64,000 bases of DNA from a virus: positions 1 through 64,000 of the IMG/VR virus record IMGVR_UViG_3300027896_000010, one strand, 5' to 3'. Each line of letters opens with the position of its first letter. The stretch's first letter is position 1. Of the stretch, positions 1-64,000 are shown piece after piece. Made by a program: the position numbers and the translations under genes. The notes under the pieces were generated by a model, which was not told the DNA's origin, made no database searches, and saw only the letters and a program-made list of their open reading frames with translations.

Positions 1-127
1 AGTTGCACCTAGAACCCACATTGAATTGTGAGTGGTATGAAGCCATGTGCAACTCTATCTTATAAGCAAAATACCCGACTTAATTGTCGGGTATTCCTTG
101 CCAATCCTCAGCTAGATTTAAATCAAA

Positions 128-346
128 TTACATTTCTATTCTGGGGATTCCTTCGCCCTGCTCTTCTCGCATAATGGTGAGATACAATACCTTGTCTTTA
201 ACGATGAAGCCTATAACGTTGGCATCTTCTTCGGAATCCAAAATCAAAATCTTGTCGTCGTCTAAGTCACTGTTAAAGCCCCTGCATGTGAATTCTCTTT
301 CGATAATACCTGCGCCTGTAGCAAACCCAACCCTTATCATATACAT
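128..346 (-). CDS. small hypothetical protein
   Basis: 72-aa ORF, AAGGAG upstream, same strand as all neighbours. Confidence 0.5.
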   Translation of the reverse strand: MYMIRVGFATGAGIIEREFTCRGFNSDLDDDKILILDSEEDANVIGFIVKDKVLYLTIMREEQGEGIPRIEM

Positions 347-412
347 CTTTTACTCCTTATCCTATCTAACTTATAATTTCAACCTCGGCCACACCATTAC
401 AGATTAAGCGCG

Positions 413-2746
413 TTATCCTAGGTTGCTTATGTTTGCTATAACCTGCGGGACAGTTATCAGTGGTGTACCTGTGGTCTGCATAAATCCTAGCCCCATGATT
501 AGCCCTGCGGTGGTCGAGGTGAGCGAACCCACAGTACCACTAGGTATTGTTCCTGATGCAACACCAAATCCTGTTGCTGTTGGTGCTTTATTAGATGGAA
601 CTATGCTCCAGTAAATTGCGCCTGTTCCTGCACCAATGGCTGTCCAACTTACCTGAACGGTCATTAACATATTATCTGCAACTGCCGTACTAGTGCCTAT
701 GGACTGAGTTACCAACGCTGTATCCGTTATGGCACCACCAACCCCAAGGTAAATCCTTATGTTGAACGCAGCTGTACCTGCGGCGTTCTTGGTCATGCCC
801 ACCTGCCATGTATATGTTGTGCCAACCCTAATGCCAGAGCCGGGAGTCATAGCCGCAGGGACTTTCAGGTTCGACCCCGCGATGTAATAGTACGTTCCCG
901 CCACCACGGTCTGTGACTGCAAAGTTGTGCTGTTACCATCGTTGCGTGGGGAGCTTGCTATCGGTGTTGTCGCGTCCCCATAACCTGCTGTAAAGGTCGT
1001 TTTGATTCCAACGCAACCGGGAGCGATAACGGGATTCAGGTTTGCGTATGCCGTCCCACTTATGTTACATATCTGCGTCATAACGCGAGAGCCTTGAACG
1101 AGGCACCACGTCCCGTACAGTGCCAGAACCCCGCCCGACTGTTGTATGAAACCTGTGCTTGTGGTGGAGGATATTATGTCACTCTGCATGGCTCCACCAT
1201 AGATAGCCAACGCGCCCGCACTCATAGTTATATAAGTATCAGTCCCTCCCCCCGCATTCTCGAATCGACAACCGAGCATGGTCACTCTCGCGGTCTGGTG
1301 GGAAATGTTCACCCCCGTCACCGAGTTGTCATCGAAGGCTACCATAGACAACTGAATCTCTCCGGCAGTTACACAAGCCATTCCAGTCGCACAGTTTCCT
1401 ATAAGACCACCAATTATCATAATGTTTTCGTTCGTCGGGTTTATCCCTGTGGTGCAATACTGAATCTTGCAGTTTATTAACATCTGAGCGTAAGCATAAC
1501 CGCCCGTTTTCCAATCCATCCCCTTACCGAACAGGTCAACCGAAACGTTCTTACAATATGAACCTGCAATTCCTACCACTGGACCGTCACAACCCCAATA
1601 AATACCTATGGTTGCGTTCGACGCTGATGTTCCTAACAATGAGAAGTCTTCAAGCGTTATCCCTCCGTGATTGCCGCTGCCACCTCCAACCGAGATAGCC
1701 GTCCCTGTTGACGCGCTGTAATAAAGCCTTGTCCCTGCGTTGCCGTCACCAGAGCCACGCAAGATAACACTGAAACCTACAGTTGCCATAACAATGGGTG
1801 TACTGAAAGAATAATTCCCCGGAGCTACCTCAATGACGCCGCCATAGTTCGCCGTGTAAGTTGCCACTAAATATGCATAAGCAGAATTTACCCATGCCCC
1901 GAAGTCAGCTCCCGCCCAACCCTGACTGTTGGCTGTGTCTATGTAGACCCTACCCTCGAAGTCTTTTGGTTTCCACGAAGCGGTGTTCATAAGAGTCATA
2001 AGGTTGGCTTGAGTCATGTCCGAAGGAGCGGCGGCACCACCAGAGATGTTTCCCTTGACGGTGTTATTCGCCATGTTCGCCATCTTCGCGTTCGTTACGG
2101 TACTAGCACCGATAGCTGTAGTTCCTGAACCAGCAGTTGCGGCTACATCTCCAGTTAAAGCTGAACGCTGTATGCCACCACCGCCAGTAAATTCCAGCCC
2201 ACCACCAATACTTATAACTTCTGGCGCACCAGAACCAGCGGAGTCTCTTCCAAGAACTGAATCTGTTGCCATGTTTGCCATTTTAGCCAACGTAACTGCA
2301 CTGTTGGCTATTGTAGTTGCTACTGAGTTACCTGTACCAACTCCTGTAACATCTCCAGTAAGTGTTATGTTAACTGAACTTAGTATCACTCCAGCATTGC
2401 TGTAAACAGTAACTACACCATCAGCGTACAAAGCAGTTCCATTAGCGGGGATAGTAATAGTTCCAGTTAACTGATTAGCAGCAAGTAATCCTTTGGCAAA
2501 TATCTTAATTCCAGTAATATCGCCAGCCGTAGCGTTAGCCAAAAAGACTGCCTTAATAAACGTAGGGCCATTAGCTGTAGCTGTGTAAATTGTAGCCGCA
2601 GCAGCCGCCAACTGTCCTTGCGCCAAAACCTTGTAAGTTTCTGCACTTGTAGCACTGTTTAATTCCAAACCAAAAATACTGTATGTTACAGACGTTGCTG
2701 CACTTGCTACCCCAGCTAATGTTTGACTTGCTTCTAACGTTATCAT
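413..2746 (-). CDS. tail fibre/tailspike-like virion protein with probable beta-helix domain
   Basis: 777 aa, Gly/Ala/Thr rich; repeated LTGDV(T/A)G and VT(L/N)AKMANMA fibre-type segments, central pectin-lyase-like beta-helix pattern. Confidence 0.6.
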   Translation of the reverse strand: MITLEASQTLAGVASAATSVTYSIFGLELNSATSAETYKVLAQGQLAAAAATIYTATANGPTFIKAVFLANATAGDITGIKIFAKGLLAANQLTGTITIPANGTALYADGVVTVYSNAGVILSSVNITLTGDVTGVGTGNSVATTIANSAVTLAKMANMATDSVLGRDSAGSGAPEVISIGGGLEFTGGGGIQRSALTGDVAATAGSGTTAIGASTVTNAKMANMANNTVKGNISGGAAAPSDMTQANLMTLMNTASWKPKDFEGRVYIDTANSQGWAGADFGAWVNSAYAYLVATYTANYGGVIEVAPGNYSFSTPIVMATVGFSVILRGSGDGNAGTRLYYSASTGTAISVGGGSGNHGGITLEDFSLLGTSASNATIGIYWGCDGPVVGIAGSYCKNVSVDLFGKGMDWKTGGYAYAQMLINCKIQYCTTGINPTNENIMIIGGLIGNCATGMACVTAGEIQLSMVAFDDNSVTGVNISHQTARVTMLGCRFENAGGGTDTYITMSAGALAIYGGAMQSDIISSTTSTGFIQQSGGVLALYGTWCLVQGSRVMTQICNISGTAYANLNPVIAPGCVGIKTTFTAGYGDATTPIASSPRNDGNSTTLQSQTVVAGTYYYIAGSNLKVPAAMTPGSGIRVGTTYTWQVGMTKNAAGTAAFNIRIYLGVGGAITDTALVTQSIGTSTAVADNMLMTVQVSWTAIGAGTGAIYWSIVPSNKAPTATGFGVASGTIPSGTVGSLTSTTAGLIMGLGFMQTTGTPLITVPQVIANISNLG

Positions 2747-2761
2747 TTTACTTATTCCCTC

Positions 2762-3106
2762 CTAAGCCATAAAAAACACGTAAGGCTTGCCAGCCCCACT
2801 AGACGAAACGGTATCCCACATCGGGTTGGCGGCATGACCCTGACTCTTTAAATATTGACCAGACGTACCGTGGACAAGCCTGTCCCATGTAGTACCACCA
2901 TAGTAAAGAACGTCTCCTTGCTCTGGAGTCGCAGGAAGAGCTATGTACTGACTATTCACATGCTCAGACCATGCACCAGACACCTTAACATAAAGCTTCA
3001 AAGTATCTGTCTCGAAAAAAACAGCACCGTCTGGTATAGTAGTCGTGGGTTTGGTGTCTCCAGAAGTTCCAGTTATTCTATTCCCAGCGTAATATACTAA
3101 TGCCAT
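2762..3106 (-). CDS. putative virion structural (tail fibre-associated) protein
   Basis: KPTTTIPDGAVFFETDTLKLY and GQYLKSQG..NPMW motifs typical of tail fibre segments. Confidence 0.5.
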   Translation of the reverse strand: MALVYYAGNRITGTSGDTKPTTTIPDGAVFFETDTLKLYVKVSGAWSEHVNSQYIALPATPEQGDVLYYGGTTWDRLVHGTSGQYLKSQGHAANPMWDTVSSSGAGKPYVFFMA

Positions 3107-3120
3107 TTATCCACCTCTGC

Positions 3121-3414
3121 TTAAACTAGCCAACTGAAAATTATGAATTCTACACCAGACTCGTTCATGTACTTCAAAGCTACCGTTCTGCTCGGCGTAA
3201 CTCCAGATGCAGTGATGTAAAGCGAACCAAAATCTGTCGTTACTGTCCCGGGAGCCGTAGCCGCTTTAAACAACTCTCTTCCTAAAGAATCTACCGAATG
3301 AACTAATGTATCGCTTGAATCTTGTATACTATGTTTATAAACACCTAGGGCATCTCCAACCTTCTCATATATGTTCTTGCCACTAACTATCCTGATGCCA
3401 GCAATTGTAGTCAT
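3121..3414 (-). CDS. putative virion protein; stand-alone paralog of the C-terminal domain of 3424-4545
   Basis: aligns by eye with the last ~95 aa of the adjacent gene (GIRIVSGKNIYEK / GVRIISAKHIYEK; KAATAP). Confidence 0.6.
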   Translation of the reverse strand: MTTIAGIRIVSGKNIYEKVGDALGVYKHSIQDSSDTLVHSVDSLGRELFKAATAPGTVTTDFGSLYITASGVTPSRTVALKYMNESGVEFIIFSWLV

Positions 3415-3423
3415 TGCTTTCTC

Positions 3424-4545
3424 CTATACAAACTGACTTGCTATGATTACAGTTATCCCAGCTTCATTTACGAACTTAATTCCAACTTCTTTAGTAGGTG
3501 TAGCTCCAGTCGAATACTCATACAACACACCTGTATCAGCACTCGGAGTACTTGGTGCCGTAGCGGCTTTCATTAGTTGCTTTCCAGTGTTATCAACAGA
3601 GTAAACTTCTGCGTCACTTGAATTTTGTACAACCCACTTTGTTGTACCTGTGGCACCAAGCTTTTCGTATATATGTTTCGCACTTATTATTCTTACTCCC
3701 TGAAGTGTGGATGCTGACGCATAGGCGTAACTGTCACCACCCCATATGTCAGCCCCCGTAAATGTACCAAGCAAAGCTCCACCATCAGTCTGATATACCT
3801 TGACCTTGCCGTTGAAAGGAAACTCCAAGGTAGGTACAGCTACAACTACACTTGCCCCGGCAGAAGTAGCGTCTGCCTTTACTACGTCAGCGGCATCCGT
3901 AACGTCAACATGATAAAGGTTGGACAGTCCCGTTACCGTTATATTCGCTCCACCTGTAAAACCCTGCAAATAGTCATACTTCAAATGACCAGTTCCTGAC
4001 AATGTACCAAACATCAACCATGCCGAATTAGTAAAAGCATAACCTGTTTTAGAAGCAGTACCAATGAGAGCCATTGTTGATGAGTTGTAATAAGTAAATA
4101 CCAACACCTTGCTGGTGTCCTGAAACTCTTGTTCATAAATGTAGTATGTTGCTACTGTTGGTTGCAGGTTATTATAGATGAATGAACCAGCATAAATACC
4201 CCAATGGTATGGGTGTTGAACACCAGCAAGCCAAGTCCCCTTGCCCTGCATATAGTCAGCAGGAGCAGTAGGTTGCGTGGCTTTATCTTCAATATGACCC
4301 CCAAGTTGCACATATTCATCTCCACCAGTGTGTACTACTTGGGCCTTACTTCGTAGAGTAAGTTTCCCGCCACCAGTGGGCAGAGTAAGTGGACTGGCCG
4401 TAACTACGCCTATAGCCAACCCATCAGTTATCATTTCGCCGCCAGAGAAAGAAGGTGAATTTATCTTAGTGAAGAATGCCGATATGTCTCCACTTACAAA
4501 ATCCTCATGGAATACTTTGCCTGTTGATGTTAGTGTTACTGGCAT
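3424..4545 (-). CDS. putative virion structural protein, lectin-like beta-sandwich plus accessory domains
   Basis: 373 aa, beta-rich, Thr/Gly rich; shares IWGGD module with 32608-34500. Confidence 0.55.
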   Translation of the reverse strand: MPVTLTSTGKVFHEDFVSGDISAFFTKINSPSFSGGEMITDGLAIGVVTASPLTLPTGGGKLTLRSKAQVVHTGGDEYVQLGGHIEDKATQPTAPADYMQGKGTWLAGVQHPYHWGIYAGSFIYNNLQPTVATYYIYEQEFQDTSKVLVFTYYNSSTMALIGTASKTGYAFTNSAWLMFGTLSGTGHLKYDYLQGFTGGANITVTGLSNLYHVDVTDAADVVKADATSAGASVVVAVPTLEFPFNGKVKVYQTDGGALLGTFTGADIWGGDSYAYASASTLQGVRIISAKHIYEKLGATGTTKWVVQNSSDAEVYSVDNTGKQLMKAATAPSTPSADTGVLYEYSTGATPTKEVGIKFVNEAGITVIIASQFV

Positions 4546-4560
4546 TTATGTCTCCTGTAC

Positions 4561-5202
4561 TTATACCCAATACATTTCAATTGTGTAACCAGTATCTAAA
4601 GTAACTCTTGTGGTTGTAGTTGCTGAGGCGTCATCCCACTTGAGTACCTTCGTAGTATCAATACTAATATCATCAGTAAACTTCTTTGCTCCACCAACTG
4701 TTTGGGCAGTTGTCTTATCGACCAGCCCTGCCGTGTCGGGAGTACCTGCAGATATTACGCTTGTGTCAGAAGCATAAAGAACATATCCAGAAGTTATCGC
4801 ATCTGGGAAGGTCAAAGTGCTCGCCGCAAAGTTCGTGCCATCTGACCTCAGTAATTTGCCAATAGTAGCACTTGCATTAGGATACGTAGGAGTCGAATAA
4901 ATTATGTTAGTACCATCTGCTATCAAAACCTGACCAGCAGTTCCAGAAGCACTTGGATAAGTTGGGGTAGACTCGCCGTAAGACGTTCCGTTACCAATCA
5001 GTACCTTGCCAGAGGAAGCTGTAGTCGCATACAAGCCAAGTCTGGTCTTAACGTCAGTCGAACCCCCCTTGGGAGTTGTGCCAAGCTCTGTCTCAATAGC
5101 AGTTATCTCGGCTTGCATATCATTGACATGAGCCGCAAAGACAGTATCGACATGGTCAGTCTTTGTTGTGAATGATTTTATTCCAGCAGGATACGTTGTC
5201 AT
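4561..5202 (-). CDS. putative tail fibre/baseplate-associated protein
   Basis: N-terminal FTTKTD..AAHVNDMQAEITAIETELG head-binding-type motif; repeated TPTYP and G(K/Q)VLI segments. Confidence 0.55.
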   Translation of the reverse strand: MTTYPAGIKSFTTKTDHVDTVFAAHVNDMQAEITAIETELGTTPKGGSTDVKTRLGLYATTASSGKVLIGNGTSYGESTPTYPSASGTAGQVLIADGTNIIYSTPTYPNASATIGKLLRSDGTNFAASTLTFPDAITSGYVLYASDTSVISAGTPDTAGLVDKTTAQTVGGAKKFTDDISIDTTKVLKWDDASATTTTRVTLDTGYTIEMYWV

Positions 5203-5203
5203 A

Positions 5204-5461
5204 TTATTCCTCCGTTACCTCCAGAATACCAAACATATCTTTTAATACTATGATATCTATCTCTAAACCATCCAGTTCGATATTGAATGCACTCTTCTCG
5301 TTAAAGTGCATGTCTGCCGTTGTATCAACTATCTCTCGCAAATATGTAGCCCTCTCTTCTAAGTCCTCTAGCAAAAACGTCAAGGGGTCAACCATCGTTC
5401 GCTTTTTCGGCTTAGTAGCTACTGTCATTTTTCCTCCCTTTACAGCAAGAGTCACTACCAA
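5204..5461 (-). CDS. hypothetical protein
   Basis: 85-aa ORF; true start probably the internal ATG after GGAGG (MTVATK). Confidence 0.5.
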   Translation of the reverse strand: MVVTLAVKGGKMTVATKPKKRTMVDPLTFLLEDLEERATYLREIVDTTADMHFNEKSAFNIELDGLEIDIIVLKDMFGILEVTEE

Positions 5462-5670
5462 TCTTCCATTTCATCAAGCTCATCTACATCCATATTCTTA
5501 TACTGCCTAAGCTTAGTGTTTACATCCTGCCGTCCAGCATCGCTTATATCTCGTTGCCTGACGGTGGGCTTTGGCATCTCCTTTCTTATTCCCTTATATA
5601 TCTCTCTCTGTGACATGCCCTTATTCTTGGGCTTCCGCTTTTTAGCTTGCGGTCTCCTTTCGTTCATCAT
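5455..5670 (-). CDS. small basic hypothetical protein
   Basis: 71-aa ORF overlapping the downstream gene. Confidence 0.5.
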   Translation of the reverse strand: MMNERRPQAKKRKPKNKGMSQREIYKGIRKEMPKPTVRQRDISDAGRQDVNTKLRQYKNMDVDELDEMEDW

Positions 5671-5675
5671 AGGGA

Positions 5676-8600
5676 TTATACCGTGTATCTACCCTCCTGT
5701 GTATCCATGTACCGCTGGTCTAGCTGATACGGCGCTCTGTAAGGCCCCTTGCCGGGGTCAGCAGGTTTCATCTGCTTCTTCCTCAGCATCTCTATCATCT
5801 CATAAGTCCTGATATCTTCCTTGCTGATATTGGGCTTTACCTTGCTTGAATCTTCTTCGATAGGATAGTTAGGTTCTGGCTGGTATGATTGCCATGAAAG
5901 AGGCTGTATGTGCTGAGCCTGTCCCATCAATTCATCCAGTTGCTCGAATATAGGGCCTGTCGCTTCATTGTATTGTTCCATAGACCAATGCTCCGCATCA
6001 GACTTCTGATTGATAAGCTTTAGCTGATTGAACAACTCTTGCTGGGCGTCTGAAATCTTCTGCTCCATATCAAAATGCTCGTGTATCTTTTGTTGCTCTT
6101 CTGGCGAAGGAGTCACCCCATATTCTGCTATAGCTCTCTGGCTAGTCGCCTTTCGATATCTATGCTCAGTCCAGTCTACCAACTGCTCGACTTCAGGCTT
6201 ACTGATGTGCATCTCTTCTGCAATCTCATCGAATGATTTCATGCGTTGCAGAAGACTTAGCATCTGCTCCTGTTGCTCCTGAGCCTCTTCGTCTGTCTCG
6301 AAATATGCTATCTGTCTTTGACTAGCCAAAGTATCCTCCCTGCTTGCCGCTTTCTCTCTGTTACGGAGCATCTCCCATGCTTTTGGATAACTATCCGCAC
6401 CAAGGTCAAAACCAAGACCACCAACATCTATGACTTCATCTACAAAGCGCCAAGGAATAATCCCCTTGGCATAGCCATCGAATTCAAAGAAATCCCAGCC
6501 CTTGCTTCTTTCCTGTTCTACTATCTCTTCATCAGTCAAAGCTTCGTTTGTTTCAGCATCAAAATTAAGTGGATTCATGCGTTTGATATCAAGCCGTTTC
6601 TGGACTTCCTTCTGCACAGGCTCATGTTCGTAAGTATGTCCTCCCGGCTGGTCATAGTCTTCCATATAATCGTGCAACCACTTCTTAGGCATTTCCAGTT
6701 TTAACACTACTGGGTGTCCCTCTGCTGGTGGTATCTCGCCCCTGTATCCTTTGTTGTGCCAAAGTTCTTCGTGTGAGTCTTCGCCCTCTTGCTCCAGTAA
6801 CCAAGCTCTGACCCTGTAACGAATTAGACCCCCTACTTCACCACCACCCTGAGCATAAGCGGATGCCTTAGCAAAATCAGAAGTGAGATAGATTTTCCAG
6901 TCAAGCACCTGTCCCACGCCTTGTAAATATTTGCTTCGATATTCTATATCATTCTTATAAATATCCGCTGGGACATCGGCTCTAGTCAGCCCAAATTCCT
7001 TAAGCACATCATCAATCTGCTTATCTATCGGGACTGCCCTGATACCCTTGCTCTTCATGTCAGGAATAAAACTCGACCATGTGCCATGGTACATAGTGAT
7101 GGTGGCTTCCTTCTCTGGAGGAGCCTTCCAGTATTCAACTGCCAATGCTCGTTGACCCCAAAGCTGGCCCATCCCCGGCAGTTGACCCCCAAGGGGCTTC
7201 TCGTCCTTAATCAAATCCCACAGGGCGTTAGCCGCCTCATCTTTGGTGGCACAGGCTTTAGGCTCGCCTAACAATTTCCTGTCCCAAGGCAAACCCTCAA
7301 GCTCATTACAAATCCAGCCATCTTGAGTCTCTGTGAACTTGCCAATCATATAGTTACCACCTATCAGAACTTGGTCTGACTTGCTAGCGAACTTCTCGAA
7401 GATGGCGTTCTCAAGCATAGGATATACGCCCTTCTGACCAGATACCAATTGCCCAAGACTATCAGCCATCATCTCACTGAAAGACTTCTGTGTCAGATGC
7501 CCATTTTCTATCTGCTCCCGCAATGACTTATCGAGGTAATACACATATCCATGCCCCCGATAATACTTACCTTTGTCATACGGACGAAGATGTTTCTTGA
7601 CAGTCTCTTCGTAGTCTTCATAAGACTGCAAATTCCTGTCAGCATTCATAGTCCTTAACTGCCACGCAAAGTTCTCAGCCTCTTTGCTGTTATGCTCAAA
7701 TGCATGCCAGCACTCATGCCCCATTATGCTTAGCAGTTCTGGCACTGACAGGTCTCTTACGTTATCAGACAAGTAATAATTGTTGATATACATGATGTTC
7801 TTGGATGGGCTATACCAAGCCGCTCTCTGCAAGGTCTTGCCACCCTGCCGAAATGGAACATTCTTAATAGCTGTATATATCTGGTTAGGCAACCGCTTCA
7901 GAACTTCTTCCTTCAGTCGCTTCAGCTTGTCTCTGCGATAAGCACTCTCTTGTTTCTTCCACTCATGCACCTTTAAATTATACGCATCTCTCTGGTCGGA
8001 GATGGTTGGATAGTCACGCGTATTCTTCTCAAAATCCTGCAACCGTGGTGGCTGTGGTCTGCCCCCTATAAACTCAGGAGCAAGCTCTTCAACCGTACGA
8101 TATTCTTGCATCGGTTCTGGTGGAACTTCTGCTATCACTCTACGAAACTCTGCCCATTCCCCACTGGGTAGCTGAATCTCATGAAGGAACATCTCGTCCC
8201 ATCTCTTCTTCATAGTCCTTAGCGCATCTTTGCCTTCAGAGGTCAATTCGAAATCATCTTTATCTTTGATATCAAACCATCCAGACATATACCCGCGCTT
8301 TAGCGATTCCATCTTGCTGGGATTAATGCCCTGCTTCTTCATAAGATTCTCGATAGCATCAGGGTCGAAATCCATATCCATCATATTCTGCCATGTGACC
8401 CCGAAGAATGTTTGTAGATTATCTGCCCAAGTACTAAGCGTGGCATCATAGAACCACATTCCCTTATCTTTATTGTTCTCCCAATTCTCAATGTGTGTAT
8501 CGGGCTTATCTTGCAGAGAATATTCCAGTATCCCTATCTCGCCTTCAGGTATCTGCCCAAGCGCCTTAACATCTATATGGACGAGAACCGGATTGATAAC

Positions 8601-10961
8601 ACCCCCGACTTCTTCTCTAGCCTTAAGCCAGTTCTTGAATACCTGCGCGGCTCCCCACTCATCGTAAGATTGATGTCCTTCCCCCTCTGGCAATGGATAC
8701 TCATACCAACACTTGACGTACACTCCATCGTCTAGGGTGACCACATCATTCGAAGAACACGGTTCTACCGAATCTCTGGCCTCACCCTCATCTATGAATG
8801 GCCCTTTCCAGTTTTCTTCTTTGTCCTTGTCTCGCTTTATCGCATAACCATGCTCCCAAGCATCTGCATCCCATTCTTTAGAATTAAAAAATTCATCTAT
8901 ATAAGGCTTGGGCGCACCTACGCCTTCTTTGGCATACCGAATCAAGTCTTGAATGCCTATCTCGTTAGCAAAAAACCGTCTGGCTATTACCAGCGTGTCG
9001 TATATCTGGACTGCATCTTCGTAGTTGTTGGTGAATGATATCAAGTCGCCCTCTCCACCGCCCAGCCCCAATCCTTTTTCTAAGCCAATTTCGTTACGAG
9101 TCTTGAGTCCCTCCTCAAGCACCTTGCTCTTATTGGTTGTCACATGATAGAGAATCCTGCCAGCCAGCTTCCTATGAGCTTGTATTCGAGCCACCATCTT
9201 GACATCATTCCAATCGATACGGTTCGTCCTGCTGTAGAGCCAATCGACTATCTGTTGAAGCTCTTCGTACCTTGGGTCATGTGGAGTCTCCCCAATACCC
9301 GCTTCGTTAGCGGCATCACCAAGCAGATGTTCCAGCATCGGTAGGTCGATGTGCATGGAACTCACAATGTTATCAATATAGATAATCACCCAACTTAGGT
9401 TCTCTTCCTTGAGATACTGGTTCAAGAACGCAAGGTATTCTTCATACTGTGGCAGGGCTTGTTCTGCCCTCTTGGCTCTACGAGCCTCTTCTGCGTTCTC
9501 GCTATCTTTTCTCCACGATACGGAATCTTCCAGCCAACCTATGAATTCACCATACCACTTGCTCAGGTTCCTAGCCAAGTCATAGACGAATACGGTATCG
9601 CCCACATGCCTGTCCAGCCAGTCTGGGTCGAGATGTCCAGCATCCTGCATCTCATAGAATTTCTTGAGACTCTTGATGACACCTTCGGCTGATGCTATCT
9701 TGGCTACTTCTTCTCTCACCCAATTGTAGCGATTAGTCCTTGAATACAACCAGTTGATTATGGGAGCCAATTCATCAAGCAACTCATCTGAGTCTGGCAT
9801 ATCGGGGTCTTGCCACCCAGAAGGATAGACTGCATCCATTAGGAGATGGTCAAACATCGGAATGTCCACATGCATAGAATTTGCAATATTATCAATTGCT
9901 ATGACCATCCAGTTTACTTGGCTACGCCGATAGGCATTCCTTAACAACTCCAAATACTCTTTGTATTTTGAAATGCTATTTATAGCATCGTAAGCAACTC
10001 GTTTATCTTCCTTGATTCCAGCCCACTCTGGGTGTTGAGCCTTTTCCAATACATCTACTCGAAGTCTGCAAGCCGCTATCAATTTCTTGATAAATATCTC
10101 ATACCAATCAGCTAAGCTCTTTGCGAAGTCATAAATAAAAACCGTATCACTTACATGATTATCAAGCCAATCAGAGTCAAGATGCCCATCATCAAGCATC
10201 TCATAGAACTTCTTGAATGAATGTATGATGCCAGCCACAGACGATGCTATCTTCCTCTGGCTCAGAACTGCCCCTGAGAGGCTCTGAGAGCCTTCAGGAC
10301 GCCCGATACCCCCTGAGTACGAGTCAATCCACCTAGAAGCCACCATCCGCTCTGGAGTCCACACTGGCTCCCCATTCCCAGAGCGTTCTTTTATGAAATC
10401 CAACATCTGCCAAAGCTCTTTGGTAGTCGTACAGGATATGTAATCGTGGCGGTTGTAATATTCCCCCAGTTCCTTAGACATCCTTTGGTATACATCGTGC
10501 CAGACATGAACCATGTTCAGGGCATTATCCAGAGCCACAACCGCATTGGAGATATCATTATCAAAGAGCTTGGGTGGGTTCAACAGGTCATTGATATACT
10601 TCTCATAGTCTGGCAGCAGCTTTGGCAGGTCAGGGTTCTTCCAACCCTTATTCCATGTAGTATGCTCAGTAACATCATGTACCACTTGCTGGGCGCAACT
10701 CAGCCAGTCACCGAAGTATCCTTCCTTGAACCAACGATTCAAATCTATCAGGGTCGAATCGAGAAGCTTCTCTGTACCGGGGTACACTTGGAGAAGCCCA
10801 CGCTCTTCCAAATCATAGACACGTTTTATCTTGCGTATCAGGTCAGGCAGAGATACTGCTTCCAAACTAAAACTAGCCAGTTCTCGCTGGCTAGCTTGGG
10901 GGTAAGGCATCTTAACCTTTATAAGAGGTGGCGGCTTCTTCTTCCGCTTACGTTTCTTCAA
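5676..10961 (-). CDS. 1761-aa multidomain polyprotein: three related helical domains, two ART-like domains, HExxH zincin peptidase, separated by QRxIA linkers
   Basis: YHVTT..GL..ISFT and YHGT..GI..IYLTSDFAKASAYA..VVLKL ART-fold motifs; GHECWH..SEMMAD; repeated SQR(E/K/Q/A)(L/I)A motifs. Confidence 0.75.
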   Translation of the reverse strand: MKKRKRKKKPPPLIKVKMPYPQASQRELASFSLEAVSLPDLIRKIKRVYDLEERGLLQVYPGTEKLLDSTLIDLNRWFKEGYFGDWLSCAQQVVHDVTEHTTWNKGWKNPDLPKLLPDYEKYINDLLNPPKLFDNDISNAVVALDNALNMVHVWHDVYQRMSKELGEYYNRHDYISCTTTKELWQMLDFIKERSGNGEPVWTPERMVASRWIDSYSGGIGRPEGSQSLSGAVLSQRKIASSVAGIIHSFKKFYEMLDDGHLDSDWLDNHVSDTVFIYDFAKSLADWYEIFIKKLIAACRLRVDVLEKAQHPEWAGIKEDKRVAYDAINSISKYKEYLELLRNAYRRSQVNWMVIAIDNIANSMHVDIPMFDHLLMDAVYPSGWQDPDMPDSDELLDELAPIINWLYSRTNRYNWVREEVAKIASAEGVIKSLKKFYEMQDAGHLDPDWLDRHVGDTVFVYDLARNLSKWYGEFIGWLEDSVSWRKDSENAEEARRAKRAEQALPQYEEYLAFLNQYLKEENLSWVIIYIDNIVSSMHIDLPMLEHLLGDAANEAGIGETPHDPRYEELQQIVDWLYSRTNRIDWNDVKMVARIQAHRKLAGRILYHVTTNKSKVLEEGLKTRNEIGLEKGLGLGGGEGDLISFTNNYEDAVQIYDTLVIARRFFANEIGIQDLIRYAKEGVGAPKPYIDEFFNSKEWDADAWEHGYAIKRDKDKEENWKGPFIDEGEARDSVEPCSSNDVVTLDDGVYVKCWYEYPLPEGEGHQSYDEWGAAQVFKNWLKAREEVGGVINPVLVHIDVKALGQIPEGEIGILEYSLQDKPDTHIENWENNKDKGMWFYDATLSTWADNLQTFFGVTWQNMMDMDFDPDAIENLMKKQGINPSKMESLKRGYMSGWFDIKDKDDFELTSEGKDALRTMKKRWDEMFLHEIQLPSGEWAEFRRVIAEVPPEPMQEYRTVEELAPEFIGGRPQPPRLQDFEKNTRDYPTISDQRDAYNLKVHEWKKQESAYRRDKLKRLKEEVLKRLPNQIYTAIKNVPFRQGGKTLQRAAWYSPSKNIMYINNYYLSDNVRDLSVPELLSIMGHECWHAFEHNSKEAENFAWQLRTMNADRNLQSYEDYEETVKKHLRPYDKGKYYRGHGYVYYLDKSLREQIENGHLTQKSFSEMMADSLGQLVSGQKGVYPMLENAIFEKFASKSDQVLIGGNYMIGKFTETQDGWICNELEGLPWDRKLLGEPKACATKDEAANALWDLIKDEKPLGGQLPGMGQLWGQRALAVEYWKAPPEKEATITMYHGTWSSFIPDMKSKGIRAVPIDKQIDDVLKEFGLTRADVPADIYKNDIEYRSKYLQGVGQVLDWKIYLTSDFAKASAYAQGGGEVGGLIRYRVRAWLLEQEGEDSHEELWHNKGYRGEIPPAEGHPVVLKLEMPKKWLHDYMEDYDQPGGHTYEHEPVQKEVQKRLDIKRMNPLNFDAETNEALTDEEIVEQERSKGWDFFEFDGYAKGIIPWRFVDEVIDVGGLGFDLGADSYPKAWEMLRNREKAASREDTLASQRQIAYFETDEEAQEQQEQMLSLLQRMKSFDEIAEEMHISKPEVEQLVDWTEHRYRKATSQRAIAEYGVTPSPEEQQKIHEHFDMEQKISDAQQELFNQLKLINQKSDAEHWSMEQYNEATGPIFEQLDELMGQAQHIQPLSWQSYQPEPNYPIEEDSSKVKPNISKEDIRTYEMIEMLRKKQMKPADPGKGPYRAPYQLDQRYMDTQEGRYTV

Positions 10962-11329
10962 ATCCCTAACACCTTTTTTATCTTGTCATGCAAACTGTAA
11001 ATCGCCTTCTTCAACCTCATAGAGTCCATTCTTTGACCCCATGCATTATTCCTAATCTCCCAATCACTTATATCGCCCAATTGCTCAAGCCTGTCCAGCA
11101 AATCCTCATTGACCAGACGATACTTGGATAGCGTCAAGACTCCATTTGCCACGATAGGCAGACAGTCTTTATAATCCTCTGGGATATCCATTCCATTATC
11201 TTCCCAACCCTCTTCAGGAACATTGATGAAATATTCATACATAGCAGGTAATGCCCACTCCAACACTACCTCTTCACTGGGAGTTATCCTAGGTATGACT
11301 TTGCGCTCTGCTATCTTGCGCTGGTTCAT
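10958..11329 (-). CDS. acidic hypothetical protein with MNQRKIA leader
   Basis: starts MNQRKIAE; overlaps flanking genes by 4 nt. Confidence 0.7.
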   Translation of the reverse strand: MNQRKIAERKVIPRITPSEEVVLEWALPAMYEYFINVPEEGWEDNGMDIPEDYKDCLPIVANGVLTLSKYRLVNEDLLDRLEQLGDISDWEIRNNAWGQRMDSMRLKKAIYSLHDKIKKVLGI

Positions 11330-11625
11330 CCTTCTTCCTTTAGCATCTTCTTCCCCTTCTGTTCCATCTCGTCCAGAAGCGTATAGTAATTGGGAAGCTC
11401 ATTCAGATGAGCCAGAGCTATCTTAGCGGTCAGCACAGGGTCGTCATTGGTGATATTGGTGCCGGAGTTAACCCTGCCATGCTCTAGCTCGACATTGATG
11501 CCCATATAGAACTCGTTGGCATCGTACTCGTCGGTCAAGCCCATGCCCTCCAGAACATCTGAGGCTTCTTCTTCGGAGAAGTCTTCCTTAGGCTCTTTAT
11601 CTTCTGCTATCTTGCGCTGATTCAT
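11326..11625 (-). CDS. DUF5661-like protein with MNQRKIA leader
   Basis: GINVELEHG..KIALAHLNELPNYYTLL motif; start moved to the ATG at 11625 (MNQRKIAE). Confidence 0.7.
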   Translation of the reverse strand: MNQRKIAEDKEPKEDFSEEEASDVLEGMGLTDEYDANEFYMGINVELEHGRVNSGTNITNDDPVLTAKIALAHLNELPNYYTLLDEMEQKGKKMLKEEG

Positions 11626-12079
11626 CTTTATACACTCCCACATCATGATAGCGCCAATCCCGTTCTGCCGCCCCACACTTAATATGAACAATATCTATCT
11701 CGACTTCATTTTGGCTAGCCAATGCTTCAACCTCTTTAAACAAATCAAACTCTTCATCAGGCGTTAATTGGTCAAATGGGTTTAATGTCGCAGTCAATGT
11801 CCTTAAGAGATAGCCAGCATCATGCGAAGAATCTATAACCCCCGGCATAATCAACCCTGTATTTTTCAAATCGATATAGAGCGCGTTCTGTTGTTCAGTT
11901 GTCACAGAACTACGATTTCGGCCCTTGGAATTATTCACACACACAAACTCTACCTGAATAAATTGCTCAGGACATTTCTCCCAACCACTATCAGACTCAA
12001 CTGCATATTTATCATCAATATATTGAAGTAAATCAGGAGCAATATGTTTTGTGTATCTCGCTATCCTGCGCTGGTTCAT
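11597..12079 (-). CDS. hypothetical protein with MNQRRIA leader
   Basis: starts MNQRRIAR. Confidence 0.65.
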   Translation of the reverse strand: MNQRRIARYTKHIAPDLLQYIDDKYAVESDSGWEKCPEQFIQVEFVCVNNSKGRNRSSVTTEQQNALYIDLKNTGLIMPGVIDSSHDAGYLLRTLTATLNPFDQLTPDEEFDLFKEVEALASQNEVEIDIVHIKCGAAERDWRYHDVGVYKDESAQDSRR

Positions 12080-12168
12080 TACTCGTTTCTCCCCGCGATA
12101 AACCCTGCGACAAATCCCACCAAGAACGCACTAACCACTACTAGGAATACGGTAATAGGTGTTGCCAC
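12079..12168 (-). CDS. 29-aa single-pass membrane peptide (below ORF-track cutoff)
   Basis: GTG start, MATPITVFLVVVSAFLVGFVAGFIAGRNE; fills the gap, stop overlaps the next ATG. Confidence 0.5.
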   Translation of the reverse strand: MATPITVFLVVVSAFLVGFVAGFIAGRNE

Positions 12169-12737
12169 TAAAACTCCCTCCATGCCTCATAAAGCTTATC
12201 TACGTCCTGACCAGTAATCAGTTTCAAATGCTCCCGTATCTTCTCTATCTCCCAGTCCCACCACTTCATTTTCAAGAGCTTCTCGACCTGCTCATCATCA
12301 AACCGTCTGCGAATCTCTTCGATAGCATTACCCCTTACTATAGCATACGGCCTTACCTTGCCAGCCACCACACAACAGGCTCCTACTATGGCTCCATCGC
12401 CTACGTTAGCACCAGCTAGCAAAGTTGCCTTGTCGCCTATCCAAACATCATTCCCGATAGTCACATTTTTAAGAGATGGCATAGGACTTCGCTCATGCTG
12501 GAATGCTTCTATCTCGGGCCAGTCCTCGTTATCAGCAAATGGGTAAGTCGTTATGTCGGTCTGGCGATGGTCAGCCAGAAGAGCAATAGTGACCCCACTT
12601 GCTATAGAACAGAACTTGCCAATCGTCAGTTTGCCACATCTCGGCGAACGATAGACCTGTGGCAATCCATACGTCCACTCGCCAATGTCTGCGTCTTCGA
12701 ATCCATCATAGTCTCTGGTCTGCATCACCCTAGCCAC
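12168..12737 (-). CDS. CatB/Vat-like hexapeptide-repeat O-acetyltransferase
   Basis: LTIGKFCSIA, DITTYPF, VTIGNDVWIG, IGDGA-like repeats, RRRF..LLKMKWWDW. Confidence 0.9.
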   Translation of the reverse strand: MARVMQTRDYDGFEDADIGEWTYGLPQVYRSPRCGKLTIGKFCSIASGVTIALLADHRQTDITTYPFADNEDWPEIEAFQHERSPMPSLKNVTIGNDVWIGDKATLLAGANVGDGAIVGACCVVAGKVRPYAIVRGNAIEEIRRRFDDEQVEKLLKMKWWDWEIEKIREHLKLITGQDVDKLYEAWREF

Positions 12738-13467
12738 CGAACATCAAGGGGTTCCAAGTGACGCCCCATTTCTCCTCAAATCGTTTCTTGTTAGCCGACC
12801 ATAACTTCCAGCGGGTTTGTACCTTAAGCTTCTCAAGAGTTTTACTCTCATAATGATAAACAAAGCCCCTGTACGTAATCAGGGGTGGGTGTTCTGCTTG
12901 TATTAGTTTCATAATGTAATCATTGTCTTCAAACCAGTATGGGGCATACCCCTCGTCGAAGCCCCCTAGCTCTTCATAGCATTTTCTGGAAATAACAAAA
13001 CAACAACCGAACAACCTGCCAGAAACAACCATATCGTTGGTCATCATCGCCTGTCGCTCTTCCACAAACTGATACCAACTCTTGTCTGGGTCGAACAGAT
13101 GCTTGCCCACGAACATAACTGGGCTAACCGCCCAAGCACCCTCGTGCTCCATCGCAGAGATTACGCCTTCCAAACAATCCTTCGACATCAATACATCATT
13201 GTTGGTGATGCATATGTAATCGGCAGTGGTCTTGGCTAATGCCTTATTGATTGAAAGCAGATAGCCTATGTTCTCCTCGTTACGTTCCACCACAAACCTA
13301 TCATCAGCCTCAGCGTTCTTAGTCAGGAATTCCCATGTCTTATCTTTCGAGCAATCATCTATAATGAAATATCTATGCTCTATCTTCGTATATCTCTCGG
13401 CACAATCAATGAACTGTTCCGTATAAGGCAACTGCCCATAGACCGCCATGCATATATCGATGTTCAC
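12730..13467 (-). CDS. family 2 glycosyltransferase
   Basis: IIDDCSKD, ENIGY, NNDVL, GGFDEGY..WFEDNDY motifs. Confidence 0.88.
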   Translation of the reverse strand: MNIDICMAVYGQLPYTEQFIDCAERYTKIEHRYFIIDDCSKDKTWEFLTKNAEADDRFVVERNEENIGYLLSINKALAKTTADYICITNNDVLMSKDCLEGVISAMEHEGAWAVSPVMFVGKHLFDPDKSWYQFVEERQAMMTNDMVVSGRLFGCCFVISRKCYEELGGFDEGYAPYWFEDNDYIMKLIQAEHPPLITYRGFVYHYESKTLEKLKVQTRWKLWSANKKRFEEKWGVTWNPLMFGG

Positions 13468-13476
13468 TAGATGTCC

Positions 13477-13725
13477 TTATTCAATAATAGGAGTTTCCAC
13501 GTTCGTCACAGCCGTCAACCAAGTATCGTCATCGGCTTTATTCTTATACTGTATCACAGCAAACCTGAGAAAATGCTCTATGAACCCCTTGGATTTACCG
13601 CCGGGGAACGTTAGCGTCTTCGTGGCAACCTTAGTGCCATCCTGAATGATATCAAAAGTGACTTTGGCTCCAGTTATCTCGTTGGTATAACTGGTAATAG
13701 TATACCCCCATAAAGTAGCCATCAT
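13477..13725 (-). CDS. hypothetical protein
   Basis: 82-aa ORF with SD. Confidence 0.55.
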   Translation of the reverse strand: MMATLWGYTITSYTNEITGAKVTFDIIQDGTKVATKTLTFPGGKSKGFIEHFLRFAVIQYKNKADDDTWLTAVTNVETPIIE

Positions 13726-13731
13726 CTCTCC

Positions 13732-14370
13732 TTATAGTAACGAGAAATCAACCGAATCCATATTCGGAATCGTAACAAACTTCTTGTAATAATATATGCG
13801 AGGATTAGTCGCGTCCTCTCTCCATGAGAATATAAACTGATACTGATTCCATGAAGGCACCAATAGCTCATTGGGAACCAAGGCTATCTCCCAATAACCA
13901 GTGCTAGTATCAACATACGCTATCCTCGGATGCGCCATGACCTCTTGCCCTGTAACGGTATGCACCGTAGTCGCTGACCATATCTTCACCTGTAATGTAG
14001 GATTATAGGTTATTTCCTGAGTGATGTCTCGTATGAACCCATATACAACGCAAACACTAGCGGCTGGCAATGCTGGGTGTGTGAATGGTATACCATGCCC
14101 GACAAACACCTGCCCAGTATCAGTAGATATAAATGCCTCTTCAAGGTCGAAATAATAGTCATCGGCATTTCTTACCAAGACATATTCATTCTTGGAGGGA
14201 ACTATAAGTTCTGTATAACCCTCGACATTTGTATAGCCTGAATCCATCAGGTTACTGAAGTCAGTATCATTCCGATAAAATATCTGTACCTCTACATCTT
14301 CCAATGCATTAGGCGTACTACCAGTATCAAAACAATATGCCTTAACCGTAACTTCTTTTTGGATACTCAC
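13732..14370 (-). CDS. putative virion protein with two Ig/prealbumin-like beta-sandwich domains
   Basis: T..EGY.EL.V and VD.STGYWEIAL patterns typical of carboxypeptidase-regulatory-like folds. Confidence 0.5.
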   Translation of the reverse strand: MSIQKEVTVKAYCFDTGSTPNALEDVEVQIFYRNDTDFSNLMDSGYTNVEGYTELIVPSKNEYVLVRNADDYYFDLEEAFISTDTGQVFVGHGIPFTHPALPAASVCVVYGFIRDITQEITYNPTLQVKIWSATTVHTVTGQEVMAHPRIAYVDTSTGYWEIALVPNELLVPSWNQYQFIFSWREDATNPRIYYYKKFVTIPNMDSVDFSLL

Positions 14371-14547
14371 TTACTCCTCCTGAGAATGCTTTATCTGGTC
14401 AGTCAAGTCATCTAAGTCTTTTTGCGTTTTCGCTACCTGCTTATCCAATTTCTTATGTGGCTTGCCATCCCTGTTTATCTCTTTCGATAATTGCTCCAGC
14501 CCGACATCAGTCTTCAACAACAACTCCTTGATATAACGATTCCACAC
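14371..14547 (-). CDS. small hypothetical protein
   Basis: GGAGG-N8-GTG start at 14547 avoids the 88-nt overlap of the ORF-track call. Confidence 0.4.
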   Translation of the reverse strand: MWNRYIKELLLKTDVGLEQLSKEINRDGKPHKKLDKQVAKTQKDLDDLTDQIKHSQEE

Positions 14548-14561
14548 ATTTGACACCTCCG

Positions 14562-14942
14562 CTAAAACATACGAATTTTGTTGCGGCAAATAGTATCGTA
14601 GAAGACCGAAATGAATATCCTCAGATAATCTTCTTGGTCCATAGGCCAAGCGTCAAAGCCCATGACAATGATGTGGGCAATCTCATGGATAAGAGTCTCA
14701 ATCTTCTCGGAATAAGGAGCGTCTGCATTGATGTATATGGTATGTTTCTCGTCATCAACTCGCCCATAGCATCCCTCTACTGATATCGCAAGACTGCTCA
14801 GTTCCTCTATGTCCATCAGGGGTTCTATCTTGTCACGGTCTATGACTATAATTTCAAGTTCTTTATGCCCCTCTGGGACTTCTTTGACTTTCCATTTGTG
14901 AGATAAAATTATGATTTCGGTGTAAGGCAGTGCCTTGGACAT
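14562..14942 (-). CDS. small HExxH zinc metallopeptidase-like protein
   Basis: CYG....IYI....ETLIHEIAHII motif. Confidence 0.7.
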   Translation of the reverse strand: MSKALPYTEIIILSHKWKVKEVPEGHKELEIIVIDRDKIEPLMDIEELSSLAISVEGCYGRVDDEKHTIYINADAPYSEKIETLIHEIAHIIVMGFDAWPMDQEDYLRIFISVFYDTICRNKIRMF

Positions 14943-15239
14943 TTAATAATCTCCTTCAGCTATCATCCTTTGAGTTATCTTCTTCCCCTCGATAGCTTTA
15001 ACATAATACAAGCCAAACGAGCTTGTTGAGTGATACCAAGCCTCTGCCTCATAGCCTATCTGGACATCTTGGGGAACCCCAGCCGCCCAAGCTTCGCCCT
15101 TGCGAGTTTGGAATCTGCCTTGAGTTACTCCCGGCCCCTCCCACACATATTCATGTTTTTCGATATCAACAAGCGTCACAATACCCATGAACCGATTGTC
15201 ATAAGCTGAGCGCCTTAGCCCTTCTTCATGCTCTCGCAC
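14943..15239 (-). CDS. hypothetical protein with C-terminal TQRMIAE motif
   Basis: 98-aa ORF. Confidence 0.5.
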   Translation of the reverse strand: MREHEEGLRRSAYDNRFMGIVTLVDIEKHEYVWEGPGVTQGRFQTRKGEAWAAGVPQDVQIGYEAEAWYHSTSSFGLYYVKAIEGKKITQRMIAEGDY

Positions 15240-15266
15240 CTGACCGATACGAACCCGCTTTTTCAG

Positions 15267-15419
15267 TCAGCCATAGCAATCATCATAAGAACTAGAGTGC
15301 TTGATAGCACGATATGCGGCATAAGCACGTTCAGCCGATGCACGACTGTGATACATACATTTTCCTTTTCCAATTCGCCATTTCTTTGTACCGCCATCCA
15401 TACACGGCCTAACAGGCAT
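15267..15419 (-). CDS. 50-aa basic Cys-containing protein (below ORF-track cutoff)
   Basis: MPVRPCMDGGTKKWRIGKGKCMYHSRASAERAYAAYRAIKHSSSYDDCYG fills the gap. Confidence 0.55.
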   Translation of the reverse strand: MPVRPCMDGGTKKWRIGKGKCMYHSRASAERAYAAYRAIKHSSSYDDCYG

Positions 15420-15425
15420 CAATCA

Positions 15426-16775
15426 TCACCCCACATACATCGTGACTTCATACCTTGAGCCACCATCTCTAGTTTCTTGCGTGTACCACTGGAAGAACAA
15501 TGAGCTATTCTTGGCCACTGGCACTTGAATCGTGGCGGCATCTCCTGTATAGATTCCATCTAGACCGTAAGGGTTGCCACCTTCCTCTTCTATAATCTTC
15601 CAGACATCACCTATCGGAAGCTCTTGGAAGTAAGTGCCAAGACCTCTGAGCCTCTTATTAATATTCTTGCGTATTTTTCCGTTGAACACAGGGGCGAAGC
15701 CACCTTCTTCAATTGAGAGCTTGTTGCGAAACTCTTCTGGTGCGCTTTCATAAGCAATAGGGTCTTGCTCGATAACCTCATACCCACCGAACAACGGTTG
15801 CGCTTTCAGTTTAGGCTTAGTCATGCTCTTGTATTTTCTGAGAGCTTCGTCCTGTGTAAAGTTTGTTTTCTGGTCAAGCTCTTTTCGCCTGAGTTCATTG
15901 GTGCGCCTATAATGCTCCATGGGAGATAGCTTCTTACGCCTGATGAACCACGCTTTCTTTGTAAACACGCCATTGGCATATTTGCTATTAACCTCTAGTC
16001 CGGGCAAGGGACTCTGCCAACCTATCTCTTCCCATGGAAATGGCTTGCCCATGAGCTTGTCTACAACAAGTCCTATCTTCAAATCAGCCTTCGGGTTTTC
16101 CATTTTATAGAGGTCTTCTCCGTAATTCTCACAACCCTTCTCAAGCCCATCCAGAATCATATCTTCCATGTGTGGTGTAATATGACCATCCATGAATGCT
16201 TCAGAATCTGCAGGAACCAGATGCTCAACAACATAGTTATAAGCATAGACAGGAATCTCTGTCTCTTCTTGGGTCATAGCCGCCTTCGGCATATCCTCGA
16301 TACTCTCTGGAACTGGCAAGGCCACCACATTCTCCTGAGGACTCATATAGCTCCATTCCTCAGAGCCACAGCGGGGGCAAGCCCATATGGAACTCATGCT
16401 TGGAGTAGAGTTGGCAGGGTTGATATCAACCAGTTCACTTTCACCACCACTCCAGCCGCATTCAGCACAAGTTGCCATGTCGGTAAGGTTTAAATCCCTA
16501 GCAAATATCTGCCTATAAGATTCCTTAGAAGGCATAGTGTTCTTATTTATTTCATCCATGACTCTTGCCTCTACCTCCTTACGTTCTTCGTCTGATACTG
16601 TCATCCCAAGATTGTGACTAGCAGACCCGATGGCCTTATCAACTATTGCTATAATATTAGATTGAGAATTATCCGTTCTCATACCCTTGATAGTCTCTCC
16701 AAGCCAGCCACCAGCATCAGCAGACTTCATTATCAATTTATATGTTTGCCTTACCAGCGTATCCAAATCTGCCAT
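15426..16775 (-). CDS. multidomain hypothetical protein with zinc ribbon
   Basis: CAECGW..CPRCGS; domains appear separated by IFAR, KAAM and KKAWF junctions. Confidence 0.65.
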   Translation of the reverse strand: MADLDTLVRQTYKLIMKSADAGGWLGETIKGMRTDNSQSNIIAIVDKAIGSASHNLGMTVSDEERKEVEARVMDEINKNTMPSKESYRQIFARDLNLTDMATCAECGWSGGESELVDINPANSTPSMSSIWACPRCGSEEWSYMSPQENVVALPVPESIEDMPKAAMTQEETEIPVYAYNYVVEHLVPADSEAFMDGHITPHMEDMILDGLEKGCENYGEDLYKMENPKADLKIGLVVDKLMGKPFPWEEIGWQSPLPGLEVNSKYANGVFTKKAWFIRRKKLSPMEHYRRTNELRRKELDQKTNFTQDEALRKYKSMTKPKLKAQPLFGGYEVIEQDPIAYESAPEEFRNKLSIEEGGFAPVFNGKIRKNINKRLRGLGTYFQELPIGDVWKIIEEEGGNPYGLDGIYTGDAATIQVPVAKNSSLFFQWYTQETRDGGSRYEVTMYVG

Positions 16776-16804
16776 GTATTCTCCCGATATTGTTGCAATA
16801 AATA

Positions 16805-17375
16805 AGGTCGCCCAGCTTATGCCAAGCGACCTGTAATATTCAAGCTGGTGGTGTATACTGACGCCTAGCTTGAGCCAGACGCCCCACCAGCCCCCGGACT
16901 AAATGGGCTTTCACCCAGTTCTTCCTAGCTAGCCCCCGCAATCTAGAGGAGGGGCTAGCTTACCAAAGGAGGTCTAAAGATGGAGAGCCATGTCGGAACT
17001 CTTATCCATCTACCGCCGATATTAAGGACTCAGCGGCTACGTCCTATGCCTACTTGGGTTCTGTCGCCCCTTCTCGAAAACAACAGAACCCTTTTTGCGT
17101 GGCCTTCCTCGCCTCACAAGTGCCATCTGCATACCTGCCTCAAGGTCTCAGTAGACCGTTGCTTCCTGAGGCTCTGCCTTGTGAGCAGAGCCTTTGATAT
17201 AGGCCGTGGGGACCTTTATCGAAATTAGCATACTACATCTTCCCACTCTATGCAAGCTTTTGAGGTCGGAACGCCCCAGCAACCTCCTACCGCCAAAGCT
17301 GGGAACACTGTCTTGCATCATTAATGACACCCGCGAAGTATCCCTCGTGGGCGTTGCCACTCAGACAGGCCCGAC
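16805..17375 (-). ncRNA. candidate large structured non-coding RNA (unassigned class)
   Basis: no convincing gene in a gene-dense genome; at least 8 hairpins with G-U pairs only on the minus strand; ends in a 12-bp hairpin plus U-rich tail. Confidence 0.6.
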
Positions 17376-17716
17376 TACTTACTATCCTTTATCCGCAAGT
17401 TTTCTATCATAGTCTCAATCTCAGCCCGATTACTATGAGGACAGACTACAGATTTGCCTTGAGGTTTCTTGCCCAGCCTCATCAGTTCGGTGATAATTGG
17501 GTCAGCGTATTCTTCAAACAACCAGTTAATTTCATCCTGCGGGATGTCCTCTATCTTCAAAGGCTCACAAACCCATGAAATATAATTGGTCTTGTTACAA
17601 CTCCGACACACAAAGTCAATCGACCCGCAAGTAGGCGCATACCAGACCTCGTCTGGATACTGCTCCCCACAATATGCACAGTTCAAGCCTTCGAGAGTAA
17701 AACGGTCACCCATCAC
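17375..17716 (-). CDS. zinc-ribbon protein
   Basis: CAYCG..CGS..CRSC. Confidence 0.6.
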   Translation of the reverse strand: MMGDRFTLEGLNCAYCGEQYPDEVWYAPTCGSIDFVCRSCNKTNYISWVCEPLKIEDIPQDEINWLFEEYADPIITELMRLGKKPQGKSVVCPHSNRAEIETMIENLRIKDSK

Positions 17717-17901
17717 TCATCACTCCACGCGATGTATATGACTCTGCCAAGTTCCTCGAAAAGTTTGTTCATCTCATCTCGATACTCTACCCATGCATTA
17801 TGGGCTTCAACAATACGCTCTTCCAACGGGAACCGAACAGTACGCCCGTCGAAGATGAATCCATGCATCTCCAGTAGCCTTTGCATCTGCTTCTCATTCA
17901 T
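17713..17901 (-). CDS. small hypothetical protein
   Basis: start reassigned to MNEKQ at 17901, overlapping the ligase stop. Confidence 0.5.
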   Translation of the reverse strand: MNEKQMQRLLEMHGFIFDGRTVRFPLEERIVEAHNAWVEYRDEMNKLFEELGRVIYIAWSDE

Positions 17902-19261
17902 CTCTTCCCACCCTCTCTCCGAAAGACTTCGTAGCCAACAACTCTTTGTACCACTCCGGTAGCCCAGCAACCGCCTTGCGCTTAAGGTCTCCACCAAACT
18001 CTTTCCAGAGAAATGCAAGTATCTCGTCCTTACACTCTCCCTCTATATCCAAGTGGACTTCTTTAAGTAGCCGCCCTATGTCTCTCGGCGCAGACTCAAG
18101 CTCACCCTTGTCTGCAAGATGCTGAACAGCTTTCTGCCAACGAGCTTCAGACCTGTACTGCTCACAGAAAACTTCCCATCTGCCTTTGGACTTATTCTCG
18201 CGGTTCCAGTCCTTCTCGTGCTTCTCCTTATACTTCTCGGACACGAATTTACCCATCATCAGCGGAATAGGCTGACCGCCCAACAGGAATGGTCTGGCGT
18301 AGTTCTTGCAAACCACACCCTCTACTTTATTGCCGCCCAGAAAGCTGTCGGTCTCAAGCAGTTCTACCAACTGCTCTATGGACTCGACCATGCCATAGTA
18401 AAGCATTGGCGCTACATCTATCTCTAGAAGCCTAGCATAGTCCTTAAGCTCATCATGAACGCTCACAAACTTCATAGAAGTATCTGACACCCCAAACAAT
18501 ACCAAGTTATTCTCTGGCACACGCTCATAGGCAAGGACATTGTGCCTTGAGGCCCGAAGATACTCAGCGTGGAATACCGTGTTATCAGGTATCCTGTCCT
18601 CTATCGACAATATATAATCGATAGCCTTATCGAACATCTTCTCTGGAAACTCTATGAATATCTCCTTGCCCTTGCTCCGCATACACAACTCTCCATCCAA
18701 CCTGCCGAAATTAAACTGGCTGTTGTGAACGAGAATGTTATTAACCAAGTAATTATGATTGCCTTCAACGCTAATGTCATATTTAGTTTTGTTGTGGGGC
18801 GTAAACGATTCTATTGAAAGAATCTCCCGGGGTTCAACAGGATTACCAGCCAGTTCTCTATGCAACACTCTTTCACCAACAGATATATCGTCAGCCTTGA
18901 CCCAACCTCTCCCGTCAATTTTTATATGGTGATTTGGGGTACAACGCAAGGCGTAACTTTGACCATGATAGCCCTTGACACTTATCTTCATCCAGTCCTT
19001 GGTTGTCCCATTTTTATGCCACCCGTTAATTGAGCAGACCTCCACTAGACCTGTCTCTTCATTAAAAGACAATACGTCCAAGAGCATTCGATTGTTAACA
19101 ATCTTGCCAATCTTCTCCTTGGAACCATCAGCCAAAATCACCAAACTCTCATAATCAAAACAACCATCCACCTTCTCCGTAATTTCGACTGGCTCATTGA
19201 AGAGGTCTCGTATGTAGTCCTGCCCTATAGCGAATATCTTAGGGAATGCCCTAAGCCCCAT
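17894..19261 (-). CDS. Rnl2-like ATP-dependent RNA ligase, intein-interrupted
   Basis: motif I EKVDG|SQF, III FHAEY, IIIa LVLFGV, IV EGVVCK, V KFVSEKYKE. Confidence 0.8.
   Translation of the reverse strand: MGLRAFPKIFAIGQDYIRDLFNEPVEITEKVDGCFDYESLVILADGSKEKIGKIVNNRMLLDVLSFNEETGLVEVCSINGWHKNGTTKDWMKISVKGYHGQSYALRCTPNHHIKIDGRGWVKADDISVGERVLHRELAGNPVEPREILSIESFTPHNKTKYDISVEGNHNYLVNNILVHNSQFNFGRLDGELCMRSKGKEIFIEFPEKMFDKAIDYILSIEDRIPDNTVFHAEYLRASRHNVLAYERVPENNLVLFGVSDTSMKFVSVHDELKDYARLLEIDVAPMLYYGMVESIEQLVELLETDSFLGGNKVEGVVCKNYARPFLLGGQPIPLMMGKFVSEKYKEKHEKDWNRENKSKGRWEVFCEQYRSEARWQKAVQHLADKGELESAPRDIGRLLKEVHLDIEGECKDEILAFLWKEFGGDLKRKAVAGLPEWYKELLATKSFGERVGRDE
18722..19162 (-). mobile_element. 147-aa mini-intein (no endonuclease)
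   Basis: C1 CFDYES, block B CTPNHH, block F YDISVEGNHNY, ends ILVHN followed by Ser+1. Confidence 0.9.
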
Positions 19262-19279
19262 AGCCCTACTCCTTTCCTC

Positions 19280-19462
19280 TCATCCATTCTGCTCGTCTTC
19301 TCCCTTGGAAGTAATACACTTCGTGCCAACGAGGCTCACCAGATGAACCGTGTCATCCTTCATAACTATTCTCATGACAGATTCACCTTGTATCAGGTGT
19401 GCATCCTCACAGTCCTTGAACGTACCTCTCATGCCGTCCCAGTATATAACATTAACATCCAT
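19280..19462 (-). CDS. small hypothetical protein
   Basis: 60-aa ORF with AGGAG SD. Confidence 0.55.
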   Translation of the reverse strand: MDVNVIYWDGMRGTFKDCEDAHLIQGESVMRIVMKDDTVHLVSLVGTKCITSKGEDEQNG

Positions 19463-19486
19463 TTCCTACTCCTTTCTCCTTGCCTA

Positions 19487-19666
19487 TTATTTCGACCTGT
19501 GATGGTCATCTCCCTCTGCTTCTGCTATTTCTCGTTGAGTTTTCTTGCTCGGCTTATCACCTATCCAGACTATTTCATCTTCCTCTTCTTCATCGAACGG
19601 CCCTCTGGCACATGGCAGGTTCGCTGGTGTGGCAGGATATGTTTCTATCCATCCTTGTTTCTTCAT
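19487..19666 (-). CDS. 59-aa acidic protein with TQREIAE motif (below ORF-track cutoff)
   Basis: ATGA-coupled to the upstream stop; MKKQGWIETY...KKTQREIAEAEGDDHHRSK. Confidence 0.55.
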   Translation of the reverse strand: MKKQGWIETYPATPANLPCARGPFDEEEEDEIVWIGDKPSKKTQREIAEAEGDDHHRSK

Positions 19667-19893
19667 GCGCTAACCCTCTTGCCTTCGTATATCATATCAC
19701 AATCGCAGAAAACGCACTTCTGCTTCTTGTTCTTGTGCCAAGGATAAGCCAGTAGACCTATATGGCACTCTGGGCAATCGAACACATGGGTCTGGTACTT
19801 AATAAGAAAATCTTCCCACATGAAACATAGGCGGGTCAATCTCGAAACTATAATCTCTCCGTTTTCGGTCTGGCCTATTTCCTTATAATACAT
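19663..19893 (-). CDS. zinc-ribbon protein
   Basis: CPEC..CVFCDC. Confidence 0.55.
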   Translation of the reverse strand: MYYKEIGQTENGEIIVSRLTRLCFMWEDFLIKYQTHVFDCPECHIGLLAYPWHKNKKQKCVFCDCDMIYEGKRVSA

Positions 19894-20268
19894 CTATAAC
19901 ACCTTGACCAGAATCACGACCAGAACGCCCGATAACAATGTGATAGCACCACCCATAATCCATATGGCTCCCCTGTAGAAATTTATGGTGCTTTCCAAGT
20001 CAGCAATGCGCCTCACAAACCCTTCGGGTGAGAACAACAGCCTATCATATTCTTCAAATTTCTGCCTATACGGACAAAGCTCCCCTCTATGCACTGGGCT
20101 ATCAATAACTTGCGCCTTAGTATCCAAGTCATTCGCAAACTTCTCAAGCTTTATCAGTCTATCGTTTATGCTCTTCAATTGCTCAGCCAGTGTAGCCGTT
20201 GTCAGAGCCAACTGCTCTGCCGCCGAAGTCAGCTTATCCAGTGTTGGTTTATATTCCTCAAACCCCAT
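19894..20268 (-). CDS. coiled-coil protein with C-terminal transmembrane helix
   Basis: heptad-rich N-terminus; GAIWIMGGAITLLSGVLVVILV. Confidence 0.6.
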   Translation of the reverse strand: MGFEEYKPTLDKLTSAAEQLALTTATLAEQLKSINDRLIKLEKFANDLDTKAQVIDSPVHRGELCPYRQKFEEYDRLLFSPEGFVRRIADLESTINFYRGAIWIMGGAITLLSGVLVVILVKVL

Positions 20269-20782
20269 GCGCCTGACTCTCCTTCAAAATCAAAGTAACC
20301 TCTTCCATAGCAGATTGCGCTTGGTCATATGCATCCCCAAGCTTGGCGAATACTTCGATAAGTATCTTCTGGAACTCTTTTTCTTTGGCTACTTCTGCTG
20401 TCGCCGCTACGACATCAATAAGTTCCTTGGGACTGGTCGTCTTGGGGAGAAACTTATCAACACCAATGTTAATTGCTTTTAAGAGGATATCTTTTTCGGT
20501 GTTATTGGATACAACTATTATACCTATATCAGGGCGTTGCGCTTTTGCTTTTTGGGCAAACTCCAGCCCTGCCGCCCTATCAGGAGATTCGTCTGGAAAG
20601 GCAAGGTCTAGGATGACAACGTCAAAGCGTTCATCCCTTATCTGTTTTTCTGCCTCAGACAGGGTGGTACAGACATATGTAACACAACCCGCATCATGCA
20701 GAATCTCCTCTAACAAGAAATCAAAATCATTATCGTCGTCTATAATCAGAACATCATCATCTATCCTAATTTTCGTGTCCAT
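20258..20782 (-). CDS. response regulator receiver-domain protein
   Basis: VLIIDDD acidic pocket, VVILD phospho-acceptor, IIVVS, FLPK lysine. Confidence 0.88.
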   Translation of the reverse strand: MDTKIRIDDDVLIIDDDNDFDFLLEEILHDAGCVTYVCTTLSEAEKQIRDERFDVVILDLAFPDESPDRAAGLEFAQKAKAQRPDIGIIVVSNNTEKDILLKAINIGVDKFLPKTTSPKELIDVVAATAEVAKEKEFQKILIEVFAKLGDAYDQAQSAMEEVTLILKESQAHGV

Positions 20783-21629
20783 TCTCTTTCACTTCCTCTA
20801 AAATAGCATTAGCCCTGTCCATGTTTCTCTGTAACCTGTGAAACAATCCATTAGATGCAAGGATATCGTGTTCCAGTTGAACGGCTCTGGTAATATCCTC
20901 GCCCGTACTAATCGTCGCAATAATCTTGCCATCCCTGTCCCTTATCAGACTGTTATACCAAGACATAGATATTTGTTTACCATTGCAATTCAATATCGTA
21001 TTCTCGTAAGCAGAACTGGTCGCATCTGACACGCCAGAAATAAGCCTTTGGAATTCCAGCTTCACGCACTCTCTCTCATCTTCAGGGACAAAACAATTAA
21101 ACCAGTTATGACCGATAATATCTTCCCTAGAACATTCCAGTATTGCAAGCCCCTTATTGTTAATATCTATTACCGTTTCATCGTGCTGGATTACTATCAT
21201 AAAAACTGGAGCCATATAAAAATATGAATGAGCCATCGAATAGCCATTGCCGAAAACTTCTTTCTGCATCAACTGATAAGACATATCTCTGAATATGCCC
21301 CACATCCCTATAGGATTTCCATCGTCATCTTTTATCAACCACACTCGAAGGTTAACTGGGAATATAGTGCCATCCTTGCGTATATATGCTTTCTCGTAAG
21401 GGTCTGCATGCCCTTTTGTCATTATCTGTTCTCTTACAATCTTCTCTTCAAAACTATGCCATTGCTCTGGAGTTAGGTCTTGATAGGTCAACTTTTTCAA
21501 CTCGTCCAGAGAATAGCCCACCATTGTTTGATACGCCCTATTGGCGTCCATGATATGCCCCTCCATATCAGTCAATAGAATCCCATCTAAACTGGTTTCA
21601 AACATATGCTGGTATCTTGTGTCCATCAC
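20766..21629 (-). CDS. tandem PAS/PAC-domain protein without a kinase domain
   Basis: two PAS-PAC repeats (ILLTD..G.I..AN; YIRKDGTIFPV; IIG.NWF; GEDIT). Confidence 0.85.
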   Translation of the reverse strand: MMDTRYQHMFETSLDGILLTDMEGHIMDANRAYQTMVGYSLDELKKLTYQDLTPEQWHSFEEKIVREQIMTKGHADPYEKAYIRKDGTIFPVNLRVWLIKDDDGNPIGMWGIFRDMSYQLMQKEVFGNGYSMAHSYFYMAPVFMIVIQHDETVIDINNKGLAILECSREDIIGHNWFNCFVPEDERECVKLEFQRLISGVSDATSSAYENTILNCNGKQISMSWYNSLIRDRDGKIIATISTGEDITRAVQLEHDILASNGLFHRLQRNMDRANAILEEVKENGHEN

Positions 21630-22087
21630 TCCTCCAAAACAATAATTCTAAGTCCATCCATGACCCCTAATATTTGCTTCTCACATCTCTGCTCTCCGTT
21701 ATCAAGCTCGTTCGTTCTCTGCCATCCTATACAATACATAATGTCATCGCTCAACTGCCCCGCACCGAATGATACCACCTGTGTGTGACGTCTGAAGAAG
21801 ATAAGTCTTCGAGGGGCTTCGTTCTCGTCATCAGGAGTAAGCGCCAGTTGGGCGTTGTTGATTGTGAACACCCCTGAATTCAAATCCACCCCAACTATAT
21901 TAGGCCCATCTGTGATGCAAAACCCTGCTATCCTGTTCTGGTCGATATCCCCAAAAGATACCTCTTCATCTTCCCAGTACTGAGTCAATGCTTGCCCATC
22001 ACTATAAATAGCCACCCAGTTGTACTCACACTCATCTGTCCTTAACCAATCGCCTTCCATTACCTGTGCCTGTGCTACCTCAGTCAT
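21626..22087 (-). CDS. hypothetical protein
   Basis: WVAIYSDG..L.Q, RRLIFFRR, YCIGWQ; strong GGAGG SD. Confidence 0.6.
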   Translation of the reverse strand: MTEVAQAQVMEGDWLRTDECEYNWVAIYSDGQALTQYWEDEEVSFGDIDQNRIAGFCITDGPNIVGVDLNSGVFTINNAQLALTPDDENEAPRRLIFFRRHTQVVSFGAGQLSDDIMYCIGWQRTNELDNGEQRCEKQILGVMDGLRIIVLEE

Positions 22088-22111
22088 AATTCCTCCTTGT
22101 CTATTTCCACT

Positions 22112-22137
22112 AAAAAAGCCTCTTTCTCAGAGGCTTA
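22112..22137 (-). terminator. intrinsic terminator closing the leader-gene cluster
   Basis: AAGCCTCT-gagaa-AGAGGCTT followed by TTTT on the minus strand. Confidence 0.75.
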
Positions 22138-22165
22138 CGAAAACCGACTTGTCTTTATCTAATAC

Positions 22166-22390
22166 TTAATCCTGCCATGCATTTTCAAGAGCATCCAAAG
22201 CGGCACCCACTGCAACGGCAGAAGAAACATCATCCATAAGATTTTTGTCCATTAATTCATCCAACAAGCCGTAAACAGAATCCATAAGCCTAGAAACCTT
22301 TGCTTCATACATATCTAAATCGGAGTCATCAGAGCCAAGAACCTCCCTCACTGCCTTCGCTACGACCTGCTCAATCCTCTCTTCATCCAT
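22166..22390 (-). CDS. leader-A acidic protein
   Basis: MDEERIEQVVAKAVREVLG. Confidence 0.75.
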   Translation of the reverse strand: MDEERIEQVVAKAVREVLGSDDSDLDMYEAKVSRLMDSVYGLLDELMDKNLMDDVSSAVAVGAALDALENAWQD

Positions 22391-22406
22391 TTTCTTCCTC
22401 CTATGA

Positions 22407-22700
22407 TTAGACCCCTCGCCGGGAATTCTGGTAAGCTATTTCCTTGTCCAGAGCCTTCAAATACTTCTCGACCATATCTGTCAGGCGACTGGTATTCATG
22501 TCCATATCAGACTGGAAATACCACCCAAGGAACTCCTCGTTCTCTGTTCGCCAGTCTGCCAGCAAATCATAAACATCCTCCAAGCCCGACATGGCTTGCT
22601 CCAGCGAAGCAACTAGATTCCCAGTGTCTTCCCAATTGATGTCTCCCAGCACTTCCTTGACCACTTTTGATACTACTGCTTCAAGCCTTTCTTCATCCAT
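22407..22700 (-). CDS. leader-A acidic protein
   Basis: MDEERLEAVVSKVVKEVLG. Confidence 0.75.
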   Translation of the reverse strand: MDEERLEAVVSKVVKEVLGDINWEDTGNLVASLEQAMSGLEDVYDLLADWRTENEEFLGWYFQSDMDMNTSRLTDMVEKYLKALDKEIAYQNSRRGV

Positions 22701-22701
22701 G

Positions 22702-22974
22702 TTATTCTCCTTGACTTAAGTCGCTCTGAACGTTCTCGCATATCTCCTGACACAAATCCCACAGGGCATCTTCTACTGACGCTGTGCGACACTCCAATGG
22801 TATAACCTGAACAGTCGCCTCGAACACATCGTATACGAAATCATCGAGCGACCCCATGTCTTCATACAAAGTCAGAGCATAGTTCTCGGTATCGCTAGCG
22901 AGGCGTTCGATATCAATCGCGTCTTCGTCTATCTTGAACTGCGCTACGAGTCTTTGAGATGGCTTGAGTTGCAT
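22702..22974 (-). CDS. acidic protein with SQRLVA (motif B) N-terminus
   Basis: MQLKPSQRLVAQ. Confidence 0.65.
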   Translation of the reverse strand: MQLKPSQRLVAQFKIDEDAIDIERLASDTENYALTLYEDMGSLDDFVYDVFEATVQVIPLECRTASVEDALWDLCQEICENVQSDLSQGE

Positions 22975-22984
22975 TACATCCCTC

Positions 22985-23320
22985 CTAGAACGATGGGGGT
23001 AATTCTTTGCCTAGTCTATCCAAGACCTTCCCTGCCAAGTTCAGAGCAGAACCGGCATCATCGCCCTGATTCATCATTGTCCTCAAAATATTGAGAGCCG
23101 CTACCACATTCGAATCCAGCCTTAATGCGTCACTAACAGCAATAGCCGCTTCCCTGCACCACTTGCTGGTATACGCATCATCCATATCAAACTCGAAATG
23201 ATTGACATAATCAGCCAGTTTCTCCATATCAATAATATATCCAATTACAGTATCGCCCCTTTCTGCCAATACTTCTTTCACTACTTTTGATATCACTTCT
23301 TCAAGCCGTTGTTCATCCAT
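22985..23320 (-). CDS. leader-A protein
   Basis: MDEQRLEEVISKVVKEVLA; ATG at 23320 coupled to the upstream TAA. Confidence 0.75.
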   Translation of the reverse strand: MDEQRLEEVISKVVKEVLAERGDTVIGYIIDMEKLADYVNHFEFDMDDAYTSKWCREAAIAVSDALRLDSNVVAALNILRTMMNQGDDAGSALNLAGKVLDRLGKELPPSF

Positions 23321-23712
23321 TACCATTCCTCCTCTAATCCGATTTCTTTTAACAGGTCGGGAACCGAAGTCATCTGGTCTGGGTCTTCTGCCCATACACG
23401 CAGATGCGGAATTATATATGCATCCATCCTTGCCGCAGTATTTGAAGAGCCTACATACTCTGCCGATTCAAACTGTGACTTCACAGCCTCTGCTAGTTCT
23501 ATAGCCTCATAAATTTTTTCCTCAAGCTCTTTGATGGCACCAGCCAGTTCTTCTACTTCAGTGTCTCGATTTTCTCTTTCCTCTTCACCAAGTTCGTCAT
23601 CTTCGTCATCAAACTCGTCGTCTGCAATATGCTCAATATGCATAGCACTCTTCACAACTCGTTCCACCATGTCCTCAAGCTCTTCTATTTCATAGCAATC
23701 AAAATCTGACAT
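23320..23712 (-). CDS. acidic protein with divergent leader-A
   Basis: EELEDMVERVVKSAM. Confidence 0.65.
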   Translation of the reverse strand: MSDFDCYEIEELEDMVERVVKSAMHIEHIADDEFDDEDDELGEEERENRDTEVEELAGAIKELEEKIYEAIELAEAVKSQFESAEYVGSSNTAARMDAYIIPHLRVWAEDPDQMTSVPDLLKEIGLEEEW

Positions 23713-23723
23713 CCTAATCCCTC

Positions 23724-24428
23724 CTACATAAAACCGATATCCTGTTCGACTGTAATAGGCTCGTCCTTAGGGCTAAGCAATTGCTGAAGTTTCTCAGGCG
23801 GTGCCAAATCAAGTGGTTCCGTATTTACAAAATCCATCAACTGCAAGGCATCCAGCATTACCTTGGTGGTACGTTTCCTACCACCCTCGTCCCATTCTAC
23901 TATGGCAAAATTGGGAGTAATCTCTATCACCGTTATCCTCTGACCCTTGGATACTCGCACTGGAAACCCATTGGGGTATCTGACGGTAGCGGTGTCGCCC
24001 TCTTCTAGTTCCCTGAATGCCAGCTTAGCTACGTGTTGTACTACTTTATTAAGGTCTTCAATATAATTGTCCACTGCAGATAACAGGTCGGCTTGGACAT
24101 CTCCATTCTCTAACAGTTCCTCTGGAAGACCATCGTATTTCTTAAGCAACCGAATGATATCAAATGGGATAGTGGGAAAAAATGCCGTAGCGGGGATTCC
24201 CTTGAGCTTGTTATAGGTGAACATCAATGCTGGCTTTACCCTGCCCATTTCTACATCCCCACCTATCAATGCTTTCAACAACGTATCCTTAATCTCTCTC
24301 AAGGCATAAGTTGAATCTATCAATGCTGGATAGTATTCGTCTATGGAATGCTGGGGCGGGGGCAACGCTTTGGGCTTCGACTCCTCTATTGCTTCTGCTA
24401 TGACTTCTTTCAGCGAATAATACCGCAT
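23724..24428 (-). CDS. hypothetical protein, possible C-terminal SH3-like barrel
   Basis: 234 aa; GDTATV..VSKGQRITVIEITPNFAIVEW. Confidence 0.6.
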   Translation of the reverse strand: MRYYSLKEVIAEAIEESKPKALPPPQHSIDEYYPALIDSTYALREIKDTLLKALIGGDVEMGRVKPALMFTYNKLKGIPATAFFPTIPFDIIRLLKKYDGLPEELLENGDVQADLLSAVDNYIEDLNKVVQHVAKLAFRELEEGDTATVRYPNGFPVRVSKGQRITVIEITPNFAIVEWDEGGRKRTTKVMLDALQLMDFVNTEPLDLAPPEKLQQLLSPKDEPITVEQDIGFM

Positions 24429-24452
24429 TGCTGTCCCCCCTAGGGCTGCCTT

Positions 24453-24995
24453 TTATATCAGCCCTAATTCAACTAACCAAGATGGATATCCATGAGGACA
24501 GGCCGTGCAGTCTGGTTCCACGCGACACCCATCTGTGGCTTTGGCTACACCATCGTACATCCATTTCTCCATCGTCTTGATGCTGGGCTGTTTGGTCTTG
24601 GGAGTCTTCTTCTGCCGATGCTCTCTCAAAAATTCCCCTGCTTCCTCTGGAGAGATATCCGCAAGAACTTCCTTGACCACCTTACTGATTATCTTCGCAA
24701 GCCTATCTTCATCCATGGTGACTTCCCCCTCGTTATAGTCATACAACTTATCATCAACCCAGTATCTAGGGTCGCTATAGTCTAGCCCTGACTTCAACCC
24801 GCCCTCATATTGCTTGCTACATTCCAACAGAGCCTTCTTCAATTGATGAACCTGCTGTTCTAAATCCGTTATCTTATTGATATAAGCAGTGCATTGGTCT
24901 TTGTGATACATCTTCATCTCGTCCATCTTATGAAGAACTTCTCCAACAGAAGGGTCTTTGCTTAGTGGGGGCAGACCACCTGATTTCTCTTCCAT
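24453..24995 (-). CDS. two-part ORF with internal leader-A start at 24716 and C-terminal Cys/His motif
   Basis: GAGGGG-N-ATG MDEDRLAKIISKVVKEVLA; DGCRVEPDCTACPHG. Confidence 0.7.
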   Translation of the reverse strand: MEEKSGGLPPLSKDPSVGEVLHKMDEMKMYHKDQCTAYINKITDLEQQVHQLKKALLECSKQYEGGLKSGLDYSDPRYWVDDKLYDYNEGEVTMDEDRLAKIISKVVKEVLADISPEEAGEFLREHRQKKTPKTKQPSIKTMEKWMYDGVAKATDGCRVEPDCTACPHGYPSWLVELGLI

Positions 24996-25294
24996 TACTC
25001 TCTCCAGTCTATATTCTTTCTCTCTTCAGTCTTTCTGGTTTTTATGAGAAAGACTTCTAGGGCATCATAGACAGCAGTCAATCTTTCTTTTATCTCCATG
25101 GATTCAGCGATGCCAGCTTCCCCAGAAATCTTCTCCAGCTCATCCTCGGCTTCACCTATCAGATTAAGAGCTTTGTGGGTAGCCACATCATCTTCCTCGC
25201 TCCAGTCTGAAGGATAGGCTCCCTCTTCGGTATCCCAAGCCAAAACCTCTTTCACCACTTTTGATATCACTTCTTCAAGTCTTTGCTCATCCAT
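24995..25294 (-). CDS. leader-A acidic protein
   Basis: MDEQRLEEVISKVVKEVLA. Confidence 0.75.
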   Translation of the reverse strand: MDEQRLEEVISKVVKEVLAWDTEEGAYPSDWSEEDDVATHKALNLIGEAEDELEKISGEAGIAESMEIKERLTAVYDALEVFLIKTRKTEERKNIDWRE

Positions 25295-25295
25295 G

Positions 25296-25724
25296 TTATT
25301 CCTCCGGCTTCACAGGTCGCCGTCTCTCTTGCATCCTCTTGCTCTGCTCTTCGAGGAACCATTCGTAATTATCCTTTGAGGCTCTCGCCCTGAATCGGAG
25401 ATTGTTAACAGCATCCTCAACCTTTGGCTTGAAGTCCTTGACGGTACGAGATACATCCTGAAGGTTGCCTATGACAGAATACCTGTAACTCATATACTCC
25501 CACTGTACCGTATTGGAATTGTTATGAAGATTCTCTTCAATGGTATCAGCTAGCTCAGCGACACTTTCTAGCTGAGTCACAAGAGCCTCTAGCTCATCGG
25601 TTACATCAGCAACCCTGCCTATCATGCCACCCATATCATCTCTAGCATCATACTTGAGTGCCATCTTCTTACCACCCAGTACTTCTGCGACTGCTTCTCG
25701 GACTATCCTTTCAATATCATCCAT
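25296..25724 (-). CDS. leader-A coiled-coil protein
   Basis: MDDIERIVREAVAEVLG..KKMAL. Confidence 0.72.
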   Translation of the reverse strand: MDDIERIVREAVAEVLGGKKMALKYDARDDMGGMIGRVADVTDELEALVTQLESVAELADTIEENLHNNSNTVQWEYMSYRYSVIGNLQDVSRTVKDFKPKVEDAVNNLRFRARASKDNYEWFLEEQSKRMQERRRPVKPEE

Positions 25725-25734
25725 GGCTCTCCCC

Positions 25735-26010
25735 TTAGTGCTTGTGGTGATGACGTCTCATGTGTTGCCTATCGGCTCTCGCTTTCGCCCTGCGCGAAGC
25801 CCTGTTAGGCTCTGTGTTATTAACTTTCTCCTTGGGGAACTTCACCCATACGGAGCGCCCCTTATGAACTATAATTTTGCCCAGAGGATTATCGTTATCT
25901 GGCGGTGGAACCATTAACAAATTGGCATCGTATCCAAATTCTTTTCCTGATTCTGCATCTTGCATTGTGTTCTCCCTAGTGTGAAATAAAGGCAACGTGC
26001 CTAGCACCAT
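25735..26010 (-). CDS. hypothetical protein
   Basis: true start probably MQDAESG, after the upstream stop. Confidence 0.5.
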   Translation of the reverse strand: MVLGTLPLFHTRENTMQDAESGKEFGYDANLLMVPPPDNDNPLGKIIVHKGRSVWVKFPKEKVNNTEPNRASRRAKARADRQHMRRHHHKH

Positions 26011-27301
26011 ATCTCGTCAGGCGCTCGTTTCTGGGTAACCAGCAGAACAGACAAAGCTCTACACCCTTTGGCCCCATCCCTTCTCCGCATCCTCCTGTCT
26101 CTTTATACGGACACATGAAAACTTCACTCGGCTTTATCCGGTCTCTCTTACCCAGCCCCTGATTCAATACATTGAGAGTCTGTTGAAGAGTGGCTCCTCC
26201 TTTGGGAATTATCAATGCCAATCCATCTACGTTAGGATTCTTGAGGAAAGACCTTATCTTTTCATTCGTACTGCCTTCATAATAAGTAGATTCTTCTTTC
26301 CAATTGACCTTGTCTTTCTTAGGCTCCATTTTTGGTAAACCAGTCGCCTTGTCATACACTATCTCATTTTGGTGATTGGGATTTTTGTTTCTCACAGGTT
26401 GCATTATCACTTCGCCAGTTTCTGGGTCTATGGATTCTGCTTCGTCATAGAAATTAGTAGGCAATTCATAATTAGGGTCAATGCTTCCGTTGAATACCAT
26501 GTTCTCTGGTTTATCCCTCATGTTCTCCAACAGCTTGTATACCTTGGTGAAAGCCATGAACCTGACCTGTGGGCATCCCCTTGCTACATCCATCCATTTA
26601 TAGAAATAGTCCTTATCATAGAAGTCTCCAGACTCATGTATCCTAATGATATCGACGCCATCTTTGTAAGCTTGCCTTATGCCAGTAATCATCAGGCTTG
26701 TGAAATTGGAGTCAAGAGATGTATAGTATCTATCCATCCTGTAAGGAAGAGATTGGTTATACATCCCCTCTGGCTTTCTGGCATAACAAAATTCATGACA
26801 AAACTCAGTTGATTCTGGACAAGTCTTCCAGCATGGAAGACACCACACCCCTATCCTCGCGTCTAACTTACGGTTACCATATTTCAATAAATCTTTTGAG
26901 GCCACAAGTACTCTCCCGCAAGGGCTTAGCATCTTATCCCCTGTGAACTTATCACTTCCCTTGGCAGGGTCATATTTATCCCTCTTCTGGGTGCGAGGCT
27001 TCTTCCCCCTATCAGTAGTTTGCTGTAAGTAAAGCCCCCTTTGCTCGTCTTTCTTTACTTTGAATTTCGATTCTAAGGTCATCCCAAGGCTAGACATATC
27101 GATATCATCTATGACCATAAACCCATTTTGCTTCGCTACTCCTATGAAGTCACCAACTGAGTGGATAGCTCTATGGACTATGTTCTTAAGCTTATCCCAT
27201 AGTCCAGCCTCTCTTATAATTTCATCAGCAATATGGGAAGCTATGACTTCAATGTTATCGCTTATAACCTTAGCTATAACATCATCTATCCAGTCATCCA
27301 A
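25976..27301 (-). CDS. Gp88-like (radical-SAM-like Cys cluster) protein with leader-A
   Basis: CLPCWKTCPESTEFCHEFCYA, IRIHESGDFY..Y..KW, FMAFTK; leader MDDWIDDVIAKVISDNI. Confidence 0.75.
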   Translation of the reverse strand: MDDWIDDVIAKVISDNIEVIASHIADEIIREAGLWDKLKNIVHRAIHSVGDFIGVAKQNGFMVIDDIDMSSLGMTLESKFKVKKDEQRGLYLQQTTDRGKKPRTQKRDKYDPAKGSDKFTGDKMLSPCGRVLVASKDLLKYGNRKLDARIGVWCLPCWKTCPESTEFCHEFCYARKPEGMYNQSLPYRMDRYYTSLDSNFTSLMITGIRQAYKDGVDIIRIHESGDFYDKDYFYKWMDVARGCPQVRFMAFTKVYKLLENMRDKPENMVFNGSIDPNYELPTNFYDEAESIDPETGEVIMQPVRNKNPNHQNEIVYDKATGLPKMEPKKDKVNWKEESTYYEGSTNEKIRSFLKNPNVDGLALIIPKGGATLQQTLNVLNQGLGKRDRIKPSEVFMCPYKETGGCGEGMGPKGVELCLFCWLPRNERLTRYGARHVAFISH

Positions 27302-27312
27302 TTGACTATCTC

Positions 27313-28536
27313 CTATTTCTTCTCTTCCTTCTTTTCCTTTACGGTCTCCTTCGCTTTCTCGGCAGAAGGAGTGGCACTCTTGCCCATCTTGTCTACTACC
27401 TCGTCATGCACCCAGTCGAGAATATCGTCTGCATACTCACGCACGACATCATAGACCAGAGCCTCGTCGCCCTTCTCTTCCTTCGCCCATCGTGCGACAT
27501 CGGTCATGAAGGATTGAATGTCTCCAAACACATATCCACTGTCTTGGTCAACTGGCATAGAATCCCCTACATCCAGCGTCTCTGGGAGCGTAGCTGGCTC
27601 CTCAGGGGCTTCTGGAGCCATCGGAGCCTCTGCCCCTATGTCCATGTCACCCTCGTCGCCCTTACCGGCAGGTGGGACGGGAGGGCCTTCAGGCTCAGCC
27701 GCTTCCTTCTCAATCTCCTGCTTAACCAACCTCGCTATTAACTTTACAAGCTCTTCGTCTTTCATGCTGTTCTCCTTTATGTAAGCTGATTTTTCTATAG
27801 GCCAGTAATTTCCACCTGATTCTTTCATATCTTTTTCTGGAACAGTTTGCATAAATCTTTTTACTACGACTGGATTATTGTCAGCACACGTTAACATATC
27901 TTCATCTTTAAACATTATGCAAACTCCATTACTGGAATTGCCTTTACTAGAAGTTAAGTAAGCCATCATTGTAGGTACGTAAGGAACAAGTTCGTCACCT
28001 TCTGGATGATAACCCCCAAAATCCAAATTTTTCTTTTTGTAAGTTGTTAGAATTCTCTTTATCTTTACTGAAGTAGGAGCGTACCAAACCCACGCACCTC
28101 TTCCAGTAATATGGTCATACTCTACTCCTGTATAAACCCAAGGTGTGCTGGGGTCAGTTAACATCTCTTGCTCTGCCAATTCCAACTTATTCAACCATGC
28201 TTGCCTTATGTCGCTATGTTCGTATTGCTTATCTCTATCAATAGGCCCAAACCTCTCTTCGTCCATCCTATCCATGTACGCATCTTCAGATTCATCTTCA
28301 CGCATACCATCTGCCAGCACCTCCTTGACCACCTTTGCTACTACCTGTGCAATCCTCTCTTCATCCATGATTCTCTCCTTTATCTTGCTAGCTTTATCAT
28401 GCGAGAACTCACTCCCGCAGTCCTGACAGCGGAACCATTCCTTAGCTCCAAGAGTACCCAGCGGGACTCCTATGCCTGAGCAATACGGGCAACTGGGATT
28501 CTCCAGCGGTTCATCTAACTCATCATAATCTTCCAT
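27313..28536 (-). CDS. composite ORF: zinc ribbon plus two internal leader-A units (starts 28368 and 27765)
   Basis: CPYC..CQDC; MDEERIAQVVAKVVKEVLA; MKDEELVKLIARLVKQEI; each preceded by AAGGAG. Confidence 0.7.
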   Translation of the reverse strand: MEDYDELDEPLENPSCPYCSGIGVPLGTLGAKEWFRCQDCGSEFSHDKASKIKERIMDEERIAQVVAKVVKEVLADGMREDESEDAYMDRMDEERFGPIDRDKQYEHSDIRQAWLNKLELAEQEMLTDPSTPWVYTGVEYDHITGRGAWVWYAPTSVKIKRILTTYKKKNLDFGGYHPEGDELVPYVPTMMAYLTSSKGNSSNGVCIMFKDEDMLTCADNNPVVVKRFMQTVPEKDMKESGGNYWPIEKSAYIKENSMKDEELVKLIARLVKQEIEKEAAEPEGPPVPPAGKGDEGDMDIGAEAPMAPEAPEEPATLPETLDVGDSMPVDQDSGYVFGDIQSFMTDVARWAKEEKGDEALVYDVVREYADDILDWVHDEVVDKMGKSATPSAEKAKETVKEKKEEKK

Positions 28537-28537
28537 T

Positions 28538-29422
28538 CTATTTCCCCCTCTTCAGCCAACTGAACCAGCCCTTCTTTACCTTGCCCTTACGGCAATAGTT
28601 GCTCGTCCTCAGTTTGAATTGCTTATAGATTGCACAGTTCTTGCATATGCAATGCGAAGGTGTCGGTGTCGGCGTAGGTGTTGGAGTCGGTGTAGGTGTA
28701 GGTGTGGGTGTCGGAGTTGGCGTAGGTGTAGGTGTAGGAGTAGGAGTAGGAACTGGAATCGGCACTGGCTGCACAGCAGCCCATGCTTCTCCCGGCGATT
28801 CGATACCATTTAACAGCTTCTGGAAATCAGAGATGAGGATTTTGAACTTGCCCTGCAAGCCCCAAGTCGTTCCCCATGAATTAACAGCGTCCAGATACAT
28901 ACTATCCTCACCGTTCTGGAACCAGCAGTGACCCCCCTGAACCGAACCAGTCGGCTTGATAACGCCATTCACTGGGTCAAACATATCGCTAGTCCACTCG
29001 GTTCCCACGAGAACAGATCCATGTTTTTGAAGCCAGTCCACGATTTCTGTCATGGTATTCAGCTTGGCGTAGCCACTTATCCAGCCCTTGTCTTTTGCTA
29101 CCTTCAATCCGTCTCTCACATAAGCCCCATCTTCGGCTCCCGGCTCTCCCTCCAGTATTTTGATATCAAGATAAAAGCCATGGCACTGTTCCCCGGAGAG
29201 ATGCGGGTCGATGTGATTCTCATCATCACAATTCAGCATACCTCCAGTGCCATATGCCACACACTCATTCGTGCTTCCTTGGTCAAGGATTTCGGTATCC
29301 GACCAGATAACTGGGACGGCTATCCCCTCGTCTATCATCGATTCTAATTGCTTGACGGTATAGTCCCTTGGGTCATCGACAAGGGGCTTTCTGCCTAGAC
29401 CGAACTGCTTATCCCCACTCAT
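28538..29422 (-). CDS. papain-like (C1) cysteine peptidase with Pro-Thr linker
   Basis: DQGSTNEC, GGHC, NSWG.TWG. Confidence 0.85.
   Translation of the reverse strand: MSGDKQFGLGRKPLVDDPRDYTVKQLESMIDEGIAVPVIWSDTEILDQGSTNECVAYGTGGMLNCDDENHIDPHLSGEQCHGFYLDIKILEGEPGAEDGAYVRDGLKVAKDKGWISGYAKLNTMTEIVDWLQKHGSVLVGTEWTSDMFDPVNGVIKPTGSVQGGHCWFQNGEDSMYLDAVNSWGTTWGLQGKFKILISDFQKLLNGIESPGEAWAAVQPVPIPVPTPTPTPTPTPTPTPTPTPTPTPTPTPTPTPSHCICKNCAIYKQFKLRTSNYCRKGKVKKGWFSWLKRGK
28665..28772. repeat. (Pro-Thr)n coding tandem repeat
   Basis: degenerate 6-nt repeat GG(T/A/C)GT(A/C/T/G) encoding roughly 18 PT units. Confidence 0.9.
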
Positions 29423-29973
29423 TTTTTTACTCCTTTAAATCCCTTATAACCCATCTCAACTTCACCCTTGTCTTCATCCTTGTCTCCACCCTCATCTGCT
29501 TTAGCCCATTCTCTTTCCTGCTCTGGCCCTTGCCCCGGCCCTTGACTAGTAAGCATCTTTATAGTTACCAGACGTCTCCTTAATATCTGCAAACGAGCCT
29601 TAACATGGGCATCGGGGTTAGATGTCATAGTCGTATAAACATCAATAACCCTTATCAGGTCACTAGCCATATCATCATTAAGCATCAACGGCCTATGATT
29701 GCCTAGTTCATATTCCTCGAATGCTTCTTCCTCTGCGCCTTCTGGGGGTTTCTCTTCGGCGAACTCGTCTTTGACCTTATGCAATGAACGCCGACCCTCA
29801 TAAGGGAACCGTCTCTCTATCTCATCGATGTCACCAAAATAAGTACTCACCCCAAGAGCCTCTTCTAGAGCCGACCTGACCTTAAGTCTGAGGGCTTCGC
29901 GGTCTTCATCATCAACGTCACGCACTTCCATGTTGCTCTCCTGTTCTATGCCTTCGATTTTACGCTGGTTCAT
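29419..29973 (-). CDS. acidic protein with MNQRKIE leader and a leader-A-like segment
   Basis: ATGA-coupled start at 29973; DDEDREALRLKVRSALEEALG. Confidence 0.65.
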   Translation of the reverse strand: MNQRKIEGIEQESNMEVRDVDDEDREALRLKVRSALEEALGVSTYFGDIDEIERRFPYEGRRSLHKVKDEFAEEKPPEGAEEEAFEEYELGNHRPLMLNDDMASDLIRVIDVYTTMTSNPDAHVKARLQILRRRLVTIKMLTSQGPGQGPEQEREWAKADEGGDKDEDKGEVEMGYKGFKGVKK

Positions 29974-30089
29974 GCCCACTCACATATCCAATCCATGGGC
30001 AAGAACCTCTTGAATGAACATTCCCAAGAGGCGTCACAATCCTCACAGCCCATATCTAATATGCAAAGAAAGCTACAAAATTCATTCAT
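29970..30089 (-). CDS. 39-aa Cys-rich peptide (below ORF-track cutoff)
   Basis: MNEFCSFLCILDMGCEDCDASWECSFKRFLPMDWICEWA; overlaps both neighbours. Confidence 0.4.
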   Translation of the reverse strand: MNEFCSFLCILDMGCEDCDASWECSFKRFLPMDWICEWA

Positions 30090-31152
30090 TAGTATCATCT
30101 CTAGAGTTATCGTGGTCACCGCCTACTTTTGTTATCTCATGGAAAAGTATTGCCTTATCAATCATTTCTTTGGTAGTAGAGCCAGCCTTATCTTTCGGCC
30201 TTAACATTTCAAGAACAGAATTAATCTCTGCCAGTTTACTCAGCATGGCGCTTGCCACCATCTCTTGGATATCCCTTTGCTCTTCATCGAAGTAATCCAT
30301 AGTATCTCCAGCCGCCTCGTGATAACGGTCTGTTATTTCCCCAGCTACCTGACCGATAAGCCAATTGATATCAGACTTTCTGAGTTGCGTATATAACTCA
30401 GTTAGCAGGGGAGCTATCTCTCTTTTAATCGCCTTCCTGAATGCCTCATAAGCCTTAGGGTCACGATAGAACCTCTCCAGAGGACTTTCGAATTTACCCT
30501 GAGGCAGGGCGTCTATAAACTTTCGTGCCTGTAGTTCACAGGAGTCCAACACATCGAAGATATAGGCTCTGCCTACGCTGACGTTGGCTTCGTTCCTGCC
30601 AAGGCTATAGGGGCCGTTAGAAGGCTCCAGATGCAATCTATTCCTATATTCTTGTAGTTCTTCAGTAAGAGCCGACAGAACCTCTAGCGTGGCTTCCCTG
30701 ATTATCCTGACTAGTTCTGGCCCCTTTATAGAAGCCTCTATCGCTGTCGGGTCATATTCCCAGAATGGGCAATCCATACCAGACCCCTCTCCCACTGGCT
30801 CGTCTGCTGGAGTCCTCGTTAGGTCTTCTGGCTCCGCATAGGTCAAATCCATGAAGTCCTTATCAGCCTCAAGCTCTGTACCAATTTCATCCCACGCTTG
30901 GTCATATTTAAGCTCATCTTGGTCGGTCTGCCCGGGATTGGCGACGATATCATTTACTTGAGGCCCGAACTTCTTGACCAGCTTTTTCTTCTTGCCATCC
31001 GACCATATAGCAAAAATGGCTTCCGCTTTCTCCCTGCGTTTCGGATTAGTGCAAAGCTCTTCCTCCTGATACGGGTCATACATAGAACTTGGGTTCATCC
31101 ACTCAGCCACTTCGTGCCATCTACAATTCATACATCCTATATCTTCATCCAT
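30082..31152 (-). CDS. two-domain hypothetical protein with an internal leader-A-like helix
   Basis: CxxC..C..C N-terminal domain; ELVRIIREATLEVLSA junction. Confidence 0.6.
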   Translation of the reverse strand: MDEDIGCMNCRWHEVAEWMNPSSMYDPYQEEELCTNPKRREKAEAIFAIWSDGKKKKLVKKFGPQVNDIVANPGQTDQDELKYDQAWDEIGTELEADKDFMDLTYAEPEDLTRTPADEPVGEGSGMDCPFWEYDPTAIEASIKGPELVRIIREATLEVLSALTEELQEYRNRLHLEPSNGPYSLGRNEANVSVGRAYIFDVLDSCELQARKFIDALPQGKFESPLERFYRDPKAYEAFRKAIKREIAPLLTELYTQLRKSDINWLIGQVAGEITDRYHEAAGDTMDYFDEEQRDIQEMVASAMLSKLAEINSVLEMLRPKDKAGSTTKEMIDKAILFHEITKVGGDHDNSRDDTNE

Positions 31153-31161
31153 GATTGCCCC

Positions 31162-31605
31162 CTACGGTTTCTCTACTGTTCGCTCAACATCAGATAGCCA
31201 GTCAAGTATTGGCCTCATACCTTCGCCATCAATGCTCCAAGCAGGTTCGCCACCATGCAGATTCAAACCCCCCTGCCCTAATCTATTAGAATCTTCAAGC
31301 AATGTCTCAATATAATAGGCAGAGACAAACTGGCTTGTATCCAGTGAATAGAACTCCGCAATCGGCATCGTCAGGAACTTCTTGTGGCTCTCACTTTCTT
31401 TGTCTACTATTCCTGTGTCATTAGTGTAGACGATGTTGACGAGCCACTTACCCACACACCCATCGTCATTAGGGGTTTCAAAGACCTTGGAAATACCCGT
31501 CTCGGTAAAATAGTCACCAGCGCGAGGGTCTTCGCTACGCATATTAATCCCCAACACCTCTCTCAGTACCTTTGATATTATTTCTTCAAGCCTATCTTCG
31601 TCCAT
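31162..31605 (-). CDS. leader-A protein
   Basis: MDEDRLEEIISKVLREVLG with AAGGGAG SD. Confidence 0.72.
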   Translation of the reverse strand: MDEDRLEEIISKVLREVLGINMRSEDPRAGDYFTETGISKVFETPNDDGCVGKWLVNIVYTNDTGIVDKESESHKKFLTMPIAEFYSLDTSQFVSAYYIETLLEDSNRLGQGGLNLHGGEPAWSIDGEGMRPILDWLSDVERTVEKP

Positions 31606-31858
31606 GGCTATCTCCCTTTTTCTTGCGCCTCTTTCTGGTCTTGGGGTTCTCTTCATCTAGCTTGACTTTGCCATTCTGCCCTAATGGACTTGGAATCAAA
31701 TTGAATAGCAATCCTATGATTACTGGCATCAGATATTTATCAACTTTCTCAAAGCCCTGAATAGCTCCTATCGTCAACAGGAATATAGCAATTAACCCCA
31801 AGATTATTGGGGTTAAAGCATAAGGATTTTTCTTGAGTTGTAGTATGAATCTTTCCAT
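31592..31858 (-). CDS. small two-TM membrane protein (holin-like)
   Basis: two hydrophobic helices and a basic C-terminal tail; start reassigned to MERFIL. Confidence 0.5.
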   Translation of the reverse strand: MERFILQLKKNPYALTPIILGLIAIFLLTIGAIQGFEKVDKYLMPVIIGLLFNLIPSPLGQNGKVKLDEENPKTRKRRKKKGDSHGRR

Positions 31859-31859
31859 A

Positions 31860-32351
31860 TCACTTCTTTTTCTTAGTCGGTTTCTTAGCTGGTTTCTTCG
31901 CTGGCTCCTTACACACAGCCTCAACAATCTTATCCAGTTCGTCAGCCATCATATCCAGCTTGTTAGACTCAATGCTTGCAAGCATAATATCCAGCTTCTC
32001 AACTATCTTCAAAGCCCTTTCGTCATTGGCATAATCACGCTCGGCTTTCTTCTTATCACGCTCTTCCTGCCTGTTCTGGGATAAGAGTAAAAATGATTGC
32101 ATGAGTAGGACAAATACCCCCAATACCAAGTTCAATAAAATGAAAGGATACTTATCAAACGCAATTCCTTTAGAGCTTACCAAGTGAAGTAACAGGGCGT
32201 TCCAGCCAACATACAAAACTATGAATACGCTGATGCCTATAATATATGCCCATGAACCTGCAAACTTTGCTACTGCATCTGCGGCTTTCTGCCCGATAGT
32301 TAATTCTTCTTTTTGTTCTTCATGCCAAGTCTTTCCGTTCTGTACACTCAT
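31860..32351 (-). CDS. DUF1003-like membrane protein
   Basis: AD.VAKFAGSW, FDKYPFILLNL, SQNRQEERD. Confidence 0.85.
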   Translation of the reverse strand: MSVQNGKTWHEEQKEELTIGQKAADAVAKFAGSWAYIIGISVFIVLYVGWNALLLHLVSSKGIAFDKYPFILLNLVLGVFVLLMQSFLLLSQNRQEERDKKKAERDYANDERALKIVEKLDIMLASIESNKLDMMADELDKIVEAVCKEPAKKPAKKPTKKKK

Positions 32352-32366
32352 ATTGTTTCTCCCCTA

Positions 32367-32579
32367 TCAAGGCGGTGGGGCTGGCGGTGTCCAAGTATCT
32401 GGGTCTACCGTGTCCATGACAGTAAAATCTGCTGGGATGCTCTCATCAGATTCCATGAACGACTCTAGGAACTTCCCCAACTGAACCCATTTCTCTTCAT
32501 CTGGCTTAAAAGCCATATACTTCCCGCCTATGGCTTCAAGACCGCTCCACAGGACATACGCTAATTTCGGGTATGACAT
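32367..32579 (-). CDS. stand-alone copy of the shared ~62-aa C-terminal module
   Basis: YPKLAYVLWSG..GKYM.F.PDE.KWV.LG..LESFMESD. Confidence 0.75.
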   Translation of the reverse strand: MSYPKLAYVLWSGLEAIGGKYMAFKPDEEKWVQLGKFLESFMESDESIPADFTVMDTVDPDTWTPPAPPP

Positions 32580-32607
32580 AACATCCTCCTATATCTTATT
32601 CGGGGGG

Positions 32608-34500
32608 TTATTCCCCATTGTCTGGGTCTACAATATCATTCACTGTAAAATTGCTGGGGAGGTTCCCATCCGAATCCATAAACGACTCCAGCAATTCTCC
32701 AAGAACTACCCACTTGGTTTCATCTGGATTGAAAACCATGTATTTACCACTTACCACCCCAGTGCCAGACCACGTTACATTCGCTACTTTGGGGTATGCA
32801 ACCCCACCTTCAGAAGAATACCAACTAACTTCTAACGTGTGGTTTGCAACAACGTTGTGCATAGTGTAAATAGTTACACCGTAATAATTATAAACTCCGT
32901 CAACCAAAATTCTGGTAGAATGGCCTTCATCTGGACTGCAAGTTACAGTCAAATCACTATTATAATTTACACTGACATGCCCCAAAGGACTTACGGTGCC
33001 ATGTAAAATACCACTTTCAAAAATATAAACATCAAACAATTGGGCAATATTTGCCCTAGCGGCCAACAAATAATTGAAAGTACTTTGAATATTTGACTGA
33101 GAATCCAAAATGGCGACTTCAGTATTTTTAACGTTTGCCTTAGTTGCCAATAAATAATTGAAAGTACTTTGAATATTTGACTGAGAATCCAAAATGGCGA
33201 CTTCAGTGTTTTTAACGTTTGCCCTAACTGCCAAGCTTTTTTCTTGCAAATTTGTTATTCTAGCACTAGAGTTAATGGTTTGTGTTTGAGTTTTACTTAA
33301 ATTGACTTTTGAAATTTCAGTGTACGTCATGGTCTCAGTAACTGTAAATCCATTGGAAAGAGTACCATTCCCAGTATCTGTATTTGTTACATTAATATCC
33401 CATGTACCTACAATAGCTCCTGTTATAGGGGCAATACAATCTATCTTCGTTGGAGAGTCCACATTTACTGAAGTACAATCAATGTCAAATTGCCCTATCT
33501 TCTTCAAAGCTACAGTCGCTCCTGAGGCAAATCCTGTTCCTTCAAGGTCAGTGATAGAGACTGAAGTGTTATTAAACCCTGAAGACGGGGCACAAGAGAT
33601 AACAGTAGGACTAATTATTGCTGTCCCTGCCCAAACGTCTCCACCCCAAATTGCATCATCAGCATTACCAATGGCAGGAAGTCTTCGAACTAAAGTCGCC
33701 CCATCACCTTGAAAGACTTTGAAGTATCCAGTAATACCAGTTCCACCGAAGTCCACAAGTGTACAATCCATAATAGCGGTTCCATCACTTGCCGCTGCGC
33801 TAGTAGCAAGAAGGGTATCAGAAGAATTGTAGAGTTTTACTATATAACCATCTTCAACTGTTTTTCCCGCTGAACCAATGGTTATGTTCAGTGAAGAAAA
33901 AATACTCATGTAGGCAACTGTAATGGTATTGTAATCATATACTGAACGTAAGTCACCTACAAGTACAAAAGGTAAATATGTATACGTAACCACATTTGAA
34001 TATGTGTCTATCGCGGCTATAGTTGATGGGTTACGACCAACCATCTTCTTATTACCAGCACCATCGCTTGTTATTTCATAAAGCCAATAATTATCATCCT
34101 CATAATTCGCCGGAGCATTAGCCGCACTAACTGACCAATAGAAACGACCTCCGTGGCCAGCACCATTGCTTATTTGACAACGACAAGGAGGGGATGACCA
34201 TGCTAGATTAGCGGCTGGCACAGAATCTATATCATTTACACCCGCTACACAAACAACGCTCTCCCCTACTGAAGTAACCTTTGTTTTTATTCTTACAACC
34301 CACGGTAAGGCATCATTCAACGCAACTGTTTTAACGATGTAAGCATAGTCTGTGTATGCCGCTGTCGTACAGGTACAGAGGTTCCCAGATACCGCTACTG
34401 TCCCGTTTCCTCCAACTACAGCATTAAGCCAAGCTGGAAGTGAAGAGCCGGGAAAGTTGGTAGCATTTATCAGACCATTAGTGATTTTATTAAAGCTCAT
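32608..34500 (-). CDS. virion decoration/adhesion protein (lectin-like, IPT/TIG-like, InlB-B-repeat-like, shared C-terminal module)
   Basis: PTVISCAPSSG..GTGFASGATV Ig pattern; GTVSPLGHVSV; 28-aa tandem repeat. Confidence 0.7.
   Translation of the reverse strand: MSFNKITNGLINATNFPGSSLPAWLNAVVGGNGTVAVSGNLCTCTTAAYTDYAYIVKTVALNDALPWVVRIKTKVTSVGESVVCVAGVNDIDSVPAANLAWSSPPCRCQISNGAGHGGRFYWSVSAANAPANYEDDNYWLYEITSDGAGNKKMVGRNPSTIAAIDTYSNVVTYTYLPFVLVGDLRSVYDYNTITVAYMSIFSSLNITIGSAGKTVEDGYIVKLYNSSDTLLATSAAASDGTAIMDCTLVDFGGTGITGYFKVFQGDGATLVRRLPAIGNADDAIWGGDVWAGTAIISPTVISCAPSSGFNNTSVSITDLEGTGFASGATVALKKIGQFDIDCTSVNVDSPTKIDCIAPITGAIVGTWDINVTNTDTGNGTLSNGFTVTETMTYTEISKVNLSKTQTQTINSSARITNLQEKSLAVRANVKNTEVAILDSQSNIQSTFNYLLATKANVKNTEVAILDSQSNIQSTFNYLLAARANIAQLFDVYIFESGILHGTVSPLGHVSVNYNSDLTVTCSPDEGHSTRILVDGVYNYYGVTIYTMHNVVANHTLEVSWYSSEGGVAYPKVANVTWSGTGVVSGKYMVFNPDETKWVVLGELLESFMDSDGNLPSNFTVNDIVDPDNGE
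33062..33233. repeat. 84-nt in-frame tandem duplication
   Basis: NVKNTEVAILDSQSNIQSTFNYLLA present twice, near-identical DNA. Confidence 0.9.
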
Positions 34501-34536
34501 AACTGAATCACCATTTGTTACTTACCCTTCTTTTTG

Positions 34537-36579
34537 CTATGCATCTAGACTTCTGGTACTGTTAATTGTAATGTTTTCTGGCAGACTTCCTGTTGAGTCC
34601 ATAAAAGACTCCAGAAGCTCTCCAAGAACTACCCACTTAGTTTCATCTGGATTAAAATCCATGTACTTGCCGCTTATCACGCCATCCCCATTCCACGTTA
34701 CATTTGCCAGCTTAGGGGTTGCTGTTGAAAAAGATGAATTTTCTATGTTACTCTTTGCCCTAAGTGTTCTAGTCGTGTGTATTGTTGGAATCAGAATGTT
34801 GCTCTTTACCGTAAGTGTTCTAGTCGTGTGTATTGTTGGAATCAGAATGTTACTTTTCGCTATAAGCGTTTGGACTATAGTTGTCTGTCGTTCTACCCAG
34901 CTTACCCCCAAGGTGTGATTGCCACGTACATCAGTAAACAGATAAGAGCCGACAGTTCCAATATCTTCTCCGTCGATAAATATGTGGAACGTCCAATCTT
35001 CACTCTCTGAGTTGATAGTAAACAGAACACCCTCACCAAAATCAACTAACACTACTCCACTTGGGTCTAAAGTACCGTGTGAAGGCGAACCCTGTGTTGC
35101 TGTTATCGTAAATGTAGGTGCATCAACATTGAAGTTAGGGAAGTTGCTTTCACCTTGGTCTGTCATGACTTCCATAGGAATAGTGCCATAATTGGCATCC
35201 ATGCCCACAGTACAGACTATCTCTTTATCACTCCAAGAAACTATGTCGGCAGCAATACTTCCTATTATGACCCTGCCATATTCTCCCTGTGCCGCCCCAA
35301 AACTGTACCCATCAATGGTAACCGTCCCGCCCCTTGACGCGTGGTCTGGAGACAGGCTAGTTATATATGGTGTCCTGTCTACAGTGAAAGCATAATGATT
35401 GCTCTCCCCTGCTTCAGTGGTAATCACTTCCGCAAAGCCAACACCAAATGGTACGCCCTCTACCACCTTACAGACTATCTCTGTGCCACTCCAAGAAACT
35501 ACGTCTGCAACTTCATAGCAAATAACCGCTATATCTTCTTCCCCTTGAGTGTCCCCAAAGCCAGAACCACTAATGGTTACTGGCGCACCTATCGGAGCAT
35601 GGTCAGGAACTATGTCAGCTATGTGCGTAGGCACCCACGCCTTAGCGGTTAAACTATGAGCAGTGAGACGAAAATCCGTAACGTCTGTCTTACCAGTTAA
35701 AGTCCTTGTAGTTGTCTTCTTGACATCAGCCTCACTGGTTTCTGTCTTGATATGCCTCTGCAATATAAGTGCTTTCGAAGTCTCGGTATGCTTGACCAGC
35801 CAATGAACCTTCGCCTTGGAAGTTACAGTTTCTGTTGTGTGCGTCACAAGCTCAAAAGGAATCGTATTTGACCACATTGGTGTGTATGCATTGGTAACAT
35901 ATATTCCGCTTGCTAATGTGTGTAGGCTTGGCGGTACTGGGCAGGTTATCGAAGTGTCTGACCATGATGTGTAATAAGATTCTACGTTGTCAGGAACAAA
36001 TGTGACAAAACTCGACTCATGCTCATCGCCAAAACCTTCCCCTGTCAACACCACGCTGTCCATAAGAGCAGCTTCATTTGGAACCACCGAAAGCACAATA
36101 GGATTGCCAAAGCTGTACTGGAGCCACTCAGGGCCACCATCCCAATCTGCCATCCACGAAAGAGCGTCATCGGCATGGAAGGCAGTATACGGAAGCCAAC
36201 CACCACTGGTATGACTCGCGCTGACAACGTTCGGTGCTGGAGAGCTATTGGCTTCCATGTTGTAGCAAATATCGGTGCCGTTGAGCGTAAGACCCATCTT
36301 GTATATCAGAACGGAAGTGTCTACACCTTGGATAGCGGTGACGGTTATCCGAAAGTCCCTGTACAGCACAGGGGTCTGGTACAAAACATAACTTTGCTTC
36401 TGGGCCACAGTTGTTGTATTAAAGCTCTGGTTCGTCACAGAATGTAAAAGCGTGGACGTACTGAACCCATCGTTGCTCCCAGATAGCGTCCACGACTTTA
36501 TGGCCTTGGACAGACCGCCCCCATCATGGGCTGGTATTATCCAGTACCCATTGATTTTGTGTGCGCCCGGAGTCGCCAT
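34537..36579 (-). CDS. virion decoration/adhesion protein (discoidin F5/8-like, three IPT/TIG, InlB-like, shared C-terminal module)
   Basis: IKSWTLSGSNDG, EWLQYSF, (L/I)TG(E/S)GFG..SWS(D/G)TEI repeats. Confidence 0.75.
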   Translation of the reverse strand: MATPGAHKINGYWIIPAHDGGGLSKAIKSWTLSGSNDGFSTSTLLHSVTNQSFNTTTVAQKQSYVLYQTPVLYRDFRITVTAIQGVDTSVLIYKMGLTLNGTDICYNMEANSSPAPNVVSASHTSGGWLPYTAFHADDALSWMADWDGGPEWLQYSFGNPIVLSVVPNEAALMDSVVLTGEGFGDEHESSFVTFVPDNVESYYTSWSDTSITCPVPPSLHTLASGIYVTNAYTPMWSNTIPFELVTHTTETVTSKAKVHWLVKHTETSKALILQRHIKTETSEADVKKTTTRTLTGKTDVTDFRLTAHSLTAKAWVPTHIADIVPDHAPIGAPVTISGSGFGDTQGEEDIAVICYEVADVVSWSGTEIVCKVVEGVPFGVGFAEVITTEAGESNHYAFTVDRTPYITSLSPDHASRGGTVTIDGYSFGAAQGEYGRVIIGSIAADIVSWSDKEIVCTVGMDANYGTIPMEVMTDQGESNFPNFNVDAPTFTITATQGSPSHGTLDPSGVVLVDFGEGVLFTINSESEDWTFHIFIDGEDIGTVGSYLFTDVRGNHTLGVSWVERQTTIVQTLIAKSNILIPTIHTTRTLTVKSNILIPTIHTTRTLRAKSNIENSSFSTATPKLANVTWNGDGVISGKYMDFNPDETKWVVLGELLESFMDSTGSLPENITINSTRSLDA
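34745..34860. repeat. 51-nt in-frame tandem duplication
   Basis: KSNILIPTIHTTRTL present twice. Confidence 0.9.
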
Positions 36580-36588
36580 CTATTCTCC

Positions 36589-36885
36589 TTACTCTGCCCT
36601 TCTGTCGTCAAACATCTGAAGCACTTCATCATATATGCGTCTGATTGCCTCTTCTTTGGCTCTTTCAAACCACATGTCTACTTCCTTTTTCGCCATGCTT
36701 TTGACTTCACCAGTACTGGCATTGGGCTTATTCTTCACAAACCAATTGAATATGGCAGTCGCCTCGGCTCGGACTTCGACATCAGGCATAGAAGGATATG
36801 ACCAAGCTTCCTTCGACAGGCCTCTATCTTCTCCAAGAACTTCATCAACCACTTTTGATATGATTTGGTCTAGCTGGTCGCCCAT
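36589..36885 (-). CDS. leader-A protein
   Basis: MGDQLDQIISKVVDEVLG. Confidence 0.72.
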   Translation of the reverse strand: MGDQLDQIISKVVDEVLGEDRGLSKEAWSYPSMPDVEVRAEATAIFNWFVKNKPNASTGEVKSMAKKEVDMWFERAKEEAIRRIYDEVLQMFDDRRAE

Positions 36886-37108
36886 AACATCACATCCTCC
36901 CTTTGAGTCCCTCTATGTCTCGCTAAGTCCCACATGGAGCGCGAGAAGCCGTCAGCATTGCTGTATCGTTGGAGGAAATCTATAACCTCTCGATTGGCTT
37001 CTCGAACCTGTAGCTTTTCATAGAGAACTCCTTTTGACATACTGCTTACTGTCCTATCTCAAACTGGCGTTTCCCACGCTCCAGTTGTGGGTCTATTCTC
37101 GGACACTT

Positions 37109-37360
37109 TTAGTCCATTAAACTTTTAATAATTTGCAATGCTCGTGCTGTATCCTTTCCCAATCCAGTGATTACATCACCAAGCCACTTTTTGGCACCTT
37201 CCAAATCGCCATGGTTTATATCTTCGAGCGCCCAAGGCAATTTAGTTTCGGCGTAATAACGCATCCCACCAATAATCTCTAGAAGCTGAGACATGTCCGA
37301 CCATCCCAACACTTCATGAACTGCTTCCTTTACTATCTCTCCAATGCGCTCTTCATTCAT
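37109..37360 (-). CDS. leader-A protein
   Basis: MNEERIGEIVKEAVHEVLG. Confidence 0.72.
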   Translation of the reverse strand: MNEERIGEIVKEAVHEVLGWSDMSQLLEIIGGMRYYAETKLPWALEDINHGDLEGAKKWLGDVITGLGKDTARALQIIKSLMD

Positions 37361-38141
37361 TCTCTTCTTCCTCCAAGTCGCTCAAGATATCATCAAGCTG
37401 GTCAATGCAATCCGCTAACTGGTCTATGGCTTCATCTATTGATGAGACAGGATTAAGCTTAAGGTCTATAAGCTGTTGCCCTATCTCAGCGATATCTGTC
37501 TGCCACTGTTCGGCATCATCTTCTATGCCATCTTCTTGCAGTTCGTCAAATGGCTCTTCCTCTTCACCCAGTACTTCTCTCAGTACCTTTGATATCACAG
37601 CTTCAAGCTTATCTTCATCCATAGCTATCTCCTTTATACTTGCCGCTGGTCGTAATGACCAAGGCCCTTTGGCGCTCCACTCTTCTGGCTCATTCTGATT
37701 ATACTCAGCAGTACCTATCTCCTGACCGCACTCTGGGCAGTGGAGAATCCAGCATGCAGGTTCGAAATCGCAATCATCATTGCTCTCGTATTCCTTATCC
37801 GCTTTCGATTCACTACCTTTCCATCCACAGAAATCACAGGTCAATAACCTTGTAGGCTCTCCCCATCTTGCTTCCTTGTGGTACTTCATATATTGCTCAC
37901 CGAACTCTGTAAAGCCATCCTCGGTAGTCCAGTAGACTTTGTCTATGTCCTCATCTGCGAACCACGCTTGTACCCTCGCTGGGACTCCGTATTGTTCGCT
38001 CAGCTTCTGAGCTTTCTTGATGGCATTAGGGACATTCGTCGCGCCCTGCCCACTTGACCTCCAGCCACTTGGTGTGCCAGATATCTTTTTCCCGAATTGG
38101 AGATATACTTGATAGGCTCCATAGCCACCATGTTTAGTCAT
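37353..38141 (-). CDS. composite ORF: N-terminal domain, zinc ribbon, internal leader-A unit (start 37622)
   Basis: CDFCGW..CPECG; AAGGAG-N7-MDEDKLEAVISKVLREVLG. Confidence 0.7.
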   Translation of the reverse strand: MTKHGGYGAYQVYLQFGKKISGTPSGWRSSGQGATNVPNAIKKAQKLSEQYGVPARVQAWFADEDIDKVYWTTEDGFTEFGEQYMKYHKEARWGEPTRLLTCDFCGWKGSESKADKEYESNDDCDFEPACWILHCPECGQEIGTAEYNQNEPEEWSAKGPWSLRPAASIKEIAMDEDKLEAVISKVLREVLGEEEEPFDELQEDGIEDDAEQWQTDIAEIGQQLIDLKLNPVSSIDEAIDQLADCIDQLDDILSDLEEEENE

Positions 38142-38322
38142 CTATATCCCCCCTAAGCATCTCCAAAGCTTTCTGTGTCTTGCTATGCATCTCGTCTATT
38201 AAATCTAATATCATAGTTGACTCTGCATGTCTCATAACCGCTACTCTGGCGAACCAGTTCATTCCGTCTATATCGTTAAGCAATCCCTTAACGACTTTGA
38301 TATCAATTTCTTCCGAAGGCAA
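38134..38322 (-). CDS. small hypothetical protein
   Basis: 62-aa ORF. Confidence 0.5.
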   Translation of the reverse strand: MPSEEIDIKVVKGLLNDIDGMNWFARVAVMRHAESTMILDLIDEMHSKTQKALEMLRGDIDD

Positions 38323-38325
38323 TTG

Positions 38326-38844
38326 CTAGGTTCCTTGGTTAAGCTGATGTCTATCGATAGTGACGTCTGCCCTTCGATATGCATCATTTCCATATTGCAT
38401 TTTGAATGCTTCATACTCTGCCGACATTATGTTCTCATAGAAATCTCTTGCTGTTTCTCCAGTATGAGTATCAACCCCCAACTCTATGCTTTTATCATCA
38501 TCATAGGTCGAATCATTTGATGGGAAGATATCCCAGCCTCTATCATAGTTGACTAGGACATTGGCCCAAGAGTCATTGGGGACCCTAGCCGAAGTATCCG
38601 ATATCGTGAGCCTAGAAATATGACCGTTGTTTATGCCGAACTCAGATGGCTCATCAAAGAACTGAACGTTAGCCTTAAGGTTGTCCTTGCCAACCAATAC
38701 ATAATTACTCCCTGAATCTACATTTACCGTATAGCCCATCTTCCTCAAGATGCTTGCGAAGTGTTCTAGTATCTGGCTCTCCTCTTCCTCCTGCCCCAAA
38801 ACTTCCTTTACCACTTTTGATATGATTTGCTCTAGTTCGTCCAT
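38326..38844 (-). CDS. leader-A protein
   Basis: MDELEQIISKVVKEVLG. Confidence 0.75.
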   Translation of the reverse strand: MDELEQIISKVVKEVLGQEEEESQILEHFASILRKMGYTVNVDSGSNYVLVGKDNLKANVQFFDEPSEFGINNGHISRLTISDTSARVPNDSWANVLVNYDRGWDIFPSNDSTYDDDKSIELGVDTHTGETARDFYENIMSAEYEAFKMQYGNDAYRRADVTIDRHQLNQGT

Positions 38845-38919
38845 AATCAATCCTCCCACTTATATTCCCCACACTCCACTTCATGCTCATTGCGGTTGTA
38901 CCATCCCAGCGGCTCCGTC

Positions 38920-39177
38920 CTATATTCTTGTCCAGAACCCTATTTCATATTCTGTTAATTTATACAGGTCATCATATGTCTTGAACTCTCCCTTATCTAT
39001 CGCCTCACTCAATCGACTTAAACGATGCTTAATCTCAGTAATATCGCCATCTAATGACTCTTGATAAAATTTCTGTTGCCTTTGATATAGCTCATCAGAT
39101 TCCTCTTCTGCCAAATTGGGATTGGCCCCCAGCACCTCTTTGACTACTTTTGATATAATTTTTTCTACTTCGTCCAT
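38920..39177 (-). CDS. leader-A protein
   Basis: MDEVEKIISKVVKEVLG. Confidence 0.75.
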   Translation of the reverse strand: MDEVEKIISKVVKEVLGANPNLAEEESDELYQRQQKFYQESLDGDITEIKHRLSRLSEAIDKGEFKTYDDLYKLTEYEIGFWTRI

Positions 39178-39195
39178 ACTTCGTCCACCACCCCT

Positions 39196-39417
39196 TTAAG
39201 TTCCATCCTGCGCTTGCACTTCTGCTATCATTCTCTGCACTTCTTCGATAAGGGCTATGACGTTCTGGTAAGCCCCCTCCAAGATAGTCCTCAAATCTCT
39301 ATCGAGTCTCCTGTCTGGCTCCCCGGGTTCATTCTGGGGATGTAGTATCTCGTATGCTATAGTGTCTAGCTCGGTAATAATCGTTTGGAGAAAAATTACA
39401 TACTGGTCATTTAGCAT
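39196..39417 (-). CDS. small helical hypothetical protein
   Basis: 73-aa ORF with SD. Confidence 0.5.
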   Translation of the reverse strand: MLNDQYVIFLQTIITELDTIAYEILHPQNEPGEPDRRLDRDLRTILEGAYQNVIALIEEVQRMIAEVQAQDGT

Positions 39418-39429
39418 CTGTGTCTCCCC

Positions 39430-39723
39430 TTACTCAGCACTGCCCTGCCACTTAGGATTCATTTGATATTCTCTGATAATATCTCTGGCGTCTGCCAGAT
39501 GGGCATAGATTCTCTGAACATCACCAATAGGGAGATAGGCATCCTGTTCACTACCAGTGTACATATGGTCTTTGATACCATACATTATTCTCGCCGCATG
39601 ATGTGTCGCTTCCCTCACCTCCAAATCCAGACTCTCTAGGTCTTGGTCGAAAGTCTTTCCTGTATCAGCCAGTACTTCTTTGACCACTCTGGTCACTACC
39701 TCTGTTACTCTGGCTTCGTCCAT
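39430..39723 (-). CDS. leader-A protein
   Basis: MDEARVTEVVTRVVKEVLA. Confidence 0.75.
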   Translation of the reverse strand: MDEARVTEVVTRVVKEVLADTGKTFDQDLESLDLEVREATHHAARIMYGIKDHMYTGSEQDAYLPIGDVQRIYAHLADARDIIREYQMNPKWQGSAE

Positions 39724-39733
39724 GCTGTCCCTC

Positions 39734-40375
39734 CTAGATATGTTCCTCCCAGTATTCGGTAAGCTTCTCCGCTAGCTCCTGTGCATCGTGAGGAATTCGC
39801 CTGACCGCCTTCATCATCAGCATAGGCTCACCAGACATCTCCATCCTAGCGTTCACATAATCCCTGATGCCTATCATGGCATCGCCTATCTCTTCGGTGA
39901 TGTGCAGGATTTCTTCTTTCAGTTCTGCCCTGTCGGAAGCCATCTTGCCCTCAAGCCCAAAGCCTACCCCTGCCTTCATCTCCCCGCACACAGGACACCA
40001 GTATTCATAGACGCCCCCGTACATCTTGGTTTTCTGGAGAGGCGCTCCGCAGTCGGCACACTTTGCGGCTAAGACTTCCTTGACCACCTTTGATATGATT
40101 TGCTCTAGCTCATCCATGATATCCTCCTTGTAGCTGGCGGCGACTAGTTCGACCTGCCCCCTGCCACGCAATACGTCAGCACAACTATTCAACAGTCTCG
40201 TCAACTCTTCGTAATCGACCCCATCATCACGAGTCTCGGCAAACAACTCCGCATTGGTAATTAGGTTTTCAATTACACGCAAGAAGCCCTCACTGTCCCA
40301 GAACAGTTCATCTACTCCACTTACGCTTTCCTTGACTACCTTTGCTATGATTTCATAAAGCCGTTGCTCACTCAT
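39734..40375 (-). CDS. tandem leader-A ORF (second unit starts 40117) with zinc ribbon
   Basis: MSEQRLYEIIAKVVKESV; AAGGAGG-N-MDELEQIISKVVKEVLA; CADC..CPVC. Confidence 0.72.
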   Translation of the reverse strand: MSEQRLYEIIAKVVKESVSGVDELFWDSEGFLRVIENLITNAELFAETRDDGVDYEELTRLLNSCADVLRGRGQVELVAASYKEDIMDELEQIISKVVKEVLAAKCADCGAPLQKTKMYGGVYEYWCPVCGEMKAGVGFGLEGKMASDRAELKEEILHITEEIGDAMIGIRDYVNARMEMSGEPMLMMKAVRRIPHDAQELAEKLTEYWEEHI

Positions 40376-40387
40376 GATGCTCTCCTC

Positions 40388-41065
40388 CTATGGGAGAACG
40401 ACTACATCTTCAAGATAAGTCCTGAGGTATTTCTGGAAGCCTTCGATGTCTGCGTCTATCTCCTCCATGAAATTCTCCACAACTCCCTCGACATCCCAAC
40501 TAAAAGCTGGCCCCTGATAATGATTGGTCCAGTATTGATGAGCCTCTTGTGCCAACCTCATAGCCATTTCTTCAAGATTGCGACTGTTCAATCTGCTTTC
40601 CAAGCTGACATAGCTATCCACAAATTCATCTTCATCGTTCTCGTAATCAACCGCTTCCTTCACCACAGCACCAGCCGCCTTCTCTTCTGTCCTCTGGGGC
40701 TTGGCCTTTACCGATGGCTTAAAATCCTTACATACGGTACAGCGCCATCCCGGTGGGTTCTTCCTACCCTCTCCACCTGCCCTGTTATGGAGCCTTTTGC
40801 CCTCGCCGTACTTCTCGTCCTGATAATCGTTCTTGCAAGTGCATGGCAGGACTTTGGTATTCTCTGCGGCTATAACTTCTGCAATTACCCTATCTACAAC
40901 TTCTTCAAGCTGTTTCTCGTCCACTAGCTCGTCCTCCAGCTTCCCTACAACATCTGTAATCTGTTCCCCACTAAGAGCATCTTCCTCTTGCCCTATCACT
41001 TGCTCTGTGGCTAGAACTTCCATGACTACTTTTGATATGATTTGCTCAAGCTTTTCTTCGTCCAT
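40388..41065 (-). CDS. double-leader-A protein with small Cys/His zinc domain
   Basis: MDEEKLEQIISKVVMEVLA; DEKQLEEVVDRVIAEVIAA; CTC..H..CTVC. Confidence 0.72.
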   Translation of the reverse strand: MDEEKLEQIISKVVMEVLATEQVIGQEEDALSGEQITDVVGKLEDELVDEKQLEEVVDRVIAEVIAAENTKVLPCTCKNDYQDEKYGEGKRLHNRAGGEGRKNPPGWRCTVCKDFKPSVKAKPQRTEEKAAGAVVKEAVDYENDEDEFVDSYVSLESRLNSRNLEEMAMRLAQEAHQYWTNHYQGPAFSWDVEGVVENFMEEIDADIEGFQKYLRTYLEDVVVLP

Positions 41066-41077
41066 GATACCCCCCCC

Positions 41078-41386
41078 CTAGTCTTCGAGCGTTTCTGTAT
41101 TTATTGAGAGATAAACAAGCCTTGCTTCCGTAAACAGTTCTTCCATCTTCTGGAACTTCTGTGTGAGGTCTGCATACTTGAGATTCGTTTCGTCTGGCTC
41201 CATCCCATATATCTGGCTTATAGCCGCCCTCACAGAGTCTATGCCATTGGCAGCATACTCAGCCGCATTGTCAGCCAATCTCTGCACTTCCTCTGCCGAA
41301 GTACCTTCCCAGTCTATTTCCTTAACTGCTTCCTTGGCTTGCCTCATTGCTCTCGACACTATAGCTTCTAGTTTTTTATCATCCAC
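41078..41386 (-). CDS. leader-A protein (divergent)
   Basis: GTG start, MDDKKLEAIVSRAMRQA. Confidence 0.65.
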   Translation of the reverse strand: MDDKKLEAIVSRAMRQAKEAVKEIDWEGTSAEEVQRLADNAAEYAANGIDSVRAAISQIYGMEPDETNLKYADLTQKFQKMEELFTEARLVYLSINTETLED

Positions 41387-41494
41387 GATATTCCCCTTAA
41401 CTTAAATCGCTTTACCATCCTCAGAACCGCCACCTGCTTCATCTATAGCGAGATACCCACTTGTCCATGTCAAATCTGTATTGCCCCTCCTAAA

Positions 41495-41797
41495 TTATAT
41501 CCCTCGTTGTTTTTGATATGGATTGTCCCAATGCTCTTTTTCCCAATTTCTTTTATGTCTTATCGGTGTACCATCGTACTCTGTTAGTCTAGAAATCTTA
41601 GGCCAACGTACCCTTAATTCTTTTTGGGGGTCACTTGGGTCTTCAATAATTATGGCTTCATCGTTAACTTCCAAAACATTAAAATTATCTCTCATGCCTT
41701 TTTCAAGTATGTCAAAAATTTGTTGGTAAGAATTCCCTGCCCCAATTACTTCTCTCACAGCTTCCCTGACTATTCTCTCTATCTGTCGTTCGTCCAT
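41495..41797 (-). CDS. leader-A protein
   Basis: AGGAGG SD, MDERQIERIVREAVREVIG. Confidence 0.72.
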   Translation of the reverse strand: MDERQIERIVREAVREVIGAGNSYQQIFDILEKGMRDNFNVLEVNDEAIIIEDPSDPQKELRVRWPKISRLTEYDGTPIRHKRNWEKEHWDNPYQKQRGI

Positions 41798-41805
41798 GGC
41801 TCCTC

Positions 41806-42183
41806 CTAGTTGATTGCTGGCGGCAGGTTCCCACTCGACCATGACTGGTCTGTATTTCCAGTGGTATAAACCTTATAATCTCCAGTCCCTGAGATGGTAG
41901 ATGATGTCCACGTATACTTATAAGGTTCGTACTGCCATGTAATGAGAGGCTTGGGATACTCATAGTACGGATAGATGCGAACGGGTGGATAGTAGTACGG
42001 CACTTCCTTGATTATCTCCCTCTCGATGACTGGCGGTCTCTCCAGAAGCTCATCGACTTTCGCCTCTAGCTCTTCGACCCTTTCCTTCATGGGCTTGGGC
42101 TTGGGCTTGGCTGGTACACTGGCTTCCAGTTCCTTGATTCTCTTCTCTAGCTCTTCGATTTTCTGCGCCTGTGACTTTGCCAT
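41806..42183 (-). CDS. coiled-coil plus Pro/Tyr-rich hypothetical protein
   Basis: 125-aa ORF with AAGGAG SD. Confidence 0.6.
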   Translation of the reverse strand: MAKSQAQKIEELEKRIKELEASVPAKPKPKPMKERVEELEAKVDELLERPPVIEREIIKEVPYYYPPVRIYPYYEYPKPLITWQYEPYKYTWTSSTISGTGDYKVYTTGNTDQSWSSGNLPPAIN

Positions 42184-42224
42184 TGTTCTTCTCCTTTTCT
42201 CACATATAAATACCTGATTGGTAT

Positions 42225-42740
42225 TTATTCTTCCTCTTCTTCATATTCTTCAGGTTCAGGCTCATCTTCAAACAAAGTATATCTTTCTTCATGGTGGAAT
42301 CGGAATAGGACATCAGAGAACATATCTGGCAGCAGCCTGTCTATGTTATTTCTGCAATAGATATAATCTTTCGGGCTATCTGCATTCTCATTAAGAAACC
42401 CGAAAGTGTCTGACAATATCTTCTTAAAACCCTCTAGCACCATACCATAAGCCTCTTGAAACAAAGACTCCATCTCCATTGCTACCTTCCGACTACCCCT
42501 CGACCTTCTTATAGCTTCGTCTCGCTGGTCTTTCAGAGCATCCCTGTTCTCTGTGAAGAGGTCTGAGTAGTCACCCTTAGCGAAACTCTCCCACTTCTCA
42601 AACATGAAATCTTTCGGGAGTGGGTCTATTCCAGCTTTCGCACACACTTCTTCATACTCTGCATAGCGACCCTCTAGGTCTTGTGGATTCAGTATCTCGC
42701 TCACGACTCTAGCAATGATTTCATTTAGCTGGTCATCCAT
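42225..42740 (-). CDS. leader-A protein
   Basis: MDDQLNEIIARVVSEIL; internal RKVAM junction. Confidence 0.72.
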   Translation of the reverse strand: MDDQLNEIIARVVSEILNPQDLEGRYAEYEEVCAKAGIDPLPKDFMFEKWESFAKGDYSDLFTENRDALKDQRDEAIRRSRGSRKVAMEMESLFQEAYGMVLEGFKKILSDTFGFLNENADSPKDYIYCRNNIDRLLPDMFSDVLFRFHHEERYTLFEDEPEPEEYEEEEE

Positions 42741-42827
42741 ATCGGTTCCCCCCCGTTTTACCTAGCGTTTTACCTACTATAGCTAAAATGACGTTTTACT
42801 TAGTTTTATCTAACTTCACAATAAAAT

Positions 42828-42853
42828 AGGCTCCCTACCGTGGTAGAGAACCT
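42828..42853 (-). terminator. probable intrinsic terminator
   Basis: 11-bp hairpin AGGTTCTCTAC-cacg-GTAGGGAGCCT with G-U pairs, then ATTTTATT. Confidence 0.6.
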
Positions 42854-43000
42854 CATATGACTAGCCTATCCTGTCTATTGTTTTACTTAAACTGTTATTT
42901 TATAAATCTGATACCACTGCTCTTAGCATAAGCAGGTCGCTGAGTCATCCAACGTCTATGTCTACTTTATCGTTACCGTTATCGTCTGGTCTGCTATTCA

Positions 43001-43270
43001 TCAGGGAAACATCTCCAGCCATTGAGTCAGGTCGCCACATACGTCCAAGGCTTTATCCAGATACTCTTTGATATTCCCACTCTCACCAGATACCTTCCCA
43101 GATATCGTTCCCTTCGTCTGGAGGAAGTCGAATATCGGTTCGAGCTTTGCTGAGGCTCCCGACAGTTCCGTATATATCGTGTTAAGAGCGGTAAGCAGGT
43201 CGAACCTGTCTACCGCTAGGACTACCCTTATGGCATCTGCTGTGATGGCTTCGAGCCTGTCTTCATCCAT
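43001..43270 (-). CDS. leader-A protein
   Basis: MDEDRLEAITADAIRVVLA. Confidence 0.72.
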   Translation of the reverse strand: MDEDRLEAITADAIRVVLAVDRFDLLTALNTIYTELSGASAKLEPIFDFLQTKGTISGKVSGESGNIKEYLDKALDVCGDLTQWLEMFP

Positions 43271-43281
43271 GGCGTTCTCCT

Positions 43282-43545
43282 TCAGTCCAATAAATCGTTT
43301 GAAAGCCTTCTAAGGTCTGCCAGCCTGTTTGAAATCACACTTAGCCAGAAGGACATTCCTTCTTCGAGTACTTCTCTAGGAGAGAACTGAGGGACTCGCT
43401 CCTTATCCTTACAGGCTTCCATTATCGAGTGTGCCGCTTGGAAGATATCGTATGCCTTATCCGATATTTCTTCGAACTCTTCTCCGCTCTGGAAAACCTG
43501 ACGAACAGTCTCGGCTATAATTTCTTCGAGTCGCTCTTCGTCCAT
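43282..43545 (-). CDS. leader-A protein
   Basis: MDEERLEEIIAETVRQVF. Confidence 0.72.
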   Translation of the reverse strand: MDEERLEEIIAETVRQVFQSGEEFEEISDKAYDIFQAAHSIMEACKDKERVPQFSPREVLEEGMSFWLSVISNRLADLRRLSNDLLD

Positions 43546-43560
43546 GGTATTCTCCTTGTG

Positions 43561-43836
43561 TTAGACCTTATGCTCAGAGCATTTACAATTATCGTGGATA
43601 TCCCCGGGCATCAGACCCCCAGCATACTCTCCCCCTGCGGGTCGCCTCTCCCCATCCATCTCTTGACAAGCCTCACAGCATCCGGGCATACTCGTCCATT
43701 CATACTCTTCTTCGTCGTCGTCCTGACCGTAGACCTCGAAATGTTCCTTGATACCCATTAAGCTACTCCCAATCCCAGTTACAGCTATTAATAAGCCACC
43801 CAACTTCATCAGATACCAAGTTAGCAATCTGGTCAT
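43561..43836 (-). CDS. small membrane protein with C-terminal Cys/His motif
   Basis: hydrophobic N-terminus; CCEACQ..HDNCKC. Confidence 0.45.
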   Translation of the reverse strand: MTRLLTWYLMKLGGLLIAVTGIGSSLMGIKEHFEVYGQDDDEEEYEWTSMPGCCEACQEMDGERRPAGGEYAGGLMPGDIHDNCKCSEHKV

Positions 43837-44512
43837 CTATAATCTCTTCATCCCAATCATCAGGAACTTCAACTTTTACTGTGTCGGGCAAATCGATATC
43901 AACATCTTCTCCCAACTCTTCGTCATAAGTATCCCAGTTGATATCAGTTACAATAGCAACCCTTGCAGTTTTATAGATAGCCCCAACCACCCTAGCTATA
44001 ATATCATCAATCTTTTCATCCATACTGTAACTGGCTACCGCTCCAAGCCCCAAGCCCTCTAAAGTTTCATTGAGCTTCTCGGCTAGGTCAGGGTTAGAAT
44101 GGACGAGACGCTTATAGATATACTTCCACGAGCCACCACGAATCCGAACATCTTCCACCATATGCTCTAGCTCTGGCATGGCTTCCAGTACCTCATCTTC
44201 CCATGGCAAGTTCACAGCAATCTCAACTCGTTTAGCCTCAGTTATTTCAGCAACTACTCTAGTTATAATTTCATCAAGATTGTCCATGCCATTTCTCCTA
44301 GCATAGTATGGCATGTCATAAGGAACGACCATGGGTCGTTTACTGATAGGCTGGTCTTCGCCACGTTGGTAGTCCTGACCAGTAGGGGTGGAGATGTTTC
44401 CTCGGAAGGGGTCTAGAAATCCTGTGTAGATTTCGTAGTTGAGAGCTTCATCCTCAACTTCTTTTTCTTCTTCTTCTTTTTCTTTTCTTGGTCTAGATTT
44501 ATATCCCATCAC
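43763..44512 (-). CDS. composite ORF with two internal leader-A units (starts 44286 and 44023)
   Basis: MDNLDEIITRVVAEI; MDEKIDDIIARVVGAI. Confidence 0.7.
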   Translation of the reverse strand: MMGYKSRPRKEKEEEEKEVEDEALNYEIYTGFLDPFRGNISTPTGQDYQRGEDQPISKRPMVVPYDMPYYARRNGMDNLDEIITRVVAEITEAKRVEIAVNLPWEDEVLEAMPELEHMVEDVRIRGGSWKYIYKRLVHSNPDLAEKLNETLEGLGLGAVASYSMDEKIDDIIARVVGAIYKTARVAIVTDINWDTYDEELGEDVDIDLPDTVKVEVPDDWDEEIIDDQIANLVSDEVGWLINSCNWDWE

Positions 44513-44548
44513 CTATACTATAACAACCCCCCCAAGAAAAGATAACTA

Positions 44549-44868
44549 TTACGCTTGATTTTTTTTGGCAGAATATTTGAGAAGTTCTATAGCAAGATAT
44601 TCCTCGTACTCTAGTCGCACTTTAACCCTAGCAACTCCTCGACGTCCACGAGGTGGTCTGACCAGTATAATGTCATCGCTCTCTGGGTATTCGCCAGCGT
44701 TCTTCTTCTCCCAGCCCAAGGGCGATTCTACATAAAGCCAGATAACAAAATTGTCCTGACCCTTGGCAAGCATGTAATCGAAATTCTCATCCAAGAATTC
44801 ACTAAGCTTTGTCTGAAAGATAATTTCGGTCAGTACAACGCCCTTCATGTCATCTACGAAACTCATGC
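44549..44868 (-). CDS. hypothetical protein
   Basis: likely start MSFVDD after AGAGG; the ORF track extends it to 44917. Confidence 0.5.
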
Positions 44869-44923
44869 TACATCCTCTCTTACTCGGTCTTGCAGTTCTA
44901 AGAAAACCATCGTCCAATCATTC

Positions 44924-47900
44924 TCAAACAATCTGTTCACGGCGACGAGCATCCAATTCACCAAGTTTTCCATCATTCCATGAAGACACCTTAGAGAAAT
45001 ATCCAGTTATGCGAGTCATCCCATACACATGCCGTGATTTGCAGAAGGAGCATTTGTCATACAGCCCTCTGGTAGTTTTGCCACAATCCTCGCACACCGT
45101 GAATTCTGGCGAAAAAGCGACCTGCGTACAACCTGTGTTATTATAAATCTTCATCACTACTGTTTCGATACTCGCTGGATATGGTTCGTATTCTCCCAGC
45201 CACACATGACAGATAGCTCCTGCTTTTATGAACTGGTGGAACTGAGATTGCTTCTCAATTCTTTCTATGAAATCAACAGGAGCGTCTGTAGCGAGATGAA
45301 CGCTGTTAGTATAGTAGTAATGACCATTGGAAGTATCACCCTTGACCACGCTCTTAGCCTGTTCTGGGAACTGTTGGAGGTCAAGAGTGGCAAGCCTATA
45401 CCCACTAGACTCTGCGGGAGTCTCTTCAAGAGCAAGTTTGATTTTATACTTATCGCTTGCTATCAAAACTTCTCCAGCCATGCGCCCTATAACGTCCAAG
45501 CCAAATTCAAAAGCCTCATCACTTTCATGTAGCTGGGTGCCTTTGTGAAATTGCACCATCTCATTCAAACCAAAGACGCCAATCAAAAAAGTAGTTTCAT
45601 CAAGCCGAAGGTATGCTTCCCCATCCTCTGATTTCACAAAGAAATTAAGTGGCCCCGCATCACCGATATCAACCAGCCTTTTGATGAACTTCTTTTTCTG
45701 GAGGTGGCTCTTAACTGCAAGCTCGATATGCTCCTTGATAAGCTCGAATAATTTCTTATCATCGCCATCAGCCCTGTACGCCAGCCTTGGCAAGTTAATG
45801 GTGGTATTCTGGAGGGCGGTGAACCGAAGCTTCTCTGGTTGCATGGCTCGTTCCAAATCACGCTCATCCAGCTTCAGGTTAAGGCGGCAGTTATGGGTAA
45901 TAATCCCATTGGGAAGAGAAAACAGTTGGGAATCTGAATCCACTACAAAATCATATACATATTTTTGATTAGGATTTCTCTTGCGCCTATCAACCTCCAC
46001 AACTTCCAGATAAGCCCTGTTTGTCTTATCTCTTTTCGCCTTCCCGAATAGGCACATATTAGGGTAATCTGTACCACCCATGCCATTCAACACCAAATGT
46101 CGTGTGTCCTTAAGAATATTGACTATATAGGAAGTATATTTGTACCCCTCTTTAGTAGTATTAGCCTTATTGGTTCGAATAGAATAATGCGCCCCAACAG
46201 AAACAAGTATAGACGCTATGTCTTTAACCAATTGCTTACTACTCAAATGTATAGAGCAATCATTATCCCTGCTATAGCCATCTCCATCAAACATCCCCTG
46301 TATAAATCCCATCCTGAACGACAAACCCATATTGAATACCCTGCTATATAAACATTTCTCTGGAGCCGTTTTGCCCCCTATATATTCTTTCATCAGGGCG
46401 GTGAACCACTTGCTTTTAACTGAAACTGTACAGGCATTCCATTTCTTATCATAATATATATGCGACAAAGCCCCAAAGCGTTCTTTAGCAAAGCCAATTA
46501 TGAAATCAATTAACTCATCCTCTTTGGGATGAAGACAAAAAATCGTTTCGGACCCCCTGCTACAATACCCTTCGCTTGCGTACAGCCCAACTATTCTGCC
46601 TAGGTCATAATCCCCCAAGCCACTAGAGTCTTCGGACTCCATCAAATCCTTATCGGTTACAGGCAACCAATCCCCAACACTTAAGTCAGAAGCATTTATG
46701 ATTTTATAATCATCCCCATCCAATATCGGTTGTAAATGGTCTTCCGTAACAATAATAGAAGAACCATTAGACAGCGTCACCTTAATCATATATTCTGGCG
46801 AGGGCAATACTATCAACTCTTTCACTTTCGCCCAGCCCTCGGGTGACCATGTTTCCAAACCATCTAGGTCTGAGTAATCCTTGAGAGTACTAAAGTTAAC
46901 ATACTTAACAATATTGTTATGCCTGATAAACACTCTAGTATCACCAGCTAGGCAACATTGAGCCACGCTTGCCCCATCTCTGTCGAACAGGAAATAGGTG
47001 ATGCCCTGCTTGCTTGCCACACTACATATTAATTCAAAGAAACAATCCCAACCCGGGCTATCCATGGCTTCTTGATTGATATGAACTAGTGGCTTGGGGA
47101 AGACAAATGTGGAGCCTCTGGAGTCACCCTTCTTGTAGATTTCAAACAACGCCTTGGCGAACAAATTGGACTCCCACTCAAAGTCTTGATAGGTCACCCA
47201 CCGATAGCCCTCTGGTAATATCTCATCGGTCTCATCGGCAATGATTGTCCCTGTTAGGCCATCATTCTTAACCGCCATGTATTTGCCACCAGAAACAATA
47301 GCAGGAGTATTCTTAAAACGATTTGGGATTCCATAGTAGATATTAAAATCGGAAAATACAGCCTGACCACCACGAGCGCCAGCCAACTGATTAAACTCGA
47401 AGATAAGCATCTGGGCAATCTGCTCGATTTCATCATAGTTCAGCCCACGCAATAGAGGGGCGAAGAAAACGTTGACCGCTTCCCATCCAACTGCCCCAGC
47501 ATAGTTCGCTTGCAATACTGATGCCATCTTCACCATGTGACCGACAAGGACTGCTGAATGTTTTGCTGGACTGCTGGTACTAGTGATATTGGGTAGCCTC
47601 AGTCCATACTTCTTGACATACTCTAGGCTATGTCCACCGCAGTAGGGCCTAACAACTAAGCCTAAGTCATGGACATGGATATCGCCCTTGAGATGAGCCT
47701 CGGCTATGTCTGGAGTAAAAACGTGCTGGAGAGCGTACTGTTTTAAAACTGTTTCTGCTATTGTGAGATTAATACTTTCGGGACTGTAGGGAGTGTTACT
47801 ATTTTCTTTGTTCGCCCCAGTGAGAATGCTATCCAAATTATGGGTTGGAATTCCAAGGATGTTATACTTGGCAAGGGTGCCAGAGTATCCTTCCCTTACA

Positions 47901-48175
47901 AGGATGGAGTTAATCATTTCACGAATCTGGTTCGTGGTGATACGGTCAAATCCTGACTCTATGATTAGGTCTTCTACTTCGTCTGCTATCTCCTGTATTT
48001 TGACTTCACCTAGTCTATGATGGCCTTCCTCTTTAAGGCTGTCTACTATCTTCTGCTTATCCCAAATAACTATCTCTTCACCAGCAAATGCATTAACCAT
48101 TAATGCTACATCTGTGGCGCTTGAAACGGCTCCCCCATTACCATTGCCATTGGTTTTTATAACTTTTACAGGCAT
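44924..48175 (-). CDS. nrdD: anaerobic (class III) ribonucleoside-triphosphate reductase with ATP cone, intein-interrupted
   Basis: ATP-cone WDKQKI; AHLKGDIHVHDL; finger loop AQC|CRL; CEDC..CSFC; glycyl radical RITGY. Confidence 0.93.
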   Translation of the reverse strand: MPVKVIKTNGNGNGGAVSSATDVALMVNAFAGEEIVIWDKQKIVDSLKEEGHHRLGEVKIQEIADEVEDLIIESGFDRITTNQIREMINSILVREGYSGTLAKYNILGIPTHNLDSILTGANKENSNTPYSPESINLTIAETVLKQYALQHVFTPDIAEAHLKGDIHVHDLGLVVRPYCGGHSLEYVKKYGLRLPNITSTSSPAKHSAVLVGHMVKMASVLQANYAGAVGWEAVNVFFAPLLRGLNYDEIEQIAQMLIFEFNQLAGARGGQAVFSDFNIYYGIPNRFKNTPAIVSGGKYMAVKNDGLTGTIIADETDEILPEGYRWVTYQDFEWESNLFAKALFEIYKKGDSRGSTFVFPKPLVHINQEAMDSPGWDCFFELICSVASKQGITYFLFDRDGASVAQCCLAGDTRVFIRHNNIVKYVNFSTLKDYSDLDGLETWSPEGWAKVKELIVLPSPEYMIKVTLSNGSSIIVTEDHLQPILDGDDYKIINASDLSVGDWLPVTDKDLMESEDSSGLGDYDLGRIVGLYASEGYCSRGSETIFCLHPKEDELIDFIIGFAKERFGALSHIYYDKKWNACTVSVKSKWFTALMKEYIGGKTAPEKCLYSRVFNMGLSFRMGFIQGMFDGDGYSRDNDCSIHLSSKQLVKDIASILVSVGAHYSIRTNKANTTKEGYKYTSYIVNILKDTRHLVLNGMGGTDYPNMCLFGKAKRDKTNRAYLEVVEVDRRKRNPNQKYVYDFVVDSDSQLFSLPNGIITHNCRLNLKLDERDLERAMQPEKLRFTALQNTTINLPRLAYRADGDDKKLFELIKEHIELAVKSHLQKKKFIKRLVDIGDAGPLNFFVKSEDGEAYLRLDETTFLIGVFGLNEMVQFHKGTQLHESDEAFEFGLDVIGRMAGEVLIASDKYKIKLALEETPAESSGYRLATLDLQQFPEQAKSVVKGDTSNGHYYYTNSVHLATDAPVDFIERIEKQSQFHQFIKAGAICHVWLGEYEPYPASIETVVMKIYNNTGCTQVAFSPEFTVCEDCGKTTRGLYDKCSFCKSRHVYGMTRITGYFSKVSSWNDGKLGELDARRREQIV
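45890..46954 (-). mobile_element. 355-aa intein with LAGLIDADG homing endonuclease
   Basis: C1 CLAGD, block B VTEDH, LAGLIDADG-type LGRIVGLYASEG and FIQGMFDGDG, ends THN followed by Cys+1. Confidence 0.92.
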
Positions 48176-48229
48176 ACCATACCGCCTTTAAGATAGAAAT
48201 GAATTTGTGAATATACAGAAAATGATGCC

Positions 48230-48844
48230 CTAGTCCTGACTCTTTTTCTTGTCTTCTCCCTGTCCTTTGGGCTTGCCCAAAAACGCTCCACTACCAGAGC
48301 CAGATACGTTTTCCTCAAAGTCAAGCCAATCATTGAAACCATAGTCACGAGTCTTACCGGGGGAGTAGCTCGTCTGTGGATTGCTTGACCTAGCCTCTTC
48401 CTGCAATGCCGCCCTTGCCGATGTCCCGGGTATCATGCCACCGCCAGCAGAATGTCCCTCATTCTCTGGTGGGAGCTTGGTCTCTAACGAGAGAGAATCC
48501 TCATCGCCCTCTCCTTTATCTTCGTCAGCGACTTCTTTATTTTTATTATCTTGCTCCTGATTCTGATTGGTCTCCTCGCCACCAGACATAGTAATCTGGT
48601 CTGGGAATATGGCTACCGTATCATCTTCAAGATTAGGGTCAACATTAGGCCCTTTGCTTTCCCATTCTTCAGGGTCTATATTTTCTCGCCATGCTTCAGC
48701 AAGATTTTCTGAGACTGTGATGCTGTCTGCATTAATAGACTGCACATTGTTCCAGTCAATATTTGCTTTCTCAAGAATTTCTCGCGGGGAATAATCAGAC
48801 ATCTCGTTGGGGGAGACTTTAATTTTGTTGGCTCGTATTCTCAT
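48230..48844 (-). CDS. acidic low-complexity hypothetical protein
   Basis: 204-aa ORF, strong AGGAGG SD. Confidence 0.65.
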   Translation of the reverse strand: MRIRANKIKVSPNEMSDYSPREILEKANIDWNNVQSINADSITVSENLAEAWRENIDPEEWESKGPNVDPNLEDDTVAIFPDQITMSGGEETNQNQEQDNKNKEVADEDKGEGDEDSLSLETKLPPENEGHSAGGGMIPGTSARAALQEEARSSNPQTSYSPGKTRDYGFNDWLDFEENVSGSGSGAFLGKPKGQGEDKKKSQD

Positions 48845-48965
48845 GCTCTCCTCCTATGGTTGCTTATCTAAACCTGAATATCATAGCTACAAGCATAATG
48901 ATTAACAGTATGCAAACTACAGTCCAAAATATTGACATAACCTTGTTCCTTTATAAAAGGTGGAA

Positions 48966-48995
48966 GGGGTAGTTTCATTGGATTGACTCTACCCC
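48966..48995 (-). terminator. possible terminator hairpin
   Basis: GGGGTAG...CTACCCC stem downstream of the 49062 gene. Confidence 0.35.
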
Positions 48996-49061
48996 GCCCA
49001 AGTCACTTACCCATTGAATTGAGCGAGATACTTCCAATAGAAACAATAATCGACCACTAGG

Positions 49062-49562
49062 TCAATTTTCATCATATTGGACAGTAAAAGTGACAGTCCC
49101 TGTGTCGCCCGGAGCCGCCGAAGCAGTCGTTTTTAGCTGTGTCAGGATATATCTAGTATACCCAGCAGCCACCAACGAACCTCCTGCTATACTCACGTTA
49201 GACCCACTTGGCTGAGCCGCTGGAATAGCGAACGTAGCCTTAGCACTAGTAACTGTAGTACCCTGTGCATAAGTCGCATATCCACCAGACGCCCATACCA
49301 AAGCGCAACCCGGCCCTAGACTCCCAGCACTCTGCCAGAATTTGACATTCTGCACCTTATTGAAAGTATCAGTAAAGTGCAGACGAAGCCAAACTTCATA
49401 GGAATTGCTTCCTGCTGTTACAGGGTAACTTGTATAATTCCCGGGAGTAGCATCATCTGCTCGTTTCCAGTTCATCAAGTTTCCCATCGTTCCTAGGTCA
49501 GCATTAGTCGGACCCGGCCCATACGATTGCGCCCATTTGAAAGTTGCGGGAATCGGACTCAC
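49062..49562 (-). CDS. putative virion structural protein (beta-sandwich)
   Basis: NSYEVWLRLHF..NVKFW..YILTQL..FTVQYDEN; start possibly ATT at 49553. Confidence 0.6.
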   Translation of the reverse strand: MSPIPATFKWAQSYGPGPTNADLGTMGNLMNWKRADDATPGNYTSYPVTAGSNSYEVWLRLHFTDTFNKVQNVKFWQSAGSLGPGCALVWASGGYATYAQGTTVTSAKATFAIPAAQPSGSNVSIAGGSLVAAGYTRYILTQLKTTASAAPGDTGTVTFTVQYDEN

Positions 49563-49733
49563 CTCCTTTCTCGTTCATTAAGAACGAGCCGCATTATGCG
49601 GAATTTTAATACCAAACCCTTATCGTCAACTAACTGCCTACTCAATCCTATTCCATATCCTTTCTACCACAAAAATATCAATTCACCTATTCTAGTTCAA
49701 TTAGCCCCAGAAAAGATAACCGACTTTATCATA

Positions 49734-49949
49734 TCAATTTTCGGAGGCTATTCGTTTCTCCGCTGGAACCCGATTAGAATCCAATATCCCTTCTACGCAT
49801 TCACCACACAAACCTTGGAAATGTAATCTGCCCCAAGTATAATCCATCCAAAAATATCCATTAAATTTCCCGCCACACCAATGACAACGTTTATTGTCTA
49901 AAGATTTCCCCCACTCTTCCTCAGATACCCTTTTCCAATAATTGCCCAT
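49734..49949 (-). CDS. small zinc-binding protein
   Basis: CHWC..CGEC. Confidence 0.5.
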   Translation of the reverse strand: MGNYWKRVSEEEWGKSLDNKRCHWCGGKFNGYFWMDYTWGRLHFQGLCGECVEGILDSNRVPAEKRIASEN

Positions 49950-49999
49950 TTCCTTCTCCAGTTCTCCTTCTAATTCTCAGCCAGTGACTCGTCTCCATA

Positions 50000-50527
50000 T
50001 TATCCGACTCTTTCCTTCTTCTTTTTATAATATGCCTTTGCCTTCTCTTTTACTTCTGTTGTGTGTTCTCGATAATATTTTCTATGTTGCCTTATATCCT
50101 GTAATCTGAGGTTCTCTTCCTGATGGTCATAACAATATTTAACCCTGCCATTACCATGTACCGTTTTTGGATACCAAGTGAGTTCTATTTCGCATCCGGG
50201 CCATTGGCAGAAACTTCTTTTGGTGGGAACTCGGTCAGCCTTAACTTCTTCTGCAGTTTCATGGTCTTCTAGCAATAATCGATTTCGATTTGTTTCTTCG
50301 GGTGTTTCGGCTGGAACCAATTCAATTGTCATATGCTCTGTCATGCTCAACTTAACTAGCTTGCCTAATTCATCGTTAGTAAAAGCTCCTACTTTTAGTC
50401 CCAATAATAAAGGGCGTAATGTGCAATCTCTGGGACAAAGGTTAGGCCACCCCTGTTCCATTATACATTCGAAAGTGTCGTCTTCACGATAGTATTGCCA
50501 CCCATGACACAACCGCATTTTTGACAT
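50000..50527 (-). CDS. Cys-rich hypothetical protein
   Basis: start reassigned to MSKMRLC; several Cys pairs, basic tail. Confidence 0.55.
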   Translation of the reverse strand: MSKMRLCHGWQYYREDDTFECIMEQGWPNLCPRDCTLRPLLLGLKVGAFTNDELGKLVKLSMTEHMTIELVPAETPEETNRNRLLLEDHETAEEVKADRVPTKRSFCQWPGCEIELTWYPKTVHGNGRVKYCYDHQEENLRLQDIRQHRKYYREHTTEVKEKAKAYYKKKKERVG

Positions 50528-50563
50528 AATTATTAACTTACCACCTTTCCTTTGCACCTTTGA

Positions 50564-50759
50564 TACTTGCAGGAAACCCAAGCTCAGTACAAGTGGCATC
50601 TAGTGGTTTCGCCTATCTGGGCTTTAGGCTTTTCGCCCATCTTAGGGGCTTATCCCTTAAGGGGCCACCAGAACTACCCAGACCACTCTCGATACTCGTT
50701 CACCCCGATAATGTGGGGCTACTAAAGCACCTCCTCGTTGCTTGGGTTTCCTGCAAGTA
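50564..50759 (-). ncRNA. candidate ~200-nt structured RNA or inverted-repeat element
   Basis: perfect 20-bp inverted repeat (50564-50583 / 50740-50759) enclosing nested stems; promoter just upstream. Confidence 0.55.
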
Positions 50760-50784
50760 CCATCAACCGCATTGCTATTCTAGC

Positions 50785-50813
50785 ATATTAAGACTGTCTT
50801 CGTCATATTGCAA
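50785..50813 (-). promoter_or_regulatory. sigma70-like promoter
   Basis: TTGCAA-N17-TAATAT on the minus strand. Confidence 0.5.
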
Positions 50814-51031
50814 GCCCCGCTTGGTCTTCGGGTTCCAATCAGAAAAATCGCAAATCCAAGGCCCAATACCCTATACTCCCCTCCCTTCAGCAAACTGTGA
50901 AATTATTATTATCAAATAAAACACGCTGGGACTACCTCATTAAACGGCTAACAACGAAGAGAGGAGACGACATTGTTGTTGAGACAAGCGGTGATAAGAC
51001 TTATCTATGGCTGTATAGGCAATCCCAGCGT

Positions 51032-51442
51032 TCAATTCAACATGCTCCTAAACTTTTTCTCGATATCGTCTTGAACCTGATGGTCATCATCTAATCCCAT
51101 CATATCTGATTCCAGCATGCCATTTGCCAGCATTTTTGTCAACAGACAAACAGTAGCCGCAAAGGCCTCATCGGACAACATCATCAGCATAATGGCTCTC
51201 ATCTGGTTGATAACAATATCAGCTATTTCGGGTAGGAGTACACAAATTGGCTCTGGGAATTTGAACTCCAGCTTCCCCATAACCATAGCATCACTATCAG
51301 CTATGAGCGTCTGCTCTTTGATTCCACCATCTTCGCACATCTTCTGGAGTATTTCGTGGGCTTGACCAAGGAGCATCTTCCTGAACTCTTCGAGCATCTC
51401 CGTTCGCCATCCCTCCATCTCGCCTTCGTCATCTGGTTCCAT
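51032..51442 (-). CDS. acidic hypothetical protein
   Basis: 136-aa ORF with SD. Confidence 0.55.
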   Translation of the reverse strand: MEPDDEGEMEGWRTEMLEEFRKMLLGQAHEILQKMCEDGGIKEQTLIADSDAMVMGKLEFKFPEPICVLLPEIADIVINQMRAIMLMMLSDEAFAATVCLLTKMLANGMLESDMMGLDDDHQVQDDIEKKFRSMLN

Positions 51443-51452
51443 ATCGTTTCTC

Positions 51453-51887
51453 CTATTCTTCTACGTCTACATATTCTTTGGTTGGAGTATAAGGGAATTC
51501 AATGTCCACTCTGCTCTCATACTTTGTCCAACACGTTCCGTTCGACTCTCGAAATACTTTCCCCTCACTATCATATGCTTGCCCGTTCTTCTTAAAAACG
51601 TGACCACATCTTTTGTTTTGATACTCGTTCTCGCCTATCTCGTTCCACTCGTCGTCTGTTCCTTGCAACGATGTTAACGGCTCAAAAGCCGCAACTCGCT
51701 TGAACATCCCAAGAGTTATACCGGCTGACATCCCGCTATGCCCCTGCTTGGCAAATACTCTTATAAGCTCCAAGACGGCCTCTGCACACATCTTGTTATA
51801 CTCTGCATACATATCGCCCTTCTCTTTCATCATCCCCGCCGCTATCAATTCATCTTTCGCGTAATCTTCCAGACTAGCCATCATCAT
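51453..51887 (-). CDS. hypothetical phage protein
   Basis: FAKQGHSGMSA, EPLT.L.G.DDEW, QNKRC..VFK motifs. Confidence 0.6.
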   Translation of the reverse strand: MMMASLEDYAKDELIAAGMMKEKGDMYAEYNKMCAEAVLELIRVFAKQGHSGMSAGITLGMFKRVAAFEPLTSLQGTDDEWNEIGENEYQNKRCGHVFKKNGQAYDSEGKVFRESNGTCWTKYESRVDIEFPYTPTKEYVDVEE

Positions 51888-51890
51888 CTC

Positions 51891-52583
51891 CTATACCTTG
51901 TCTTCTAGCATCTTCGCTACTCTCTTCGCCTCTTTGCTATGATGCCCCTTCCTTGACACGATATAATCTGAGACAGAGAGAATCCAGAAAACGTCCATCC
52001 CTTGATTTGGTATGGAATCATAAATCCCCATATGCTTCTCTACCGACATACATATATCTTTGATTGTCTTGCTAGGTAATTTGCCCTTGGCGAACTTGGC
52101 AAACTCGTTAGCTACAAGTTGACCATGGTCTGCTGTGGCTCTTACGGCTTTCTTCTTCGCCATCCGTTCATAGTCTTTCTGCGTCCCATATTTGAAAGCA
52201 TCGTGAATCAAAATAGCTACCCTGAGAATATCAACCTCATACAATGGTAATCTGGTTCCATTGACACCTTTAATCATATCTTCCATACACTCAAGCATGG
52301 CAAGGTTATGGATGAACAACCCACCTTCAACATTCATCTCTGCTGGATGATATTGCTGGGAACCTGAGGCTGTCATCGTCAGGAAATACTGAGGGATTTG
52401 ATTGGCTAAAAACCCTCTCACTATTAATCGTAACTTTTCATCTTCTATCTTATCTGTAGCTTTTTCCAGTTCACCTTCAAGCATCAACCTTTTCGTTTCC
52501 CTGTTCAACATCCGTCTCCTTCCCCTTGACATCAGCCTCTCTAACCTCAACCTCAGTTCGTTGCTTTGGTGGTGGCGCTCCAA
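51891..52583 (-). CDS. HD-domain phosphohydrolase
   Basis: FIH..ILIHDAFK..DHG..KHMG..SD; true start probably downstream of the ORF-track start. Confidence 0.78.
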   Translation of the reverse strand: MERHHQSNELRLRLERLMSRGRRRMLNRETKRLMLEGELEKATDKIEDEKLRLIVRGFLANQIPQYFLTMTASGSQQYHPAEMNVEGGLFIHNLAMLECMEDMIKGVNGTRLPLYEVDILRVAILIHDAFKYGTQKDYERMAKKKAVRATADHGQLVANEFAKFAKGKLPSKTIKDICMSVEKHMGIYDSIPNQGMDVFWILSVSDYIVSRKGHHSKEAKRVAKMLEDKV

Positions 52584-62605: not shown

Positions 62606-63564
62606 AGCTCCTCATAGACATCTGCTATTGATGACCAACTCTGTGACAATGCCCATTGTCTATTGCCTTCCATTACCTCTGGTGGTATGCCCTCCCGTAT
62701 TCTTAATGTGATGTCTTCAAGACTAATCACGCTTGCCGTGATTAACTTACCGGGGAACCATTCCACGTAATCTCGTTTGAGATTATTAGTCCATAACGAT
62801 ATCACCGACTTGAAATTCGCCAACCCCTTAAGCATGGATAAATAACCACCAGCAAAAACATAGCTGGCTTTCTCATAAAGCTCAGAATACTCGTCCATCC
62901 ACCCATGCAAATCAACATCCAAATTATAGGAACCAATATATTCAAGCAAAGACTCTTCTACCTTCGGATGACCTCCTCCCACAATATCAAGTTTTGGTTC
63001 CCAGCCATCATTCTTGAGACAAGCCAACAAACCCAAATAGGACATCAAATCCATATCGTCCCTTAGACCGCCTACCCAGATGAATCTCTGTGGCTCCATC
63101 TTATCCATCGGGACAATATCCTCTGCCCCAATCCCTCCCCAAATATTGAAATCACATTTGGTTCCATACCATCGCTCAAGATACATGCCAACACCAATCG
63201 AACCATCACATTTCTCTTTGATTATCTGACGCTTTTGCACCACCGATTCCTCTGGTGGATAACGCCCCTCCCAGCCGTGAAATGTCATAGTTATTTTGGG
63301 AGCATATTCACGAAGCTTATCAGAATAAGTATAGAAATCCTGACAGGCGATGATGTCATATTTCTCGGCAGGAATGAATCTGTTATGGTCGTCACTTACC
63401 CTGCGAATCTTGTATTCATACGTCAGCCCTTTCCAGCCGGGAGTGGTGCATTGAACCGTTACATCGTGCTTCCTTCTGGTAAGCTCCGAAGCCACTCGGT
63501 CTACATGAATCTCAACCCCGCCAATCAAAGGCAAATGGCGACCAGTAAGAAGTAAAATCTTCAT
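62590..63564 (-). CDS. GT4-like (GT-B) glycosyltransferase
   Basis: GGVEIHV, TFHG, LDIVGGG, EGL-like region, SWSSIA. Confidence 0.8.
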   Translation of the reverse strand: MKILLLTGRHLPLIGGVEIHVDRVASELTRRKHDVTVQCTTPGWKGLTYEYKIRRVSDDHNRFIPAEKYDIIACQDFYTYSDKLREYAPKITMTFHGWEGRYPPEESVVQKRQIIKEKCDGSIGVGMYLERWYGTKCDFNIWGGIGAEDIVPMDKMEPQRFIWVGGLRDDMDLMSYLGLLACLKNDGWEPKLDIVGGGHPKVEESLLEYIGSYNLDVDLHGWMDEYSELYEKASYVFAGGYLSMLKGLANFKSVISLWTNNLKRDYVEWFPGKLITASVISLEDITLRIREGIPPEVMEGNRQWALSQSWSSIADVYEELWQKK

Positions 63565-63628
63565 GCTACCACCTTTTTAGAAAAATATTCTGTCCAGTAT
63601 TCCCTGTTGTAATTTTCTTGCTCATCCC

Positions 63629-64000
63629 CTACACCTTCCTCAGAACACAATCGAATGACCATTCGTTACCAAGGGTGTCATACTGCATCATCTTGGCTTT
63701 CCCTGTAGTATCAATCAGTTCAAAAATAATCTCTTTGAATTCCACAGGATTGAACTCCCTAAAATGGGTTATATCATGACCGGGAGTCCCGGGCTGTGGG
63801 GTATAGCGCCTATCAGGAACTATGAGACAGAGATGGCCCTCTGGCCTTATAACCCTTAGCCATTCTTTCAGGACGTCCATAGTATTTAAAAAATGTTCTA
63901 TGGCATGGATAGCAACAACAAAATCCAATACATTATCTTTAAAAGGCAACTCCCCACAATCAAAACACAGTTGAGCCACAGAGTTATTTTTCCAAGGCTC
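63629..64000 (-). CDS. class I SAM-dependent methyltransferase (5' end outside the window)
   Basis: LPFKDNVLDFVVAIHAIEHF..EWLRVIRPEGHL. Confidence 0.82.
   Translation of the reverse strand, partial: EPWKNNSVAQLCFDCGELPFKDNVLDFVVAIHAIEHFLNTMDVLKEWLRVIRPEGHLCLIVPDRRYTPQPGTPGHDITHFREFNPVEFKEIIFELIDTTGKAKMMQYDTLGNEWSFDCVLRKV

Follow-up and report, generated by a model that had tools for sequence, protein, structure and literature searches.

The genome of an uncultured phage (193 kb) contains approx. 26 genes that carry the same leader in front of different cargo, and these genes form one array. The array was analysed within a window of 64,000 nucleotides, the whole stretch of DNA considered here, which corresponds to positions 1 to 64,000 of the IMG/VR record IMGVR_UViG_3300027896_000010. 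In six open reading frames (ORFs) of this array, copies of the leader are found inside the coding region. This raises the question of whether these ORFs are fused genes that still yield the original short products, proteins that simply contain several domains, or polyproteins cut in front of each leader in addition to an independently initiated short form.

The array and its shared leader

The array consists of tightly packed small genes, all on the same strand, many of which begin with a conserved amphipathic peptide of approx. 19 residues. About 26 copies of this leader were detected with a hidden Markov model (HMM), all on the minus strand and all between positions 22325 and 44290; a search of the whole 193-kb genome revealed none outside this stretch. 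The alignment of the copies shows that the leader is conserved at the peptide level, with synonymous changes between copies, and its carriers are otherwise unrelated, fast-evolving small proteins. According to this alignment and to a low-confidence model, the leader has the organization of an encapsulation peptide, i.e., a short amphipathic helix and a linker placed on unrelated cargo. It may be a virion-targeting tag, in which case the proteins that carry it would be virion cargo. No Pfam or profile link was obtained for the leader, and its profile, compared with 1.84 billion proteins, recovered only the phage itself and its kin, with microcompartment enzymes absent. In the phage genome no match was found to the T4-type prohead protease (Peptidase_S77, PF03420, at E <= 1), to PF04586, or to the microcompartment shell genes PF00936 and PF03319 (BMC-H/T and BMC-P).

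Six open reading frames with internal leaders

The six ORFs with internal leader copies listed in an earlier note on this DNA all exist as described. They lie on the minus strand and together contain eight internal copies, one or two per ORF, which start at 24716, 28368, 27765 (a diverged copy), 37622, 40117, 40924 (with GTG), 44287 and 44023. ORF A (24453..24995, 180 residues) has a leaderless N-module of 93 residues followed by the leader (Met at 24716), which begins a predicted short form of 87 residues with a Cys-rich cargo. ORF B (27313..28536, 407 residues) starts with a zinc-ribbon N-module of 56 residues, followed by the leader at 28368, a module of 201 residues, and two further C-terminal parts, i.e., a diverged leader-like helix at 27765 and an acidic module of 150 residues. 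In ORF C (37353..38141, 262 residues) a leaderless, beta-rich N-module of 173 residues with a zinc ribbon precedes the leader at 37622 and an acidic helical cargo of 70 residues; a single-sequence AlphaFold model of this protein, of low confidence (pLDDT 46), shows a helix at residues 176–191 flanked by coil. ORF D (39734..40375, 213 residues) is a typical leader protein of 86 residues to which a second leader (40117) and a zinc-ribbon cargo are joined, and its predicted short form has 127 residues. ORF E (40388..41065, 225 residues) comprises a leader with an acidic stub of 27 residues, a second leader (GTG at 40924) and a zinc-knuckle cargo. Finally, ORF F (43763..44512, 249 residues) has an N-module of 75 residues and two paralogous, diverged leader units (44287 and 44023), whose alignment to each other scores 62 versus 29.6 +/- 5.7 for shuffled sequences. 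A possible seventh case is present in the ORF at 30082..31152, also on the minus strand, where a leader-like helix without a start codon follows the residues A-S-I-K-G near 30723; the leader HMM gives this stretch no score of 5 or more, and it remains a lead.

The N-modules are genuine coding sequence, since they are open for 47 to 173 codons and include zinc-ribbon motifs as well as homologues, and the predicted short forms, with 86 to 178 residues, are comparable in size to the stand-alone members of the leader family. A Pfam search of the modules gave zinc-ribbon matches only, all of them sub-threshold, and the ESM Atlas gave no usable match for the N-module of ORF C. A relationship between the zinc ribbon of ORF C and those that follow the SRKTA joints of the head polyproteins was considered; the resemblance is at the motif level only, without BLAST support.

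Internal Shine-Dalgarno sites and start codons

It had been proposed that most internal copies retain a Shine-Dalgarno (SD) sequence that is read as protein; this is the case for seven of the eight, with SDs as strong as those of the stand-alone leader genes, and the reading of AAG-GAG as K-E is correct. The sequence AAGGAG is located at -12 of the starts at 28368, 27765 and 37622 (28375..28380, 27772..27777 and 37629..37634, respectively; these and the following sites are on the minus strand), where it is read K-E and is accompanied by an out-of-frame TAA at -14. The start at 40117 is preceded by AAGGAGG (40123..40129), read K-E-D, with a duplex energy of -11.4 kcal/mol. Upstream of 24716 there is a G-rich SD, GAGGGGGA (24724..24731, -10.9 kcal/mol), which is read E-G-E in frame and is of a type common to many true starts in the phage, including the start of ORF B itself. 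The internal GTG at 40924 has GGAGG at -13 (40933..40937, -9.3 kcal/mol), and the first unit of ORF F, at 44287, is preceded by AGGAG (44295–44299). The SD is absent before the second unit of ORF F, at 44023, where the duplex reaches only -3.3.

A start-capable codon is kept in all eight copies (seven ATG and one GTG), and the four K-E pairs are invariably coded AAG-GAG, never with AAA or GAA. The duplex with the anti-SD ranges from -7.3 to -11.4 kcal/mol in seven copies, the average of the stand-alone leader genes being -9.7. When ranked against 1271 background internal ATGs, six of the eight sites fall in the top ~1.2% and 44287 in the top ~3%. If the site is defined instead by its motif, a 6-nt SD core is found at 9 of 1278 internal in-frame ATGs genome-wide, and four of these nine are internal leaders. 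An in-frame start with a ribosome-binding site at a working distance, from -10 to -15, is present in seven of the eight copies, and the mRNA around the internal starts is as weakly structured as at true starts. In bacteria, a strong SD and a start codon in weakly structured mRNA are expected to initiate translation. An independently initiated short form, as the earlier note had suggested, is therefore plausible, since the internal sites match true starts in the strength and spacing of the SD, in the start codon and in the weakness of the local structure, and two proteins, one long and one short, are probably made from each of the six ORFs. Internal promoters were also considered and rejected; promoter-like and terminator-like sites occur at chance level.

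Junction anatomy and homologues

The organization of the unfused junctions of the array indicates how such ORFs could arise. Here the stop codon of the upstream gene is located within the downstream SD or adjoins it, 8 to 18 nt before the ATG, and therefore a single substitution or a small indel is sufficient to fuse the two genes; of 40 junctions, about 8 are in frame and one substitution short of fusing. A stop in another frame is found exactly at -14 in four of the eight fused junctions, the same place as the stop of unfused junctions with an 11-nt gap, and the types of fused pairs (leaderless with leader, and leader with leader) mirror the mix found among adjacent unfused pairs. A recent frameshift far upstream was discarded as the origin of the long frames, given that the alternative frames contain a stop every few codons.

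From these features, we favour, somewhat above even chance, the view that each of the six ORFs arose by in-frame fusion of neighbouring genes, and that the surviving inner SD and start codon still yield the original short protein. The two genes would be joined when a stop in frame is substituted, or when a small indel arises immediately upstream of a stop in another frame, and the SD would be turned into codons, as in AAG-GAG read K-E. Given that SD, spacing and start codon are all preserved, ribosomes would still initiate at the internal site of the fused gene, and the original short leader-cargo protein would still be made beside the new long form; since the short protein would persist, these fusions may be nearly harmless and able to endure. 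With time the internal start may decay, as could be the case of the SD lost at 44023 and the GTG at 40924, and what remains after this decay would be a genuine protein of several modules, with the leader helix in its interior. Were the leader an address tag active in an internal position, the leaderless module upstream might be carried along. The retention of the SD could also simply reflect that the fusions are recent. In mechanistic terms, this array is an ordinary case of gene fusion, although an unusually clear one.

The proposal that leader cassettes were fused after loss of a stop codon is supported by this junction architecture and, for ORF A only, by its relatives. When the orthologues of ORF A were inspected, one was found split at the junction and another fused to a different cargo. 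In a related phage the N-module of ORF A is present alone, as a protein of 98 residues (P0023) that is 72% identical and ends 4–5 residues past the junction; it is unlikely that this end corresponds to the end of a contig, because it coincides exactly with the junction. In another related phage (P0021) the N-module is 49% identical through the junction, with K-E kept at positions -4/-3, and is followed by another leader-cargo unit, whose leader and junction share 81% identity with the sequence surrounding the start of the gene at 22407–22700. ORF A is the only one of the six for which homologues were found; the searches with ORFs C and D returned only these proteins themselves. With homologues known for one of the six ORFs, the direction of the change may have been fusion or fission. 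Nothing related was recovered from IMG/VR with ORF C, P0021 and P0023 as protein queries, with one alignment query or with two degenerate leader patterns, nor was a close relative of the large terminase found in that collection; this terminase is only about 25% identical to those of cultured actinophages. A DNA pattern for the leader gave chance matches only, both in JGI metagenome contigs and in GTDB genomes (aspartyl-tRNA synthetase, RecX-like tails and similar).

Alternative explanations

The same ORFs could encode true multi-domain proteins without a working internal start, in which the leader helix acts as an internal docking or linker helix, the SD-like hexamers represent either relics of recent date or K-E, R-R or G-G codons that are tolerated, and only the long product matters. 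This explanation, which we consider possible although rather unlikely, accounts for the internal leader peptides being as conserved as the N-terminal ones (HMM scores of 21 to 36), and for the copy at 44023, which has kept the helix and lost the SD. It is also consistent with the junction of ORF A being fused in the relative that is 49% identical, and with the low-confidence model of ORF C, where the leader appears as a separate helix between coils. Nevertheless, strong SDs at an optimal distance from an ATG are otherwise nearly absent inside the genes of this phage (5 of 1271 elsewhere), and tolerated codons fit poorly with the exclusive use of AAG-GAG in four of four K-E pairs and with an ATG or GTG in every copy; moreover, from what is established about bacterial initiation, a site of this kind in weakly structured mRNA is expected to fire. 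It is extremely improbable that the long ORFs are artefacts, i.e., assembly errors or chance open frames upstream of real genes that begin at the internal leaders. Four other leader genes (23320, 31605, 38844 and 41797) do have probably meaningless open 5' extensions of 5 to 25 codons, and the gene calls of the protein collection begin these four at the leader Met. The extensions of the six ORFs, however, run for 47 to 173 codons where stops interrupt the other frames every few codons, carry CxxC...CxxC zinc ribbons and have their own SDs; one of them has homologues in two other phages, and two contigs carry identical records of the fused proteins.

A further possibility is that the genes are nested by design, with a long polyprotein cut between Ala and Ser and a short form initiated independently. 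This combination of programmed nesting and proteolysis, which we judge improbable, stems from the A(A)S residues that the earlier note quoted upstream of internal leaders, and all the quoted contexts are indeed present. The A-S dipeptide occurs within 10 residues upstream of four of the eight internal copies (five of nine if the non-significant stretch at 30723 is counted), 3 to 8 residues before the leader Met at 28368, 37622, 40117 and 44023. The copies use different codons for the Ser and the Ala, which places the motif at the peptide level. In addition, Ala precedes six of the seven SRKTA joints of the head polyproteins, which also gives A-S; the phage encodes a candidate head maturation protease (genome positions 176622–177608), identified by PHROG only and without a Pfam or PDB sequence match; and a precedent is known in the herpesvirus UL26/UL26.5 genes (PMC4498786). 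Cleavage at A-S is nevertheless poorly borne out: the dipeptide is missing at 24716, 27765, 40924 and 44287, as well as in the relative P0021, so that no single A-S cut site marks every module junction, and its distance to the leader varies. Its enrichment has a nominal P of about 3e-5, which becomes about 0.01 after correction for the choice among 400 dipeptides. It is RK[T/I]A, and not A-S, that forms the core common to the joints of the polyproteins, the N-terminus of the capsid protein and the MNQRKIA N-termini. The residues PAAS are also found before 41797, a case absent from the earlier list, where they belong to the 3' end of the upstream gene in another frame; this shows that A-S matches can arise by chance. 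The fusion of neighbouring genes, for its part, leaves the enrichment of A-S at half of the junctions without explanation.

The fullest form of this idea is that the fusions are a working design, with a polyprotein, a nested short form, and the head protease cutting A|S before the internal leader, at the P1-P1' pair that the head polyproteins also show in their A-SRKTA joints; we hold this to be quite improbable. If it were true, the leader would take leaderless modules to its own destination, possibly the inside of the capsid, and they would then be set free; the array would be the phage equivalent of UL26/UL26.5, in repeated use for cargo, and leader capture would be an evolutionary route for recruiting new cargo.

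Comparison with known systems

Nested in-frame capsid assembly genes are found in phages lambda (C/Nu3) and Mu (I/Z). The ORFs described here share with nested capsid genes a long frame that holds an in-frame inner gene with its own start, so that the C-terminal portion is obtained both by itself and joined to an N-terminal module, the two products being predicted in our case. In the herpesvirus UL26/UL26.5 pair the in-frame inner gene supplies the scaffold alone, and the protease cuts the long form after Ala, at the sites YLQA-T and VQA-S (PMC4498786). In contrast with this single protease/scaffold gene, the phage has six loci in one array, its N-modules are unrelated small domains instead of a protease, and cleavage is putative. 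Besides, a separate transcript serves the inner gene of the herpesvirus, whereas the phage shows only an SD, with promoter signal at chance.

Two proteins are also obtained by internal in-frame initiation from gene 4 of phage T7 (4A/4B), and internal initiation of Cas11 was reportedly described by McBride et al. in 2020. According to a study on Cas11 within cas8 and cas10, internal in-frame initiation gives two proteins from one bacterial or archaeal gene (10.1101/2024.10.02.616218). As in the phage, an internal Met (with an SD in bacteria) lies inside the ORF and the short protein, which in these systems is required in its own right, matches the C-terminal part of the long one. The Cas11 cases are, however, single conserved loci in which mutation of the Met provided the proof, whereas the phage sites are predicted and look like a side effect of fusions that are recent or labile; for one of these fusions a relative has the split form.

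Regarding the leader itself, the capsid targeting sequence of phage T4 is likewise a short conserved N-terminal peptide on unrelated, fast-evolving small proteins (PMC3012670). It differs in that our phage has no PF03420 match in its genome, a leader about twice the length of the T4 tag, and an array located far from the head genes. The T4 tag is known at N-termini only (PMC3012670), whereas the phage leader has eight internal copies. The leader has a second counterpart in the encapsulation peptides of microcompartments, judging from the N-termini of PduD, PduP, EutC and EutE. Both are acidic amphipathic helices of ~18 residues with a poorly conserved linker and unrelated cargo, and encapsulation peptides may be N-terminal, C-terminal or located between domains (PMC6971018). 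Unlike these systems, the phage has no shell genes, and its leader shows neither a Pfam or profile link nor matches to microcompartment enzymes.

Biological meaning

The array displays together several stages of fusion, i.e., junctions with the stop in the SD, fusions with the SD read as codons, a fusion that has lost the SD, and homologues that are split or differently fused. It illustrates how translationally coupled phage genes may merge without loss of the original product, because the inner start survives. Gene callers give the long forms only, and therefore the probable short proteins would be missed in annotation. The internal copies also bear on the function of the leader: if it is an address tag that works within a chain, the leaderless N-modules would travel along with it, and if it works only at a free N-terminus, the short forms alone should travel.

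The leader array and its phage

The IMG/VR phage record comprises 193,437 bp (approx. 95% complete), the window being its first 64 kb, and nearly all of its genes lie on the minus strand. The large terminase is encoded within the window (59509–61200); the portal, the major head protein, the tail sheath and a candidate head maturation protease are encoded beyond it. Since the terminase shares just ~25% identity with its counterparts in cultured actinophage myoviruses, this phage lacks close relatives among cultured phages.

The leader, a conserved amphipathic peptide of about 19 residues at the N-terminus of many small genes, has the profile consensus M-D-E-x-x-L-E-x-I-I-x-K-V-V-x-E-V-L-A/G. 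The profile recognizes ~26 copies from 22325 to 44290, without exception on the minus strand, and no copy outside this region was found in the whole genome. The copies differ chiefly at synonymous sites; therefore the peptide is the conserved level. The leader resembles the T4 capsid targeting sequence and encapsulation peptides, a likeness that would be a functional analogy at most, because a family search detected no microcompartment shell genes in the phage genome, no S77 or S78 protease was matched there, no Pfam family matched the leader, and an exhaustive search with the leader profile against 1.84 billion representative proteins returned, besides two low-complexity repeats, this phage lineage only. 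The 22 matches were 16 proteins of this phage, the two repeats and four proteins from related phages, encoded on short Logan or JGI contigs. Among the related-phage proteins, P0008 and P0009 are 81% and 78% identical to the products of 22166–22390 and 22985–23320, and P0017, a leader protein, lacks a counterpart in this phage. DNA and protein scans of IMG/VR, JGI metagenome contigs and GTDB genomes gave chance matches and no other leader array.

Other features lie in and around the array. A common module of ~55 residues ends two large Ig-like appendage proteins and a 70-residue ORF (32367–36579), which lack the leader although they lie inside the array. In the product of 28538–29422, encoded mid-array, a papain-like peptidase remnant (Peptidase_C1, sub-threshold) precedes ~20 Thr-Pro repeats, and the Cys-rich tail matches DUF2769 below threshold. 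Within the array, one terminator-like site alone is convincing: an 11-pair hairpin with a T-rich tail (42828–42853, minus strand), located in the 260-nt gap upstream of leader gene 42740. A 1083-residue anaerobic ribonucleotide reductase-like ORF (44924–48175) contains an apparent intein in its central part, with C...HNC boundaries in the translation.

Internal leaders in six long ORFs

The six ORFs that the earlier note described as containing internal leaders are all present, and hold eight copies, all on the minus strand: ORF A (24453–24995; first leader codon 24716), ORF B (27313–28536; 28368 and a diverged copy at 27765), ORF C (37353–38141; 37622), ORF D (39734–40375; 40117), ORF E (40388–41065; 40924, with a GTG start) and ORF F (43763–44512; 44287 and 44023, two diverged copies whose paralogy extends past the leader). 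An ATG or GTG is kept in all eight. The regions upstream of the internal leaders are genuinely coding: their frame stays open for 47–173 codons with the other two frames closed every few codons, several encode CxxC...CxxC zinc ribbons, every long ORF is preceded by its own SD, and the fused proteins C and D each occur as identical records on two contigs. A leaderless protein precedes a leader protein in A, B, C and F, and two leader proteins are joined in D, E and the second junctions of B and F, a mix that parallels the adjacent unfused pairs. The predicted short forms, i.e., the products from the internal starts (86–178 residues), resemble ordinary stand-alone members, and a low-confidence model of ORF C places the internal leader in a separate helix (residues 176–191) with coil on either side. 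The zinc-knuckle cargo of ORF E (40388–40924) has a distant 38-residue paralogue, 55% identical, at genome positions 132258–132365. Leader genes 23320, 31605, 38844 and 41797 have short 5' open extensions (5–25 codons), and their gene calls, together with that of a relative's orthologue, begin at the leader Met; these were treated as ordinary genes.

Probable initiation at the internal leaders

An SD is retained before seven of the eight internal leaders, 44023 being the exception. AAGGAG lies exactly at -12 of 27765, 28368 and 37622, AAGGAGG precedes 40117, GGAGG precedes 40924, AGGAG precedes 44287, and 24716 is preceded by GAGGGGGA, a G-rich type used by many genuine starts of this phage. 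G-run SDs (GGGGGG) number 46 on the coding strand and 10 on the other. Where the SD is read as Lys-Glu, as the earlier note had observed, all four cases use AAG-GAG and none of the alternative codons for these residues. Calculated with a generic anti-SD, the duplex energies of these seven sites range from -7.3 to -11.4 kcal/mol (mean for 18 N-terminal leader genes, -9.7); compared with 1271 other internal in-frame ATGs, six of the eight rank in the top ~1.2% and a seventh in the top 3%. The 6-nt SD core occurs at 9 of 1278 internal in-frame ATGs genome-wide, four of the nine being internal leader junctions. Internal leaders with SDs are thus real and far above chance. The mRNA structure over 60 nt is weaker at the internal starts than at random ATGs (mean -7.6 versus -10.7 kcal/mol, P = 0.02), partly due to the common leader sequence, and comparable to that at the starts of stand-alone leader genes (-6.9).

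A start with such an SD in weakly structured mRNA is generally expected to recruit ribosomes. It seems somewhat more probable than otherwise that most of the internal sites initiate translation, and dual initiation, giving long and short forms, is likely on these sequence features. SD strength, fixed spacing, the choice of AAG-GAG and the retention of ATG or GTG all favour working internal starts, as does Lys-Glu at -4/-3 in P0021, a diverged fused relative. The lack of an SD at 44023 counts against selection for such starts, and SD retention at the remaining copies may reflect the youth of the fusions and nothing more.

Residues preceding the internal leaders

The earlier note had reported A(A)S before several internal leaders and proposed a polyprotein cut between Ala and Ser; the motif holds for half of the junctions, and the cut is unsupported. 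A-S precedes the leader Met by 3–8 residues at 28368, 37622, 40117 and 44023, and also lies ahead of a leader-like stretch at 30723 that the leader profile does not recognize. Given a dipeptide frequency of 0.0053 in the proteome, the nominal P is ~3e-5, or roughly 0.01 when free choice of dipeptide is allowed. The A-S codons vary among copies; therefore any constraint would act on the peptide. Cleavage after Ala in a nested-gene setting is known for herpesvirus assemblin (PMC4498786), and of the seven SRKTA joints in the head polyproteins, all but one follow an Ala. Against this, A-S is missing from half of the junctions and from P0021, and the PAAS ahead of 41797 arises from wrong-frame reading of the upstream gene's last codons (...P-P-A-I-N-stop). 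Furthermore, what the polyprotein joints share with the capsid N-terminus M-A-R-E-R-K-T-A and with the M-N-Q-R-K-I-A N-termini is RK[T/I]A instead of A-S. Programmed cleavage at A|S is quite improbable. Judging from these sequences, RK[T/I]A may be a sign of module N-termini that are either conserved or produced by a protease. The major head protein (genome 170661–171680) begins M-A-R-E-R-K-T-A-G, sharing RKTA with the A-SRKTA joints of two head polyproteins (genome 180994–187259), and its N-terminus resembles the M-N-Q-R-K-I-A N-termini within the window.

Proposed origin of the fusions

Of the 40 gene junctions in the 22–44.5 kb region, most have the upstream stop 8–18 nt before the next ATG, inside or adjoining the SD. 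Across the genome, the coding strand has 86 occurrences of TAAGGAG, TAGGAGG, TGAGGAG, TGAAGGAG and TAAAGGAG combined and the other strand has 10, which suggests pervasive translational coupling. About eight of the 40 junctions are in frame and lack a second stop, and four of these precede leaders (43545, 41065, 40375 and 39177); here, one substitution would give the exact fused pattern, e.g., x-E-E-S-I-M at 40375. In four of the eight fused junctions an out-of-frame stop lies exactly at -14 (nominal P ~4e-4), the position that the stop occupies in unfused junctions whose gap is 11 nt (43270, 27301 and 23712); a small indel close to the 3' end of the gene upstream would fit this arrangement.

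Related phages carry the part of ORF A upstream of its leader (the N-module) in other contexts. In P0021 (152 residues), residues 1–54 are homologous to this leaderless module, with 49% identity across the junction into the leader, and are followed in frame by E-K-E-S-N-M, the leader and an unrelated cargo. Over 27 residues, its junction and leader match the start region of gene 22407–22700 at 81% identity, including four untranslated codons 5' of that gene's ATG that carry its SD, which suggests recombinational exchange of leader-cargo units at the leader or close to it. The matched start region (22632–22712) belongs to a different gene, and the P0021 cargo is unrelated to both. A search with the ORF A N-module alone, among shorter proteins, found P0023 (98 residues, 4426-bp contig), which is 72% identical to it over 86 residues and ends 4–5 residues beyond the point where ORF A enters the leader, in residues that are not leader-like. 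The end of P0023, known here as a protein only, may be a truncation at the contig end; nevertheless, a truncation exactly at the junction would be a remarkable coincidence. The N-module thus appears to be known by itself and joined to either of two different leader-cargo units, three states in all. For ORF A, P0023 would be a split form and P0021 is a fusion with another cargo; ORFs C and D have no homologues besides themselves.

The three states of the ORF A module and the stop-in-SD junctions support the proposal that the six ORFs are gene fusions, formed from cassettes. The mechanism would consist of known processes, in-frame nested starts and the fusion of genes through loss of a stop, in a new form; it is the repeated leader and the stop-in-SD junction design that make them conspicuous in this phage.
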